Shown piece by piece: positions 1 through 64,000 of a DNA stretch of 64,000 nucleotides. Source of the DNA: an uncultured Chloroflexia bacterium (lineage in GTDB: Bacteria; Chloroflexota; Anaerolineae; Promineifilales; UBA4811); the NCBI GenBank assembly GCA_963695825.1, contig CAVOHX010000009.1, forward strand, positions 1,292-65,291. Direction: 5' to 3'. The notes under the pieces were generated by a model, which was not told the DNA's origin, made no database searches, and saw only the letters and a list, made by a program, of their open reading frames with translations. Made by a program: the position numbers and the translations under genes. Positions within the stretch are counted from its first letter, which is position 1. Every line of letters begins with the position of its first letter.

Positions 1-2011
1 TCTCCTCCGTGGGGATTTCAACATGGCTGTCGTCCCGAACCGCCAGCAACCGAATCGCCGCGCCTTCCCATTCCTCGTTGCGGGTGATCAGATAAGCCAA
101 AAGAAGCATGAGGTTGCCGGTGGCGTCATCCTGCCACCAGACATCGATCCGGCGCTTTCCGGCCGGTATTTCCGTCAAATCATTCCATTCCGCGGACGTA
201 GCATCCATGATGATCAGGTTACAACCGAATCGATACGCCTCCCTGAGGCTGCGGCCGTAAACCGCAGCCATGTAATGCTCCGGGGAATCGGGGTTGTCGT
301 TGATCCAGTTCAGCAGCACGGTATTGGCATGCAGCGGACCGATCCCGAAGGACTGCACCAGCACCTGGACGGCATCTTTGCGGTCGCCGGCCAGCACAAC
401 CAAAGGAAAAGCCTCGAGGCCGCTTTGGCGGATGTCGGCCTTCAATTCATCTTCAGCGGTTTGCTTCTCCCTGCGCAGCCGGGCCGTCTGACCGGTGAGT
501 ATTCTCACTGCGGCCGTAAACCCGCTTCGCCCCTGGATCCAGGCGGCAAAACGCAGCAGAGCCTGTCGTTGTTCGGACTCATCGGCAAAAACCAGCATCT
601 GCGGCCGCCAATAGCGGGAGTGTTCGGGTTCTGCAGCCGCTTCCAGAAGGTGCACCCGAATTCTCTGCATGTGATACGATCGTCGGCTGTCGGCCCAGCG
701 CGGTGACTTGGCTTTTTGCTTCAGGTAAAGATAGATGGCATACAGGATGACCAGCGCCGCTCCGCCGGGCAGCGGATCGATCGCCAGCATGGCGCCTAAA
801 CAGGCCAGGGCGCCCACCAGGCTGGCGCGGGCATCGAACCAGCGAAACCGCGGGCGGAAGGAGGGGCTTTCCGAGCGGGCTTCGTAAAAGGTGGCGTAGT
901 TGAGCAGGCCGTAGGAGATGAGAAAGAACATCGAGACCAGGGGGGCGATCAGGTTCAGCTGCCCGATGCCGATGGTCCCGAAGGCAATGGCGGTCGACAG
1001 GAGCACCCCGCGCCGGGGGTTGTTCGCCGGGCCGTGGCCCTTGGCAAACGGGTTCAGAAAAGGAAAGATACGATCGGCGGCCAGGGACTGCAATATTCGG
1101 GGGGCACCGAGATAAGACGCCATGGCCGAGGAAAGCGTGGCGGCAATCACGCCGGCTGTGATCAGTCCGCGGAAAAGGGCCACGCTGCCCATGGCGCCGT
1201 AATCTTGAGCCAGGGTTTTCTGGGGCAAGGCGGCGGCCAGCAAATAATGCCGACAATGAAGTAAACGACGATTGACAGGCCCACGGCCGCAAATGTGCCC
1301 AGCGGTAGACTGCGCCCGGGGTCTTTCAGGTCCCCGGACATGCTCACCCCCTGGGTGAAGCCGGTGACCGCCGGGAAGAAAATGGCAAAGATCACCCAGA
1401 ACGGCCGGACCGTTTGTCGGGGCCGACCAGTTGGCGGCCAGAAGCGTTCCGTCCCAGCGCCCGATGCCGCCGACGAAAAAGGAAGCCAGGGCGGCCCCCA
1501 GAATCGCCATCACCACATACTGGAAACGGGTGGCCCAATCCGCACCCAACCAGGCGAAGATGAACAGGAATGCCACCGCGGCGGCGGCAACGATCTGGGG
1601 CATGTAGGGCCATACGGCTGCCGATCAGCTCGGCAACGACTTCCCCGAAGCCGATGCAGTAGAACGCGATCGACACCGACTGGGCCAGATAGAGCACGAT
1701 GCCGATGGAGCCGCCGAACTTGCAGCCCGAGGGTGCGGGATATCAGGTAGTAGTCGCCGCCGCCCTTGACCCGCAGGTTGGTGGCGATGGCCGACAGCGA
1801 AAACGAGGTCAGCACCGATATGCCGTTGGCCAGAGCCAGAGATCAACAGCGCCCGCCCGAGTCCGGCGCTGCCCACCACGAACCCGAGGCGCAGAAAGAG
1901 AATGATGCCGAGGATGGTCAGGATGCTGGGAGTGAACACGCCGGCGAAGGTGCCGAGCGTGCCGGTCGGCTGTTTCTTGAGGTTTGATTTGGTATACTCG
2001 GATTTCGTCAT
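1..2011 (-). pseudogene. SLC12/APC-superfamily cation:chloride-cotransporter-like permease. The 3' end lies beyond the window and the N-terminal third is broken by at least 5 frameshifts.
   Basis: Minus-strand start is MTKSEYTKSNLKKQPTGTLGTFAGVFTPSILTILGIILFLRLGFVVGSAGLGRALLI. Consecutive pieces follow in different frames: LTSFSLSAIATNLRVKGGGDYYLISRTLG, LYLAQSVSIAFYCIGFGEVVAELIGS, IFAIFFPAVTGFTQGVSMSGDLKDPGRSLPLGTFAAVGLS. From ~1150 one unbroken frame runs to the window edge (VIAATLSSAMASYLGAPRILQSLAADRIFPFLNPFAKGHGPANNPRRGVLLS...). Confidence 0.75.
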
Positions 2012-2687
2012 TGACGTTAAACAGTTATTCCCCTATGCAGGCCTTCGGCCGTAACCAAATCAGCGTTCAGCGCCGCCTCTGGCCGTGAGCGACCACTCTG
2101 ATCAAGAAAGAAACTGTGCCATTTAGGCGTAGTTTCATACGAGGTTTCAGGTTTCGGGTTTCAGGATTTGGGGTTTGCTGACACGTGAAACCGATAACCC
2201 CATTCCCGATGAATCAAGTGGTTTCTCTTTAATAACACATCTTCGCATCTTGCGGAGAAGTGACGATCTGAGACTCTAAACATGAAACCGGACAGCCTCG
2301 CCCAACAGAGGCAATTTCATCACACGGTATTTAACGAATATAGCAGGTTCATTCTAAACCAATAAACAATATATGACACTCAATATCAATAGCTAAAACA
2401 GGCCAGTGGTTTATACAAGCGCTGCCTGCCCCCCCTCGATCCACCCCCATAATGGGTTCAAGGGCTCAGTTCCCTGGCGGGAATCTCTTGCGGATCGGCG
2501 GCCGAAGAGGGACCCCTGTCCCCGCCTTCGGATAGGCGTGTGCCCACCAAAATTGATTGTCGGATATTTTACAGCCCGTTGGAGGGGTGTCTCTTCCGGC
2601 TTTGTTTGAAACGAACCTTTGCCACCAGTTCCATTTCGATATATACCACACGAAAAACATTGCCCCTTACCTGCAGGGTTGGAATTT

Positions 2688-3939
2688 ATGAAACTGTTCA
2701 ACATCCTGGCCGTCTTGATCACGCTTTCGGCCGTGTTCAGCTACATCAACTACCGTTTCATCAAGCTGCCCACTACCATCGGGGTGATGGCCATCTCGCT
2801 TGTGGGATCGCTGGGGATCACATTGCTGGGTCCTCTGGGATTCGGCCTGGAGGAAGATGCGCTGAGACTGATCGACAGCATCGATTTTGATGAGACCCTT
2901 TTGCACGGCATGTTGAGCTTTCTGCTGTTTGCCGGGGCACTGCACATCGACCTGGACCGCCTGGCACACCAGAAGTGGATCATCGGCACGCTGGCCACCG
3001 TGGGAACGATCGGTTCGACGTTTATCATCGGAACCCTGGCCTGGCTCGTACTGGACTGGCTGAACATCGGGCTGCCGCTGATGCACTGCCTGCTGTTCGG
3101 CGCGCTGATCTCCCCCACCGACCCGATCGCCGTGCTCGGCATCCTGAAAAAAGCCGGGGTGCCGGAAAGCCTGGAAACCAAAATCAGCGGTGAGTCCCTG
3201 TTCAACGACGGGGTGGCAGTCGTGGTGTTTCTGGTGTTGCTGCATATCGCCGCAGGCGGACACGACATTACGGCAGGGACGGTGGCATGGCTGTTTGCCA
3301 AGGAGACGCTGGGGGGAATTGTCTACGGACTGATCATCGGAGGTGATCGCATACGGCATGCTGAAAAGCGTCGACAATTACCAGGTGGAAGTATTGATCA
3401 CCCTGGCGCTGGTGGCCGGCGGTTACGCCCTGGCGGACGCGCTGCATCTCTCCGGACCGATTGCCATCGTGGTGGCGGGCCTGCTGATTGGAAACCACGG
3501 CCGGCTCCTGGCGATGTCCGACCGCACGCGGAGCCACCTCGACACTTTCTGGGAGCTGGTGGACGAGGTGTTGAACGTGGTCCTGTTTGTGCTGATCGGC
3601 CTGGAAGTGCTGGTGCTTTCCTGGAACCAGAGCTACCTGATTGCCAGCGTGCTGATGATCCCGCTGCTGCTGCTGTCACGCTTCGTGAGTGTGGCCGTGC
3701 CCATTGTGATCATGCGGCGCTTTCGCACGTTCAGTCCGAGTGTCATCAAAATTCTCACATGGGGAGGCCTGCGCGGCGGCATATCGGTCGCCATGGCATT
3801 GTCGCTGCCGCCGGGTCGTCACCGCGACATCATCCTGACCATCACCTATGCAGTGGTGGTATTCTCCATCATCGTCCAGGGATTGACGGTCGGCAAGCTC
3901 GTCGAGCCCGCCGCACCAACAACGGAGAAGACCACCTGA
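2688..3939 (+). CDS. Na+/H+ antiporter, CPA1 (NhaP-type), with one apparent frameshift near 3335-3345
   Basis: ATG at 2688 (MKLFNILAVLITLSAVFSYINYRF...). Multi-TM with motifs FGALISPTDPIAVLGILK and GESLFNDGVAVV. The frame ends at ...GLIIGG and continues in the frame of ORF 3343..3939 (IAYGMLKSVDNYQVEVLITLALVAGGYALAD...TWGGLRGGISVAMALSLP). Confidence 0.8.
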
Positions 3940-4224
3940 ATGGCATAGGAAGGAAAAACGGTCAGATCAGCTGGTTTCAGCGAGAGCAGATAGGCGGGGG
4001 TGTCGGTGAAGTGGAAGTCGTAGCGGTCGTAGATCTCTAAAACAGGAGAGATGGGATATTATCGGCTTTCCCGGAGGGTAAACAACACGGTAAAAAAAGC
4101 CACCATCACTGGAGATAACCATGAGGTGTGTCTGGTTGGTTAATCAACAATCAAGATTTGATATCCAATTTAAGCTTTATAAATATCTGCCATCGTTAAT
4201 CTCTCTACTCCAACTGGAAGGTCA

Positions 4225-4428
4225 CTAATCGGAGAAGCGTGCCACCAACGCTTCCAGATAACGCGATTTGACCTGCTTGGTGGCCATGGCTTTATCTACA
4301 GCAGGCAACCGCAGGATCGCGCCAAGCACAGCCGCCAGCGCCCGATGGTGCCACAGTACCCGGTTGTCGAAGATCAGGTTCTGCAGCTTGCCGCGCTGGT
4401 AGGCAGATTGGGCGGCGATGTGGGCCAT
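4225..4428 (-). CDS. Hypothetical 67-aa protein just downstream of the radical SAM gene
   Basis: ORF with a good SD (AGGAGAAAAAC-ATG on the minus strand), co-oriented with the upstream gene. No recognisable motif. Confidence 0.35.
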   Translation of the reverse strand: MAHIAAQSAYQRGKLQNLIFDNRVLWHHRALAAVLGAILRLPAVDKAMATKQVKSRYLEALVARFSD

Positions 4429-4504
4429 GTTTTTCTCCTAACTTGTGCCCATCCGCGGTTTCATTATAGTCACTGATCAGTTTCCGATCCGGAAATGCAG
4501 CGTG

Positions 4505-5426
4505 CTATTGGGTCCCGATAAAGAAAGGTCGAAAGTGGCCTGGGTCCCATTTCAAGGCCTGGTCGATCTCACCGAGAAGCCGACCCTTGTCTGCGGGCAA
4601 ATTCCCCGACAGATCCAGGTAGTTGGTGTAATGATCGCTGGTAATGACGGTTCGGCACCCAATGTTTTCTATCAGCAGTCTTGTTTCCTTCAAAACCTGT
4701 TGGGGTGAAAGGAGTGTAAACCGGTCTTTTTTGATCTCGTGCAATAAAAGGGTATTGATTTTGGGGACCAGAGTTCGCAGCCGCACAAAATCCGGTTCAA
4801 TTTCGGTGAGCGCCGCGGCGGAGTTCAATGCATGCATTTCCGACCTTCCAACGCCTCCCAGCCCGAGGATGACATATTCGCTGAGCTGCATCCCCGCAGC
4901 TTTTACCATCTTGCCTGCTCTAATCTGTTCTGCGGCGTTGGTTCCTTTCTTCACCCTTTTCAGGATGTCATCGTCACCGCTTTCGAGCCCCACGTGAATT
5001 CGACCCAGGCCGGCTTTCCGGAGCGCGGCCAGGTCGACCGGTCCCTTTTTGGCAATGTACTGGGAAGACCCATATACGGTGATCCTTTGAAGGTCCTTAA
5101 ATTTCGCCATGCTGTAACGGCAGATAGCGGCGAGATCCCGGGTCGGCATGGCAATGGAATTGCCGGCCGGGAAAAAGAGAGAGGTCACTTTTCCCGTAGA
5201 GATCACACGCCTCATCGATGTCCTCGCAAATTTCTGTCACAGGCCTTACCCGGTAGGACGGTCCTTTCTTGTAAACCATACAGAAGGTGCACTTGTTGTG
5301 CGGACATCCCACCGTGGCCTGAATCAACAGGCTGTTGGCCTCACTCGGTGGCCGGTATATAGGGCCTTCATAATGCAAGAGATAATTTCCTTGAAAGGCA
5401 GTAGGTTTGCTCGGTACGGTATGCAA
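4505..5426 (-). CDS. Radical SAM protein with one apparent frameshift near 5200-5215
   Basis: The N-terminal ORF 5097..5426 carries GPIYRPPSEANSLLIQATVGCPHNKCTFC (CxxxCxxC cluster). The rest is in ORF 4505..5215 (…VYGSSQYIAKKGPVDLAALRKAGLGRIHVGLESGDDDILKRVKKG…), in another frame. Confidence 0.7.
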
Positions 5427-5626
5427 AATGAAGATATCTCAAAACGTCGCGAACCTGATCCATCAATTTGAGTTATGAATTTGGCCTAAATTTTGACTTG
5501 TTTTTCATATCCAACTCTATAATGATAGAATAAATGGAAAAATGGAAGATAAAAAATCACAGCTGGGGAAGATAGGGACGTTGTTTCTTTGTTGATAAGT
5601 GTGCACGAATCCCGTAATTGAAACGT

Positions 5627-5911
5627 ATGCCCCGCCAAGCCCGCATAGACGCAGCCGGTGCCTTGCACCATATCGTCATTCGAGGAATAGAACGTAAAGC
5701 GATTTTCGAAGATGACTAAGACCGGGAGGAATTTCTCGAAAGGCTGTCGCGTTTGCTACAGGAGATGGATACGCCATACTACGCATGGGCTATGATGACC
5801 AACCACGTGCATCTGTTTTTGCGGACCGGAAATACTCCAATGGCAACCATTATGCGAAAGGTTCTTACTGGATACGTGGTGAGTTTCAACCGAGGGTATC
5901 GGGCTGAATGA
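5627..5911 (+). pseudogene. Relic of a Y1 (IS200/IS605-superfamily, REP-associated RayT-like) transposase, with an in-frame stop and C-terminal truncation
   Basis: My translation is MPRQARIDAAGALHHIVIRGIERKAIFEDD*DREEFLERLSRLLQEMDTPYYAWAMMTNHVHLFLRTGNTPMATIMRKVLTGYVVSFNRGYRAE*. The TAA lies at 5717-5719. The family normally continues with HRRHGHLFQNRYKS... for more than 100 further aa. Confidence 0.7.
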
Positions 5912-6030
5912 ATCTTCAGCCAGTCGGGCGGTAGGACGTGGTGAGAAACATGTTAATGACAGAAAGCCAAGACTGATTGAAGCATAATGCATTTATGCAT
6001 GGCCGTCCCTCGAATCCATGAAAGGTACTG

Positions 6031-6486
6031 ATGAAGAAGCTCACTTCTAAAACAACCTTCCTATACAAAAAACTCTTCCCATTCATATGGTTCGGGTTTC
6101 TAAGCATCTTTTTGTGTGTGGGGCTATTTGCGAACATCTTGGGAGATGGCCCTGGCATAATGTTTGTCGTGATTCCTATATGTATGATTGTTTTCGGCTA
6201 TTTTCTAATGAAAAAGCTCGTATGGGACCTGATTGATGAAGTTTATGACGAGGGTACAGCTCTGCTTTTTAGAAATAGAGGAAAGGAATTCCGGGTAAAC
6301 CTGAAGGATATAAAGAACGTCAGCTATGCAACAATGATAAATCCACCCAGGGTTACTTTGAGCATCCGTTACACAACTGAGTTAGGAGATGAACTTAGCT
6401 TCTCACCTCCTGCGAGTTGGATTCCATTTAAGAAGAATAAGGACATTGAGGTATTAATCGACCGTATAGATAAGGCGCGGGGCTAA
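6031..6486 (+). CDS. Hypothetical membrane protein (cassette ORF)
   Basis: 151-aa ORF with two predicted TM helices (FPFIWFGFLSIFLCVGLFANIL, IMFVVIPICMIVFGYFLM). Its stop codon lies inside the following attC R'' box. Confidence 0.55.
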   Translation: MKKLTSKTTFLYKKLFPFIWFGFLSIFLCVGLFANILGDGPGIMFVVIPICMIVFGYFLMKKLVWDLIDEVYDEGTALLFRNRGKEFRVNLKDIKNVSYATMINPPRVTLSIRYTTELGDELSFSPPASWIPFKKNKDIEVLIDRIDKARG

Positions 6487-6553
6487 CCTCGCGCTTTACT
6501 CGGACTGGTGCTCCGCTGCCGCCATGCACCAGCCGGTAAGCTTGGCGTTATGC
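6481..6553 (+). repeat. Integron attC site (cassette boundary)
   Basis: GGCTAAC ... GTTATGC. Internal arms CTCGCGCTTTACTCGGACTGGTGC and GCACCAGCCGGTAAGCTTGGCG pair imperfectly with bulges. Confidence 0.65.
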
Positions 6554-6577
6554 GCCTCATATTCCAAGGAAGAGATC

Positions 6578-7018
6578 ATGAAGATTTCAAGAGTTACAAT
6601 ATTTACGCTTGGTGTAGCCGATCTACGCAAGGCTACTGAATTTTATGAAGCTGTACTTGACACACCTCCAAACACATCCTCTGATGGCATCACCTTCATT
6701 GAGCTTCCGGGAGCTTGGATTTCTCTCTACCCAATTGAGAAACTGGCAGAAGACATATCTCCTGAGATTCCGATTGCTCGCGGTGGATTTAGTGGAGTCA
6801 CGTTTGCCCATAACACTCGCAACAAGGGCGATGTTATTGCCATAGTAAGACGTGCAGAGTCTGCTGGCGCCCGCGTCGTTAAAGAACCACAAGAAAAATT
6901 CTGGGGCGGTTTCAGTGGATACTTCGCCGATCTTGATGGCCATTACTGGGAAGTGGCTTGGGGACCAATGTTTGAGTTTACAGAAAGCGGTGAATTGAAA
7001 TTCAAAGGAAACGCATAA
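6578..7018 (+). CDS. VOC-family (glyoxalase/bleomycin-resistance fold) protein
   Basis: MKISRVTIFTLGVADLRKATEFYEAVL...FSGYFADLDGHYWEVAWGP. ATG at 6578 follows AGGAAG. The listed ORF start at 6524 lies inside the previous attC. Confidence 0.75.
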   Translation: MKISRVTIFTLGVADLRKATEFYEAVLDTPPNTSSDGITFIELPGAWISLYPIEKLAEDISPEIPIARGGFSGVTFAHNTRNKGDVIAIVRRAESAGARVVKEPQEKFWGGFSGYFADLDGHYWEVAWGPMFEFTESGELKFKGNA

Positions 7019-7072
7019 CAAGGCAAATTCAGCCGACGCAAAAAGCGGCGCGGCTGATTTGCAACGTTATGC
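7013..7072 (+). repeat. Integron attC site (60 bp, aadA-like type)
   Basis: GCATAAC-AAGGC-AAATTCAGCCGACGCAAAAAGCGGCGCGGCTGATTT-GCAAC-GTTATGC. R''/R' are perfectly complementary. Confidence 0.85.
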
Positions 7073-7102
7073 CCAATCTGAAAATAGAAAGAATTAAGTA
7101 GG

Positions 7103-7717
7103 ATGTTAAAGATAAAACGTAATGATAAATGCCCCTGTGGAAGCGGCAAAAAATACAAGAAGTGTTGTTATCTTGATTCAGATAAAAATGCTGAAATAAT
7201 AAGAGCAACATCTATTGCAAAAACGTATGAAGAAGCGTTTGCAATACTCTCTAAGCCAACGAAGATCTATCAAATAAAAATAGATCTAATTCGAATGGGA
7301 ATAGATGAGATTGAAGAAGAAATTTCAAGAATTATTGAAATTGAAGACAAACAAACTTTATATGATCTTCATATAAATATACAACATTTATTCGATTGGG
7401 ATAATGATCATATGTTCTCCTTCTATCTTGGTGAAGAATTGTTTGACAGGGATAATGAGTATTCATCAAATCCTCTTGGAGAACATATTGTTTCAAGTTA
7501 TGGGAAACAATCCAAGTCTGCTACTGAATACGAACTACGTGACTTGGATCTGCCAATGGGTTTTTCATTTTGGTATCTGTTCGATTTTGGAGACGAGTTG
7601 GTTCATAAAGTTACTGTAGAAAAAATTCGAGAAATAAAGCCAGAAGAAAGCGGGTTTCCAAAATTAATTGAAAGGAAAGGTAACGCTCCTCCTCAATATG
7701 GAGTATTTGAGGAGTAA
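7103..7717 (+). CDS. SEC-C-motif protein fused to a pRiA4b ORF-3-like domain
   Basis: The N-terminus is [22 protein letters not shown]. The C-terminal part has FSFWYLFDFGDELVHKVTVEKI, resembling the Y.YDFGD.W.H motif of the pRiA4b ORF-3 family. Confidence 0.65.
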   Translation: MLKIKRNDKCPCGSGKKYKKCCYLDSDKNAEIIRATSIAKTYEEAFAILSKPTKIYQIKIDLIRMGIDEIEEEISRIIEIEDKQTLYDLHINIQHLFDWDNDHMFSFYLGEELFDRDNEYSSNPLGEHIVSSYGKQSKSATEYELRDLDLPMGFSFWYLFDFGDELVHKVTVEKIREIKPEESGFPKLIERKGNAPPQYGVFEE

Positions 7718-7733
7718 TATAGGTCATAATGTG

Positions 7734-7865
7734 TCATAACAAGCGTTTTCACAACCGACCGGGCTATAGCGGTGCTTTTTTCAAATGTTGGTGAAGACCA
7801 AAATTTTTCTATTTTGCAAAAGTTGATGCTACGCCCCGCCCGGCGGGTGAAGCGCGCCGTTCTAC
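7734..7865 (+). repeat. Probable long attC site
   Basis: TCATAAC-AAGCGTTTTCAC ... GTGAAGCGCGCC-GTTCTAC. The 3' half GGTGAAGCGCGCCGTT matches the 3' halves of the sites at 15277 and 17100. The R' box is non-canonical. Confidence 0.4.
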
Positions 7866-7899
7866 ACCAAAATACTGAAAAAGCTAAAAACAAAGTATC

Positions 7900-8274
7900 A
7901 TGGCCAAGATAGGACGCAATAGCACATGCCCATGTGGTAGCGGAAAGAAATACAAACGTTGTTGTGAGAAAAAAGAAGCTGCGATGAAGCAGCGTGAGCT
8001 TCCACCTGGACGATTTCGCTACGAATCCGGCAGTTATGGAGGCCCTGGGCGAGGATACATGCCCTCCATTATTTGCTACAAAGAATCAAAGCCAAACTCA
8101 TGGAAGGAACATTTCTGTCTCGTAAAACCAGATGGCATTTTGAATGATGAAAATAAGGTTTCATCAATTGCGGAAAAGCATTTGGTGGCCGCGAAGGCAA
8201 TAATTGCCGCTGGAGGAGGCCCACAAGATTTCGCACTTAAACTGAGGTCCAGGACATCGATGACCCGATCCTAA
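7900..8274 (+). pseudogene. SEC-C-motif protein cassette gene, with its C-terminus interrupted by an IS at ~8247
   Basis: [31 protein letters not shown]... The reading frame runs into the IS terminal repeat (…ALKLRSRTSMTRS*). A possible displaced 3' end, GNHEGYKNVTDFRVVNE*, lies right after the IS (9603-9656). Confidence 0.6.
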
Positions 8275-9596
8275 CGGTAAAAAAGTCCAAGACATCGATG
8301 ACCCTTCCTTTGAATTGCTAATTTTTACGGTTGAATGCTGTAGTCAAAAGAACACACAAATTCATCTCCGAGATAGACTTGTAAAGTTCGAATCTCCGTA
8401 ACGAGAATGGCCTTCACATATGAGTAAATCAGATCTTTTGAAACTTTAAACTTTTCACCAAAAACATCGAGCATGCAATCGCTGCGAATAAATCGAATCA
8501 GGATGATATTGCCGTCAGGGACTTCTTCGATTTTTGGCAACTTGGTGTTTCCACCGAGCGTCTGCGGTGTGGACGATGACTGTTCGATTACCTCCAACGG
8601 GGTCTTGCCTTTCAGACAGCTGTACCGGTGATGTTTGTTATGAAAGCGCTGAAAGTTTTTGCTCTGTTGTTTTAAATGGTTGTAGCTGTTGAACCACTGA
8701 CGGCGGAAAAATTTCCGGTTGTATGTATCATTGAATTTTTCAATCACACCATTACGCCAGGGTTCCCCAATGGGGATAAAGACAGGCTGAACACCAAAGT
8801 GCAAACACAGCCTTATGACCAAACCGGGCGATCGGGGGTACCTGTTGCTGCCGCGAAAACTCAATTCATTGTCAAGTTGCAGAAAATCCGGCAGCCCAAC
8901 GGCTTTCCAGCATCGAAGCAAGCTGCAGGCAACCTGCTCATCATGTTTCGTACGCTGGGACTCGATGTAGACTTGGTGGCTGAACAAATCGATAATATTG
9001 AACGAATAAAATTTGCCGTCTCCCTTGATGTAGCGTGGCCCGACGAGGTCAGCCTGGTGAATGTTGTTGATGCCGAGCGCCTCGGTAAAATAGGGGTATT
9101 CAACGCCCTTGGGAATGTAAGGAGTTTTTTTTAATCAACCCTTCGGCCTTAAGCACCCTCTTGACGGTGCTGTCTGAGGGGAGCTTGCTGCCGACTTTGG
9201 CCAGTTCCCATTTTATGGCTGATGGGCCGATCTGGGCAAATTTATGGGACTCCAGCTGTCGTCGGGTCTCAATGATCCGTTTCTTGTCTGCTGCACTGAT
9301 CGACGCTGGTCGATTTACAGGCGCTCTGGATTTGCCCTTGAACCAATTCGGATCACCGGTTTGGAAGCGCTTTAGCCACTTGAAAAACCAGTTCTTAGAT
9401 CGATTGAGATCATCGTAAATGCTTTTAGGGTCCTCACCCTTTAAGTAGCGTTCGATAGCCGTTTTTCGTATCTCTCTTTCCATCTCGATACTCCTCTTAT
9501 TGTTTTTAAGAAGAGTATCAGAGATACGAAATTACTCAAACAGGGTCATCGATGTGATGAACCTTTTGACCGTTAAGGGTCATCGATGTCTTGGAC
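8247..9596 (-). mobile_element. Insertion sequence (~1.35 kb) with an rve-type DDE transposase and compound terminal inverted repeats
   Basis: Left end 8247-8305 reads GTCCAGGACATCGATGACCC-GATCC-TAACGGT-AAAAAA-GTCCAAGACATCGATGACCCT. It is the imperfect inverted copy of 9541-9596, and each end holds two ~21-bp subrepeats. A perfect 27-bp inverted match also links 8280-8306 with 9575-9601. No clear target-site duplication. Confidence 0.8.
8325..9483 (-). CDS. IS transposase (N-terminal HTH + rve/DDE core). The two frames are joined at an A8 run.
   Basis: ORF 9100..9483 begins MEREIRKTAIERYLKGEDPKS... The downstream frame reads KKTPYIPKGVEYPYFTEALGINNIHQADLVGPRY...LQLDNELSF...PWRNGVIEKFN, giving the D, D, E residues. 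That frame opens exactly at the A8 run (T8 at 9125-9132 on the + strand) and is +1 relative to the first. Confidence 0.8.
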
Positions 9597-9680
9597 TTTT
9601 TGGGTAATCATGAGGGTTATAAAAATGTTACCGATTTCCGTGTGGTGAATGAATAGCGAGGAAAATGTGTAGAACCAATC

Positions 9681-9730
9681 GCTTAACCTGCCCGGAAAAA
9701 TTATCCGTTTTTACGTAAAGGCAAGACTCT
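9681..9730 (+). repeat. Partial attC (5' half only) of the 13212/14044 type
   Basis: GCTTAAC-CTGCCCGG-AAAAATTATCCGTTTTTACGTAAAGG aligns with the 5' halves of the sites at 13212 and 14044. The CCGGCAGGTTAGC partner is missing. Confidence 0.4.
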
Positions 9731-9732
9731 CT

Positions 9733-10050
9733 GTGGGCAAAAAGGCTATCAGTGATTTTAGAAAACTGACTAAAGATCCAGAGCTGATCTCGGATTTGAT
9801 GTTAACTTTCGTTGAAAGTGTCTCTTGGTTTAGCACAGAATTTGGTCCTGACCGAGAAACTTTTTATTCGAGCCCCGAGAACGTGTTTGAAAAAGCTCTT
9901 GAATTAATGAAAAAAAACGATCTTCTTGGTAAATACAAATTACGAGCAAAGAAAATTGTAATGAACACTACCGATGGGTATGGATATCGAGATTCTTTAC
10001 ACGAAAAATACGAAGAAGCGTATATTGAAGTAATACAGAAACTTTGTTGA
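9733..10050 (+). CDS. Hypothetical protein (cassette ORF). The start is uncertain and it may be 5'-truncated.
   Basis: 105-aa ORF from a GTG with no SD, followed by an attC. No recognisable motif. Confidence 0.4.
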   Translation: MGKKAISDFRKLTKDPELISDLMLTFVESVSWFSTEFGPDRETFYSSPENVFEKALELMKKNDLLGKYKLRAKKIVMNTTDGYGYRDSLHEKYEEAYIEVIQKLC

Positions 10051-10097
10051 GTCTCGATTCTGTTTTGAAACGACAGGTCCCAAATGAGAATGAGGCC

Positions 10098-10199
10098 ACA
10101 TAACAAAAGCGTGGATCAGACGGTGTAAAGACAGCGGTTTTACGTCAAGGCCATGCAAACTTGGCATTTATTAAAACCGCTGCTCACGCTCGGTTAGCC
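10098..10199 (+). repeat. Integron attC site
   Basis: ACATAAC-AAAAGCGTGGATCAGACGGT ... ACCGCTGCTCACGCTCG-GTTAGCC, with imperfectly pairing arms. Confidence 0.65.
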
Positions 10200-10225
10200 A
10201 TTTCAAGTTATAAAAAAGGAATAAA

Positions 10226-10525
10226 ATGAAAGAAAAAGACTACAAATCAAATCTTCTTCTTCTAAAAGAAGAGGTAAAGCATTTGCATGAGCCATATTTT
10301 ATTAATGTTGACGAATGGTGTTTGTGTGGCGAGCCCCTTAATGGAGTTACAATAGGATATACAATAGAGGATCAGTGTGCTAGAAAGTTGATTCATTACA
10401 TTGGATTAAAACATGAGCTTCTTATTTTATGTCCAAATGACGTTATAGATATAGACGTAAAAGACAACAAAATACTTGGTTCCTTTTTAAGAAGCGATTA
10501 TGGTAAATTACAAATCAAACCATAA
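10226..10525 (+). CDS. Hypothetical protein (cassette ORF)
   Basis: 99-aa ORF with SD AAGGA upstream of the ATG, flanked by attC sites. No recognisable motif. Confidence 0.5.
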   Translation: MKEKDYKSNLLLLKEEVKHLHEPYFINVDEWCLCGEPLNGVTIGYTIEDQCARKLIHYIGLKHELLILCPNDVIDIDVKDNKILGSFLRSDYGKLQIKP

Positions 10526-10528
10526 AAT

Positions 10529-10657
10529 GTCTAACAAATCATTTGAGCGGGGCCGGGAAAGACCGCAGCTTTTTTGAGCAGCATATCTCGGCAAAATTTT
10601 GGGACCTTAAAATATTCCTCAGAGTGCGTTTCCCGGCCCCTCAATTCTGCGTTATGC
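10529..10657 (+). repeat. Integron attC site (long type, related to the one at 18319)
   Basis: GTCTAAC-AAATCATTTGAGCGGGGCCGGGAAAG ... GTTTCCCGGCCCCTCAATTCTGC-GTTATGC. Confidence 0.75.
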
Positions 10658-10682
10658 CCTCAATAAAAGAGGATGATCATTA

Positions 10683-10971
10683 ATGAAAAAAATCAGGAGA
10701 AATGATCCCTGTCCATGTGGAAGCGGGAAAAAGTACAAAAAATGCTGTCTTTTACAACAAACATCGGATCAATCTTTTTCGTGGGCAGATAATGATGGTA
10801 TCCATTTTGCTGGCTCCGGGTTCTCCTCCTTCTCCAGAGCAATTAAAAAAAATGACAAAAGAATATCAAAAGCAGATTCGGAATTCACCATTATGGGATG
10901 AAATGGTTCAAAAATACGGGAAAAAAGAGGCTGAAAAGCTATTGAAAGAATTCAAAGCCGAAGTCCGTTAA
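10683..10971 (+). CDS. Small SEC-C-motif protein with one apparent frameshift near 10760-10810
   Basis: [26 protein letters not shown]... lies in one frame. The C-terminal part [53 protein letters not shown] lies in the next frame (ORF 10702..10971). Confidence 0.6.
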
Positions 10972-11001
10972 TACAACTTTTGATGAATAAACAGGCACTT
11001 G

Positions 11002-11142
11002 GCATAACTAGTATCTACGGGCTGCACTGGATCGTTGGAACACAGCGGTATTTGATTTTTCCACTTCTTTCGGTGCTCAATCTTATGGCGCCATTGCCAA
11101 TGCTTATATCGTTCCACCGGCAAGTGAGCCCGAGCGTTAGCG
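11002..11142 (+). repeat. Integron attC site (long)
   Basis: GCATAAC-TAGTATCTACGGGCTGCACTGGATCGTTGGAAC ... GTTCCACCGGCAAGTGAGCCCGAGC-GTTAGCG. Confidence 0.65.
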
Positions 11143-11174
11143 ATCATTGATAGATCTTATATCGGGGAGATTTA

Positions 11175-11928
11175 ATGGAGGAACAAGAAAAATATATTCG
11201 TGCGCTTATTGAATTACATCGAGGTCTTGAGAGGCAAGGCCCTGGTGATACAGATTATTCCAACTATATAATTTCACAACTTCCAGAGCTGCCAACAAAT
11301 CCACGTATAGCAGACATCGGTTGCGGTGCTGGTGCAGGAACACTGATTCTGGCGGATAAATTTCGAGCAAAAGTCCGGGCGGTAGATTTTTCTCGAGAAT
11401 TTTTGGATGAACTTGAAGACCGAGCAAAACAGCGCGGCCTTGAACGTTTGGTAGAAATTATCGAATGTGATATGGGAGATCTTGATTGGGAGCCAGGAAG
11501 CCTTGATCTTCTATGGTCTGAAGGAGCCGCTTATAATATTACCTTTGAAGGTGCTTTGAAAGCATGGAGACCATTAATGGCATCTAATGGAATCGCTGTC
11601 ATTTCGGAAATGAACTATTTCACAAGTGACGTACCAGAACCTGTACAAATATTTATGCAAAACGCTTACCCTGCTATCAAAACCGAGTCGGAAAACTCCG
11701 ACATTATAAATTCATCAGGATTTGAAGTTTTAGGAATATACCGTTTGCCGTCAAAGGCCTGGTGGGATAATTACTATGAGCCACTTCGAAACAACATAGA
11801 ATCTTTCAAAAATTCAGATGACGAGTATCATGCAATCGGTTATTAGTGAAACAGAAGAGGAAATGAAATTCTTCGAAGAATATGAAGAATTTTACGGTTA
11901 CTCGTTTTATATCATGAAAGCCGTATAG
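11175..11928 (+). CDS. Class I SAM-dependent methyltransferase with one apparent frameshift near 11815-11830
   Basis: Motif I is IADIGCGAGAGTLILA. ORF 11175..11846 ends ...NSDDEYHAIGY*. The +1 frame continues QSVISETEEEMKFFEEYEEFYGYSFYIMKAV*, ending at 11928. Confidence 0.7.
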
Positions 11929-11936
11929 TGTATTTT

Positions 11937-11996
11937 CGCTAACAAGGCTAATTCAGCCGACGCAAAAAGCCGGGCGGCTGATTAGCAACGTTAGGG
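11937..11996 (+). repeat. Integron attC site (60 bp, aadA-like type)
   Basis: CGCTAAC-AAGGC-TAATTCAGCCGACGCAAAAAGCCGGGCGGCTGATTA-GCAAC-GTTAGGG. Confidence 0.85.
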
Positions 11997-12370
11997 AAAA
12001 AAAAATGGGATAATTGTGACTGTTCCTTTTTGTTTAGAAAACCAAACTTTCCCAAAATATGTGATATGGATGGATATGTGATCGCTGCAAAGTCTATAGT
12101 CAGGCTTTGAAAAACATCTGTTGGCATTAAAAGTTGCAGAAGGCTCCCGATATTCAATAATCGATATCACAGGGGAAGGCTGGCCATATTATTTTGAAGA
12201 TAAGGGAATATCCCGCCTTACAAGAAAAAGAAATGGTTGCAAAAAAAGGTGATTGTGATATTTCAACAATTGGAAAAAGAACACCTCCAATTTGAACAAT
12301 CGTGAAGAATCGATTTCGGCAAGCGGTATGATTAAATTTTTCAAGCTATCGTGGGCTTATAAAAACCATT

Positions 12371-12493
12371 CCCTAACATCTATATGGCCTTCGCTTGTCA
12401 AGGAAAAACTTCTCCCATTAATCGGAAAATTAAATTTATAAGGCTACCTCTTCCGCTCTTGTTTCAGATTCCTTGACAAGCAATTCGTTGGTT
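12371..12493 (+). repeat. Probable attC site closing a cassette with no intact ORF (11997-12370)
   Basis: CCCTAAC...GCTTGTCAAGGAA (13-bp perfect arm) ... TTCCTTGACAAGC-AATTC-GTTGGTT. The 5' spacing is longer than canonical. Confidence 0.45.
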
Positions 12494-12516
12494 CCGGCTG
12501 CATTTTAAAAAGTAGA

Positions 12517-13197
12517 ATGATGAGATTCCAGAGATTAGATAAAGTAAACGACCCCGAAGAGGCTAAAACCAGATCATTTCCAGCTGCAAAATTTTATACC
12601 TATGTTTCATGCTGGACTGCTGAAAAAAATAATGAGGAGTCACTGCCTCTGTGGATATTTATTCTTCGGACATGAAGGGTGTTCGTATTCGGTTGCCAAT
12701 AAATATGTTCAAAGGAAGAGTATCCCCTGATGATAAAACTACAGCTATCCGATTATTCATCCAGAATGCTCTTTCACAGTATTAAGAGATAATTATCATT
12801 ATCCTGTAATGATTATCGGTCCGATGCCCATCATTTATCAAAAAGATCCTTCAAATACAAATAAATGTTTTGAGTTGAAAGATTCAACCGTGGATGTTAG
12901 CCTTTTTCACGCTTGGGCAGTCTAAACATGAGTATTGGTTTTTCGAAAAAGAGTGGAGGTATAAAATTATTGGCATGCCTCTCGAGGGTAAATGGAATAC
13001 AAAAGATTATGATCAATTCCTGGATATCCGCAAAATGAGTTCATTGATGTCGAACTTGATGATTCTGTGATTGAAGAAATGGTAATTCAATTAGGACCAA
13101 AGGCTACTCTTTCGATAAAATCATTGTTGATCTTTTGGTAAAAGAGTATGCAAAGGGCGCTATAGTTTGCGACAGTAGCATTAAAATCAATCTGTGA
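12517..13197 (+). pseudogene. Degraded cassette gene, DUF2971-like, with at least 5 frameshifts
   Basis: Fragments in shifting frames: MMRFQRLDKVNDPEEAKTRSF..YVSCWTAEKNNEESLPLW; IYSSDMKGVRIRLPINMFKGRVSPDD; HEYWFFEKEWRYKIIGMPLEGKW; NEFIDVELDDSVIEEMVIQLGPKA; FDKIIVDLLVKEYAKGAIVCDSSIKINL*. Confidence 0.5.
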
Positions 13198-13211
13198 AAC
13201 TCTAACATATC

Positions 13212-13292
13212 GCTCAACCTGATCGGGAGAACTATGCGGTCTTACGTAAAGGTCTGTGCAGGCTTGAAGGTTGGGAGACCGGCAGGTTAGCT
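13212..13292 (+). repeat. Integron attC site (81 bp), inner part of a composite element
   Basis: GCTCAAC-CTGATCGG ... CCGGCAG-GTTAGCT. Homologous over its whole length to the site at 14044. Confidence 0.7.
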
Positions 13293-13483
13293 CAAACGAT
13301 AGGGCTGCGAGATGAGCCAATTGAGTTTGACAGGCGTCGCTCGCGCTCCGCCTATCAAACTCAATCGAGCCGATCCCCTTCGGGCTTCGCTTCGCTCGGT
13401 CGGCTAGCACGGTAAATTGCAGTAAAAAACAAATGCAATTGCCGCCCCCAGCCGACTGCGGCTCATCTCGCAGCCCGTTCGGT
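13293..13483 (+). repeat. ORF-less, highly structured attC-like element (~190 bp) ending in GTTCGGT
   Basis: A 17-bp perfect closing stem (GGGCTGCGAGATGAGCC 13302-13318 with GGCTCATCTCGCAGCCC 13460-13476) encloses several hairpins: TTGAGTTTGACAGGCG/CGCCTATCAAACTCAA, CCC-TTCG-GGG, AATTGCA/TGCAATT and AGCCG/CGGCT. Confidence 0.5.
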
Positions 13484-13493
13484 GTAAAAGATC

Positions 13494-14030
13494 ATGGAAA
13501 CAGATTTAATCAAAATAAAAAAATTTTCACAAGAAAGAGAAGACGAAAATTGGTATTTTCGTACTTTTTTAAAGGGCTATGATATCAAGAACCTTGATTC
13601 AGTTGTCCATAAGTTATTTAAGCAGGTATCAGAAGCGATCGATTGCACTGCTTGTGGTAATTGCTGCAAAGAAATACAACCCATTCTCAAGAAAAAAGAT
13701 ATAAACAAATTGTCAAAAAGCTTAAACATCACGCCGGATCAATTTGTAACTAAATACGTTGATAAAGACGAAGATGGAGACAACATATTAAATCAACTCC
13801 CATGTCCGTTTCTCAATGATAATAAATGTACCCAATATGAATCACGTCCAGTAGATTGTGCATCATATCCACATTTACACAAAAAAGATTTTGTTTTTAG
13901 GTTAATTGGCGTAGTCAATAATTATTCAATTTGCCCAATAGTCTTCAATGTGTATGAAGCTTTAAAAAACAAACTAAAATCTGAATTTATCGATTTCCAG
14001 GAAGAGTTTGGTGAATTCGAGAACTATTAG
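13494..14030 (+). CDS. YkgJ-family cysteine-cluster (CxxCxxCC) protein
   Basis: CTACGNCCKEIQP ... LPCPFLNDNKCTQYESRPVDCASYPHL. Confidence 0.7.
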   Translation: METDLIKIKKFSQEREDENWYFRTFLKGYDIKNLDSVVHKLFKQVSEAIDCTACGNCCKEIQPILKKKDINKLSKSLNITPDQFVTKYVDKDEDGDNILNQLPCPFLNDNKCTQYESRPVDCASYPHLHKKDFVFRLIGVVNNYSICPIVFNVYEALKNKLKSEFIDFQEEFGEFENY

Positions 14031-14043
14031 CACCGAACAAAGC

Positions 14044-14124
14044 GCTGAACCTGACCGGAAAAACTATGCGGTTTTTCGTAAAAGCTTGTGCAGATACGAA
14101 GGATGTGGGGGCGGCAGGTTAGCT
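14044..14124 (+). repeat. Integron attC site (81 bp), inner part of a composite element
   Basis: GCTGAAC-CTGACCGG-AAAAACTATGCGGTTTTTCGTAAAAG...GCGGCAG-GTTAGCT. It is preceded by a further CCGAAC box (14034-14039). Confidence 0.7.
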
Positions 14125-14195
14125 AAATCGATAAGCGGACCGCTCGCTAACGCTCGCTCTAGCTTCGCTCGTCCGCTTATCGGCGACCGTTCGGC
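14125..14195 (+). repeat. ORF-less hairpin element ending in GTTCGGC, a short homologue of 13293-13483
   Basis: 12-bp perfect stem CGATAAGCGGAC/GTCCGCTTATCG with a 30-nt CGCTCGCT-rich loop, then GCGACC-GTTCGGC. The final box is complementary to CCGAAC at 14034. Confidence 0.5.
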
Positions 14196-14246
14196 CCGTG
14201 AAAGACGCCTTAGCGATGCCGACTCCAAGAGAGGAGGGTAGTAGCC

Positions 14247-15233
14247 GTGAGAGTCGCTATTGTCGGAAGCTTCAAGGACCAGGTCCACGATCGATCGGGA
14301 AAGAACCGAGCACTGTTCGAAACTGCCTGTAAATCAATTGGTCAGAAGCTCGCGGAGCGCAGGGACAAGCTCATCGTTGCCCATCCGGACAATCCCGATT
14401 CGGCGGAATACTACGCACGAAAGGGCTTCCGACCAGTCGATCCACACCGCTGGCTTCAATGCCAGGTTTCTCCAGGTGATCCCCTCCTGAAAGGACATAT
14501 CGATTCGGTCGAACTGTGTGACGCCCTCGTGCTCATCGGAGGTCAAAATGGGACCATGGCGGCTGGACTCGCTGCTCTCCGCACACGGAAGCTGATGATT
14601 CCCATCGCCGCATTTGGGGGTGCAGCTGCTGATCTTCTGAGAATACACGGGCTCTATCGAAGCATGGACGACGAGCTTAGGAATCTAGATCTCGGAGCTA
14701 ATAATTGGATCCTGTCATTAACCTCCTCACTCGAGCGAGTTCTCTTTTCTTTCCCCAAGGTTCTGATCATACACGGGAGGGGCGATTCTGGAGAGGAACT
14801 CAAGGCAATGATAGATACAAGCTCTGCCAGCTCTGGTTCAGGAATTGGCGGCATTGCCTCACCTGTAATAATGAACCTTGCGGGGTTAGGCGCCGTTTCG
14901 GTGCCCGGCGTATTCGAAACGACAGCCGAGACGGCTTCGGCCGCGATAGCAGTCGTCACCGCAGACGACCTAGGCGGTTTCGCTCGCTCAGGCGATCGGA
15001 CCCTCACTGCGTTGGAGCTCCAATTGACGCCTCGAGCAAGGGAGAACGTCTGGGTCGAGGTTGGGTGGTGCTGGGCGCGATTCGGACGTGAGCGTGTGTT
15101 CATCTGGCTGAGGGATTCCGTCGATCTACCGTCGGACTTGCAGGGCGTCGCATGGACTCGCTCGCCAACCCTCGAGGGGGCATGGGAGAGCATCAGCCAG
15201 TTCTTGCATCGGCTGAGAACGGCTGCAGAGTGA
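14247..15233 (+). CDS. Two-domain protein: N-terminal SLOG/LOG-like Rossmann domain and C-terminal bacterial TIR-like domain (Cap12/PycTIR type). Candidate defence effector.
   Basis: GTG start lies 8 nt after AGAGGAGGG. N-terminal part: RVAIVGS..LIVAH..DALVLIGGQNGTMAAGLAALRTRKLMIPIAAFGGAA. C-terminal part: KVLIIHGRGD..AAIAVVTADDLGG..PRARENVWVEVGWCWARFGRERVFIWLRDSVDLPSDLQGVAW. GC is clearly higher than in neighbouring cassettes. Confidence 0.7.
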   Translation: MRVAIVGSFKDQVHDRSGKNRALFETACKSIGQKLAERRDKLIVAHPDNPDSAEYYARKGFRPVDPHRWLQCQVSPGDPLLKGHIDSVELCDALVLIGGQNGTMAAGLAALRTRKLMIPIAAFGGAAADLLRIHGLYRSMDDELRNLDLGANNWILSLTSSLERVLFSFPKVLIIHGRGDSGEELKAMIDTSSASSGSGIGGIASPVIMNLAGLGAVSVPGVFETTAETASAAIAVVTADDLGGFARSGDRTLTALELQLTPRARENVWVEVGWCWARFGRERVFIWLRDSVDLPSDLQGVAWTRSPTLEGAWESISQFLHRLRTAAE

Positions 15234-15276
15234 CCAACGGGGAGGACGGGTTGCGGCTGCAAGAATGCAGTTGAGG

Positions 15277-15336
15277 GCCGAACATGGCGCTTGCAACCGA
15301 CGCAAAGAACAGCGCGGCTGAAGCGCGACGTTCGGC
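15277..15336 (+). repeat. Integron attC site (60 bp)
   Basis: GCCGAAC-ATGGC-GCTTGCAACCGACGCAAAGAACAGCGCGGCTGAAGC-GCGAC-GTTCGGC. R''/R' are perfectly complementary. Confidence 0.85.
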
Positions 15337-15363
15337 TAAACATTAACGATAGAAGGATTAAAC

Positions 15364-16773
15364 ATGGAAAATTGTACAAGCAAAGAAGAGCTTGCAGAAA
15401 AGTTCAGTATTCTTATGCGTGCGTATAACGAAAATCCTTATCCAAGCTTGGCTCAAAGGAAAAAAGTGCTGCAGGCTCTAAAAAAATCGTTAATTGCGCA
15501 TGAGAATAATTTTTATCAAGCACTCAATGAAGATTACGGATATCGAAGTGAGTTTGACACGCTAGTTGCGGACGTTCTTCCAAGTGTAATGGGGATAAAT
15601 TATACGCTGAAACGCATCGGAAAGTGGATGAAACCTTCGAGGAGGCATGCAGGTATAATGTTAGCTCCTTCAAGAGTTGAGGTGCATTATCAGCCGGTCG
15701 GAGTGGTAGGCATTATTGTGCCATGGAACTTTCCGTTGTTTTTGGCACTGTCACCTGCAACACAAGCTCTTGCTGCAGGTAATCGGGTGATGATCAAATT
15801 GAGTGAATTTACTCCGAATACAAACAAAGTTCTGATCGAAGCGACACAGTGTATTAATGATCATTTGGTTATCACCGAAGGAGAGAGCGCAACGGGTGCG
15901 GCATTCTCAGCCTTGCCGTTTGATCATTTGGTCTTTACGGGATCGACAACGGTGGGGCGTTATGTGGCAAAGGCAGCGGCTGATAATCTAACGCCGATCA
16001 CCCTCGAATTGGGCGGGAAGTCGCCTGTTATTTTTGCTGAGGATGCGAACTGGGAAACGGCGATTGACGGGGTGATCTTAGGAAAAGCAATCAATTCCGG
16101 GCAAATTTGTGTTTCCCCCGATTATGTACTCGTTCCTCGTGGCAAAGAAGAGACCTTTGTTCGTTTATTCAAAGAGCGTTATCAAGCGTATTTTGCTAAC
16201 GCTAAAAACAAGAATATCCAGACTCATATTATTAATCAGAAACAATATGAGCGGCTGCAAGGGTTCCTAGATGACGCAAGAGAAAAAGGGGCCGAGGTTC
16301 ACGTAATTCAAGAGGGAGATTCGAGTTCTGAAAAGAGAATTCTATATCCTCATCTTCTTACCAAAGTAGGTGAAGATATGGAGGTCATGAAGCAGGAAAT
16401 TTTTGGTCCTGTAATGCCGGTGCTACCATACAATTCGATTGACGAGTGTATCGAGAGAATCAATGCACGGCCACGACCTTTAGCACTTTACGTCATGTCA
16501 ACCAACAAAGACACCGTTAACAAGATTTTGAAACATACCCATAGTGGTGGTGCATGCGTTAACGATACGATTATGCATGTCTCGGTGGAGGATGCTCCGT
16601 TCGGTGGTATCGGCAACTCTGGATTTGGACATTATCACGGCGAAGAAGGCTTTCGGAGGCTGTCAAATGCTAAAACTGTCTTAACGTCTAAGACTTGGCT
16701 ACCGAAGAATAAGTTTTTTCTTTGCTATCGAGACCTTATGTTTAATAATTTAAGGAAGTTCTTGTTGAGATAG
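15364..16773 (+). CDS. NAD(P)-dependent aldehyde dehydrogenase (coniferyl-aldehyde-dehydrogenase-like)
   Basis: 469 aa. Motifs VGIIVPWNFPL, ELGGKSPVIF, SGQICVSPDYVLV and EIFGPVMPV. Confidence 0.85.
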   Translation: MENCTSKEELAEKFSILMRAYNENPYPSLAQRKKVLQALKKSLIAHENNFYQALNEDYGYRSEFDTLVADVLPSVMGINYTLKRIGKWMKPSRRHAGIMLAPSRVEVHYQPVGVVGIIVPWNFPLFLALSPATQALAAGNRVMIKLSEFTPNTNKVLIEATQCINDHLVITEGESATGAAFSALPFDHLVFTGSTTVGRYVAKAAADNLTPITLELGGKSPVIFAEDANWETAIDGVILGKAINSGQICVSPDYVLVPRGKEETFVRLFKERYQAYFANAKNKNIQTHIINQKQYERLQGFLDDAREKGAEVHVIQEGDSSSEKRILYPHLLTKVGEDMEVMKQEIFGPVMPVLPYNSIDECIERINARPRPLALYVMSTNKDTVNKILKHTHSGGACVNDTIMHVSVEDAPFGGIGNSGFGHYHGEEGFRRLSNAKTVLTSKTWLPKNKFFLCYRDLMFNNLRKFLLR

Positions 16774-16885
16774 TTGTAATGAAAATTAACAGACGCGCCT
16801 TTATTAATATATGCTCAGGTGAACTAATGGATTTTTTTGGGAAAGTTCGTCCTTCATTTCCTATTCTGGTGAATCTCGAACCAAT

Positions 16886-16958
16886 GCTGAACAAGGCGCT
16901 GCACCCGGCCGGCAATTCCGCTGTGCTGCATAGCCGCCGGTGAGCTTGATCGTTATGA
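16886..16958 (+). repeat. Integron attC site
   Basis: GCTGAAC-AAGGCGCTGCACCCGGCCGGC ... GCCGCCGGTGAGCTTGATC-GTTATGA. Confidence 0.6.
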
Positions 16959-16975
16959 GTATTGAACGAAATAGG

Positions 16976-17149
16976 ATGAACCATTTAACCACGATCAGGA
17001 GAATATTCTTAATTGCTGGCGTGGCCTTGTTCCTTTTTTCCCTCGCCCTGATTTTCTCGGAACGCTGGACAAACGTTATTAATTTAACAAATGTAATTGC
17101 CCTAACAAAGCGCTTGCAGACGGATGCGCAAAAAGTAGCGCACCGCTGA
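16976..17149 (+). CDS. Small hypothetical membrane protein (cassette ORF)
   Basis: MNHLTTIRRIFLIAGVALFLFSLALIFSERW... with one TM helix. The 3' end runs into the attC. Confidence 0.4.
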   Translation: MNHLTTIRRIFLIAGVALFLFSLALIFSERWTNVINLTNVIALTKRLQTDAQKVAHR

Positions 17150-17164
17150 AGCGCGACGTTAGCA
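17100..17164 (+). repeat. Integron attC site (65 bp)
   Basis: CCCTAAC-AAAGC-GCTTGCAGACGGATGCGCAAAAAGTAGCGCACCGCTGAAGC-GCGAC-GTTAGCA. Confidence 0.8.
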
Positions 17165-17174
17165 GATAAAAAAT

Positions 17175-18296
17175 ATGAAAGATTTTCCGAAAAACCTCAA
17201 GTCTTGGTTTCCAGGATTTATCATACTTACTTGTTTCGTTATCTCCTCCGCTATTTATGCTTTCTCTATAAGGGGGAATCAATGGCAATTGTTTCGTGCA
17301 AAAGGGCTACAAGACAAATATGAGCATTTTAATGAAATGGTTTTCATAGATGAACATGTTGGGTTTTTAGGAGGCCGGAGTATATCCGATAATCCCGGAC
17401 AAGGAAAAAATATTACAAAAAATGCAGATGCGATTATTTATAAAACCATCGATGGGGGGGAAACATGGGGGAAAAAATCATTCCAAAAAGGAAACATTGA
17501 GAGCATCGAAGCTAAATCGAATGTTATTTACGTACTCAAACGTGTATTCACTGAAAACAGCCTAAATAATACGAAATCAAGCATTATAAAATCAAACAAT
17601 CAAGGAGAAACCTGGAAGGAAATTTATAACACAGAACTACCATTACACATTCTAAAATTATCTTTTTCTGATTCTAAAAATGGAATCGCAGTATTTCAAA
17701 ATCAGGATGATAGAAGCTCGGTAATTATCAAACAAACAATGGACGGTGGGAAAAGTTGGAATTCTGTCGCACAAAGAAATGATTTTGCTGACTACATAAA
17801 CATCCTTTTGATAGAAGGCCAACTTCACTATCTAAGCACAAAGGAAAAAAGCCATCAGAAAAGTGTTTTGACTATTATAAACCTACACACAGAACGTATC
17901 AAAAAAGAGAGTCTACCTGAAAATTTCGATGCAAGGATTATAACGAACGATAATAAGGGGAATATTTACATTTTGGGAAAAAAGGGGGAAAATTTAACCA
18001 TTTTATCGAAAAACCTTGCTGGCATCATATCGAGTATACCGGTTCCTACTTCATTTAATAATTTATCACCATATTCACTTAACATTACTGGCGATAATAT
18101 ACATTTATTTTTAGGAGAGAAGGGGACAATTATAGGTGTTTCGAAACGTTTTTTTGTAAGTACAAACCTGGGTAAAACCTGGAAAGAAGAGAAACTAAAG
18201 TCTAAGCTATATGTTAATCCTATAGCTTATCACGAAGCCAACCATATTTGGGCATATAGCGGTGGTGGTTCTATTCAAAGAAGGATTGTCCCTTAA
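17175..18296 (+). CDS. Membrane-anchored BNR/Asp-box repeat protein
   Basis: N-terminal TM helix (FPGFIILTCFVISSAIYAF). Asp-boxes TIDGGETWG, SNNQGETWK, TMDGGKSWN and STNLGKTWK. Confidence 0.7.
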   Translation: MKDFPKNLKSWFPGFIILTCFVISSAIYAFSIRGNQWQLFRAKGLQDKYEHFNEMVFIDEHVGFLGGRSISDNPGQGKNITKNADAIIYKTIDGGETWGKKSFQKGNIESIEAKSNVIYVLKRVFTENSLNNTKSSIIKSNNQGETWKEIYNTELPLHILKLSFSDSKNGIAVFQNQDDRSSVIIKQTMDGGKSWNSVAQRNDFADYINILLIEGQLHYLSTKEKSHQKSVLTIINLHTERIKKESLPENFDARIITNDNKGNIYILGKKGENLTILSKNLAGIISSIPVPTSFNNLSPYSLNITGDNIHLFLGEKGTIIGVSKRFFVSTNLGKTWKEEKLKSKLYVNPIAYHEANHIWAYSGGGSIQRRIVP

Positions 18297-18318
18297 TCAG
18301 GTAAGATGACATATTTTC

Positions 18319-18449
18319 TGCTAACCTGGCATTTGAGAGGGACCGGGAAAAGCCGTGCCGTTTTTGAAAGGTATTTTTGAACAGACCTTTTGGCTTTTTA
18401 AGCAGCTTTTTGATTCATCGTTTCCCGGACCCTCAGTTTATCGTTGGGC
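18319..18449 (+). repeat. Integron attC site (long type, related to the one at 10529)
   Basis: TGCTAAC-CTGGCATTTGAGAGGGACCGGGAAAAG ... GTTTCCCGGACCCTCAGTTTATC-GTTGGGC. Confidence 0.75.
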
Positions 18450-18452
18450 TAC

Positions 18453-19082
18453 ATGCAGAAACCAATGGAAACTCTTGAAGAGAAAATTGCCCGTGTAGTG
18501 AAGGAGGAAGTGGCCGTCGTACCATACGATCCTATCTGGCCGAAGGCTTTTGAGCAGGAACGGCTTTATCTGCTGTCCTGCCTACCTACTAATTTGATAA
18601 ATAGAATCGAGCATTTTGGTAGCACTGCTGTTCCTGGGCTGTCAGCAAAGCCCATTGTAGACATTTTGGTCGAGGTGACGAGCCTCGATAAGACCAGGGA
18701 GATAATTGCACCCATTCTCGAAGCGCAGGGGTATGACTATTTTTGGCGTCCGTCATGGGGGGATGATACGCCACCATTCTATGCATGGTTTATCAAACGG
18801 GATAAGAACGGAAATAGAACACACCATATTCACATGGTTGAGGCCGAATTTGAGCACTGGGACAGACTCCTATTTCGAGATTACCTCATTGACTATCCAG
18901 ATATTGCGTGGGAATATTCCAATCTTAAAGAAAAACTCTCTGACGTGCATCAGGGTGACCGTGTGGTTTACACGCAGGCCAAGAGTGACTTCATTGGGAA
19001 AGTTACTGAGAGGGCAATTCGTTACTACAGAAAGGCCCAACCATTAAATTCAGCAGACGCAAAAAACCGCGCCGCGGAATAA
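18453..19082 (+). CDS. GrpB-family protein
   Basis: MQKPMETLEEKIARVV...IEHFGSTAVPGLSAKPIVDILVEV...THHIHMVE. ATG at 18453, since the listed TTG at 18444 lies inside the attC. The last ~15 codons are attC sequence. Confidence 0.75.
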   Translation: MQKPMETLEEKIARVVKEEVAVVPYDPIWPKAFEQERLYLLSCLPTNLINRIEHFGSTAVPGLSAKPIVDILVEVTSLDKTREIIAPILEAQGYDYFWRPSWGDDTPPFYAWFIKRDKNGNRTHHIHMVEAEFEHWDRLLFRDYLIDYPDIAWEYSNLKEKLSDVHQGDRVVYTQAKSDFIGKVTERAIRYYRKAQPLNSADAKNRAAE

Positions 19083-19253
19083 GGGCCGCGGCGAGAAATA
19101 ATTACACATCTTGCTTGTTTTTTTGGCCCGTCTACCGCGTTACATCCACCAACACATATCCCGATATGCGCCGGCGGATGTGCCTTGTAGACGAACCAAA
19201 ATCCTGCGCAATCTTGTGTAATTATTTCTCGCCGAGACCCTAAACCGTTATCC
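19036..19253 (+). repeat. attC site (aadA-like type) interrupted by a 158-bp inverted-repeat element
   Basis: CCCAAC-CATTAAATTCAGCAGACGCAAAAAACCGCGCCGCGGAA-TAA-[insert]-TAA-ACC-GTTATCC. Removing the insert and one TAA restores a ~57-bp site collinear with the sites at 7013 and 11937. Confidence 0.65.
19083..19240. mobile_element. MITE-like element (158 bp) with 26-bp terminal inverted repeats and a TAA target duplication
   Basis: The TIRs GGGCCGCGGCGAGAAATAATTACACA (19083-19108) and TGTGTAATTATTTCTCGCCGAGACCC (19215-19240) match at 24/26 positions. The interior also pairs (CGTCTAC..ACATCC with GGATGT..GTAGACG). It is flanked by TAA at 19080-19082 and 19241-19243. No coding capacity. Confidence 0.65.
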
Positions 19254-19280
19254 TCAAGTATGGAAAAATATAGGGATTAA

Positions 19281-19325
19281 GTCTTCATTCTTGATAAATC
19301 AGGGCTTAGAGTGAAGAATGAAGAC
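19281..19325 (+). terminator. Strong hairpin after the last cassette, a possible terminator
   Basis: 12-bp perfect stem GTCTTCATTCTT/AAGAATGAAGAC with a 21-nt loop. A T5 run follows, but only after 8 nt. Confidence 0.3.
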
Positions 19326-19740
19326 CCCGGTGGTTTTTCAAAAATTGAGAAGATTTTCATTTGATATGCCCCCTTCTCTTGGCGATAACCGGCTCGAAGT
19401 GGGTCATAGACAGGATCGGCGTTAAAATACCATCAATGAAAGCAAACCCTAAATTCGTCCTTGTCTTAGGAGGGACCATTCTATGTTTGGCGCCTTATGG
19501 TTGAATGGACAATTAGACACTCACCCGATTGATTTTATCCCCTCACGTGTCATCTTGATCATTCATACGCTAGTACGCCCAGAGTTCCCGATGCGTCCCA
19601 ATATCATATCCGTTTTTACGTAACGAGCCGTATAATCGCTGTGAAGCGTGTTACGGATACGTGTTTTTTGTTTTATTACCAGACTAACCTGTTTAAAAAC
19701 CCCAGTTTGGACATTATTATGGTCATTTTACCGGTTATCA

Positions 19741-20387
19741 CTACAATCGCCACAGCATAGGAGTGCTCCGCTGAGTTTTTGAATGAGATTCAGATACTTT
19801 TTGATTTTTGAAAAAAAACTTGAAAAACCCACTCATTGCCAGTGTAGTTAGCAGAAAAGGTATTCCCAATCCAGCGGAGTATACGGTTAGGAACATCACT
19901 CCCTTTCCCACTGTTTCCATAGTGGCCGCATAAGTCAAAATGGCTGCGAGACTCGCCTACGCAAGGTGTCCAGCCAAAGGCAAAAGCAGCCCCAAGAAGC
20001 GGTGCTTTAAATAGGCCCAGCTTCTGCTGGCAGGTCAATCTGCTTTGTTGATAACAAAAACCAAATTTGAAAAGCCTGCTGAAGTCCGAAGAATATGATG
20101 ACCGCACCGGCTATACTTGTCAGTAACGGCAGCCTTTGAACCAAAAATCCGCCCAGCCAGGTCGCCGATGCTCCCATAACCACAAAGACAAAGGAAAAAC
20201 CGAGCACGAACATGACGGAGCTGAGCATGGCAGATGCCATTTTTCTGCCCATGATTATGGCTGTTATTTCATCAAGATATGCCTCAGACACAAAAGCGAT
20301 ATATCCCGGTATCAGTGGCACAACGCAGGAGACAGAAATGACAGGAGTCCGGTCTGCAATATAATTAATGAGCAAATCTTGTTCCAT
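19741..20387 (-). pseudogene. ccdA: Cytochrome c biogenesis / thiol-disulfide transporter CcdA (DsbD family) with at least 2 frameshifts
   Basis: Three overlapping minus-strand ORFs carry consecutive parts: ...VSCVVPLIPGYIAFVS...LGFSFVFVVMGASATWLGGF; KAPLLGAAFAFGWTPCVG; TYAATMETVGKGVMFLTVYSAGLGIPFLLTTLAMSGFFKFF. Confidence 0.7.
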
Positions 20388-20411
20388 ATTTAGTAATTTG
20401 CAAGTAATTGC

Positions 20412-21040
20412 CTATTCGACTACTTCTTGTAATTGATTGTAACCAAAGCTGGAAGAGGTCTTCCGTTTACAAAAAATCCAGGAGTTTTGGTAACATTTAA
20501 TGTTTTAGCATCTGCCATATCCTGCTTAATAATTTTTTCTATTTCAGGGTCATTCATATCAACTCTAATTTTTTCTAAATCGAGACCTGCTTTTGGTAGA
20601 AATTTCCATATCCGTTGAGGCTGTGGATCGTGATGACTGGCCGAGTATCTCTGGCTTTCAGACATTACCTCCTAGCGTTCCCATATTTCCCTTGTTTTCT
20701 TGATGCTTCAAGAATTTTGACCATTTCATCCGCTCCTTTATGAAAAGGGGCAAATCTAATGACTAATTTGATTTTATTCTGGTAAATTGACATTAATTTC
20801 TTGACTAACGTGTGGAATTTGCTGCAGGTTTCTGCACCCGAGGATCTGTAAATTTTACAAGGTAGATTTTAGCATCCTCACTGCCAAGCGTTTGCGAATA
20901 TTCCCTTATAAATGTAGAAGTGTTTTTCTGGCCATAAAACCATATTTTTTTATTTGATGGTTTTTGTAAAGAAAAACACCAAAAACAAACAGTAAAATTA
21001 GACAGATACCGGTTAATAACACTATATATTGTTTTTTCAT
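20412..21040 (-). pseudogene. DsbA/BdbD-like thiol:disulfide oxidoreductase, with at least 4 frameshifts plus an in-frame TAG
   Basis: Pieces in different frames: MKKQYIVLLTGICLILLFVFGVFLYKN; FIREYSQTLGSEDAKIYLVKFTDP; CETCSKFHTLVKKLMSIYQNKIKLVIRFAPFHKGADEMVKILEASRKQGKY; W-E-R-TAG-EVMSESQRYSASHHDPQPQRIW...TKTPGFFVNGRPLP; SFGYNQLQEVVE*. Its start overlaps the dsbB-like stop (ATGA). Confidence 0.7.
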
Positions 21041-21474
21041 TTTGAAAGTCTCCTCTTCGAAACAAAAAGCAATGCAATGATAATTGTAAAGGATATGAGT
21101 GACAGTAATGGAATGGTTAAAAAGCCAAACAAGTCCAGGTAGGTTTCTGAGCACGATATGCCTTGGCTGCAAGGTTGCAGATTTTCAGGTATAAAGCCGG
21201 AATAAAGAAGGTAATGATAAAATGCGAATCCCCATCCAATAATAGCTATAGGGAGGGCGTATTTAATTATGCTTTTATCAAACGAAAAGAGCCCGACAAA
21301 AAACATTATAACCAACGGGAACATGAAAATCCTTTGATACCAGCATAAAGAACAGGGAGCGAGTTCCATTATTTCACTGAAAAACAGGCTCCCCAATGTT
21401 GAGACAAAGGCGATAATCCAGTATATAAAAATGATCGTCCAATTTGCATTGGTCTTTTGATCTAAATTGGTCAT
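21037..21474 (-). CDS. Disulfide bond formation protein B (DsbB/BdbC family)
   Basis: …LGSLFFSEIMELAPCSLCWYQRIFMFPLVIMF...QPCSQGISCSE, with four TM segments and an intact frame. Start is ATG 21474, or the listed TTG at 21504. Confidence 0.75.
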   Translation of the reverse strand: MTNLDQKTNANWTIIFIYWIIAFVSTLGSLFFSEIMELAPCSLCWYQRIFMFPLVIMFFVGLFSFDKSIIKYALPIAIIGWGFAFYHYLLYSGFIPENLQPCSQGISCSETYLDLFGFLTIPLLSLISFTIIIALLFVSKRRLSK

Positions 21475-21547
21475 ATTAGTTATTTCCCGGAAATTGAGCG
21501 GCAACCGGATAGTTACTTTATTAAGCGTTAATTTGTCTGAATCGATT

Positions 21548-21895
21548 TTAAATAATTAATAACATCAGGTGTAGCCCATTCTTGGTCCAATCTATTTTTT
21601 TTGCAATAATACCGTCCTTATCAATCATAAAGCTTTCCGGGACACCGGTTGTCTGATAAAGATTTTTTATGATTCCTTGAGTGTCGGTAAGCGCCGGGAA
21701 ACTCAACCTGTGTTTTTTCATAAAAGGAGCCACTACACTGCTTCCTGTTACGTCAATACTGACCGCTAAGATTTAATCCCCCAAAATTTTCGTCCTTTAG
21801 CTCCTGATAAAGCTTTTCCATGGAGGGCATTTCAGCCACACAAGGAGGACACCATGTTGCCCAAATGTTGAGGAGAATCCAAACTCGGCCGCGTC
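21548..21895 (-). pseudogene. TlpA-like thioredoxin-fold protein. The N-terminus is cut off at the compositional junction and there is one internal frameshift.
   Basis: GRVWILLNIWATWCPPCVAEMPSMEKLYQELKDENF, then a shifted frame ILAVSIDVTGSSVVAPFMKKHRLSFPALTDTQGIIKNLYQTTGVPESFMIDKDGII. No signal peptide or start codon is left upstream. Confidence 0.65.
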
Positions 21896-24709
21896 GATGA
21901 ATACCGGGGCAACCCGGTCGATGCCGTAGGCGCTCTCTACGCGTTTCACAAACTGGGTTGGCGCCCGGGGTGGGCGCTCTGGCTCGAGCGCCTGCTGTAG
22001 GGCGTTGAGGGTCACCTTGAACTGGCGTTCCCCGGCCGTCGGATCAGCGTCAGGCCACAAGGCGGCGATGATCTCTTCGCGCTGCACAAAGCGCCCGCGG
22101 TTTGCAAGAAAAAGATGAAACAACTGCCGCGCCTTGCCCCGGCGCCAATCGCTCCCACTGACCGGCTCCCGGCCGCGGTGGACCGCAAAACCGCCCAAGG
22201 TTTGGACGGAAAGGGTATAGCCCGGATGAAACGCCAGGTCTGGAGGCAACCCCAACTCTTGGAGCAGGAGGCCGGCGTACCGCGAGCTAGCGAGTTCGTC
22301 ACTGTGTTGGCGCGCGATCACCAGCAAGGGTATGAGCGCCTGGGGATCGGGCGGACCAAGAAAGGTCTTGTGGCCAAAGAGAAAGCTGTACCCATTGTGC
22401 TCGACCAGATTCAGCGCTTCATCGAGACACGCCAGGAACGTCCGCCGGCCGCGCTGATGGTCGAGCAACGCCTGCCAGAGTTGGGCCACGGTGCGACCGA
22501 ACGGATCGCCCAGGTCGCGATACGCCATTTCGGATCTCGCCAACCATCCGTCGGCCGCCTCTTCCTCTCCCGCCAGGGCGTAGCTGGCGCCCATCGTCAC
22601 CTCGATCAAGGCCGCAATCCACTCGTCGCCGACGCTGTGAGCCACCTGAATCCCTTCTTGGGCGTTCCGTTCGGCCGATTCGAGATCGCCACCGTACCCG
22701 TGCAGGCGCACGAGCCCCCACAGCGCCTCTACCTTGGTGCGCTGGACGTCCAACCGTTCTCCAATCTCGATGGCCTGTTGGTAGCAGGCAAGGGCGCGCT
22801 CGGCCGATTCAGGGTGGGGCGTGATTTGCCAGGCGTGACCCAGGCGCATCAAGCCAACTGCCTCGACAAACGGTGATCCGAGGCGCTGGCCGACGACGAT
22901 TCCGTCCATGGCGCATCGGTACGACTCGTCCGCGTTGCCCTGCCAAGCGTGAATCAGCGACAGCAGCAAGAGCGTCTCGCGGTGCGCACGCGGCTCGCGA
23001 AAGTGGTCTTGTGGCAAGGTTCTGAGTTCTGCAGCGGCGCGCTCGACAAGAAGAGCGCGGGCGTTTTCCAACCGCCCCGTCCTCAACAGGACTCGGACGT
23101 CCAGATCCGCGGCGCCGGGCCCCTCTTCGCGCAACTCGCGGGCTTGGTGACGCAGCGAGTCCGCCTCTTCCCACCGGCCGCGATTCGTCATGTTCTCCGC
23201 CATCAGCTCTAGCAGACGGGCTCGCTCCTCGCGGTCTGGTTGCCCATCCACGAGGCGCAACGCGTCCTGCAGCAACGCCTCCGCCCGGATAGGACGGACC
23301 GTGTCGAGGTAGACGGCCGCCTGACCCCGCAGCGCACGACTGGCGCCGGCGACGTCGTGCTGCGACTGGTACCGCTCTTTGGCCTGCTCGTACCAGGCCA
23401 GCGCCTCCTCAAAGCGGCTGGCAAAGCGACACAGCTCGCCCATGTGGACCATCAAGATGGGAAACTGCTCCAGGGCAGCCGGCGGCAGCGCGGTCACCCA
23501 CTCGCTCAACGTATCAATGCGACCTCCGTCCACCAGGGACTTGCTCATCCGGGCCATGATGCTGGCGGCCGTCTCGCACTTGCCCGCCGCCAACCAATGG
23601 AAAATCGCCTCCTCGAAATTGCCTCGCTGCTGGTAAAAGGCGGCCGCCGTGCATTGCAGCGCCCGTGCGCGCTCTCCATCCCTCTCTACCTGCCGCCGTA
23701 AAAAGTCATGGAACAAGTGATGATATCGGAACACGTCTCCCATCCGCACCAGGAAGAACCCGTCCTCATCAAGCCCTCGCAGCACCGCATCGCTCCCCTC
23801 CCACCCCAACAGCGCATCACAGGCTCCCACGTCGAGCTGACGCAGCACCGCTGTGCTGAGCAAGAAATCCTGCATGTGCGCTGGCAGGCGAGCGAGGACG
23901 TCCTGTGCCAGATAGGTGAACAGATCTTCCAGCGAGCGCGGCAGCTCTTCCAGTATTCGATCCAGGGTCTCTGCCCCTTTTCTCTGCAAACTCTGCCAGA
24001 TCATCTGAATAGCGATGATCCAACCTTCAGTTTCGGAGGCCAGGCGACGCACCTGATGCGGGTTTAATTTCAGGCCGTATTGGGTGCGGAATAGGGTCTC
24101 GATCTCGTGATCCGAAAAGGCCAGCTCACCCTGACCTACCTCTAGCAGTCCCGCCTTGGCCCGCAACGGAACCAGGCTCTGGAGCAACGGCCGATGGCGC
24201 GTCGAGATGATCAGATGGAGCCTGGGCGGCATCACCTCGAGGAACCGATCCACAATCTGATTGACCTGCGGCGAGGCGCTGACCAGGTGATAGTCATCCA
24301 GCACCAACACCGACTCGGCCGTCAAACCCTCAAGAAGCTCATTGGAGAACACTTGAACAATTCGCAACAGAGAGTGGACGGGCGAGTCAACTTCTTCCAG
24401 TAGCAGCATGGCTCGATCACCCAACTCGGGCAATTGCATGCGAAAGGCATGAATAAGGTGCAACAAAAAGAGAAACGGATCGCGGTCGGTCTCGGCGATG
24501 CTATACCAGAAGGTTCGCAGGGAGGCCTGCTGCATGGCAGCAACCAGCGCCGTGCTCTTGCCATAGCCGGTGCTGGCCTGCACGATGGTCAACGGGTAAT
24601 GCTTGGCCTCAAGCAGACGTGTCGCCAGGTCCGGCCGGGGGAGTAGGTATCGCCGGAGTCTGGGCAACACCAGCTTGGTGCGTATGATCAGGTCGCCAAA
24701 CCGCTGCAT
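21797..24709 (-). CDS. MalT-like STAND ATPase + TPR + SARP-type winged-helix regulator. The BTAD C-terminus is lost at ~21890.
   Basis: Start is MQRFGDLIIRTKLVLPRL...IVQASTGYGKSTAL (P-loop), followed by a long helical repeat region. The C-terminal part is TLGGFAVHRGREPVSGSDWRRGKARQLFHLFLANRGRFVQREEIIAALWPD. After ...FIDAAEF the ORF reads into AT-rich unrelated sequence (GFSSTFGQHGVLLVW...). Confidence 0.7.
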   Translation of the reverse strand: MQRFGDLIIRTKLVLPRLRRYLLPRPDLATRLLEAKHYPLTIVQASTGYGKSTALVAAMQQASLRTFWYSIAETDRDPFLFLLHLIHAFRMQLPELGDRAMLLLEEVDSPVHSLLRIVQVFSNELLEGLTAESVLVLDDYHLVSASPQVNQIVDRFLEVMPPRLHLIISTRHRPLLQSLVPLRAKAGLLEVGQGELAFSDHEIETLFRTQYGLKLNPHQVRRLASETEGWIIAIQMIWQSLQRKGAETLDRILEELPRSLEDLFTYLAQDVLARLPAHMQDFLLSTAVLRQLDVGACDALLGWEGSDAVLRGLDEDGFFLVRMGDVFRYHHLFHDFLRRQVERDGERARALQCTAAAFYQQRGNFEEAIFHWLAAGKCETAASIMARMSKSLVDGGRIDTLSEWVTALPPAALEQFPILMVHMGELCRFASRFEEALAWYEQAKERYQSQHDVAGASRALRGQAAVYLDTVRPIRAEALLQDALRLVDGQPDREERARLLELMAENMTNRGRWEEADSLRHQARELREEGPGAADLDVRVLLRTGRLENARALLVERAAAELRTLPQDHFREPRAHRETLLLLSLIHAWQGNADESYRCAMDGIVVGQRLGSPFVEAVGLMRLGHAWQITPHPESAERALACYQQAIEIGERLDVQRTKVEALWGLVRLHGYGGDLESAERNAQEGIQVAHSVGDEWIAALIEVTMGASYALAGEEEAADGWLARSEMAYRDLGDPFGRTVAQLWQALLDHQRGRRTFLACLDEALNLVEHNGYSFLFGHKTFLGPPDPQALIPLLVIARQHSDELASSRYAGLLLQELGLPPDLAFHPGYTLSVQTLGGFAVHRGREPVSGSDWRRGKARQLFHLFLANRGRFVQREEIIAALWPDADPTAGERQFKVTLNALQQALEPERPPRAPTQFVKRVESAYGIDRVAPVFIDAAEFGFSSTFGQHGVLLVWLKCPPWKSFIRS

Positions 24710-24901
24710 GGACCTCGAACCCTGCTTTGCACTGAGACTGGATTGTATAGCAGAAGGCGGTTCCGGCAAAACCGTGTGCGTGAAACCGTCATCGGCCCGG
24801 GTTCGCGTACCCTGGCGCGCACGAAAAAAGCCCTGGCGTAGCGCCAGGGCTTGAAGATTCTTACAGCCGGGCAACCGGTCTTGCCAGAGCCGCCGGCAGG
24901 A

Positions 24902-27574
24902 CTATTCGACGATCACGGTGGTAAAAGCCTCCACCGTGTTACCGTCCAAATCCTCGACGATGAACCCGACGATGTATTCGCCCGGCGCGGCGTCCAACTC
25001 TTCCCACATGAACATCTGATCGCCAAACGTCAGTGTCCCGCCTTGCACCCTGACAACCTGGGCAGCGCGGCCGTTCTGATCCAGATCCATCCACTTTTCC
25101 AGGACCGTAAACGTATCTCCGGTCTGGGGGATGATCTCACGCGGGGCGCCGGTGCCATCCGTCCCGGTGAAGCCAAACACCTGCCGCAAGAAGCCGTCGC
25201 GGAAGTAGAGCCTCGCATAACGTGACTCGCCGCCGTCGGCGTAGGTGTACAACCCCTCCACCGTATAGACGGCATCCTCGGGCGCCGCCCCATACACCTC
25301 TGGATCCAGCATGGCAATCACCGAATCCACGCCGTCGCTGATGGCGAACATGAGGGGCTCCCACTCGAATTCCATCGTAAAATCGGCCGATTCGCCCCAG
25401 TCAGGGTAGTACACACCGTCGATCTCGCGCGTCTCCAGGCTCTCCAGGTAATCGGTGTCGGCCACAAAGATCGAGTTGGATTCCTGGTCGTAATAGCCCA
25501 CAAAGAGATAGACATGGCCGATGTTCTGCCCGCTAATGTCGGCGCTGAGAATCACCGGCCGTCCAGGCGCTGCGACGTCGTCCGACAGAGTCACGGGGGA
25601 AACCTCGATCTGACCCGCCCCGGGCGCGATGATCTCCTCCGTCCGCTCCGGCACCACCACAGCGGCCGCCGCCGGCTCAAAGGCGCGACCCGTATAGTGA
25701 AAGGCGAGATAGTCATCCCACAAAGTCTCGGATGCAAACCGGCTGGCGATGGCAGTGTAGGATTGAGGCCCGGTCCGTGGGTCACGGTAGTGCTGCGAAG
25801 TGGGAAAGTAGATCGATATGCCGGTAGCGCCGCTCTTGTTGGCGCCATGCTTCTCGGCGACTACCGCCCTTGACATCGAGCTCAACAGGCGATCGGCCGC
25901 CTGGTTCACGTCGCTGTTGGTGCTCTCTCGTATGAGCAACCGGGTAAAGCTGCCCAGGTCGATATACGAGGGCGGAGAATCTTTGCCAAAGACGCTGGTG
26001 AAGGACTGCGCGTAGGTCCGGGCGCGGGCCACCATGGGCTGCTGATCCCCCTGCAGAGCAAAGGAGAGCGCGTTAAAGCTGTTGATCAACTCGGGCAGAG
26101 CCGAGAGGTCGATGGCTGACAGCGTGATGTTCTGCTCCATCTGCTGCACCAGTTGCTCAGGAGACGCCGTTCCGCCGCCGCCAATCAGCAGGCTAAACAA
26201 CCCACCCAGCGGAGAACCCGCTCTGAGCAATTCCGAGCGGGCCTGGTCATCGGCAAAGCGCCGGTCGTCCCGGATATAGCTATCGACGATCAGGCGGCCG
26301 AGTTGAGCGCCGTCCATGTCTGGATTCGCTACCAGCGCCTCCAAAAAGCCAGCATACGCCCAGCCGACAGCCGGCTCGGTTTCCTGCGAGGCAACGGCAT
26401 AGCGCGCGTGGGGCGCGAGGGCCGCATAGACCTCCAGGTGCCCCATCAGGCAGGCATCCATGCCGATCAGCTCGAACTTGTCGATGCCGGTTCGTGTCCG
26501 TATTTCGCCCAACGCCTCGTCAATCTCCATCAGGTAGAGTTCATCGCCCAGCGCGGCCGACAATGGGATGTCAGGGTCGCCCCGGCCGCCGGGGGCAGGG
26601 TCGCTCCAGCCACCGGGCCACCCCATCCCGTGATCGGACATGATCAACACATACTTGTCGGCCGGAAAGGTTTGGTGCGCCCAGATGACAAAGTCTACGA
26701 GCGTGGCCCCGTCGGACATGTTTACCTCACCCAGGTCCGCCATCTGTTGCGAGTGCACCCGGTGCAGGTCCTCATCCCGGGTGATGTAAAAGCGCTTGGC
26801 AGACGTCCAATCTCCATCCCCCTGATACCCGGCCTGATAGCGATCTACCTGGGTGACGATGTGAACCCGGTCACTGGAACCGATCTGTTCCGCCTCGTTC
26901 AGGTCCCAGTAAATATCCTGCTCCAGAATCTTGTCGTCGGCGTCCTGATAGAGCATCACCAGCCAGGTCTCTTCGCCGGACGACGGGGCCGGCAGTTCAA
27001 ACGCCTCGGTGGGCTGAGGCGGAGGCTCAGTGGCGACTGATTCTACAGGAAGTTGGGGGGCAGGCTCGGTGGCGACCGATTCCAAAGGGCGCTCGGTGGG
27101 AAGCTGTGGCAAGTCCTGGCCCGTGTCAAATAGCCCCGTGATCAGCATCACAGGTATGGCGCACAGAGCGAGCAGCACGACGATGCCGATCGTCAACAGC
27201 GAATTGCGCCCGCCGATGGGCAGGGAGATTTGACCCCCGGCCGGACGTGGCGTCGTTGACGGCCGGGGCACAGAGGTCGATGGGCGCGGCCGCGCATACG
27301 TTCCGCTTGGAGGTGGTGCCTGTGTTCCCTCGTCCGATCTCCCTCGCCGCGGGGCCTCAGCCCGTTGGCGCTTGCCCTGTGAATCGGTTCGGCGCCGGCG
27401 GCCGGCCTGCACCGTCGGTTTCTTGCCCTTGTCGGCGCCCGACGTCCCCTTGGCCAAGACGACGAATTCGCGTTCTGGCCCGGCTGGCGCATTGCCCAAC
27501 TCTGCTGGCGTCAACCCGGCCGGCAGGAGCGTCATCGGGCGGACGGCATCCAGTATCCCCTTGATCAAGTTCAT
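24902..27574 (-). CDS. Membrane-anchored clostripain-family (peptidase C11) protease with a Pro/Arg-rich N-terminal region and a large C-terminal domain
   Basis: ATG 27574 follows AAAGGAGAGAAG. One TM helix (LLTIGIVVLLALCAIPVMLITGLF). The C11 core is WLVMLYQDADD...YVLIMSDHGMGWPGG...ELIGMDACLMG, giving the His/Cys dyad. Confidence 0.75.
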   Translation of the reverse strand: MNLIKGILDAVRPMTLLPAGLTPAELGNAPAGPEREFVVLAKGTSGADKGKKPTVQAGRRRRTDSQGKRQRAEAPRRGRSDEGTQAPPPSGTYARPRPSTSVPRPSTTPRPAGGQISLPIGGRNSLLTIGIVVLLALCAIPVMLITGLFDTGQDLPQLPTERPLESVATEPAPQLPVESVATEPPPQPTEAFELPAPSSGEETWLVMLYQDADDKILEQDIYWDLNEAEQIGSSDRVHIVTQVDRYQAGYQGDGDWTSAKRFYITRDEDLHRVHSQQMADLGEVNMSDGATLVDFVIWAHQTFPADKYVLIMSDHGMGWPGGWSDPAPGGRGDPDIPLSAALGDELYLMEIDEALGEIRTRTGIDKFELIGMDACLMGHLEVYAALAPHARYAVASQETEPAVGWAYAGFLEALVANPDMDGAQLGRLIVDSYIRDDRRFADDQARSELLRAGSPLGGLFSLLIGGGGTASPEQLVQQMEQNITLSAIDLSALPELINSFNALSFALQGDQQPMVARARTYAQSFTSVFGKDSPPSYIDLGSFTRLLIRESTNSDVNQAADRLLSSMSRAVVAEKHGANKSGATGISIYFPTSQHYRDPRTGPQSYTAIASRFASETLWDDYLAFHYTGRAFEPAAAAVVVPERTEEIIAPGAGQIEVSPVTLSDDVAAPGRPVILSADISGQNIGHVYLFVGYYDQESNSIFVADTDYLESLETREIDGVYYPDWGESADFTMEFEWEPLMFAISDGVDSVIAMLDPEVYGAAPEDAVYTVEGLYTYADGGESRYARLYFRDGFLRQVFGFTGTDGTGAPREIIPQTGDTFTVLEKWMDLDQNGRAAQVVRVQGGTLTFGDQMFMWEELDAAPGEYIVGFIVEDLDGNTVEAFTTVIVE

Positions 27575-27777
27575 CTTCTCTCCTTTGTGCAGATCTGGCA
27601 GAGAGCTATGCTTCGCGCGCACATCACCCTCTCAGCCCACCGCCGGCCTTTTGGCCCCACAACAGGCATGGCGATCATTATACCAGCCCTATCCGCCTCA
27701 CACCAACCGCCAGAATCGTGACCGGGTTGCCGCCGTTCTGGTTGTATGCGACAATTGGCTCTCTGGAGGTGAATTGA

Positions 27778-28914
27778 ATGCAAGTGTTGACAGTTGATAT
27801 TGGCACCGGGACCCAGGACGTCTTTTTGTTTGATTCGGATCTGGACCTGGAGAACGGATACAAGCTCATTGTCCCGTCTCCGACGATGATGTTTTACCGG
27901 CGAATACACCAGGCGACCAGGCAGGGCCGGCCGGTGGTGTTGACCGGCGTCCTGATGGGGGGTGGGCCGGTCAGTTGGGCGGCGCGGGACCACGTCCGGG
28001 CGGGAAACCGGCTGTACGCTACGCCGGCGGCTGCGCGAACCTTTAACGACGATCTGGAGGCAGTGCAGCGCGAGCTGGGGGTGATGTTGGTCAGCGTAGA
28101 CGAGGCCGCCGCCGTGGGCGGGGACCCTGTCCGGATCGAACTGAAGGATTTCGATTACGCCATGATCGCGGCCGCCTTTCAGCAGTTTGGCTACGAGTTG
28201 GACCCCGATGTACTGGCGGTGGCTGTGTTTGACCATGGGGACGCGCCTCCAGGGGTCTCGGATCGCCAGTATCGGTTTGACTATCTCGACGAGCGGATTC
28301 GCGCCAAGAACAGTTTGGCGACCTTTGCTTTTCGCTCGGACGAGGTGCCGACCATCATGACCCGGCTGCAGGCGGTGGTGGACTCGGCCGGCGGGCTGGA
28401 TCGGCCGCTGATGGTGATGGACACGGCGCCGGTGGCCGTGCTTGGGGCAACGCTGGACCCGCGCGTCGCTGCCCGGGATCAGGTGCTGGTTGCCAACATT
28501 GGCAACTTTCACTGCCTTGCCTTTCGCCTGGGCGATGGGATAGAGGGGGTCTTTGAGCATCACACGGGCGAGGTGACGGCCGAGCGGCTGGACCAACTGA
28601 TCGACGCGCTGGCTGACGCCAGCCTTCGGCACGTCGATGTCTATGAGGATCACGGGCACGGTGCGCTCATGTACCGCCCGACGCCGATGGCGCTGACGGC
28701 TGGCGATTTTGGGGTCGCCGTCACGGGGCCTCGCCGCAACATGATGCTGACGAGCCGGCATCGGCCCTATTTTGCCGTGCCGCATGGCGACATGATGATC
28801 GCCGGGTGCTTTGGAATGCTGTGTGCGTTGCCAGAGGTGTTTCCCGAGTACGCTGGCCCGGTGGTAGAGTCGTTGTCGGGTGCGGGCGGCCTGCCTCCCT
28901 GGGAGGCGGGTTAA
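27778..28914 (+). CDS. DUF1786-like (ASKHA-fold) protein
   Basis: MQVLTVDIGTGTQDVFLFD... matches an actin-like ATPase phosphate-1 motif. 378-aa intact ORF. Confidence 0.55.
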   Translation: MQVLTVDIGTGTQDVFLFDSDLDLENGYKLIVPSPTMMFYRRIHQATRQGRPVVLTGVLMGGGPVSWAARDHVRAGNRLYATPAAARTFNDDLEAVQRELGVMLVSVDEAAAVGGDPVRIELKDFDYAMIAAAFQQFGYELDPDVLAVAVFDHGDAPPGVSDRQYRFDYLDERIRAKNSLATFAFRSDEVPTIMTRLQAVVDSAGGLDRPLMVMDTAPVAVLGATLDPRVAARDQVLVANIGNFHCLAFRLGDGIEGVFEHHTGEVTAERLDQLIDALADASLRHVDVYEDHGHGALMYRPTPMALTAGDFGVAVTGPRRNMMLTSRHRPYFAVPHGDMMIAGCFGMLCALPEVFPEYAGPVVESLSGAGGLPPWEAG

Positions 28915-29410
28915 CGAACAAGAGGTCACTCTGTCCAACAAGTTGCGAGCCAGCGCCCAGCGCGTGCAGGACACGCTGCAAGCGTTGGGGTTTTCCGCTC
29001 AAGTGATCGAGTTGCCGGCGACGATCCGTAGCGCCCAAGAGGCGGCACAGGCGATCGGGTGTCGCGTGGAGCCAATCGCCAAGTCAGTGGTTTTCCGGGG
29101 CCAAGAGTCCGGTGAGCCAGTGCTGGTCATAGCCAGTGGCAGCAACCGGGTGAACGAAGAGCGACTGGCGCAGCTAATCGGCCAACCGGCAGAGAAACCG
29201 TCGGCCGAGTATGTGCGAGAGCGCACCGGTTTTTCCATCGGGGGTGTGCCACCGGTGGGTCACACGCAGCCCATCAGGACCCTGGTCGATCAGGCGCTGA
29301 CAGACCTGGATGGAATCTGGGCGGCGGCCGGTACGCCGGTCGCGGTATTCAAGCTAACACCAGAGAATCTGGTCCACCTGACGGGTGGGCAGGTAGTCAA
29401 CATCACGTGA
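28880..29410 (+). CDS. YbaK/ProX-type aminoacyl-tRNA editing domain protein (start uncertain)
   Basis: …VQDTLQALGFSAQVIELPATIRSAQEAAQAIGCRVEPIAKSVVFRG...FSIGGVPPVGH... The listed start overlaps the upstream gene. Confidence 0.65.
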   Translation: MRAACLPGRRVNEQEVTLSNKLRASAQRVQDTLQALGFSAQVIELPATIRSAQEAAQAIGCRVEPIAKSVVFRGQESGEPVLVIASGSNRVNEERLAQLIGQPAEKPSAEYVRERTGFSIGGVPPVGHTQPIRTLVDQALTDLDGIWAAAGTPVAVFKLTPENLVHLTGGQVVNIT

Positions 29411-29419
29411 GCGGCCGGT

Positions 29420-31168
29420 ATGGGAGGTCTGGTGGGCATGGATAGCGCTGCTCGCCTGTCAGCGGTGGCGGACTTTCGCCGCGCGCGGAACCGGGCTGAT
29501 CTGCAGCGGCTTGTCGCCCGGGTGACGGGCAAGCCGTCTGACCTGCTGTCCTACGACGAAGTGCGGCGCAAGCTGCGAGCGTCGGGCCAGACACGCCGCG
29601 GCCGGCAGCAGATACCGCTAGACGCAATTGTGGGCAGCGCCGGGCGATACCAGGACTTTACGCGGTCCTTTCTGCCGCGCCTCGATAGTGACGAGGATCG
29701 CTGGGCGCGGGTGCACGCTGCGATGATTGGCATGGGAGGACTGCCCCCGATCGAGGTCTACCAGATCGGCCAAGTCTATTTCGTAGTAGATGGCAATCAT
29801 CGCGTGTCGGTCGCGCGTCAGTTGGGCGCTCCCACCATCGAGGCCTATGTGACCGAGCTCGACGCGCGGGTGCCGCTCACGCCTGACGCGGGCCATGAGG
29901 AATTGATCATCCGGGCAGAGCAGGTAGAGTTTCTGGAAAAGACCGGTCTGGACGAGCTGCGACCCGGGGCTGATCTGACGGTTACCACCTCCGGCCGGTA
30001 CCAAGCGCTGTTGGAGCACATTGATGTGCACCGATACTTTTCGGGTTTGGAGAAACGACGCGAGATTCCCTACCCAGAGGCAGTTGCGCATTGGTACGAT
30101 GCAGTCTATCGTCCGGCCGTCAAGATTGTCCGGCGACGGGGACTCTTGAGGGACTTTCCAGGCCGGACCGAGACTGATCTCTACCTGTGGCTCGCAGAGC
30201 ACCGAGCGGCCCTGGAAGAAGAATTGGGTTGGGAGGTCAGCCCGGTGGCGGCGGCCGACGACCTCGTCGAGCAGGAGAGCGGTGGTCCAGGGCGGGTGTT
30301 GGCGCGGGTTGGCGAACGGGTGTTGGACGCGCTGGTGCCGGACGCCCTGGAAGCGGGGCCTGCTCCTGGCGTTTGGCGTCGCGGCGACATCGAATGCCAT
30401 GAAGAGTCCCTGTTCCCCGACATTCTGGTGCCGGTCGGTAGGGACGAGGGCGCCTGGGTGGCGCTCGAGCAGGCGCTGCTGATTGCCCGGCGTGAGGAGA
30501 GTTATCTGCACGGACTGCACGTGGCGCGAAACAAGGCCAAATTCAAGACGCAAGCGCCGTCTGCGATTCAAGAACGCTTTGAACGTCGATGCCAACAGGA
30601 GGGCATTCCCGGCCGGCTTACGTTGAGGACCGGCAAGGTGGCGCGGCAAATCTGCGCCAGCGCACGCTGGGCGCACCTGGTGGTGGTGCGGCTAAACCAT
30701 CCACCGGCCCCCGACCGGCTGGCGCGCCTGGGATCTGGTTTCCGCGAGCTGGTGCGACGATGCCCACGCCCCATCCTCACGGTGAGGTCCGAGTTGTCAA
30801 CTATGGACCGGGCGTTGCTTGCCTTTGATGGCAGCCCCAAAGCGCGTGAGGCGCTCTATATCGCGGCCTACCTTGCATGTGCGTGGGGGACCGGCCTGGT
30901 GGTGCTTGCCGTGGCCGAGCCTGGGCGGCCGGCTGAACCTGTTCTGGACCAGGCCGGCGAATACTTGCAGCGGCGAGACGTGGATGCCAAGTTGGTGCAA
31001 GAGTCCGGCCCGGTTGCTGAGACCATCTTGCGCATCGCAGACCGGGAGGTGGCCGACCTTCTCATAATGGGCGGCTATGGCCTTCAGCCGCTTGCCGAGG
31101 TGGTCCTGGGCAGCGCAGTGGATCAGGTGCTGCGCCAGAGTTTTCGGCCGGTTTTGATCTGCCGCTAG
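29420..31168 (+). CDS. ParB-like nuclease domain protein fused to tandem universal-stress-protein (UspA) domains
   Basis: N-terminal part: IEVYQIGQVYFVVDGNHRVSVARQLG. The C-terminal half has two USP-like modules (…ILVPVGRDEGAW…; …ALLAFDGSPKAREAL...LLIMGGYGLQPLAEVVLGSAVDQVLRQSFRPVLI). Confidence 0.6.
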   Translation: MGGLVGMDSAARLSAVADFRRARNRADLQRLVARVTGKPSDLLSYDEVRRKLRASGQTRRGRQQIPLDAIVGSAGRYQDFTRSFLPRLDSDEDRWARVHAAMIGMGGLPPIEVYQIGQVYFVVDGNHRVSVARQLGAPTIEAYVTELDARVPLTPDAGHEELIIRAEQVEFLEKTGLDELRPGADLTVTTSGRYQALLEHIDVHRYFSGLEKRREIPYPEAVAHWYDAVYRPAVKIVRRRGLLRDFPGRTETDLYLWLAEHRAALEEELGWEVSPVAAADDLVEQESGGPGRVLARVGERVLDALVPDALEAGPAPGVWRRGDIECHEESLFPDILVPVGRDEGAWVALEQALLIARREESYLHGLHVARNKAKFKTQAPSAIQERFERRCQQEGIPGRLTLRTGKVARQICASARWAHLVVVRLNHPPAPDRLARLGSGFRELVRRCPRPILTVRSELSTMDRALLAFDGSPKAREALYIAAYLACAWGTGLVVLAVAEPGRPAEPVLDQAGEYLQRRDVDAKLVQESGPVAETILRIADREVADLLIMGGYGLQPLAEVVLGSAVDQVLRQSFRPVLICR

Positions 31169-31229
31169 CGCCCAGGCGCTGGGCAAGCGGTTTTTTGCCC
31201 GCCAGGCGCTGGCGTGCTACAATCGGATC

Positions 31230-31679
31230 ATGGCTTGGCTCTCCGCGGCAAGGAACAAGGTGAGCTTGGCGCTGTTGTTGGCGGGGATTTTGGCTGTCGC
31301 CATCTCTGTCAGAGCAGACGCGCTAGGGCTCGACCTCACGCCTGGCTTTGGCCTGGTACAGATTCTGGGGGTGTTGGCCGGGATCACGTTGATCACCGCG
31401 GCCAGCTTGATATTCCTGGGTCGTCATCGCTCTGCGGGTATGCGCACCTCGCTGCTCGCGGATGTGGGGCTACGAATGGGCCTGACAGGGTTGGTGGCTT
31501 GCTATATCTCTGGAGTGGCGGACATGGTCGGCGTTGGTACCCATCAAGGGTACCTTAATCTGCGCCCTTTTTTGGGCCCGCTCCAATTGGCTGGGTTGGG
31601 GGTGGGACTGGGGATCACGCTATTGGGGGTGCTTTTATACTGGCTGGGTAGCCCGACAAGCGGGCCGAGAGACCTCTAG
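31230..31679 (+). CDS. Hypothetical integral membrane protein
   Basis: 149-aa ORF with about 4 hydrophobic segments. Confidence 0.45.
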   Translation: MAWLSAARNKVSLALLLAGILAVAISVRADALGLDLTPGFGLVQILGVLAGITLITAASLIFLGRHRSAGMRTSLLADVGLRMGLTGLVACYISGVADMVGVGTHQGYLNLRPFLGPLQLAGLGVGLGITLLGVLLYWLGSPTSGPRDL

Positions 31680-31701
31680 TCTGCCCTTTGCGCCAGCGCT
31701 C

Positions 31702-31710
31702 TGGTATAAT
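31702..31710 (+). promoter_or_regulatory. Extended -10 element (TGGTATAAT) upstream of secD
   Basis: TG-n-TATAAT at 31702-31710, ~85 nt upstream of the secD start. The -35 is weak. Confidence 0.4.
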
Positions 31711-31792
31711 TCCGACCGTGACCCGGCTGGAAGGTCGGCGCCGCCTCCCGTACCAAGGGAGGCGTCTTGGTTTATTCAGTACATGAGGCTTT

Positions 31793-33157
31793 ATGCAGAC
31801 CAACTATAACACGGGTCGATGGCTCATCCTTATCCTGCTGATCGTTGCTTTGACGGTGTGGATCAATCTCCCTGGCACCACCAACATGTTGGGAAGGCCG
31901 GTAGGTCTGCGGCAGGGGCTGGATCTGCAGGGCGGAGTGCAGGTTTTACTGGAGGCCGATGTCCCCCCGGATCAGCTGATTGACCCCGAGGACCTCAAGG
32001 TTGCGCGAACGATCATCGAGAACCGGGTGAACGGATTGGGGGTTACCGAGCCAGTCGTGCAGGTCCAGGGTGAACGACGGATCATCGTGGAGTTGCCGGG
32101 AATACAGGATCCCGACGAGGCCGTGCGCACCATCCAGGCGACGGCGCTGCTCGAGTTCGTCGCCGGAGACCCATACTTGATGGAAGGCGATGTGGTGTAC
32201 ACCACGTCCGGAGATGGCGTTGACTCGGCCGGCCTGGCAGCATACAAAGGGGTGGACCCAAGCTCAATTCTCGGCCCGTATCAACTGGTGTTGGCCGGGG
32301 ACGCTCTGCGCGAGGCGCGGGTGGATCAGGATCAGCTCGGTCAGTTTGCGGTTGCGTTCCGCCTCAAGCCCGAATGGGCCGATTTCTTTGAGCAATACAC
32401 GGCGGCGCATCGCGGTGAATTCTTGACCATTGTGCTTGACAAGCGTGTTATTTCCAACGCTGTCATCCGGGATTCGATCGGTGAGGCCGGGATTATTAGC
32501 GGCGGGGAAGGCGGCTTTGAGTACGAGGACGCGCAGCGGCTGGCGACGCAGTTGCGCTTTGGGAGTCTACCTATCCCGCTCCGGGTCGAGGGAAACACGA
32601 GCATTGGCCCGACGCTGGGCCACGAGTCGGTAGCGTCGAGCGTCCGCGCCGGCACCATCGGCGTGGTCATCGTGCTGCTCTTCATGGTGATATATTATCG
32701 CATCCCGGGGGTGCTGGCGGCGCTTGCGCTGGTCATCTATGCGTTGATCAACCTGGCGATCTATAAATACGTGCCGGTAACCCTCACTATGCCCGGCATC
32801 ACGGGCTTTTTGCTTTCGACCGGCATGGCGGTGGACGCCAACATTCTTGTGTTTGAGCGAATGAAAGAGGAATTGCGCGACGGCCGGAGTTTGAGAGGAT
32901 CGTTGGAGAACGCGTTCAGCCGCGCCTGGACCTCGATACGGGACTCGAACCTCTCGACGTTGATCAGTTGTGCGATTCTCTTTTACTTTGGCTCCAACTT
33001 TGGCGCCAGCATGGTAAAGGGGTTTGCATTGACCCTGGCATTGGGTGTGCTGATCAACATGTTCACAGCGATTCTGGTCACCCGAACGCTGACGCGCCTG
33101 GTTGTAGGATGGGCCGGCGATTGGCTCAAGGCGCGCCCCTGGAGCCTGGGGATATAG
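31793..33157 (+). CDS. secD: Protein translocase subunit SecD
   Basis: 454 aa. …GLDLQGGVQVLLEA…RIIVELPG…, with a C-terminal 6-TM bundle, directly followed by secF. Confidence 0.9.
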   Translation: MQTNYNTGRWLILILLIVALTVWINLPGTTNMLGRPVGLRQGLDLQGGVQVLLEADVPPDQLIDPEDLKVARTIIENRVNGLGVTEPVVQVQGERRIIVELPGIQDPDEAVRTIQATALLEFVAGDPYLMEGDVVYTTSGDGVDSAGLAAYKGVDPSSILGPYQLVLAGDALREARVDQDQLGQFAVAFRLKPEWADFFEQYTAAHRGEFLTIVLDKRVISNAVIRDSIGEAGIISGGEGGFEYEDAQRLATQLRFGSLPIPLRVEGNTSIGPTLGHESVASSVRAGTIGVVIVLLFMVIYYRIPGVLAALALVIYALINLAIYKYVPVTLTMPGITGFLLSTGMAVDANILVFERMKEELRDGRSLRGSLENAFSRAWTSIRDSNLSTLISCAILFYFGSNFGASMVKGFALTLALGVLINMFTAILVTRTLTRLVVGWAGDWLKARPWSLGI

Positions 33158-33169
33158 GGAGGGGCGACG

Positions 33170-34093
33170 ATGTATAACATTGTGGAACGACGACGCTGGT
33201 ATTTTCTGTTTTCGGGGATAGTGATACTGATCGGCCTTGCCGCCATGGGCTATTCAATCATTTCCCTCGACACCCATACCCCGTTTCCACTCAGCGTGGA
33301 CTTTCGGAGCGGCACCCGGTTCGTGCTGCGTTTCCAAGAGCCTATCAGCGAAGGGGAGATACGAGAGGTCTTTGCGGATCATGGCGTGAGCAACCCATCG
33401 GTGACCCGCCTGGGCGAGTCTGAAGCAAACACCTGGCAAATCCGCTCCGAGTTTCTGTCGGCCGACGCGTCGCAAACCATCAAGAGTTCGCTGGCGGCAG
33501 TAGCCCCCATTGATGAGAACCAGACCGAGGTGGACAGCGTGAGCCCGTCAGTGGGCGGCGAGGTGACGCGAGCGGCCGCGTTGGCGGTCCTGGTGGCCGC
33601 GGTGGCGATTCTCCTCTTTATTCTGGTGGCGTTTCGCCAGGTACCCAACGCTTTTCGATATGGTGCGTGCGCCATTGCCGCCATGGCCCACGACATTCTG
33701 GTGGCGATGGGTTTCATGTCCATCGCTGGCTTGCTCTTGGGGTGGGAGGCGGATTCTCTCTTTCTGACCGCCATGCTCACGGTGATTGGCTTTTCGGTCC
33801 AGGACACGATCGTCGTGTTTGACCGCATACGAGAGAATATACCCAAGCGCAAGAACGAGAATTACGAGACGGTGGTCAATCGGAGCATTCTGGAGACTGT
33901 GCATCGCTCGTTGGCCACACAACTGAACGCGATCTTTGTCATGGTGGCGCTCCTATTATTCGGCGGCGCCTCCATCCAGCAGTTCATCGCCGTGTTGTTG
34001 GTGGGCATGCTGTCCGGGACCTATAGCTCGATTTTCACTGCCGTGCCGTTGTTGGTCGCCTGGGAAAAGGGCCAATTGCCGTTGTTGAGATAG
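33170..34093 (+). CDS. secF: Protein translocase subunit SecF
   Basis: 307 aa. …DFRSGTRF…, …HDILVAMGFMSIAG…VIGFSVQDTIVVFDRIRE…. Confidence 0.9.
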   Translation: MYNIVERRRWYFLFSGIVILIGLAAMGYSIISLDTHTPFPLSVDFRSGTRFVLRFQEPISEGEIREVFADHGVSNPSVTRLGESEANTWQIRSEFLSADASQTIKSSLAAVAPIDENQTEVDSVSPSVGGEVTRAAALAVLVAAVAILLFILVAFRQVPNAFRYGACAIAAMAHDILVAMGFMSIAGLLLGWEADSLFLTAMLTVIGFSVQDTIVVFDRIRENIPKRKNENYETVVNRSILETVHRSLATQLNAIFVMVALLLFGGASIQQFIAVLLVGMLSGTYSSIFTAVPLLVAWEKGQLPLLR

Positions 34094-34100
34094 GGAACGG

Positions 34101-35042
34101 TTGATGTTTGCCCTGGTGCTGGATCGAGAGGTTCGCCTGGACCCAGCTTATCCTCGGCCGATGCCCGGGCCCGGGGAGGCGCTCATCAGGGTGCGGCTGG
34201 CGGGGGTGTGCGCCACAGATCTGGAGCTGGTCCGTGGCTACAGGGGGTTCCGGGGTGTGCTCGGGCACGAGTTTGTCGGCGCCGTCGTCGCCTGTGGAGA
34301 TGAGGACTGGATCGGCCGGCGGGTAGCGGGGGAAATCAACGTCGGGTGCGGCTCGTGTGCCGAATGTCTGGCGGGCGGCGCCGCGCATTGCCAATCGCGC
34401 CAGGCGATCGGGATCCTTCACCGGGATGGCGCCTTTTCCGAGTATCTCGCGCTACCGGTGGCGAACCTCTGCGTTGTGCCGGATAGTGTACCAGACGAGT
34501 CGGCCGTCTTTGCCGAACCACTTGCGGCCGCGCTGCAGATCCTCAATCAAATACATGTGCGCCCGGAGCACACCACCGCAGTCGTCGGCGACGGCAAACT
34601 GGGGCTGTTGGTGGCTCAGGTCCTCGCCATCACCGGGGCAGAAGTGACGGTCATCGGGCATCATCCGAGAAAAATGGCGTTGGCAACCCGGTGGGGTCTC
34701 CAAACCGGTCGGCCGGAGAGGCGGGTGGACGTTGTGGTCGAGTGTTCAGGCAGTCCCTCCGGGCTGGCGACGGCGCTAGATTGGGTACGGCCGCGGGGGA
34801 CGGTGGTGCTAAAGAGCACCTATTCGAGTCAGCTCCCGCTCGATGTGGCGCACATAGTGGTGGATGAGATTCGACTGGTGGGGAGCCGCTGCGGCCCTTT
34901 TCCGCCCGCACTGAGCACGTTGGCGAGCGGGCGAGTTGATGTGTTGTCGCTGATCGAGGCACGCTATCCGCTCTCAGATGGTCTGGCGGCGCTGGAACAC
35001 GCCGGGCGCCGAGGAGCGCTCAAGGTGCTTCTCGAACCGTGA
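34101..35042 (+). CDS. Zinc-binding medium-chain alcohol dehydrogenase family protein
   Basis: GVCATDLELVRGY..GHEF.G; CGSCAECLAGGAAHC; VVGDGKLGLL. Confidence 0.8.
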   Translation: MMFALVLDREVRLDPAYPRPMPGPGEALIRVRLAGVCATDLELVRGYRGFRGVLGHEFVGAVVACGDEDWIGRRVAGEINVGCGSCAECLAGGAAHCQSRQAIGILHRDGAFSEYLALPVANLCVVPDSVPDESAVFAEPLAAALQILNQIHVRPEHTTAVVGDGKLGLLVAQVLAITGAEVTVIGHHPRKMALATRWGLQTGRPERRVDVVVECSGSPSGLATALDWVRPRGTVVLKSTYSSQLPLDVAHIVVDEIRLVGSRCGPFPPALSTLASGRVDVLSLIEARYPLSDGLAALEHAGRRGALKVLLEP

Positions 35043-35082
35043 CCTCGCCAATCCGCAGCGCAGCGGGTGGCGGTTCAACCGA

Positions 35083-36411
35083 TCAGTAATCGGCCTCTAG
35101 CGCCAGGGGAGTGGGCTGCTCAGCGGAATCCGTCGGCAGTACAAAGCAGAACCGGCTTCCGCTGCCGTACGTGCTCTCGACCCAGATTCTTCCACCGTGC
35201 TGTTGGATAATCTGTTTCGCTATCGACAGTCCCAAACCGGTGCCGGTGGTATACCCCTGGTCGTCAGGAACACGGTAAAAGCGCTCGAAAAGGTGTCCGA
35301 GCGCCTCAGAAGGTATGCCTCGGCCGGTATCCTGAACGCAAACCTGCACCGACTGGCTTTCCGCCAGAGCGGTGATGTGGATCTGCCCGTTCTGGCGATT
35401 ATATTTGATCGCGTTGTTCACCAGGTTCAAGAGGACCTGTTTGATGCGGTCACGGTCGCCCACCAGCGGCGGCGGGTCATCCGGTAAATGGGTTCGGATC
35501 GTGATACCACGCTCGGCCGCTAGCTGGCCCTGAAAAGAGATGATCTCTTGGATCAGAGTTGCCAGGTCGATGCTTTGTCGCTTGAGGTGAACCCGGCCGG
35601 ACTCGATACGCGATAACTCGAGCAACTCGCTGGTCAGCTCGGTGAGGCGTCTGGCTTCGGACTGAATGGTATTCGCGTAGGCACTCAACTGCGCGGCCGA
35701 CACCTCGGGTCGGGTCAGGAGCTCGCTCAGTGCCACCATGGCTGTCAGCGGCGTCCGTAGCTCGTGAACCATTTCAGAGACAAAGTCATTCTGCTGGAAC
35801 AGGCGCGCATTCTCGATAGCTATGGCTGCCTGCCCGGCCATCGCCATGAGTGTGTCGGCGTCGTCGTCGCTGAACGGCCGCTCGTCGTTCTTGTTGAGCG
35901 CCTCCAAAACCCCGATCACCTTTCCTTTCGCGGTCAGCGGGACGGCCAACACCGAATGAGTGGTAAAGATCGTGATCGAATCAATCCTGGCCGAGGCGGT
36001 AAAGCCCTCTTGCTCCTTGACCTGCTGGATGATTCTCGGCTCACCGTGACGAACCACCCAACCCGCTATGCTGCCCTTCAGGGGGACCTGGATGCGTTCC
36101 ATCTGAGCCGGTGGGATGTTGGAGGCGGCCTCAAAATACAGGTTGCCACTCTGACTGTCGATCAGGAGAATCGAAGCGGCCATCGTGTCGGTCAACCTGG
36201 TGGTGGCTTCTAGAATGATCTCCAGCAACCGAGGCAGGTTGAGGGTCGAACTGAGGATGGTGGAGACCCGAATGAGAGATCTAAAACGCGCCTTCTCGAG
36301 GGCGCGCGTTTCAACCAGCTTTTCGATCTCGGCTGTCAGCAACTGCATCCGATCGCGCTCATTCTCCGGATGTGCCTCGGGCAAAGCCGGCGCGGGGTCC
36401 TTGTCGCTCAC
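35083..36411 (-). CDS. GAF-domain sensor histidine kinase
   Basis: H-box SEMVHELRTPLTAM, N-box LLNLVNNAIKY and G-box GTGLGLSIAKQI. GTG at 36411 overlaps the sirtuin stop (GTGA). An alternative ATG lies at 36348. The listed 567-aa ORF extends upstream through the sirtuin gene. Confidence 0.8.
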   Translation of the reverse strand: MSDKDPAPALPEAHPENERDRMQLLTAEIEKLVETRALEKARFRSLIRVSTILSSTLNLPRLLEIILEATTRLTDTMAASILLIDSQSGNLYFEAASNIPPAQMERIQVPLKGSIAGWVVRHGEPRIIQQVKEQEGFTASARIDSITIFTTHSVLAVPLTAKGKVIGVLEALNKNDERPFSDDDADTLMAMAGQAAIAIENARLFQQNDFVSEMVHELRTPLTAMVALSELLTRPEVSAAQLSAYANTIQSEARRLTELTSELLELSRIESGRVHLKRQSIDLATLIQEIISFQGQLAAERGITIRTHLPDDPPPLVGDRDRIKQVLLNLVNNAIKYNRQNGQIHITALAESQSVQVCVQDTGRGIPSEALGHLFERFYRVPDDQGYTTGTGLGLSIAKQIIQQHGGRIWVESTYGSGSRFCFVLPTDSAEQPTPLALEADY

Positions 36412-37172
36412 AGATTCCGCCCTGAATCGTCGGCGATCTGCGGCAGCACCTGCGCCACGTCTGCGTGAATGACCACGTCGGCCAGCGGGTCCAAATGGGT
36501 TGGCTGAAGATTGATGATCAGCAGGCGCGCGCCCTGTTGCTGGGCCAGCTCGGGTATTCTGGAGGCCGGCTCGACGGTCAGTGAGGAACCAGTCACTAAC
36601 ATCAGATCGCATTGGCGGGCCTGGTGTAGAGCATCCTGGACGGCGGCATAGGGCAACTGCTCTCCAAAGAGGATCACGTTCGGTTTGAGAACACCGCCGC
36701 ACTTCTCGCAGGCAGGCACGTCCGGGCAGTTCAGCGCATGTTTGAGGACTAGATCCCCTGGGGTTTCCTGATAACAATCGATGCACGTCGCGGATCGAAA
36801 ATTGCCATGGACTTCTATCACGCGCTTGGACCCGGCGCGGTGGTGCAGCCCGTCGATGTTTTGTGTGATGAGCGCCCGCACCAGTCCCATCGCCTCCAGT
36901 TTTGCCAGGGCCACGTGGGCCGGGTTGGGTTGGGCGTGTTCAACCAGGTGGATCATGGGTCGAATCCAGTCGTAGAACGCCTGTGGTTGCCGGCGAAAGG
37001 CGGAAATCGAGGCGACTCGAAAGGGATCAACTGTGGCCCAGACTCCCGAACCGGGGCTGCGAAAGTCAGGAATGCCGGATGGGGTGCTCACGCCGGCGCC
37101 GGTGAGGGCGACGGCATGTTGGGCGGTCTGGAGCAGTCTCTTGGCCTGGTTAATGCTCTCAGAGAGTGACAT
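36408..37172 (-). CDS. NAD-dependent protein deacylase (Sir2/CobB family)
   Basis: MSLSESINQAKRLL...LTGAGVSTPSGIPDFRS...QNIDGLH...CIDC...CEKCGG (Zn ribbon). ATG at 37172. Confidence 0.85.
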   Translation of the reverse strand: MSLSESINQAKRLLQTAQHAVALTGAGVSTPSGIPDFRSPGSGVWATVDPFRVASISAFRRQPQAFYDWIRPMIHLVEHAQPNPAHVALAKLEAMGLVRALITQNIDGLHHRAGSKRVIEVHGNFRSATCIDCYQETPGDLVLKHALNCPDVPACEKCGGVLKPNVILFGEQLPYAAVQDALHQARQCDLMLVTGSSLTVEPASRIPELAQQQGARLLIINLQPTHLDPLADVVIHADVAQVLPQIADDSGRNL

Positions 37173-37188
37173 CTCGACCGGCTCTAGC

Positions 37189-38352
37189 TTACTCGGAGGC
37201 GGGTTTCCCTTTTTCCAGGTTGTCCACCACTTGCTGGGCCAGTTCGCGAAACTGGATGGCAGGCGTGCTGGCCGGTTCAAGCGCCAAAATGGGCCGCTCT
37301 TGCTCCAACGCCGCGAGGGCGAGTTCGGCTGCGTGTGAAACGTTGCCCAAGACCGGGTGCCCCAATTGAGATTCTGCTTGAAGAGGAGAGACAGACGGTG
37401 CGGAGGAGACAATGTTAGTCAGCACCAGGCCGATCTGACCGTGCAAAACCTCTCCCTGTTCCAGATGACGGAGCAGGGTGCGAGCCATCAGGAGAGCGGG
37501 TTGCTGGGGTGGCAAGCACAAGAGGATCAGGTCTGCGAGCTTGAGCACCTCCAAAGCGGTGTTGGTGACCCGGCTGCCGAGGTCCACTACGATTAGGTTG
37601 CCGACGCGGGTCAACAGGCTGAGAATCCGCTTGGCGTGGTCGGCGAGTAGCGGGGTGGTCCCGGTCGTGGGGTCGTAGCGCGTGAGCAAAAGGCGGAGGG
37701 CAGGGTTATAGTCTACCAGGGCCTGTTCTACGTGCTCTATCTGAAGCTGGTTGAGATGTTGCTCCAGCAATTGGGAGAGGCCAGCTCCCTGTGGATAGCC
37801 CAATTGCAGCCCAACGGCGCCCATTCCGAGTTGCAGATCCACCAGGACCAGGTGAGGCTGCGTCTCGGCAAGAGCGAGGCTGAGATTGATGGCCAACGTC
37901 GTCACGCCGGAACCTCCGCGCACGCCAAGCGTTGCCACAATCTTTCCCCGCACGGGCTGAATGGCGGCGTCTTGCACCGCGCTGGAGCGAGTCAACAATG
38001 CCTTGACACGGGCTGCCAGTTCGGCCGGGTGGGTGGGCTTGGTCAGATAATCGTCGGCGCCGGCGTCAAATCCGGCGACCTTGTCCTCCACCTGAGTTTT
38101 GGCGGTGAACATGATGACAGGGATGTGCGCCAACTGGGGGTTCCGGCGCAATTTGCGACACACCTGATAGCCATCCATGCCAGGCATCATGATGTCCAAC
38201 AGGATGAGATCGGGTGGCTCGTTTTCTGCCTGAGCCAGCCCCTGGCTGCCCCCTGGCGCCGCAGCGACCTGATACCCCTGACGTTGCAGCAAAAGCCCGA
38301 TGAGCTTGAGGCTGTCCAAGTCATCATCGATTACCAGAATCTTTTCTTTCAT
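37189..38352 (-). CDS. Response-regulator receiver domain fused to a CpaE/MinD-like P-loop ATPase domain
   Basis: KILVIDDDLDSLK...LILLDIMMPGMDG...FTAK, then ...GKIVATLGVRGGSGVTTLAINLSLALA. Confidence 0.8.
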   Translation of the reverse strand: MKEKILVIDDDLDSLKLIGLLLQRQGYQVAAAPGGSQGLAQAENEPPDLILLDIMMPGMDGYQVCRKLRRNPQLAHIPVIMFTAKTQVEDKVAGFDAGADDYLTKPTHPAELAARVKALLTRSSAVQDAAIQPVRGKIVATLGVRGGSGVTTLAINLSLALAETQPHLVLVDLQLGMGAVGLQLGYPQGAGLSQLLEQHLNQLQIEHVEQALVDYNPALRLLLTRYDPTTGTTPLLADHAKRILSLLTRVGNLIVVDLGSRVTNTALEVLKLADLILLCLPPQQPALLMARTLLRHLEQGEVLHGQIGLVLTNIVSSAPSVSPLQAESQLGHPVLGNVSHAAELALAALEQERPILALEPASTPAIQFRELAQQVVDNLEKGKPASE

Positions 38353-38489
38353 GGTCGGGTCCTTTGTCCCCAGGAGAGGTCCATCTTTGGGACACCGTGA
38401 CGTGTGTGCGAATGTAGCAGTACAGAGCGTGTCCGTCAGATCAGCAACAACTTTACTGTAGCATAAATCAATCCCCTTGGCAAGCGACG

Positions 38490-38518
38490 TTGACCGGACA
38501 GTTGTTACCTGCTATAAT
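38490..38518 (+). promoter_or_regulatory. Sigma-70-type promoter upstream of secG
   Basis: TTGACC (38490-38495), a 17-nt spacer, then TG-c-TATAAT (38513-38518). Confidence 0.6.
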
Positions 38519-38552
38519 CCCGCAAGTCTGAGCCAAACTGCTCGAGGAGTAT

Positions 38553-38789
38553 ATGGAAGCGTTTGCACCCTATTTTCAGGTCATAGTCATCATCATCTCG
38601 ATAGCCCTGGTGGCCGCGATCCTGCTGCAAAGCAAGGGCGCCGGCCTGGGAGGCCTCTTTGGTGGCAGTGATTCGGGCGGGTTGTACAAGACTCGTCGCG
38701 GCGCTGAAAAGTACCTGTTTAATCTGACGATCGGTCTGTCGGCAGCCTTTTTCCTCTTTGCGATCCTGACTTTCTTGGCCGTAGGCTAG
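38553..38789 (+). CDS. secG: Protein translocase subunit SecG
   Basis: 78 aa. …ILLQSKGAGLGGLFGGSDSGGLYKTRRGAEKYLFNLT…. Confidence 0.8.
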   Translation: MEAFAPYFQVIVIIISIALVAAILLQSKGAGLGGLFGGSDSGGLYKTRRGAEKYLFNLTIGLSAAFFLFAILTFLAVG

Positions 38790-38814
38790 CCGGTTTGAGA
38801 ATGGGCATGGGAGG

Positions 38815-40566
38815 GTGCCTTGCCGCTGTGGCAGGGCACTCTCTGTTTTTGGTACCCGGACGGTGATTCGACACATCCGTTGGCAGATACTCCTGGTGCT
38901 GCTGGGGACCATCCTGGCAGGCGTGCTGCTCTCCTATCAGGCGGTGGGGCTGGAGCAAGTGTTCGTGCCGGCCTCTGGCGGGACGCTGGTGGAGGGGGTG
39001 GCGGGGTGGCCTCGCTATCTGAACCCATTGCTGAGCTTTGATAACCCGGTGGATCGGGACATATCGGCGCTGGTTTTCGAGGGGTTGACGCGCTACGACG
39101 AGCGCGGCCAATTGGTGCCTGCCCTGGCCTCGGGTTGGAATGTCTCTCTGGATGGCCTGGTATATACCTTTTGGCTACGTCAAGACGTGCGTTGGCAGGA
39201 CGGCATCAGCTTTACGGCCGACGATGTGATCTTTACGATCGGGTTGTTGCAGGACCCTGGGTACACGGGCCCGGCCGACCTGGCAGCGCTATGGCGCGCG
39301 GTCGAGGTGGAACAGATCAATCGGTGGACCATCACCTTTGCGCTGCAGGAGCCCTTTGCGCCTTTTCTGGACTATACCACCCTCGGCATCCTTCCGGTCC
39401 ACATCCTGGACGGTGTGACAGCGGCTGAATTGCCTCTGCACCCATTCAATCGCAACCCGATTGGGACCGGGCGTTTTGCGGTCAAGAGCGACGACTGGGA
39501 GAGTGGGCGGCTGGAGATGAGCGCTAACATGCTCTATCGGGAAAAGCGCCCGCAGTTGTTGGGTGTGGAATTCCGTTTCTTCCCTGACTATGGCAGCATC
39601 CTGACTGCCTACGAGGAGGGTCAGGTCAACAGTGTTGGTTCGGTCCAGATGAACGACATTCCGCGCGCCCAGGCAATGGAGGACCTTGACCTGTTTACCT
39701 CCAGCTTGCCTGAATACAGCATGGTGTTGCTCAATCTGCAGAACGAGGACCTTCCCTTTTTCGCCGAGACCAAAACGAGGCAGGCGCTGCTGTACGGTGT
39801 GGATAGACCGGCCTTGATTGCCAGTGCGCTGAATGGCCAGGGCACGGTGGCCCATAGCCCGATCGCACCCGGTTCGTGGGCTTACTTTGCCGACGTCCCC
39901 CGGTACGAACATGACCCGCAAAAGGCGGCCGGCATATTGGACGCGGCCGGCTGGAGGCTACCTGAGCAAACTGGCGAGGGGGTACAGTTGCTCGAGAGCG
40001 AGGATCTGCTCGAGGGGGTCCGCTCGCGGGAGGGGCTGGAGCTATCCTTCGTCCTGACCGTCGCGGCCGATACCATGCACCAGACTGTCGCGATCGAGTT
40101 GGCGCGTCAATGGGCGCAGCTGGGTGCGCGGGTCGTGGTCCAGCCTATTCAGCCGGGTGAGATACTGCCCCTTTTGGAGGGCGGCGAATTTGAAGCTGTG
40201 CTGGTGGACGTGGACATGCGCGGCGATCCGGATCTCTATCCCTTTTGGAGCGAAAGCGCCGTGTTGGAGGGCCAGAATTATGGCGGCTGGCGCGACCGCA
40301 TGGCCAGCGAGCTGCTCGAACAGGCCCGTCAACTGCCAGGTAGGGGACAACGGACCACCCTGTATTACCGATTCCAGCAGATCTTTGCGCTAGAGGTTCC
40401 TGCACTGCTGCTATACAACCACGCCCACACGTACGGGGTTTCGAGCCAGGTTAAACAGGTGACCATGGGTCCTTTGACGGACCCCAGTGACCGGTTTTCG
40501 ACCATCAACAATTGGTTCCTGGTCTGGCGAGAGGTGGTTATCCGCAAGTCGCGTCCCAGCTATTAG
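38815..40566 (+). CDS. ABC transporter substrate-binding protein (family 5, peptide/nickel type)
   Basis: 583 aa with an N-terminal TM/signal anchor. …VEGVAGWPRYLNPLL…WQDG.SFTADDV.FT…. Confidence 0.75.
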   Translation: MPCRCGRALSVFGTRTVIRHIRWQILLVLLGTILAGVLLSYQAVGLEQVFVPASGGTLVEGVAGWPRYLNPLLSFDNPVDRDISALVFEGLTRYDERGQLVPALASGWNVSLDGLVYTFWLRQDVRWQDGISFTADDVIFTIGLLQDPGYTGPADLAALWRAVEVEQINRWTITFALQEPFAPFLDYTTLGILPVHILDGVTAAELPLHPFNRNPIGTGRFAVKSDDWESGRLEMSANMLYREKRPQLLGVEFRFFPDYGSILTAYEEGQVNSVGSVQMNDIPRAQAMEDLDLFTSSLPEYSMVLLNLQNEDLPFFAETKTRQALLYGVDRPALIASALNGQGTVAHSPIAPGSWAYFADVPRYEHDPQKAAGILDAAGWRLPEQTGEGVQLLESEDLLEGVRSREGLELSFVLTVAADTMHQTVAIELARQWAQLGARVVVQPIQPGEILPLLEGGEFEAVLVDVDMRGDPDLYPFWSESAVLEGQNYGGWRDRMASELLEQARQLPGRGQRTTLYYRFQQIFALEVPALLLYNHAHTYGVSSQVKQVTMGPLTDPSDRFSTINNWFLVWREVVIRKSRPSY

Positions 40567-40581
40567 ACGCTGGAGGCGTGA

Positions 40582-41400
40582 TCAGGAAGCAATGAGGGTG
40601 CCGGCAGGATACTGGGGGTCGGTCAACACCGCCTCGACTGTGTCAGGCTCCAGCCCAGATAGGATCCTCACCGAGAGAGCGGGCTGGGAAATCACCAAAT
40701 CGGCCATCGCGGCGACCTTGCTCAGCATGCCGCCAGTGACGTCTACGCCGTGTGATCCCCCCAACTGGGCCGATATGGCCTCGATCTCGTCCGGGCGAAT
40801 ATTAGGCATCACCTGCCCGCCTGAATCAAGCACCCCAGGAACGTCGCCGATCAAGAGAATCCGTTTCGGGCGCAACAGGGGCGCCAGGTAGGAGAACAGG
40901 TCCTCGGTGGATACGATGGTGCCTCCGCGCTGGCTGTCGATCGCCACATCGCCATAGATCAAGGGCACCAGTCCCCGCTCCAGCGCGATGCGGATAGGAT
41001 CCACCGCCATGGTCTGCAAGACGCCGTCATGACAAGAGGCCGACGCTGAGGGCTGCAGGCTGAGAACAGGGATGCCCGCCTTGAGCAGTGCGTCTGTCAC
41101 CAGCCGGTTTAAGCGAGCGGCGGCGGCGCTTACCTGGCTCAAGCCAACCCATTGATCCCAAGTTCGCACGCCCCGCCGGGTGCCGTAGCGGCGGCCGGAA
41201 AAGTGCCCGAAGGAGCCGCTGCCGTGGCCCAGCAGCAGCCGCAGATCCGGCCGCGCCTCCAGGCCGCGGCGTATCGCGGCTGCCAGCACGCGCAACCGAT
41301 CCAGGAGTGGGGTGGATTCGCGGGTCTTGTCAGTGATGAGTGAGCCGCCCAGTTTGAGAAAGACGAGCTCGGAGGGTGACACCAGTTGGATCTCAGCCAT
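40582..41400 (-). CDS. Isopentenyl phosphate kinase (amino-acid-kinase fold)
   Basis: LVFLKLGGSLITDK...LLLGHGSGSFGH.... It overlaps the 3' end of the mevalonate kinase gene. Confidence 0.75.
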   Translation of the reverse strand: MAEIQLVSPSELVFLKLGGSLITDKTRESTPLLDRLRVLAAAIRRGLEARPDLRLLLGHGSGSFGHFSGRRYGTRRGVRTWDQWVGLSQVSAAAARLNRLVTDALLKAGIPVLSLQPSASASCHDGVLQTMAVDPIRIALERGLVPLIYGDVAIDSQRGGTIVSTEDLFSYLAPLLRPKRILLIGDVPGVLDSGGQVMPNIRPDEIEAISAQLGGSHGVDVTGGMLSKVAAMADLVISQPALSVRILSGLEPDTVEAVLTDPQYPAGTLIAS

Positions 41401-42340
41401 TGCCTGACACCGTTGTGGCAATGACTCGCACGGCGCCCGCGCTGATGAGGGCCTCGATCACGTTCTTCTCGACGTCGGGCGGGGCTATGGCTATCAGGTT
41501 GCCTCCCCGGCCGCCGCCAGAGAGCTTGGCCCCCCGTGCCCCAGCGGTCAGCGCCACCCCGATCAGTCGCTCTAGCAGCGGTGACGAAACCCCCAGCCGC
41601 GCCAGCAGGAGGTGATTCTCATTCATCAGTGCTCCCAACTCTTTGGTCTTGCCGCGCTCGATCGCTTGCCGGGCGCTGTCCGCCAACTGCCCGATCTGAT
41701 CAAAGAGGGCTTCATGGGGTTGGGGATTTGCCTGCCAGGCGAGCCTCACGTCACCGACTGTCTCCCTGGTGGGACTGGCCACGCCGGTGTCGGCGATCAA
41801 GAGACGAAACGGCGTGGGTATTGACACTGTCTCAATCGGTTGACTGCGCACGAAATAGACCGGCCGGCAAAAGGCGACGACCGAGTTGTCAATGCCGCTG
41901 GGTGTGCCGTGATGGATCTTTTCGATTTCAAAGGCGAGTCGAGATACGATGGGCGTCTCGAGGGTGACGCCCAGAAAACCGGACAGGGCGCGCACGATGG
42001 CGACGGTCACGGCCGCGCCGGAACCCAAACCGCTTGCTATGGGAATGGTCGAGTGGACGGTGAGCTTGGCTGCGGGTGGGGGGGCGCCCAGGTGTGCGAG
42101 GGTGATCTGGACGGCGGCGGCTAGCGGATCGCTCTCCGGGGCATCCCCCAGCGTAAAGGTGCGTCCCAACTCGAGGGCCTCGATCGTCAGGTCGCTGTCC
42201 TGAGGCGACACGGTCGCCTGTGCCTGCACCTGGGAGACCGGCACGGCGATTGCCGGGCGGCCGTAGACCACGGCATGTTCGCCGAACAGGATGACCTTGC
42301 CTGGTGCCGATGCGCTGGCGCCCTGCGGCGATGCAATCAT
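41393..42340 (-). CDS. mvk: Mevalonate kinase (GHMP family)
   Basis: APGKVILFGEHAVVYGRPAIAV...PIASGLGSGAAVTVA...KLSGGGRGGN. ATG 42340 overlaps the UbiA-family stop (ATGA). Confidence 0.8.
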   Translation of the reverse strand: MIASPQGASASAPGKVILFGEHAVVYGRPAIAVPVSQVQAQATVSPQDSDLTIEALELGRTFTLGDAPESDPLAAAVQITLAHLGAPPPAAKLTVHSTIPIASGLGSGAAVTVAIVRALSGFLGVTLETPIVSRLAFEIEKIHHGTPSGIDNSVVAFCRPVYFVRSQPIETVSIPTPFRLLIADTGVASPTRETVGDVRLAWQANPQPHEALFDQIGQLADSARQAIERGKTKELGALMNENHLLLARLGVSSPLLERLIGVALTAGARGAKLSGGGRGGNLIAIAPPDVEKNVIEALISAGAVRVIATTVSGNG

Positions 42341-43260
42341 GGCAGGTAAAAGATCAACACGATGGTGATGCCCCACAAGACCGCGTTGATGAGAAAGGGG
42401 ATGTCGCCCAGTAGGATCTCTTCCGGCGCACCGCCCTGGTCCCGGACGTGGATCAGGTACAGGTAGCGAAAGATGCCGTACACGACGTATGGGATGGTCA
42501 GCATCATCAGGTGGCTTTCCGGCAGCCCCTCGGCCGAGAAGGTGTACAATGCGTACGAGATGATGGTGCCAGCCAGGACGATGCTGATGATCTGGTCGAG
42601 TAGCGGCAGCGAGTACTCGTTCAAGATGGCGCGGTGGTGGTTGGCGTTCTCTTTGAGCAGGGTAAGCTCGTGACGGCGTTTGCCAAAGCCCAAAAACAGA
42701 GCCAGAAAGGTCATGCAGACATAGAGCCAGGGGGAAAATCGTTCGACGTCAACCATGACCACGCCAGCGCCGACTCGCAGTACAAAGCCGGCCGCGATGG
42801 TCAGCGCGTCGATGAGCACAATGTTCTTGAGCCAAAAGGAGTAGAGGATTTGCAACGCCAGATACCCGCTCAAGATGAGCCCGAAACCGGGGTTGAGCAG
42901 ATAGGCGAGTGGGTGCGCGATGAGAAACAGCAGGATGGCGGCCGCGATCGCCACCGGCCGGGTCAGCTGTCCCGACGGCAGCGGCCGTTGTCGCTTGACG
43001 GGATGCAATTTGTCCTTTTCAAGGTCCACCAGGTCGTTGATCAAGTAGACCGTCCCCGTCGTCAGGCACAAGAGGACCAGGCCGGCAATTGAGGGCAACA
43101 GGTAGTCAAGGTTAAAGAGCTTGGCATCAAACACCAGAGCAGCGACGAAAAAGATATTTTTGGTCCACTGTTTGGGACGCAGCGTTTTCAAGAGTGCGAT
43201 GAGCATTGAGCGTGTCCTGGTCAGGCCGAGTCTATTGTGCCAGCGTGAGAGCAGGTGCAC
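42337..43260 (-). CDS. UbiA-family prenyltransferase (decaprenyl-phosphate phosphoribosyltransferase-like)
   Basis: …LRPKQWTKNIFF...YLINDLVDLEKDKLHPVKRQRPLPSGQL..., multi-TM. An alternative start lies at 43206. Confidence 0.75.
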   Translation of the reverse strand: MHLLSRWHNRLGLTRTRSMLIALLKTLRPKQWTKNIFFVAALVFDAKLFNLDYLLPSIAGLVLLCLTTGTVYLINDLVDLEKDKLHPVKRQRPLPSGQLTRPVAIAAAILLFLIAHPLAYLLNPGFGLILSGYLALQILYSFWLKNIVLIDALTIAAGFVLRVGAGVVMVDVERFSPWLYVCMTFLALFLGFGKRRHELTLLKENANHHRAILNEYSLPLLDQIISIVLAGTIISYALYTFSAEGLPESHLMMLTIPYVVYGIFRYLYLIHVRDQGGAPEEILLGDIPFLINAVLWGITIVLIFYLP

Positions 43261-43425
43261 CCGGGGTGGTCCTGCTCTCCCCCTGTCGATTGTCCATTAT
43301 ACGGATTGGCCGGCCGGGCGTCAATGACAAGGCCGCCGAACAGCGGTATAATCGTTCCGCGAGATTTGAAATGTCGGCGCTGCGGCGTGCGCGCCCGCCG
43401 ACCAGGCTGGTCAAGGAGCACGACA

Positions 43426-44404
43426 ATGCGTGTATTGGTAACCGGGATCGCCGGTTTTGCCGGGTCATATCTGGCCGAGGAGCTGGTTTCGTCCGGGCAC
43501 GAGGTCTGTGGCACCCGATTGCCGGGAGAGGCTCTGGTCAACCTATCGGCTATCCAGGACAGGATAAGGTTGATCGCCTGTGACGTGACCAGCCGCGCGG
43601 ACGTTCTGCAGGCGTTCGAGCAGGCTCGCCCAGAGTGGGTGTTTCACCTGGCGGGACAGGCTGACGTGGGAGACTCGTACCACAATCCGGGGCTTACGAT
43701 TGACGTCAACGTCAAGGGCGCGACCAACGTGCTAGAGGCTTCCAGGCTGGGGGGCGGCGGAGGGGCGCCGCCGCGCACGGTGATCGTTACCTCGGCTACG
43801 GTCTATGGGTATCTCTCCGAGATTGATCTGCCGGTCACCGAGGAGACCTCCCTGGCCCCGGTGGATACCTACGCGGTGAGTAAGGTGGCATGTCACTATC
43901 TCGGACAGGCGTATTACGAGACCTACGGGGTGCCGGTCATCGAGGCACGGCCGTTTAACCACATTGGTCCGCGGCAACGGCCGGGGTTTGTGGTGCCCGA
44001 TTTCGCCAGCCAGATCGCCGCTATCATGTTGGGGCATCGAGAGCCTGTCATGCGGGTGGGCAACCTGAGCTCGCGTCGGGATTTCACCGACGTGCGAGAC
44101 GTGGCGCGGCGCGTATCTGGCTTTGGCGGAGCGGGGAACGCCGGGCCGCGTGTACCACATTTGTTCCGGAAAGGCGCACGCGATCCAGGAGATTCTGGAC
44201 GGGCTGTTGGCGTTGGCGGGATGCGAGATTCGGGTTGAACCTGACCCGCAGCGAATGCGGCCGGGCAGGATGCCGGTTTTGCTGGGCAGTTACGCTCGCC
44301 TGGTTGCGGACACAGGTTGGTCACCGCTTTTAGGCCTACCGCAGACTCTGTCCGACACGCTGGGGTATTGGGAACAAATGGTGCAGGCAACGGCGGTCGA
44401 GCTG
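43426..44404 (+). CDS. NAD-dependent sugar-nucleotide epimerase/dehydratase. One apparent frameshift near 44107 and no stop before tlyA.
   Basis: [20 protein letters not shown]...YAVSK... The frame breaks after ...DVRDVAR and resumes as [30 protein letters not shown]... in the frame of ORF 44123..45244. Confidence 0.7.
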
Positions 44405-45244
44405 ATGAAAGAGCGCCTGGATCGATTGTTGTTCGGCCGTGGACTGGTTGCCAGCCGCGAGGTAGGAAGGCGGCTGATCATGGCTGGCAAGGTTTGCGTA
44501 GATGGGCAGGTGGTTGACAAGCCCGGCGCCCGGGTCCCGGCAGAGGCGGCGTTGGTTCTGGAAGAAAGCCCGCCTTATGTAAGCCGCGGCGGGCTCAAAC
44601 TGGAAGCAGCGTTGGACGGTTTTCCAGTGCGAGTCGCCGGCGCCATAGCGGCTGACGTCGGCGCCTCAACGGGCGGCTTTACCGATTGCCTGCTGCAGCG
44701 CGGTGCGGCGCGGGTATATGCGATCGACGTCGGCTATGGGCAGTTGGACTGGAATCTGCGCCAGGATGAGCGGGTGGTGGTGGTGGAGCGCACGAACGCA
44801 CGCTACTTGGAAACCCTACCCGAGATGGCAGACCTGGCGGTGGTGGACGCGTCCTTTATCTCGCTCAAGCTGCTGCTGCCGGTCATGCGACGCTGGCTGG
44901 TGCACGATGGCGAGATTGTGGCGCTGATCAAGCCGCAGTTTGAGGCCGGGCGACGGCAGGTTGGCAAGGGCGGGGTGGTGCGCGATCCGGCCGTTCACCG
45001 GGAGGTGCTGGACGAATTGCTCACCTGGGCGGCGACCAACGGACTGGCTCCCCTGGGCCTGATTCGTTCTCCGCTGCAGGGACCGGCCGGCAACGTCGAG
45101 TTCCTGGTTTGGCTCAAGCCGGAGGGCGCTGGCCCCTCACTGGACGAGATGATCAGCCAGGCGCTTGGCGATTTCCCTGATGCGGAGGGCAGCGGCGAGC
45201 CGGCGACAAGACCGTCCCCCGGAGCAGAGAAAGATCAAGGATAA
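44405..45244 (+). CDS. tlyA: TlyA-family rRNA 2'-O-methyltransferase (S4 domain + FtsJ fold)
   Basis: [34 protein letters not shown]...[13 protein letters not shown]...[14 protein letters not shown]... Confidence 0.8.
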
Positions 45245-45248
45245 CTCT

Positions 45249-47075
<1,827 letters not shown>

Positions 47076-47300
47076 GCCGATTTTACGGCTTGTTTACGGC
47101 GCCAGGGCCACATTCGGATATCATAGTGAGCAACTGGCCCCTTAACAAGCCCCGACAACGGGGCAAAAAAAGTCGCTTGCCTCCAGGTAAGCGGCCACTT
47201 GTTAGCAGCTCGTAAGATCAACCCTCCCGTCAAACTGGCTGACATTGACGAGTGGCTATTCACCCCCTGAATAGTCGCGCTGACAAGTGCAACTGGACAC

Positions 47301-47340
47301 AGCCCCGCACAGACCCGGCAGCGGGGCTGTTGCTTTGTCA
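47301..47340 (+). terminator. Probable intrinsic terminator between the convergent lepA and 5-FCL genes
   Basis: CAGCCCCGC-12 nt-GCGGGGCTG followed by TTGCTTTGTC. Confidence 0.5.
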
Positions 47341-47374
47341 GCTCAGGCATCCGGATTGGGTAAGGCGTTCTGGC

Positions 47375-47929
47375 CTAATCCGCATGTGCGCGGATGATGC
47401 CGTCCGGCTGCGCCACCCAGTCCATGCGGCAGTCGTGTTCGTCGCACGGTATTTGCAGGTTGCGGTGCATCGGATATCCGATGCCTATCCTGACCGCGTC
47501 CAGTTGGGGCAACAACCGATCGTAATAGCCTCCGCCGAAACCCATCCGGCCGCCCTGATGGTCAAAGCCGACCCCCGGCACCAGCACCAGATCTATGGTA
47601 TGCAGTGGCACCTCGGGGGCGTCGGGCGCTGGCTCTAGCATTCCCCAGGGGTGGCGCACCAGATGGTCCGGCTGGTATACGCGAATGCTCAACCGTCCAC
47701 GCCTCAGGGTGCGCGGCACCGCCCAGGTTTTTTCGGGGTGATCGTCGATCAGTTGTTGGAGGGTGATCTCGTTTCCAAACGCCAGATATGCAAGCACTGT
47801 CTGCGCATTTGCGAATACGGACCACGTCGCCAGGTGGCGACAGACGGCGGCGCTTGCCGCGCAAGTCTCATCGGCCGACAGCGCCAGCCGGTCACGGATC
47901 AGTTTCTGCCTCAAGGTGGGCTTGTCCAT
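47375..47929 (-). CDS. 5-formyltetrahydrofolate cyclo-ligase
   Basis: MDKPTLRQKLIRDRLAL...VLVPGVGFDHQGGRMGFGGGYYDRLL. ATG at 47929. Confidence 0.8.
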   Translation of the reverse strand: MDKPTLRQKLIRDRLALSADETCAASAAVCRHLATWSVFANAQTVLAYLAFGNEITLQQLIDDHPEKTWAVPRTLRRGRLSIRVYQPDHLVRHPWGMLEPAPDAPEVPLHTIDLVLVPGVGFDHQGGRMGFGGGYYDRLLPQLDAVRIGIGYPMHRNLQIPCDEHDCRMDWVAQPDGIIRAHAD

Positions 47930-48000
47930 CGCGGACGATTGTAACCGCAGCCGCTCCTGGCGGCAAGTCGTGCAATTGCACGGAAACTGCCGAAAAACGG

Positions 48001-48028
48001 TTGACAAACGCCCATTGTGCGGTAGAAT
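48001..48028 (+). promoter_or_regulatory. Strong sigma-70-type promoter driving the leader and ABC exporter operon
   Basis: TTGACA (48001-48006), a 16-nt spacer, then TAGAAT (48023-48028). Confidence 0.65.
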
Positions 48029-48042
48029 ATGACGGCTCCAAC

Positions 48043-48153
48043 ATGGGAGCAGAAGTGTTGAAAGGAGCAGGTGCTACTAATATGGTGAGGATCAGGATCT
48101 CTGGAAATGGCAGCGTCCCATTCCCAGGACGCATTGCGCCTGTTGGTAAGTAG
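48043..48153 (+). other. Candidate 36-codon leader ORF inside a ~180-nt leader transcript
   Basis: MGAEVLKGAGATNMVRIRISGNGSVPFPGRIAPVGK*. It starts ~8 nt after the predicted TSS with no SD. An internal AAAGGAG lies 14 nt before the second ATG. It is followed 25 nt later by terminator hairpins. Confidence 0.35.
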
Positions 48154-48177
48154 CTCCAAGACAATTTGGAAATCGCT

Positions 48178-48209
48178 AACCGCGGCGCACTCAGCGCCGC
48201 GGTTTTTTT
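48178..48209 (+). terminator. Intrinsic terminator/attenuator hairpin 1
   Basis: AACCGCGGCGC-ACTCA-GCGCCGCGGTT followed by T7. Confidence 0.7.
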
Positions 48210-48218
48210 ATCCCTCGC

Positions 48219-48253
48219 AGAGCCGCGGCTGTCGCCCGCGGCTCTTTCATTTC
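48219..48253 (+). terminator. Second hairpin sharing the palindromic CCGCGG core with hairpin 1
   Basis: AGAGCCGCGG-CTGTCGC-CCGCGGCTCT followed by TTCATTTC. Confidence 0.45.
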
Positions 48254-48334
48254 AGTCAAGTTGGGGTCGGGCGCCAAGGGATGCAGCAGGATGGATTTCA
48301 GAGGGTGTGGGATGTTGTGCACAGCTACGAGTAA

Positions 48335-50218
48335 TTGGCAGATGGATATGAGACACGGATGGATTTCATGAAGACGACAAGCGCAACATACGATCTTAAA
48401 AACGCAGTGTCTGCGAACCGGCTGGTGGGTCTGTGGCGGATGATGACGGGGTATCGGCTGCCTTACGTCGGCGCGGTTCTTAGCATCGCCGTGGCGGCGA
48501 TTGCCAGGACGAGCACCTTTTTGCTTTTGCGCTATCTGGTTGATGACATACTGGAGCAGGGATTGCACCTGGACAGGCTATGGCTACTGGCATTGGGTTT
48601 TGTCGGTCTAGCCATGGTCGAAGGTGGCGCGACGTTTCTGCGCGGCAAGCTGGCGGCCCAGTCGGCCGAGGGTATCACACGCCGTCTGCGGGACTATTTA
48701 TACGATCACTTGCAGCGGCTGCCATTCGTCTATCACGACAAGACCCGCACTGGAGAGCAGATCGAGCGGGTAACCTCGGACGTGGATGCCATGCGCCGGT
48801 TCTATTCAGAGCAGGCGGTCGAGGTGGGGCGCATTGTGGCGTTGTTCATCTTTAACCTGGTGGCGCTGCTGAGCCTCAACAGCAGGCTGGGGCTCTATTC
48901 GGTGGCGATCATGCCGCCGATTATCGCGCTCTCGTTCTGGTTCTTCAAGCGAGTATCCAAGGCGTACGAGCATTACCAGGAGCAGGAGGCCAAGCTATCC
49001 GCCACGCTGCAGGAGAATCTGAGCGGTGTGAGGGTCGTGCGAGCTTTTGCCCGCCAGGCCTTTGAGCGCGACAAGTTTGAGCAGGACAACTGGGAAAAGT
49101 ACCAGCGCGGCCGCAAGTTGCTGCTGATGCACTCGCTCTACTGGCCCATCTCTGACGTGCTGTGTGTGACCCAAACGTTGCTGGTCTATTACTTGGGCGC
49201 ACGGGCAGCCATCGAGGGTACCATATCGGTGGGAACCTACCTGGCGGTAGCAGGGATGATCATGTGGATCGTCTGGCCGATGCGGAACATGGGTCGGATC
49301 ATCGTCCAGGCATCATCGGCCCTGGTCTCCTACGGCCGGGTGGCAGACGTTCTCGCCGAGGAGCGAGAGGACCTGGTCGCCGGTCGTCACAACGGCCGGC
49401 TGCGCGGCAAGGTAGAGTTTGACGACGTCTGTTTCGAATACCGTGACGGCGATCACGTGCTGGATCACATCACCTTCCAGTGCGAACCCGGGCAAGCGAT
49501 AGCTCTGCTTGGACCAACCGGGTCGGGCAAGTCCAGCCTGGTGAACCTGCTGCCGCGGTTCTACGAGTACAACTGCGGTAGCCTCTTGCTCGATGGACGA
49601 GAGCTGGTTGACTATCCCAAAGGCTGGCTGCGACAACAGATTGGGATTGTAGAGCAGGAGCCGTTCCTGTTCTCGCGCACGATGCGCGAGAACATTGCCT
49701 TTGGCGTGGGACGACAGGTAAACGACGAGGAGATTGAGGAGGCCGCGCGGGCGGCCGCCATTCACGACGTGATACTCTCATTCCCGGATGGGTACGACAC
49801 GCTGGTGGGCGAAAAGGGTGTGACCTTGTCGGGCGGGCAGAAACAACGCGTCGCTATTGCGCGAACGTTGCTCAAGGACCCGGGAATTCTGATATTGGAT
49901 GACTCGACCTCGTCGGTGGATACCGAGACCGAGGCCGTCATCCAGTCGGCGCTCGAGCGATTGATGGAAGGCAGAACCAGTTTCATCATCGCCCACCGTA
50001 TTCAGACGGTGATGCGGGCAGACAAGATTCTGGTGCTGGACCGCGGCCGGATCGTGCAGCAGGGCTCGCACCGCGAGTTACTGCAGCAAGACGGGCTGTA
50101 CAAGCGCATCTACGAGCTTCAGGCTCGTATCGATCAAGAGGTGGAGCATGACCTTGACGAGGTGTTTCTGGACGACAATGGGAACGGCCGCGCCGCTGGC
50201 GAGAACGGCCGGGGTTAA
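48335..50218 (+). CDS. ABC exporter half-transporter (TMD-NBD fusion), subunit 1 of a heterodimeric pair
   Basis: Six TM segments, then Walker A GPTGSGKSS, signature LSGGQKQR and Walker B ILILDDSTS. The real start may be ATG 48359 or 48368. Confidence 0.85.
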   Translation: MADGYETRMDFMKTTSATYDLKNAVSANRLVGLWRMMTGYRLPYVGAVLSIAVAAIARTSTFLLLRYLVDDILEQGLHLDRLWLLALGFVGLAMVEGGATFLRGKLAAQSAEGITRRLRDYLYDHLQRLPFVYHDKTRTGEQIERVTSDVDAMRRFYSEQAVEVGRIVALFIFNLVALLSLNSRLGLYSVAIMPPIIALSFWFFKRVSKAYEHYQEQEAKLSATLQENLSGVRVVRAFARQAFERDKFEQDNWEKYQRGRKLLLMHSLYWPISDVLCVTQTLLVYYLGARAAIEGTISVGTYLAVAGMIMWIVWPMRNMGRIIVQASSALVSYGRVADVLAEEREDLVAGRHNGRLRGKVEFDDVCFEYRDGDHVLDHITFQCEPGQAIALLGPTGSGKSSLVNLLPRFYEYNCGSLLLDGRELVDYPKGWLRQQIGIVEQEPFLFSRTMRENIAFGVGRQVNDEEIEEAARAAAIHDVILSFPDGYDTLVGEKGVTLSGGQKQRVAIARTLLKDPGILILDDSTSSVDTETEAVIQSALERLMEGRTSFIIAHRIQTVMRADKILVLDRGRIVQQGSHRELLQQDGLYKRIYELQARIDQEVEHDLDEVFLDDNGNGRAAGENGRG

Positions 50219-50254
50219 CATCGGATCGCGAAACCCGATCCCAAGGAGTTAGCA

Positions 50255-52135
50255 ATGTCAGAGATACGATTTGAAGAAGAAGAATTCACGACCAAGTTCA
50301 ACGGCAAGACCGTGTTGCGGATCCTGGCGCAGGGCCGGCCGCATTGGCGCTGGGTGGCAGGTTTTCTGGCCCTCATTGCCGTGGTGTCGGTCCAGGACTC
50401 GGTCTTTACTTACGTTAGCAAGCTGATCATCGACGAGGGTATCGTGGCTGGCAATCAAGCCCGGCTGGTCGAGTTGCTGGTCGTTTATGGCGGCATGGCG
50501 CTGGTCCAGGCAATGGCTGTCTTTGGTTTCATCTACCTGGCAGGGGTGCTTGGCGAGCGGATCCATTTCGACCTGCGCAAAAAAATGTTTGACAATCTGC
50601 AAGAGCTCTCGTTCTCGTACTATGATCGCACGCCGGTTGGGTGGATCATGTCGCGAGTGACGTCGGACTCGGGCAAGATATCGGAATTGGTGACCTGGGG
50701 TACGCTTGACGTTACCTGGGCTATCATGAACGTCACCGCCGCCCTCATCTTTATGTCGCTGATCAACTGGAGGCTCGCGCTGACGGTCATGGCCCTGCTG
50801 CCGGTGATGTTCCTGGTGGCGGTGCAGTTTCAAAAGCGGATCATCGTGCACTTTCGAAAGGTCCGCAAGCAGAACTCGAAACTGACCGGCGCCTATAACG
50901 AGAACATCACCGGGGTGCGGGTGGTCAAGGCGCTGCGACGGGAGGAACAGAACCTGTCCGAGTTTGGAGAGCTTTCCTCCAGGATGTATCGCGCTTCATA
51001 CCGGGCAGCTTGGTGGTCGGCGCTCTTTTTGCCAACGGTCCAGATTATCGGGGCGCTCGGACTCGGAACGGTCGCTTATTATGGCGGGCTCCAGACTCAG
51101 GCTGGTACTATGACCATAGGCGGCATCCAGGCCTTTGTCTCGTACATTGCCTTTATGATGTGGCCGATCCAAGATATGGCGCGGGTCTGGGCCTCGATGC
51201 AAGAGGCCATCTCGTCGGCCGAGCGGGTCTTTTCGCTGATCGACGCGGTGCCCGATGTGGCGGACCGCCCAGGGGCGGTAGACCCAGGCTCTATCAGCGG
51301 CGACATCGAGTTCGACCAGGTTGTGTTTTACTATGAGGAGGACAAACCAGTGCTGACCGACCTGACCTTGCGGGTCCGGCAGGGCGAGACGATCGCCCTG
51401 GTTGGCCCCACGGGCGGCGGCAAGTCCACCATCATTAATCTAATCGGTCGGTTCTACGAGCCCAAGAGCGGGGTGATCCGGATCGGCGGCCGGGATTACA
51501 CCGAGCTGTCGCTGCATGCTATCCAGTCCAGGATTGGAATGGTGTTGCAGACGCCGCACCTCTTTTCCGGCACGGTCCGGGATAACATTCGTTACGGCAA
51601 GCTGGAGTCGACTGACGAGGAGGTCGAGGCGGCCGCCCGCCTCGCCCGCGCACATGCCTTTGTCGCCAGGATGGAAAAGGGCTATGACGAAGAAGTGGGC
51701 GAAGGCGGCAACCGGTTGTCGGTGGGCCAAAAGCAGTTGGTCAGCCTGGCGCGAGCCGTGCTGGCCGACCCCGAGATCTTTGTCATGGACGAAGCGACCA
51801 GCTCGGTGGACACGCTGACCGAGGCGCTGATCCAACAGGGAATGGAGGCCCTAATGAAAGGGCGTACCAGCTTTGTCATTGCGCACCGGCTCTCGACCAT
51901 CAAGCGGGCTGACCGCATCCTGGTGATCGAGGACGGCCGCATAACGGAACAGGGCTCCCACGCCGAGTTGATTCGAGCTCGCGGTCACTATTTCGCGCTG
52001 TACACGCGCCAGTTCCGCGAGGAGCGAGATCGCGAGCGCCAACGCCGGATGGAGAAACTCATCTCCGAGTCGGCCGAGGTGAGCAAAGAGCCGGCGGAGG
52101 CGCCGGTCACGGCCCAAGCGGTGGGGCGGGCGTAG
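50255..52135 (+). CDS. ABC exporter half-transporter (TMD-NBD fusion), subunit 2
   Basis: Walker A GPTGGGKST, signature LSVGQKQL and Walker B IFVMDEATS. 626 aa, intact. Confidence 0.85.
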   Translation: MSEIRFEEEEFTTKFNGKTVLRILAQGRPHWRWVAGFLALIAVVSVQDSVFTYVSKLIIDEGIVAGNQARLVELLVVYGGMALVQAMAVFGFIYLAGVLGERIHFDLRKKMFDNLQELSFSYYDRTPVGWIMSRVTSDSGKISELVTWGTLDVTWAIMNVTAALIFMSLINWRLALTVMALLPVMFLVAVQFQKRIIVHFRKVRKQNSKLTGAYNENITGVRVVKALRREEQNLSEFGELSSRMYRASYRAAWWSALFLPTVQIIGALGLGTVAYYGGLQTQAGTMTIGGIQAFVSYIAFMMWPIQDMARVWASMQEAISSAERVFSLIDAVPDVADRPGAVDPGSISGDIEFDQVVFYYEEDKPVLTDLTLRVRQGETIALVGPTGGGKSTIINLIGRFYEPKSGVIRIGGRDYTELSLHAIQSRIGMVLQTPHLFSGTVRDNIRYGKLESTDEEVEAAARLARAHAFVARMEKGYDEEVGEGGNRLSVGQKQLVSLARAVLADPEIFVMDEATSSVDTLTEALIQQGMEALMKGRTSFVIAHRLSTIKRADRILVIEDGRITEQGSHAELIRARGHYFALYTRQFREERDRERQRRMEKLISESAEVSKEPAEAPVTAQAVGRA

Positions 52136-52259
52136 TGCCTGCCCCACACAACCGGGCACTGTGTGGATCCGTCGGTCCGAGAGCGCAGAGCGAGACCCGA
52201 GACGGGCAGCCACGCTGCCCAGGATCAAGTAGAGATAGCAGATCGACAGGGATATAGAG

Positions 52260-53286
52260 ATGTTTGCCGAGAATATGTGGAATATGCTGCCGGCAGGCTT
52301 TGACGTCCGCCCAGCAACCCTGGAGGATGCCGCCGGCGTGACAAAAGTGCTGAACGCGTCAGCGATAGAGTACACGGGCAAGCCGTCCGTGGGAAGAGCA
52401 CGAATTGCGAATCGACTGGCAGCACCCTCACTTTGTGCTAGAGGACGATGCGCGGATAGTGATTGCTCCCGGCGGCGATATGGTGGCTTATGTGGATGTC
52501 TGGGACCCAGAGCCGCACGTGCGGATGTACGGTATGGGACGGGTGCATCCCCGGTTCAAGGGGCGCGGCATTGGCACGGTGCTCAGCAACTGGGTCGCAG
52601 GGCGAGGGCGACAGTCGGTTACCAGAGCGCCTATGGAGGCCCGGGTTGTGCTCTTGCAGAGTGTACTGAACAGCGATCTCGATTCGCAGAGGCTGCTCCG
52701 GCAGCAAGGATACCGGCGGGTGCGCTTTTTTAACCGGATGGTGATCGAAATGGAGTCGCCCCCGCCCGAGCCGAGAGTGCCGAATGGAATCAGCATCCGG
52801 CTGTTTAGACGCGGACAGGAAGAGCCCGCAGTGGTTCGCGCCGTGCGCGATGCGTTCCAAGATCATTGGGGCCATGTGGAAAGCCCATTCGAGGAAGAGC
52901 TGAAGGGGTGGCTACACTGGATGGACAACGATCCGGATTTCGATCCGTCGCTGTGGTTCGTGGCGACCGATGGCGGTGAAATCGCCGGCGTCTCGCTATG
53001 CAATCCCAAATCGACCGAGGATCCTGATTCGGGGTGGGTTAACACGTTGGGTGTACGCCGGCCGTGGCGCCGACGCGGCCTGGCGTTGGCTCTGTTGCAG
53101 CACAGTTTCGGTGAGTTCTATCGCCGTGGCCAGCGCAGGGTGGCCCTCGGTGTGGACGCTGACAGCCTCACCGGTGCGACCCGGCTCTACGAACGGGCCG
53201 GCATGTACGTGCAGCGCCGATACGCGAGCTATGAGTTAGAGTTACGGCCGGGCGCCGACCTGGCGACGCGGTCTGTACAAGACTAG
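52260..53286 (+). CDS. Two-domain GNAT N-acetyltransferase (mycothiol-synthase-like architecture) with one apparent frameshift near 52388
   Basis: MFAENMWNMLPAGFDVRPATLEDAAGVTKVLNASAIEYTGKPS, then in the next frame WEEHELRIDWQHPHF...RFKGRGIGTVL...VRRPWRRRGLALALL. Confidence 0.7.
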
Positions 53287-53343
53287 CGCAAGAGGGTACA
53301 ATCGGATGCAACCACGAGGGGGCGACCTACCTGGTCGCCCCCT

Positions 53344-54703
53344 TTGACTGTCATGATGACGATGGAGAACCTATCAGAGCGAGCGAGGTCATGCCCCAAG
53401 TGCGGCGCGCCGCCACACGCGGGGGAAACATCCTGCCGGGTCTGTGGAGCGGCGCTAGCGCCCTTGGTGGACGCGGTAGCGGCCCCGCAGCCGCTTTACC
53501 TGGCGCTGCCGGTGTTGCGTGGTCAGACATGGATAACTTTTGGTCTGTTGGCGCTCAACGTCCTGGTCTGGCTCGTCATGTCAGCCGCTGGCGGCTCAAC
53601 GGACCCCAATGTGCTGTTGCAGTTTGGGGCCAAGTATGGACCGGCGATACTCCAGGGTGAATACTGGCGACTCTTTACCACGATGTTTCTGCACATCGGG
53701 ATGCTTCATCTGGCTTTTAACAGCTATGCCCTGTATGCGCTGGGGTCTGAAGCAGAACGCTTTTTCGGCCGAGAGCGTTTTGTGGTCATTTACCTGCTGA
53801 GCGGCCTGTTGGGCAGCGTTACCAGCTATTTGTTTGATTCGTCGCTGGCGGCCGGCGCCAGCGGCGCCATCTTTGGGCTGGCGGGGGCGTTGAGCGCCTT
53901 TTACCTGCACGAACGGCGGGTCCTGGGCGGGTTGGGCAAGCGGCGGCTGAACAACTTGGTCACTGCGATCATTATTAACCTGGTGATTGGCTATTCGGCC
54001 GCCAACATCGACAACTGGGCGCACCTGGGCGGGCTGGTGGTGGGTTTTGGCCTCGGTTGGGTATGGTCGCCACGGTACAGGTTGACACCCCCCGGACCCG
54101 AGGGGCCTGCGCACGTTCGGGACGACAATTCGCTCGCCCAGAGATGGTGGATCGTGCCGCTGGTGATTGCGTTGGCGGCCGGGCTGACCTGGCTGGGGAA
54201 TTTGCGCGAGGGGAGAACGGCGGCCGGCTTTCGCTATCAAGGCCAGGATTCTATTAGAGGCAGGGGAGTGGGAAGAGGCGATACGCGCTTTCACCCAGGC
54301 GATCGAGCAGGATCCCATGGCCTGGCCCGCGTACCTTTACCGCGCGGAGGCTTACCTTCAGGTCGAGGAACTGGACGCGGCGAACCGCGATTTCGAGACG
54401 GTCATCGACCACCGGCCGCAATCGGATTACCTGGCTATCGCCTATACCGGCCGGGGGCGCATTTACATGTTGCTGGGTCAGCCCCATACGGCGCTGACCG
54501 AATTGGATCGAGCGGTGGCAGCGGATCCAAAAGAGCCGTTTGCGCATTACGTGCGAGGACTGGTTCACTTGGAGATGGATCACCTCGATGAGGCGCAGGA
54601 AGACCTGGAGCACTCTCTGGCGCTAGGCCTTGCCGACGAGCGATCTGTGGAGATTGCCACTCAGGTGCTGGCGACCTTGCAGGAGCCGCCCTCTAGAGAG
54701 TGA
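53344..54703 (+). CDS. Rhomboid-family intramembrane serine protease with an N-terminal zinc ribbon and C-terminal TPR repeats. One apparent frameshift near 54230.
   Basis: CPKCGAPPHAGETSCRVCGA; YWRLFTTMFLHIGMLHLAFN; GASGAIFGL; NWAHLGG. The TPR part is in the frame of ORF 54317..54703 (ARILLEAGEWEEAIRAFTQAIEQDPMAWPAYLYRAEAYLQ...). Confidence 0.75.
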
Positions 54704-55295
54704 CTTCTGGGTCTGCTTCGGGGGATGTTTCGGCCGGCTCGCGATTTCTGTCTTCCCGCCAGCCTGTCCAAAAGGACAGTGGCAAAAGAATAAAGACGGA
54801 CAGGTTGACAAACTGGTCGCACAGGTTGGCGGGCCAGGGAAAGGGGTGGATCATGAAAAAGTCCGTCGCATGTCCCACCAGCACTACCTCTACAGCGTTT
54901 CCCAACGCGCCGATCAGCGCGGCGACGAGCAACCAGTGAACGGTGCGCCCTGCTGAGGAAGGCATGCGGCCCACTTCTCGCGCCAGGTAGACGATGAGGC
55001 CAATCACCGCCAGCCCGGCGACGCCCATCACCAGGCGGTAGGGCAACCACTCTCCGATGGCGCCAAAGAGATAGTGGGAGCCCGTGTTGTAGGTGAGCCG
55101 CCATGAGAAAAAGGGCAAAGGGGTGCTAACCATCGTCTCCTCGGGCAGACGAGCGCTGGCAAGCGCCTTGGTGACCACGTCTGTCAACAGGAGCAAGAGG
55201 CCGAGTAGCACGGCCGGCCGGACCGGGATCGGCCGCAGAGAGCGCTGAGAGGAAGAGTCACTGTCCATGGGGGCAATTCTACCACAGAACGACAT
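54693..55295 (-). CDS. lspA: Lipoprotein signal peptidase (signal peptidase II)
   Basis: …LLTDVVTKALA...SWRLTYNTGSHYLFG...NAVEVVLVGHATDFF…. Confidence 0.75.
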   Translation of the reverse strand: MSFCGRIAPMDSDSSSQRSLRPIPVRPAVLLGLLLLLTDVVTKALASARLPEETMVSTPLPFFSWRLTYNTGSHYLFGAIGEWLPYRLVMGVAGLAVIGLIVYLAREVGRMPSSAGRTVHWLLVAALIGALGNAVEVVLVGHATDFFMIHPFPWPANLCDQFVNLSVFILLPLSFWTGWREDRNREPAETSPEADPEVTL

Positions 55296-55318
55296 GTTGG
55301 CTGGTGGCCGTTGATCAC

Positions 55319-55348
55319 TTGACCAAACGACATAATCCGGTGTAAAAT
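55319..55348 (+). promoter_or_regulatory. Possible promoter of the cNMP-binding protein gene
   Basis: TTGACC (55319-55324), an 18-nt spacer, then TAAAAT (55343-55348). AAGGAGG precedes the ATG at 55376. Confidence 0.35.
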
Positions 55349-55375
55349 GTCATCGAGATTTCCAAGGAGGCCCAC

Positions 55376-55807
55376 ATGTCGGTGAATAAGCTCTTGAGAG
55401 AGTCGGCTCTCTTTTCAGGTCTTTCTGATGGCGAACTGGAAGCGGTAGTCTCTACCTGTGTCGAACGATCTTTTGATGCCGGGAGCATCATTATTCGGCA
55501 GGGGGACACGGGCGACGAGATCTTTATCATCCAGGAAGGGCAGGTCGAGATCGTGGTGATGGGACCCAAGCCGGAGATACTCGTTGTCCTGGGCAAGGGA
55601 CAGATCCTGGGCGAGATGTCCCTGCTGGATTTTGGCTATCGATCGGCAACGGCGCGGGCTGCCGCCTCGACCCAGGTCCAGGTGATCAAAGAAGCTGACT
55701 TTACCGCGCTCTGCGAGCGGGACCATCATATTGGATACGTGGTGATGCGCAATCTGGCGGCCGACCTGTCGTTCAAGCTGCGGCATCGTAACCTGGCGAC
55801 CATGTAG
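55376..55807 (+). CDS. Cyclic-nucleotide-binding domain protein
   Basis: …IIRQGDTGDEIFIIQEGQVEI...LGEMSLLD...RSATARAA…. Confidence 0.75.
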   Translation: MSVNKLLRESALFSGLSDGELEAVVSTCVERSFDAGSIIIRQGDTGDEIFIIQEGQVEIVVMGPKPEILVVLGKGQILGEMSLLDFGYRSATARAAASTQVQVIKEADFTALCERDHHIGYVVMRNLAADLSFKLRHRNLATM

Positions 55808-55821
55808 GCTCGGGAGGCGTC

Positions 55822-56034
55822 ATGATTTACAAGATCAGTTACGTGGTGCGTGGCGGCTCGCACCCCGGCGCAATCCTGGATTCGGACAGATTGCCTCAAG
55901 TGGGCGATGAGGTGACATTCGGGGGGGTACGATTTCGCATCATCGAGGTGATGGAGCTGATGCCGGCCCGCGGCGGGTTTGGTTTCCTGCACGCAACCTG
56001 CGAGCCCGTGGGGGCGGCGAGAGAGGAAGAGTAG
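55822..56034 (+). CDS. Hypothetical 70-aa protein
   Basis: ORF 14 nt after the previous stop. No motif recognised. Confidence 0.35.
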   Translation: MIYKISYVVRGGSHPGAILDSDRLPQVGDEVTFGGVRFRIIEVMELMPARGGFGFLHATCEPVGAAREEE

Positions 56035-56043
56035 GTCCCTGGT

Positions 56044-57478
56044 CTACCTGAAGAACCAGGCCACCACGTTGGGGGTGAGAAACGTCTCTACCAGCGAGGC
56101 GATCAGCAGTAGGGGGAGTGTGAGGCCGGCAAAGATTCGGCAAAAATGGGCCGCTGCCTCGATCCACACGTCTATCAAGCCCCGGCCTGGAGGCGGGGCA
56201 ACCGTCGTTGCGCCCCAATGAAAGATCGCTGTCGAGGCCAACACGAGAGCAGGCAACTCGAGGATCGCGTGGGGGAGCACGAATGGGATCATGGCCAACG
56301 GACTTGAACCGCCCAGGGCGAATTGCCCGGCTATGTAACCGATCAACCCCCACGGCAGCATGAACACCATCACGGCCGCGACCCCAAAGGTAAAGACCCC
56401 CAGCACGGCTTGAATAAGCAGTGCGCGCGACGTTCTGATAGACGATCAACAGCGACATCGCTCCGGTGGCCGGACGACGGCCGGCGCCCCCCAATTGCAG
56501 CAGCGACAGGTTGCTCGACATCGCGGCCGGGAGGTCCTCCAGAAGCATTTCCGGAAACGGGAAATGCTCGGCCTGGGTATAGCCCACCAGTAGAGCTGCC
56601 GCCCAGACCCCGAGCATCAATAGCAAGGGAAGACGCCAGGCCGCGACTCTTTGCAGCGTCAAGCGGTACCACCCAAAACGCCCGGCGGCCCCGGCGGTCA
56701 GGCGCTGCCTGAAGATGCGCCATCCCTTCCTTAGATCGAGTTGGTCGATCTCACGGATCAGTAGTTCCTCGCGGTCAAACAGGTGAATCCCCATGCGCAC
56801 AAAGAGCGCTGCGACCAACAGCAGCGCGATCACAAATCCCCAGAGCCACTCGGGGGTGCTAGAGATAATGACAAAGCTTTCCGCCAGAATGAGCCCGCCG
56901 ATCGGCAGGATGATAAAGCTGGCCAACATACCGGCCGCTCGTACACTGGTTGTCTGGCTAGAGATGACCACCGCCACGGCAACCATCACCGCAGCTTGCA
57001 CCGTAGCCAGGACGTATACCAACACCAGCATACTGGCGGGGATCCGCCAATCCGCCAGCACAATCAGGCCAACAGAATAGATGCTCATGCCCAGGTAGGC
57101 AGCCATCAGCGGTGGAACGATCACCCCTACGAACTTGCCCAGATACAATTGCCAATCGGCGAGCGGCGTCACCAGCAAAGGCTCCAGGCTCTTGCCCTCC
57201 TTTTCGCCCGCAAAGGCGCCGAGGGCGGAGTAGAGCGAAGCAGAAACGGGAAAAAAGCCCACCATGAGCAGGAGAAACGGGATGAATCGATCGCCCATGA
57301 CGGTGCCGCCGTATTGGGCGACAAACTCTAGCGCTTGCTGGGCGCTAAAATCCATCAACACCGGGAAACCGAGCGCCAGCAATACAGTCGGCACCATCTG
57401 ACGCCAGTCGCGCAACGTATCCAGCATCTCGCGGCGGGCTATGATCCAGGCGGGTTGAATCGCGGTGCGCAAGCTCAT
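56044..57478 (-). CDS. ABC-2-type permease fused to a SpoIIM-like C-terminal membrane domain, with one apparent frameshift near 56425
   Basis: MSLRTAIQPAWIIARREMLDTLRDWRQ... carries the ABC-2 TMs. After ...LLIVYQNV the frame switches to ORF 56044..56406 (LGVFTFGVAAVMVFMLPWGLIGYIAGQFAL...HAILELPALVLA). The ATG overlaps the ATPase stop (ATGA). Confidence 0.65.
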
Positions 57479-58437
57479 GACTCCACCGTTGCGGTTGGGT
57501 TGTCCACGACCCTCAAATAGACCTCCTCCAGGCTCTGGGGGACCTGGCTGAGGGTCACTACCTCCAGGCCGAGGGCGGCCAACCGCTGCAGGACCACCGG
57601 GTTGGTGATCTCCTGGCTTGGCCGTGCGGTAGCGGAACCAGTTGTCCCCATATTCCTCAACGGTGATGACACCATCCAGGTCAGGCTTGAGGCCGTCGAA
57701 GGACTGGACCAGGCGGGCTTCCATGATCGGGTCGCCCAGCAACTGGCGCTTGAGGTCCTCCGGCGCGCCCGGGCGATGATGTGGCCCCGTCGGATGATGG
57801 CAATGCGATCGGCCAGCGCTTCGGCCTCTGCCAGGTTGTGGGTACAAAGCAGGATGGTGCGGTGCTCATCGCGCAGTTGGCTGACCGCATCCCGCACCGT
57901 CTTGGCGCTGTGCGGGTCCATGGCCGAGGTTGGTTCATCCATCATCAGCACCGGTGGGTCGTGCAGCATGGCGCGTATGATCGCCAGTTTCTGCCGCATG
58001 CCCTTGGAGTATTCGCCGATGCGCCGGTGAGCTGCGTCCGCCATGTCAAAACGCTCGAGCCACGCCAGCGCACGCGGCCGGGTGACCTTGCCATCCAATC
58101 CATGCAGTTGCCCAAAAAACTCGAGATAGTCGATACCCGGCATGCGCAGGTAGAGACCGGGCTGCTCGGTCAGGATGCCCACCTGGCGACGCACCTCCAT
58201 GGACTGCTCCGCGACGCTGTATCCGGCGATCCACGCCGAGCCCGTCGTCGGCCGGAGCAGGCAGGCGAGCATCCGCATGGTGGTGGTCTTGCCGGCGCCG
58301 TTGGGCCCCAACAGCGCAAGCAACTCTCCCTTGCCAACCGTCAGGTCCACGCCAGTGACGGCGGCGAAATCCTCAAAGGATTTACCGAGGTTGCGAGTTT
58401 CGATCACTTGGATTTGGCGTGCACCGGCGTGCGACAA
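57475..58437 (-). CDS. ABC transporter ATP-binding protein with two compensating frameshifts (~57770 and ~57612)
   Basis: Walker A GPNGAGKTT, signature YSKGMRQK and Walker B VLMMDEPTS. The segment GAPEDLKRQLLGDPIMEARLVQSFDGLKPDLDGVITVEEYGDNWFRYRT lies in the frame of ORF 55940..57847. The likely true start is GTG near 58404. Confidence 0.75.
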   Translation of the reverse strand: MSHAGARQIQVIETRNLGKSFEDFAAVTGVDLTVGKGELLALLGPNGAGKTTTMRMLACLLRPTTGSAWIAGYSVAEQSMEVRRQVGILTEQPGLYLRMPGIDYLEFFGQLHGLDGKVTRPRALAWLERFDMADAAHRRIGEYSKGMRQKLAIIRAMLHDPPVLMMDEPTSAMDPHSAKTVRDAVSQLRDEHRTILLCTHNLAEAEALADRIAIIRRGHIIARARRRTSSASCWATRSWKPAWSSPSTASSLTWMVSSPLRNMGTTGSATARPSQEITNPVVLQRLAALGLEVVTLSQVPQSLEEVYLRVVDNPTATVES

Positions 58438-59336
58438 TAAAGGCAGCGACCAAAACGGCCGCTACCGCCGACAGCGCCATGGCGATGTTGATACCGCTAT
58501 CCTGGCCGTTGATCAGGATGTTGGGGCTGTCCAGGCGGACAGTCTCCATGAGAATCGTGGCCGATGGGATATAGGATCAGATAGAATCCCAGCAACTCGC
58601 CGCGCAAGAGCTTGTCGCGGAACTGATGGGCCAGCCCCCAGAGAACCAGGAAGGTGAATAGGTTCCACAGGGATTCGTACAAAAAGGTCGGGTGAAAGAG
58701 ATGGTCGTCCGCGTATCCGGAAAGCGGGTATTGGATATAGACCGCCCAGGGGAGGTCGGTCGGTCGGCCGTAAAGCTCCTGGTTGAAAAAGTTGCCCCAC
58801 CGGCCCACAAATTGCCCCAAGGCGAGACCGTCGGCGCCGACGTCGGCGTACGCCAGCCAGTCCATCTTGTAGCGGCGGCCGTAGAGGAAAAGCGCCACCA
58901 GGGCGCCGACGATGGCGCCATAGATACCCAGCCCCCCGCCGCGAACGTCGATCAGCCTGGCAGGGTCCTTGAAATAGTCCAGCGCGGTGCAAATGCCCAG
59001 CGATTCGCACATGCTGGGCGGTGGGGTGAGGATGTGGTAGATGCGGGCGCCGATTACGGCCAGTATGATGGCCCACATGAGCCCCCCCCACACGTGATCG
59101 GGGTCCAGGCCGCGCCGTTGGATTTCAAAGGTGACGGTATAGGCGCCCAGAATGATACCGCCGACGATGAGGATGCCGTACCAGTAGATCTGGAAATCCT
59201 TTATGGGCAAGGTAATCGCCGCCCGCCCGGGCGTCTCGTGGGTGGTCAGGTGGCGAATGTATATCCCGCCGAGGACAATGGCGATCACGAGGATGATGTA
59301 CCAATAGGGTTCGACTTTACGCAAGCGCTTGGACAT
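58382..59336 (-). CDS. lgt: Prolipoprotein diacylglyceryl transferase with one apparent frameshift near 58560
   Basis: MSKRLRKVEPYWYIILVIAIVLGG...GGLGIYGAIVGA...GRWGNFFNQELYGRPTDLPWAV...HPTFLYESLWN. The C-terminal continuation ILMETVRLDSPNILINGQ... is in another frame. Confidence 0.8.
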
Positions 59337-59338
59337 GA

Positions 59339-59974
59339 TTAACCTTTGACATAATGTGGTTCGGACTGGTCGGTTGGTTTGGACTCGACCAGTAACAGTT
59401 GCTGTCTGGTGTATACCAGGCGTTGGACAAAGGTGACGTGCGAGATAAGAGCGATCAGAGCGATGGTCCAGAAAATAGCGCCAGAAACCTTGAACCAACC
59501 TTCCAGGCCCAGCCCGATAAAGAGGAGAAGCAGCTTTTCCGCGCGGCCAGCCCAACCCACGACACAGCTCTCAAGGCCGCCCACCGATTCAGCCTTGGCG
59601 CGCACATAGCTCGCCATGACAATGCCAAACATGGCGACATAGACCAGCCAGGCGGGCACGTGCTCGCTGAGCAAGATGCCACCCAAAAGGAAGAACTCGA
59701 CATAACGGTCAACGTTGTGATCCAATACGGTGCCAAAGCGCGTGGAGGTTCCCCGAGCGCGAGCGGTGGCGCCGTCCATCGCGTCGGCCGCGTTGGCCAG
59801 GACCGCCACCACCAGGCCCCAGCCCCAGGACTTTTGCCATAAAAAGTAAGCGCTCACCAGGCTCAGCAACACACTGAAAAAGGTCCAAAAGTCCGGGCCC
59901 AGGCCCAGCCTGACGCTGAGCCTGCCCAGCGGTATGACGATCTTTTGATAAACCGATCTGAATCGCGCTAGCAT
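59339..59974 (-). CDS. CDP-alcohol phosphatidyltransferase family protein
   Basis: ADAMDGATARARGTSTRFGTVLDHNVDRY matches D-x2-DG-x2-AR...G-x3-D-x3-D. Confidence 0.8.
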   Translation of the reverse strand: MLARFRSVYQKIVIPLGRLSVRLGLGPDFWTFFSVLLSLVSAYFLWQKSWGWGLVVAVLANAADAMDGATARARGTSTRFGTVLDHNVDRYVEFFLLGGILLSEHVPAWLVYVAMFGIVMASYVRAKAESVGGLESCVVGWAGRAEKLLLLFIGLGLEGWFKVSGAIFWTIALIALISHVTFVQRLVYTRQQLLLVESKPTDQSEPHYVKG

Positions 59975-60029
59975 AGTGGTCTTTCCTTGGTGATCTGGTG
60001 CACCGTTGCTCCCTGGGCTGAAGAATGGG

Positions 60030-60953
60030 TCAGGCCCGCGCCAGCAGCGTCTCTGCCCGCCGCAGGGCCTCTGGAAGAGTGAGGGGGAACTCGGGACCGG
60101 TGTTTTCTACCATCACCGAGGCGACCGCGGACGCCACGCAACCTACCCGGTAAAGATCCTCCGGCGTTCGGGAATACTGGTACATAAAGCCACCAGCGTA
60201 GGTGTCTCCGGCGCCCGTCGGATCCTTGGCGGTCGTCCGGTAAGCCGGAATTCGGAAAGAACGAACGCCATCGTAGATGATCGACCCCGCCTCGGCGATG
60301 GTCACGATGGCGATGGGGGGGTGGTTGGGGCGGCGTTCCCCATCTGTCATGAGGTCGAAAAGCCTCCTAACTGCCGCCTCTGCGTCGTGACGCGGGTTCA
60401 CCCCCGTTAGAATGAGCGCCTCTTGCTCGTTGGGCTTGACCACGTCAAAGAGCGGGAGGATGGAAATCAAGTCAGGGTTCCGGTATCGTTCTATCCGGCC
60501 GTCCCGGATGCGACGCATCAACCCTTGTGGGTCGAGCACCAGGGGAGCGTCCGTCGCTTGCACAATCGAGGTCACCAAATCTGGAGGCGTCTCCCCGAGA
60601 ATCGGTCCCACAAAGACAACGTCGGCCTCCCGGAAGCGCTCCGGAAACCTGTCGATGGGGTCCGCGATGCCCAGCACCTCGAGAGTCCGATCGCCGGTGT
60701 CATCATAGACGAGCCCAAAGCCTCCCGTCTCGGCTGTGGGCAGCAACTCGTACGCAATCCCGAACCGATCCATGTCGGCGCGAAACGCGCTCTCATAATC
60801 GGGTCCGATGCGGCCGACCAGCGCGGCAGGCTCGCCGAGTTTGGTCAAGGCCAGGCAGGCGTTGGTGGAGCAACCCGAGAGCACCCGCGTCTGGGTAGAG
60901 ATGTATGGTGTTTTGATATAGTCGTAAACGGGGTTGCCCAGACCAACGATCAT
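60030..60953 (-). CDS. PfkB-family carbohydrate kinase
   Basis: MIVGLGNPVYDYI...DPTGAGDTYAGGF. Confidence 0.75.
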   Translation of the reverse strand: MIVGLGNPVYDYIKTPYISTQTRVLSGCSTNACLALTKLGEPAALVGRIGPDYESAFRADMDRFGIAYELLPTAETGGFGLVYDDTGDRTLEVLGIADPIDRFPERFREADVVFVGPILGETPPDLVTSIVQATDAPLVLDPQGLMRRIRDGRIERYRNPDLISILPLFDVVKPNEQEALILTGVNPRHDAEAAVRRLFDLMTDGERRPNHPPIAIVTIAEAGSIIYDGVRSFRIPAYRTTAKDPTGAGDTYAGGFMYQYSRTPEDLYRVGCVASAVASVMVENTGPEFPLTLPEALRRAETLLARA

Positions 60954-61019
60954 GCTCTCTCCCTGTCAGGTTATGCTACAGTAAATCCATTCCAGCGTCA
61001 ATGTGAGAAACGTAATGGG

Positions 61020-61679
61020 TTAGCCGCCACCAAGTTGGCGTTGGCGACACAGTTGATAATAGGCCTCGATCTGGGAGAACTGGCTGGCCTTGGGGCGGAT
61101 GAACGGCCGCGTTCGGCGCACCATCGACCAGGCCTTTTCCGGGTCAAGGCCTGCGCTCACCAGATAGGCGACGGCCGTGGTCGGAGCGCGTCCCACCCCG
61201 GCGGCGCAGTGTATGTACACCGCCCGTCCCTGAGCAATCGCATCCCCTATGAACTGCGCGGCGCCGTCGAGTTGTTCTAGCGATGGCGGCGTGTCGTCCA
61301 CGGTGGGCAACCACAGGTGCCGCTCCAGGGCAACGCCGCGCGCGGCATCGTTCGCTTCTTCCCGCAGGCTGACGCTGGCGGTGATGTTTAGCGTCGCCAT
61401 GCGGGCCAGGCCGTGGCGGTAATGCTGTCCGCCGACAAAGAGCTGCGCGGTCACACGACTCGTATCGGCCGGCGACATCCCATGCGCCCAGCGCAGCGCA
61501 TGATCCCGTACCCACAGGCGAACCACCGGCAGGCCCTGGTCACGGATCCGGGAAAAGAGAATCTGTGCCCCAGCCACGATCGCCCGCGCCAGTTCGGCCG
61601 GGCTCTGTCTCTTGATCGCCAGCAGCACCACGCTGGCCGCCGCCAGTCCGGCGATTCCAAACCACTTTCGAGAACCCAT
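61020..61679 (-). CDS. Membrane-anchored dual-specificity (Cys-X5-Arg) protein phosphatase
   Basis: N-terminal TM helix (WFGIAGLAAASVVLLAI). Active site VYIHCAAGVGRAPT. Confidence 0.75.
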   Translation of the reverse strand: MGSRKWFGIAGLAAASVVLLAIKRQSPAELARAIVAGAQILFSRIRDQGLPVVRLWVRDHALRWAHGMSPADTSRVTAQLFVGGQHYRHGLARMATLNITASVSLREEANDAARGVALERHLWLPTVDDTPPSLEQLDGAAQFIGDAIAQGRAVYIHCAAGVGRAPTTAVAYLVSAGLDPEKAWSMVRRTRPFIRPKASQFSQIEAYYQLCRQRQLGGG

Positions 61680-61946
61680 AATTGTTCTCGTCCCTTTCCT
61701 TCACTGGTGTACCATACCGCAGAGTCTCTTGACCAACAGGTTTCGGGCGAATGACCGCGCAAGTATAACTCACCCCTGGTCAGGCGCAATGCTGCCGTTC
61801 TGATTCGGGGAGCGGTGGCTGGCGGCCAGCGATGAGCTCTCAATTCGACAAATTGTCGCCCTCGAGTACAATTACGCTCGTGTACCGAGCTTCCACCGCC
61901 GCTGTTTTGCATTGACCTGTCCACGATTGTGAAGGAGAACCTGATC

Positions 61947-64000
61947 ATGCATCGAAAACCGTTCAAGGCGCTTGCGCTGCTGATTCCGCTGCTGCTGGGC
62001 AGCCTCTGGTTGGCCATCTCGCCCCTAGCGGCGCGGCCGTTCTACTCACTGGAACGCGACGATGGGCTGGCGGACGATGGCCCCATCTCTGAACCGGCCG
62101 TCGTCCGAATCTATGTGAGAGACCGGGACCACCTAAACGCGGTCGCCGGAGAACTCGACATCTGGGAGGCATACCCCGACAAGGGTTTTGTGGTAGCAGC
62201 CGTCAGCCCGGCCGAGTACCTGTGGTTGGAGGACTTGGGCTACGAGCTGCAAGTGGATGCGGCCAAGACGGCCCGCTTTCGCATCCAGGCGCCGCTGGAC
62301 CCGCGGTTTCATTATTATGATGATTTCTACGTCAACCCGAACGGGCGCTATATCGTGGATTACTTGCAGGGTGTCGCGGCTGACCACCCGGAACTCGCCG
62401 AGCTGTATGACATCGGCGACGCCTGGATGGCGGATCAGCCGGGTGAGCACGACCGTGACATCTGGGTTCTGCGGATCACCAACGAGGACCCGAGTTTTGG
62501 CGCGATCGACGACAAGCCCGCGTTTTACCTCTTTGCCACCGTCCACGCCCGTGAGGTGGCGGTGACAGAACTCGCCATCCGCTACATCCGGTACCTGACC
62601 GAGGGATACAACGGCGAAGGCGGGTATGGCGTCGATCCGGACGTCACCTGGCTGGTGGATCACAACGTGGCCTATGTGCTGGTGGTGCAGAATCCGGACG
62701 GACATTGGCAGAACGAACTGAACACAAGCAACGACCGGCGCAAAAACATGGACTGGGACGATGGGTGCTCCTATTCGTCATCCTGGGGAACTGATCTGAA
62801 CCGCAATAGCAGCTTTTTCTGGGGCTGCTGTGGTGGCTCTAGCGGCGATCCGTGTTCCACTACCTACCGCGGTCCGAGCGGGGGTTCTGAGCCCGAGACT
62901 CAAGCTTTCCAGAACCACTTTGGGGTCGTGATGCAGGACCAGAACGGGCCCAACACCCCCACCCAGCTCCCACCGGCCGCGCCCGATGATACCACGGGCA
63001 TCTTTATCACGATGCACAGCTACAGCGACCTGGTGCTCTGGCCTTGGGGTTTTCAGGGCTATGGCAACCCGCCAAACTATGCCCAGTTGCAGACGATCGG
63101 CCGCAAGCTAGCCGCCTTTACCAACTATGATCCCTCGGGCTCGATCTGGTACGATGTCGATGGGGCCACCGATGACTGGGTGTATGGCATGTTTGGCATA
63201 CCAAGCTTTACCTTTGAGGTGGGTTCCTCCGGCGGCGCCTGCGGCGGCTTTTTCCCCAGCTATGACTGCATCGATGGCACAAACAACGCTTCGCGGAATT
63301 TCTGGGCCGAGAACAAGCCCGCCTTTCTCTGGTCCCACAAGATCGCTCGCACCCCTTACATGACCGCCTATGGTCCTGACGCCGGGTCGGTGGTAATGAT
63401 GCCCGGCGCGGTCGCTCCCGGGGCGCAGACTCTGCTTTCCGCCACGGTGGATGACTTTCGATACGGCAGTGATCCACACCAGCCAATTGTCGCGGCCGAG
63501 TACTTTGTCGGCGGGCCCGGCGCTGATGGCGCCGGGGTGTCCATGTCACCCAGCGATGGGAGTTGGGGTGGGATAACTGAAGGGGTGGAAGCGACGATCG
63601 ACACCACGGGTCTGGCGCCGGGCCGGCACTATGTGCTCGTGCACGGGCAGAACAGCAACGGCGATTGGGGGCCATTCTCGGCCGCTTTTGTCTACGTGGT
63701 GGAACCCGGTGTCTCGCCGGTGATTGAGGGTTATGTGCGGGACGCCTCGACCAACGCGCCGCTAGAGGCGACAGTCACCGCTGGTTCCTTTCAGGCGAAC
63801 AGCGACCCGGCGACGGGATTCTATAGCATGACGGTGGTCAGCAGCACCTACCAGATGAGCGCCGTCGCCGCCGGTCATGCGATCTCGACGGTTACGGGTG
63901 TGGTCGCGCCAGACTATACCACCGTGAGGCAGGACTTTGGCCTATTCCCGATTTGCCAAGTCCTGAGTGACGATGTGGAGAGTGGCAACATTGGCTGGAC
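61947..64000 (+). CDS. Secreted M14 zinc carboxypeptidase with a C-terminal carboxypeptidase-regulatory-like domain. The 3' end is beyond the window, so it is absent from the ORF track.
   Basis: ATG 61947 follows GAAGGAGAA, with signal peptide MHRKPFKALALLIPLLLGSLWLAISPLAA. Motifs: FYLFATVHAREVAVTE (HxxE), NPDG, TMHSYSDLVLWPWG and FTFEVG. The later segment VIEGYVRDASTNAPLEATV is the regulatory-like domain. Confidence 0.8.
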   Translation, partial: MHRKPFKALALLIPLLLGSLWLAISPLAARPFYSLERDDGLADDGPISEPAVVRIYVRDRDHLNAVAGELDIWEAYPDKGFVVAAVSPAEYLWLEDLGYELQVDAAKTARFRIQAPLDPRFHYYDDFYVNPNGRYIVDYLQGVAADHPELAELYDIGDAWMADQPGEHDRDIWVLRITNEDPSFGAIDDKPAFYLFATVHAREVAVTELAIRYIRYLTEGYNGEGGYGVDPDVTWLVDHNVAYVLVVQNPDGHWQNELNTSNDRRKNMDWDDGCSYSSSWGTDLNRNSSFFWGCCGGSSGDPCSTTYRGPSGGSEPETQAFQNHFGVVMQDQNGPNTPTQLPPAAPDDTTGIFITMHSYSDLVLWPWGFQGYGNPPNYAQLQTIGRKLAAFTNYDPSGSIWYDVDGATDDWVYGMFGIPSFTFEVGSSGGACGGFFPSYDCIDGTNNASRNFWAENKPAFLWSHKIARTPYMTAYGPDAGSVVMMPGAVAPGAQTLLSATVDDFRYGSDPHQPIVAAEYFVGGPGADGAGVSMSPSDGSWGGITEGVEATIDTTGLAPGRHYVLVHGQNSNGDWGPFSAAFVYVVEPGVSPVIEGYVRDASTNAPLEATVTAGSFQANSDPATGFYSMTVVSSTYQMSAVAAGHAISTVTGVVAPDYTTVRQDFGLFPICQVLSDDVESGNIGW

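Follow-up and report, generated by a model that had tools for sequence, protein, structure and literature searches.

Remains of a chromosomal integron, very probably of a Desulfobacterales bacterium, in a probably chimeric contig

The locus and its cassettes

The window, by which we mean the whole stretch of 64,000 nucleotides analysed, opens with an SLC12/amino-acid permease gene (1..2011, minus strand; Pfam AA_permease and SLC12) that contains an in-frame stop and is cut by the window end. A Na+/H+ exchanger gene follows (2688..3939, plus strand) with a frameshift near 3340, its counterpart in the sister contig being intact (416 aa), and then a conserved 67-aa ORF (4225..4428, minus strand), the constant companion of a radical-SAM gene (4505..5426, minus strand) that appears in the window as two overlapping ORFs, each matching Pfam PF04055. 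The break is an indel or homopolymer error of the window assembly, the sister contig having an unbroken gene; intact forms (274/291 aa) are found in the related loci L001/L002/L085/L086. Next come a stub of an integron integrase gene, intI, comprising its first ~35 codons (5399..5509, minus strand), a fragment of a REP-associated/IS200-like Y1 transposase gene (5627..5910, plus strand; ~94 codons with an in-frame stop) and a repeated element (5762..6017, plus strand) made up of the 3' part of the Y1 fragment and ~100 nt downstream.

Sixteen cassettes on the plus strand then follow one another, ending in the sites a1 to a16. Cassette 1 (6031..6553) holds a 151-aa ORF with no family match and ends in a1 (6481-6553, GGCTAAC...GTTATGC); cassette 2 (6554..7072) encodes a glyoxalase/bleomycin-resistance-fold protein (Pfam PF00903) ahead of the 60-bp a2 (7013-7072), and cassette 3 (7073..7865) a SEC-C and PRiA4_ORF3 protein ahead of a3 (7734-7865). 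The SEC-C motif protein of cassette 4 (7866..9740) has an insertion sequence inside its gene and is followed by a truncated site, a4 (9669-~9740), of which only the 5' half survives, with its R'' box GTAGAAC at 9669, and the 3' half is gone. A DUF6155 ORF truncated at its 5' end (Pfam profile positions 75-151 of 170 only) occupies cassette 5 (9741..10199; a5, 10098-10199), a 99-aa ORF cassette 6 (10200..10657; a6, 10529-10657), and a SEC-C motif protein of ~96 aa cassette 7 (10658..11142; a7, 11002-11142), the last split by a 1-nt indel at 10815, a nucleotide that a sequence from another dataset omits. Cassette 8 (11143..11996) carries a SAM-dependent methyltransferase (Pfam) and the 60-bp a8 (11937-11996), cassette 9 (11997..12493) has no plus-strand ORF of at least 50 aa before a9 (12371-12493), and cassette 10 (12494..13483) has a broken ORF, ~70 nt shorter at the 5' end than its counterpart in the sister contig, and the long a10 (13200-13483, 284 bp), which bears an extra ~185-nt hairpin at 13297-13481. 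Then come a CxxCxxCC zinc/iron-chelating domain protein (Pfam PF03692) in cassette 11 (13484..14195; a11, 14032-14195, 164 bp) and, in cassette 12 (14196..15336; a12, 15277-15336; 57% GC), a protein of 328 aa that has a CAP12/Pycsar-type TIR domain at its C-terminus (Pfam PF10137; PADLOC PDC-S35 and PycTIR). Cassette 13 (15337..16958; a13, 16886-16958) contains an aldehyde dehydrogenase (469 aa, Pfam PF00171) and a 54-aa ORF, cassette 14 (16959..17164; a14, 17100-17164) a 69-aa ORF, cassette 15 (17165..18449; a15, 18319-18449) a BNR/sortilin-repeat protein (373 aa, Pfam), and cassette 16 (18450..19253) a GrpB protein (Pfam PF04229) followed by the array's final site, a16 (19035-19253, 219 bp), beyond which none is present in L001. 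The cassette genes are small, co-oriented and unrelated, as had been described from the outset.

Two mobile elements interrupt this series. The insertion sequence in cassette 4 (8248..9608, minus strand; 1361 bp; one HTH and one rve_3 DDE ORF by Pfam) is missing from the sister contig, and its empty-site joint from 8247 to 9609 is seen in run X19. In a16, a short site is enlarged by a 159-bp MITE-like palindromic element (19082..19240) with 27-bp inverted ends (93% complementary), a TAA target duplication and a DNA fold of -42 kcal/mol (z -8.2). The empty-site form of a16 is without 162 bp (19079-19240), that is the 159-bp insert and one 3-bp copy of the target-site duplication, and its joint from 19079 to 19241 occurs in other metagenome contigs; the element reaches a depth of up to 7800x, as against ~10x in its flanks, and has many different flanks.

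Identity of the attC sites

In integrons, circles consisting of an ORF and its attC site are excised by the integrase, IntI, and re-inserted at attI, with IntI folding the bottom strand of attC into a hairpin, whose parts are the R and L boxes, an unpaired spacer and extrahelical bases, and cutting at the position corresponding to G|TT of the R' box. The palindromes between 6481 and 19253 occur far above chance, at coordinates essentially as given in the initial annotation (the three sites it quoted as examples, 7013-7072, 11937-11996 and 15277-15336, are correct), and every one of them opens on the plus strand with an ...AAC box and closes with a GTT... box. We count 15 complete attC sites and one half site, all of a single polarity, rather than the approximately 18 first proposed. 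Most are 60-141 bp long (~57-141 bp had been given originally), with a10, a11 and a16 lying outside this range. They fall into at least four families, namely 60-nt aadA-like sites, ~100-nt sites with a conserved CGGTTTTACGTAAAGG loop, ~130-nt sites and others. The AGCCGACGC...GCGGCT core ascribed to the short sites is found in a2 and a8 and only approximately in a12, and the stop codons said often to lie inside the R'' box do so only in a1 and a2, with several other ORFs stopping in attC outside R''.

The evidence that these are attC sites is of several kinds. The first 6 nt of a cassette are complementary to the R'' box at its own end at 48 of 56 variable positions, non-adjacent pairs averaging 1.68 of 4 (permutation p<1e-5); the R'' box of a4 matches the tail of a3 at 6/6 positions and the rule holds at 6/6 on both sides of a11, while it is broken at two junctions, a9 to a10 and a13 to a14. 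A covariance model (R1) built from six attC sites outside the window, one of them from a class 1 integron, matches a2 (77.6 bits, E 1e-20), a8 (67.7 bits, E 1e-17), a12 (E 4e-14), a14 (40.7 bits, E 2e-9) and a16 (19035-19091, E 2e-6) with exact boundaries and all on one strand, and over the 64 kb it gives no further match at E<1. A second model (R2) from three attC sites of L085 matches a5 (70.2 bits, E 6e-21), a10 (13200-13304, E 5e-7) and a11 (E 3.5e-4), so that the two models together account for 8 of the 15 complete sites and have no other match in the 64 kb. Four sites, a1, a3, a7 and a13, are identified by their boxes, the chain rule and their fold only, with modest fold z-scores (-1.1 to -3.0). 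When the bottom strands were folded, as the initial annotation had suggested, the consensus of nine short sites showed the R box, the spacer, an L stem with three consecutive compensatory pairs and two bulged bases on the 3' arm. The bottom strands of the array's sites share a strand with the intI remnant, and complete relatives have the same arrangement: attC is upstream of intI, and its bottom strand is the one that carries intI.

The short sites are also closely similar to the aadA-type attC sites of class 1 mobile integrons: they are ~60 nt long, have the same box order and bulge positions, share the CAGCCG-A-CGC / GCG-CGGCTG L-box stem, and are about 90% identical in sequence. Specifically, a2 shares 90.7% and a8 89.5% identity with an attC on the E. 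coli plasmid NZ_AP024115.1 that belongs to a methyltransferase cassette and is flanked by the cassette gene and qacEdelta1 within an intI1 integron. In contrast to class 1 integrons, the window array is without intI1, the 3'-conserved segment, a transposon or plasmid backbone and resistance genes. Chain rule, covariance models and class 1 likeness together confirm the integron-type cassette array of one polarity that had been recognised initially. Although a RAYT-like fragment adjoins the array and the 159-bp element, like the a10 hairpin, is a further, abundant palindromic repeat, the idea that the palindromes are instead a genome-wide REP/BIME-like family, perhaps mobilised by the neighbouring Y1 (RAYT) transposase, has next to no chance of being right and is already contradicted by sites that differ in sequence and length yet have a common structure, are confined to positions downstream of ORFs in a single polarity, obey the cassette-circle rule, resemble class 1 attC sites, are absent as R1 and R2 types from the rest of the 64 kb and in relatives adjoin intI genes.

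The dead integrase, the host and the right-hand joints

With this attC polarity intI had been expected to the left of the array, and the remnant lies exactly there, on the minus strand, pointing away from the cassettes and ending directly upstream of the radical-SAM gene. It reads MKNKSKFRPNS*LKLMDQVRDVLRYLHFAYRTEQTY, with one in-frame stop. In tblastn with IntI1 (WP_000845048, from L003) as the query, amino acids 14-38 match the remnant (52% identity, E 3e-4), its sole NCBIfam match is NF011946 'integron integrase' (positions 8-38 of 337, E 4e-5), and it is 73% identical in nucleotides to the 5' end of the full-length intI in L094/L095/L112. A short intI remnant (E about 1e-4) in the predicted place and strand is conserved in four contigs. 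The earlier statements that the window has no integrase and that 4.1-6.0 kb holds only the radical-SAM gene and a dead Y1 transposase overlooked this 35-codon N-terminal remnant. They stand in so far as there is no functional integrase, as in a CALIN (see below), and the Y1 gene is truly fragmentary (NCBIfam NF047646 REP_Tyr_transpos, E 4e-6, profile positions 2-79 of 146). There is no intact integrase in the window and no PF00589 protein among its large ORFs; the integrase is dead, with only ~35 N-terminal codons left. Nor was an attI identified for the array. Homology between the window and L085 stops at 5565, and the place of attI/Pc in relatives is occupied by the repeat at 5762..6017, which has four copies in L005 (78-94% identity).

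The left flank points to the Desulfobacterales. The permease gene is 97.5% identical in nucleotides to that of contig_12460 and the same gene adjoins the locus in L085-L090; the best relatives of the Na+/H+ exchanger, which is missing at the corresponding position in L086-L090, are all from Desulfobacterota MAGs (97-75% amino acid identity), and the 90% cluster of the radical-SAM protein is named 'Desulfobacterales bacterium'. A flanking frame of EpmA-Tag-...-array-radical SAM-67aa-permease-CorA is common to L001/L002, L085 and L086-L090. Since synteny on both sides of the array is kept in at least seven other contigs, the host of the array and left flank is assigned, on this comparative basis, as a Desulfobacterales bacterium with a sulfate-reducer-type chromosome.

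To the right of a16 the native, non-cassette sequence continues (19254..19531, plus strand) into a pentapeptide-repeat gene that is cut at 19531 after its first 57 codons; the window is 99.8% identical to L001 up to this position and unrelated after it. The native continuation, conserved in L001, L085 and L086, consists of the pentapeptide gene, a PemK toxin-antitoxin pair, AlkD, Tag, EpmA and AcrB. In the window it is replaced by a foreign low-GC segment (19532..21876, minus strand) with CcdA-like, DsbA-like, DsbB and TlpA-type thioredoxin genes (Pfam), truncated at both ends, and then by a Chloroflexota-type chromosome (21877..64000, GC 60-65%) outside the integron, in which the named SecD homologues are all from Anaerolineae or other Chloroflexota. 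The host puzzle raised initially by a GC-rich, Chloroflexota-like neighbour therefore largely dissolves, as such DNA is indeed present but begins only at 21877.

Because its two breakpoints, 19531/19532 and 21876/21877, have no support in any other dataset, we propose that the contig is probably chimeric, the Dsb-gene segment of 2.3 kb and, beyond it, Chloroflexota DNA having been attached to the array locus, a conclusion that draws on this missing support elsewhere and on taxonomy rather than on reads of the assembly itself. The joins are most likely chimeras of an error-prone long-read assembly. Were the contig correct, an Anaerolineae-type member of the Chloroflexota would recently have gained at least 20 kb of Desulfobacterales chromosome with the array and be its present host, which we consider very unlikely. 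The window does belong to a single 205,542-bp record in both NCBI and ENA, the GC contents of the left (59%) and right (61%) flanks are similar, their tetranucleotide correlation (r 0.83-0.85 against 0.91-0.92) gives no clear separation, and the Chloroflexi are among the phyla listed as bearing integrons (Cury et al., 2016; PMC4889954). Against this, a contig that matches the left flank and array at 97.5-99.8% identity has genes on either side that cluster (≥90%) with Desulfobacterales MAG proteins, the native right-hand continuation is cut in mid-gene at 19531 with another mid-gene cut 2.3 kb onward, and neither joint has a transposase, an integrase or a repeat. The contigs of other runs part from the window exactly at these positions: in an X19 contig the match begins at 19531 after 197 unlike nt, and another contig spans 20110-21875 with its next 1176 nt unlike the window. 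Moreover, right-flank DNA is absent from every run holding the cassettes, and in four metagenomes its depth is zero with the left flank and array at 10-70x.

A decayed chromosomal integron

We conclude that the region from 5.4 to 19.25 kb is very probably what is left of a chromosomal integron that belonged to an uncultured Desulfobacterales bacterium of marine or estuarine sediment, with the joins most likely chimeric. As to its type, the array is a decayed chromosomal integron of an already known kind, a CALIN in the terms of IntegronFinder, defined as a cluster of attC sites lacking an integron-integrase (Cury et al., 2016; PMC4889954). Like a CALIN it has at least two attC sites that are heterogeneous, no intact intI within 4 kb, and cassettes mostly of unknown or miscellaneous function. 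Its 15 complete sites place it in the top ~7% of CALIN sizes, and it differs from most CALINs in its recognisable adjoining intI remnant, found by a C-terminal profile in 15/279 (PMC4889954), a criterion that the window stub would fail because only the N-terminus survives. It resembles sedentary chromosomal integrons (the Vibrio superintegron, Xanthomonas) in having a constant chromosomal position shared by related genomes, a cassette content that differs by strain and toxin-antitoxin genes in or beside the array in relatives, and intI decay is frequent in Xanthomonas integrons, as here. However, a classical sedentary integron has attC repeats that hardly differ from one another, whereas those of the window are heterogeneous, and such integrons hold tens to hundreds of cassettes rather than 16.

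In related contigs this locus is found with different sets of cassettes. At the equivalent of 12016-12501 the sister contig has a different cassette that replaces cassette 9, and metagenome contigs show deletions the size of a cassette from one attC to another, as at a joint from 10647 to 11938 that fuses a6 to a8. Cassettes 9 and 15 recur in L085 behind a different upstream attC with the same 6-nt ends, cassette 15 there having the same start and the same TTAGCA end, and L086 contains a homologue of cassette 8, again with a different upstream attC, and an a9-type attC. Supply in trans by a distant integrase has been proposed for many CALINs. An array that remains active as a cassette platform, served by an intact intI elsewhere in the Desulfobacterales genome, would fit the variation in cassette content and order among genomes that have one and the same dead intI stub. 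Full-length intI homologues, including close ones, are common in the same habitats, being present in sediment metagenomes, and among the metagenome loci found with the N-terminus of the L085 intI, 79 of 80 encode IntI-like ORFs, many of them full length. In addition, for half of the CALINs in Cury et al. (2016; PMC4889954) the genome encodes IntI at another place. Nevertheless, we regard such continuing activity as rather unlikely, since L085 had a younger intI beside the array until recently, and this can explain the cassette variation without any action in trans; in the lineage of the window, moreover, the attI/Pc region has been replaced. The L085 gene has lost 786 bp internally, and the halves on either side of the gap share 93% identity with the full-length intI of L094/L095.

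In the decayed integron that we favour, the 16 cassettes each keep the scar of a former circular form, in that a cassette's own first 6 nt pair with its own R'', the attI/Pc region has been replaced by the Y1-transposase fragment and the repeat, and the insertion sequence and the MITE have inserted into the array. The variation among strains would have arisen while a second, younger copy of intI was intact, the copy that is now internally deleted in L085. The array would now be a frozen cassette bank, or one that may be mobilised in trans only.

The attC sites and their identity

The stretch of low GC content at 4.04–21.88 kb (32–50% GC, with single cassettes of up to 57%) is bordered by DNA of 58–65% GC and holds, by sequence reading and exact location of the boxes, 15 complete attC-like sites and one half site between 6481 and 19253. 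The ~18 sites of the initial annotation were thus a slight overestimate; exact box location confirmed its three example sites (a2, 7013–7072; a8, 11937–11996; a12, 15277–15336) and the common core that it described. Every site stands 3' of a + strand ORF or ORF remnant, and all 15 complete sites start with an ...AAC box and end with a GTT... box on the + strand, which gives the array a single polarity. Their lengths run from 60 to 141 bp, except for the oversized a11 (164 bp), a16 (219 bp, of which 162 bp at 19079–19240 are missing from the empty-site form and consist of a MITE-like insert of 159 bp and a single copy of its 3-bp target-site duplication), and a10 (284 bp, with an extra hairpin of ~185 nt). 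A strict RYYYAAC...GTTRRRY regular expression finds so few sites, one candidate pair per strand and none past an arm-complementarity filter, because the boxes are relaxed at some positions (e.g., GCTGAAC and GTTGGTT). An ad hoc arm-alignment scan was dropped as neither sensitive nor strand-specific, and Rfam, which has no attC family, gave no match at its gathering score and two chance matches at E<5.

That these palindromes form an integron-type array of attC sites is borne out by four independent tests, namely the cassette-circle rule, structure, covariance models, and identity to a proven attC. Cassettes derive from circles that were cut at G|TT, and the first six nucleotides of each (TTRRRY, the tail of the preceding R') must pair with the R'' of the attC that belongs to it. 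At the 14 junctions of the array 48 of 56 variable positions match (p<1e-5, as 0 of 100,000 permutations reach the observed value), and in the controls the mean is 1.68 of 4 for non-adjacent pairs and 1.87 of 4 for same-site pairs. Nine of the 14 junctions are perfect and two fail, a9 to a10 and a13 to a14; at the first of these, cassette 10 of the window lacks ~70 nt at its start that a sister contig (ENA ERZ25039600 contig_12460) has. For the long sites a10 and a11 an inner box pair (GCTGAAC...GTTAGCT) was considered as the true R boxes and rejected, since it is the outer boxes only that obey the cassette-circle rule.

The RNAalifold consensus of the bottom strands of nine short sites, four from the window and five foreign, contains 21 pairs, of which seven show compensatory changes, as well as two bulged bases in the 3' arm. 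It comprises an R box with invariant AAC/GTT, an unpaired spacer, and an L stem with three consecutive pairs that are changed on both sides in three to five sequences. Folding of all sites gave z values of –1.1 to –10, with the long sites folding too, and the bulged-base evidence is that of the nine short sites.

The covariance-model search was made with two substitute, family-specific models built without any window sequence. The six attC sites behind R1 come from an E. coli class 1 integron (one), Desulforapulum pHRM2a (two), and plasmids of Citrobacter, Thiolapillus, and Desulfosarcina (one each), and the three behind R2 come from the related contig L085. R1 matches a2 (1e-20), a8 (1e-17), a12 (4e-14), a14 (2e-9), and the 5' part of a16 (2e-6), with boundaries that are the annotated ones and all on the minus, that is the bottom, strand; its other matches at E<1 are only weak reverse-strand images of a2 and a8. 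R2 matches a5 (6e-21), a10 (5e-7), and a11 (3.5e-4). Together they recognize 8 of the 15 complete sites significantly (E 1e-21 to 1e-3), the other seven lying outside the families that these two models cover, and neither model has a match outside the array in the 64 kb. In addition, a 59-nt attC on the E. coli plasmid NZ_AP024115.1, located downstream of intI1 and between a methyltransferase cassette and qacEdelta1, shares 90.7% identity with a2 and 89.5% with a8. REP/BIME elements are near-identical short palindromes scattered in intergenic regions genome-wide. Such a family, the alternative that the initial annotation had raised against its own reading, does not account for the sites within the 64 kb, as no model match falls off the array and the sites vary among themselves and keep to the ends of ORFs.

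Cassettes, palindromic inserts, and attC families

The cassette ORFs were said to be functionally unrelated, and the domain assignments (Pfam and PADLOC) agree, as is expected of cassettes. Their products include a glyoxalase-fold protein, three SEC-C-motif proteins (one with a PRiA4_ORF3 domain), a truncated DUF6155 protein, a SAM methyltransferase, a CxxCxxCC protein, a CAP12/Pycsar-type TIR-domain protein, an aldehyde dehydrogenase, a BNR-repeat protein, GrpB, and several small ORFs without a family. The methyltransferase cassette of the class 1 integron was compared with that of the window and is not homologous to it. Cassette 4 is interrupted by a 1361-bp IS (HTH and rve_3). The 57% GC of cassette 12 (14247–15233) is unlike that of its neighbors; it encodes the C-terminal TIR domain of CAP12/Pycsar-effector type, matches the PADLOC candidate system PDC-S35, and from these assignments is a possible anti-phage cassette.

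The cassettes have moved as units bounded at G|TT. Specifically, the sister contig has a different cassette in place of 12016–12501, metagenome contigs show a deletion joint between a6 and a8 and loose ends at 11938 and 11992, and cassettes 9 and 15 recur in L085 behind other attC sites with identical 6-nt starts.

The MITE-like element inside the last attC (19082–19240) is a palindrome of 159 bp; its inverted ends measure 27 bp (GGGCCGCGGCGAGAAATAATTACACA), and TAA is duplicated at the target. Its words reach a depth of 2,600–7,800x in metagenomes of marine sediment, compared with ~10x for the flanks; it occurs there with many different flanks, and an empty-site form is also present. PLSDB plasmids and Rfam gave no match to it. 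Sites a10 and a11 each contain an extra strong hairpin (13297–13481 and 14131–14188) between the L' arm and the R' box, the same relative position as that of the MITE in a16, and the depth over the a10 hairpin is raised (80–220x). Palindromic elements may prefer this part of attC sites.

One attC family, made up of a4, a5, a10, and a11 together with three sites of L085 (e1–e3), shares a conserved motif, CGGTTTT(T)ACGTAAAGG, in the loop that is expected to be variable (9700–9716, 10137–10153, 13229–13245, and 14066–14082 in the window), and the foreign segment to the right of the array has a lone copy of 17 nt that is identical to that of a4 (19610–19626). The 60-nt type (7013–7072 and 11937–11996) is ~90% identical to the attC at 4001–4053 of L003, from the human-derived E. 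coli IncI plasmid NZ_AP024115.1, and is found on plasmids of Desulforapulum, Desulfosarcina, Thiolapillus, and estuarine Citrobacter.

The integrase remnant and the history of the locus

The initial annotation reported no integrase and expected intI to the left of the array. An intact intI is indeed absent, as no ORF of at least 100 aa in the 64 kb has a PF00589 or other tyrosine-recombinase domain, but a remnant is present where the gene was expected, found by both tblastn and NCBIfam. With IntI1 as the query (identical to WP_000845048 of the E. coli plasmid), tblastn gave a single match in the window, at 5472–5398 on the minus strand, to amino acids 14–38 with 52% identity. The corresponding peptide (5399–5509, minus strand), MKNKSKFRPNS*LKLMDQVRDVLRYLHFAYRTEQTY, has as its sole NCBIfam match NF011946, 'integron integrase' (positions 8–38 of 337, E 4e-5). 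This stub consists of 35 N-terminal codons with a stop, and its frame ends just upstream of the radical-SAM gene. It lies left of the array and points away from the cassettes on the strand of the attC bottom strands, which is the arrangement in the complete relatives L131, L150, L119, L138, and L145. An exact 40-mer from the stub region has no match in GTDB representative genomes, which places the source genome outside the species representatives of that set, and tblastn with IntI1 near the Na+/H+ exchanger gene in 80 related genomes found no integrase.

No attI is recognizable by sequence. In the related contigs L085 and L086 the region that follows the stub includes a TTGACA-17-TATGG-like motif; from 5566 onwards the window has a Y1 fragment and a repeat in its place. 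The fragment, of a REP-associated/IS200-like Y1 transposase, and ~100 nt downstream of it form a repeated element (5627–6017) at the place of attI/Pc. Four copies of this repeat are present in the closest GTDB relative, MFD03551.bin.2.4 (L005 250–424, 2018–2264, 5943–6012, and 14284–14371), and one of the four directly precedes the Na+/H+ exchanger gene of that genome.

The sister contig is an independent assembly in which the left flank and array are 97.5–99.8% identical to the window; it differs in having no IS, a different cassette at the position noted, and intact radical-SAM and Na+/H+ exchanger genes. The locus has a common chromosomal frame, AcrB, EpmA, Tag, (AlkD), DUF6868, ..., cassettes, intI remnant, radical SAM, 67-aa ORF, (exchanger), SLC12 permease, and CorA, that is also found in L085 (169 kb) and in L086–L090 (NCBI Desulfobacterales MAGs), where the arrays are shorter and different. 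The locus is kept in at least seven contigs of related Desulfobacterales MAGs. The exchanger gene (2688–3939), between the 67-aa ORF and the permease gene, is absent from L086–L090, and therefore represents an insertion in the lineage of the window.

In L085 there is a second intI besides the stub. Of this copy, 50 codons remain at the N-terminus and ~20 at the C-terminus; they share 93% identity with the ends of the full-length intI in two metagenome contigs (L094 and L095), and the 786 bp between the two ends are deleted. The two remnants stand in tandem (L085 9434–9650 and 9870–9981), the internally deleted copy next to the older 35-codon stub that the window has too (~73% identical to full-length genes), which suggests two successive integrases at the same locus. 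A metagenome scan with the N-terminus of the L085 intI gave 80 loci, 79 of which have IntI-like sequences, many of them full length and 43–51% identical to IntI1. From the intI copies of these relatives it follows that the lineage once had a working integron at this locus, the integrase of which has decayed to differing degrees from genome to genome. Judged by this comparison of sequences, we consider the array to be a decayed chromosomal integron.

Host, contig structure, and classification of the array

The host of the array is, with high confidence, a Desulfobacterales bacterium. The closest relatives of the Na+/H+ exchanger all come from Desulfobacterota MAGs (97% in an uncultured delta proteobacterium, 91% in Desulfobacteraceae, and 87% in SG8_13), and the CorA, ABC transporter, EpmA, Tag, and radical-SAM proteins of the sister contig fall into 90% clusters with proteins named 'Desulfobacterales bacterium'. 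On the right flank, the named homologs of SecD (31.8 kb) are only from Chloroflexota (including Anaerolineae, Anaerolineales, Ardenticatenia, and Promineifilaceae). In this Chloroflexota part adjacent genes of the amino-acid-kinase family, a GHMP kinase, and a UbiA prenyltransferase (40582–43260) would fit an isopentenyl-phosphate kinase, a mevalonate kinase, and a prenyltransferase of the alternative mevalonate route, consistent with Chloroflexota, and they are probably what had been recognized as Chloroflexota-like content beside the array.

Native Desulfobacterales sequence continues for 278 bp beyond the last attC and ends at 19531, in codon 57 of a pentapeptide-repeat gene. It is followed by a 2.3-kb block of low GC content with Dsb and thioredoxin genes, truncated at both ends, and Chloroflexota DNA begins at the second joint, 21876/21877. 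At 19531/19532 genes are cut on both sides, and at 21876/21877 a gene is cut on the left and a TPR/regulator ORF reads through on the right; neither joint has a repeat or a mobile-element gene. In other sequencing runs one contig has a match that starts exactly at 19531, after 197 unrelated bases, and another covers 20110–21875 and then runs into 1176 unrelated bases. The depth of the right flank is zero where that of the left flank and array is 10–70x, no indexed run contains more than 5% of the words of the right flank, and other datasets gave no support for either joint. The reverse possibility is that the joints are real and that a marine-sediment Chloroflexota genome of Anaerolineae type carries a fresh Desulfobacterales block of at least 20 kb, 97–99% identical to the donor and including the 16-cassette array; in that case a whole cassette bank would have crossed between phyla very recently, and without its integrase. 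Tetranucleotide correlation decided neither for nor against a chimera, and with no joint supported in other data and a different taxonomy on each side we regard such a transfer as very unlikely. We propose instead that the 205.5-kb (205,542-bp) contig in NCBI/ENA is probably a chimera and that the Chloroflexota-like neighbor of the array is probably an artifact. Taken at face value, the contig of this probably chimeric MAG record would lead to the wrong attribution of an integron to Chloroflexota.

At many positions, among them 9709, 10222, 10815, and 11825, Illumina-based contigs and the window differ by an indel of one base. Single-base indels or stops split the genes for the Na+/H+ exchanger (3340), the permease (1625), and the radical-SAM protein (5100–5215), two cassette ORFs (10815 and 11825), ccdA (20000–20110), a thioredoxin gene (21760), and lepA (45551–47145), so that housekeeping genes such as lepA are affected too, and the intact form of the split genes that are covered is seen in the Illumina-based contigs and the sister contig. 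From the indels and the split housekeeping genes we conclude that the window comes from an error-prone long-read assembly and that most of its 'pseudogenes' are artifacts; with this signature of uncorrected long-read errors, pseudogene calls in the window are unreliable.

A sedentary chromosomal integron has the same locus in all members of a lineage or more than 19 attC sites, and its attC sites are homogeneous. Here the locus is conserved in at least seven contigs yet has only 16 sites, and in place of the one homogeneous repeat of the classical sedentary integrons the array has several attC families. The intact intI of a complete integron, a gene for a tyrosine recombinase with the IntI-specific insertion that stands beside the array and faces away from the cassettes, is absent. 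With at least two attC sites and no integron-integrase nearby, the array is in IntegronFinder terms a CALIN. It is an unusually large one, as in the survey of Cury et al. 2016 (PMC4889954) only 6.6% of CALINs have more than 10 sites. An integrase remnant is likewise rare, being present in 15 of the 279 CALINs of that survey; those remnants were recognized by a C-terminal profile, which the N-terminal stub of this array would fail. The interpretation of the initial annotation was largely right, with an integrase remnant and a Desulfobacterales host now added and the Chloroflexota neighbor probably removed.

The array is no departure from known integron mechanism and leaves our knowledge of how integrons work unchanged. 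Its significance is as a clean and well-documented example of the origin of a CALIN, in which intI has decayed step by step while the chromosomal integron locus stayed in place. Related genomes show three stages: intI at full length, intI with an internal deletion, and a stub of 35 codons that would escape the usual C-terminal-profile screen. Moreover, the 60-nt attC type of the array has ~90% identity with a site found in a clinical class 1 integron carried by an E. coli IncI plasmid, which concretely links the cassette pool of marine sediments to mobile integrons.
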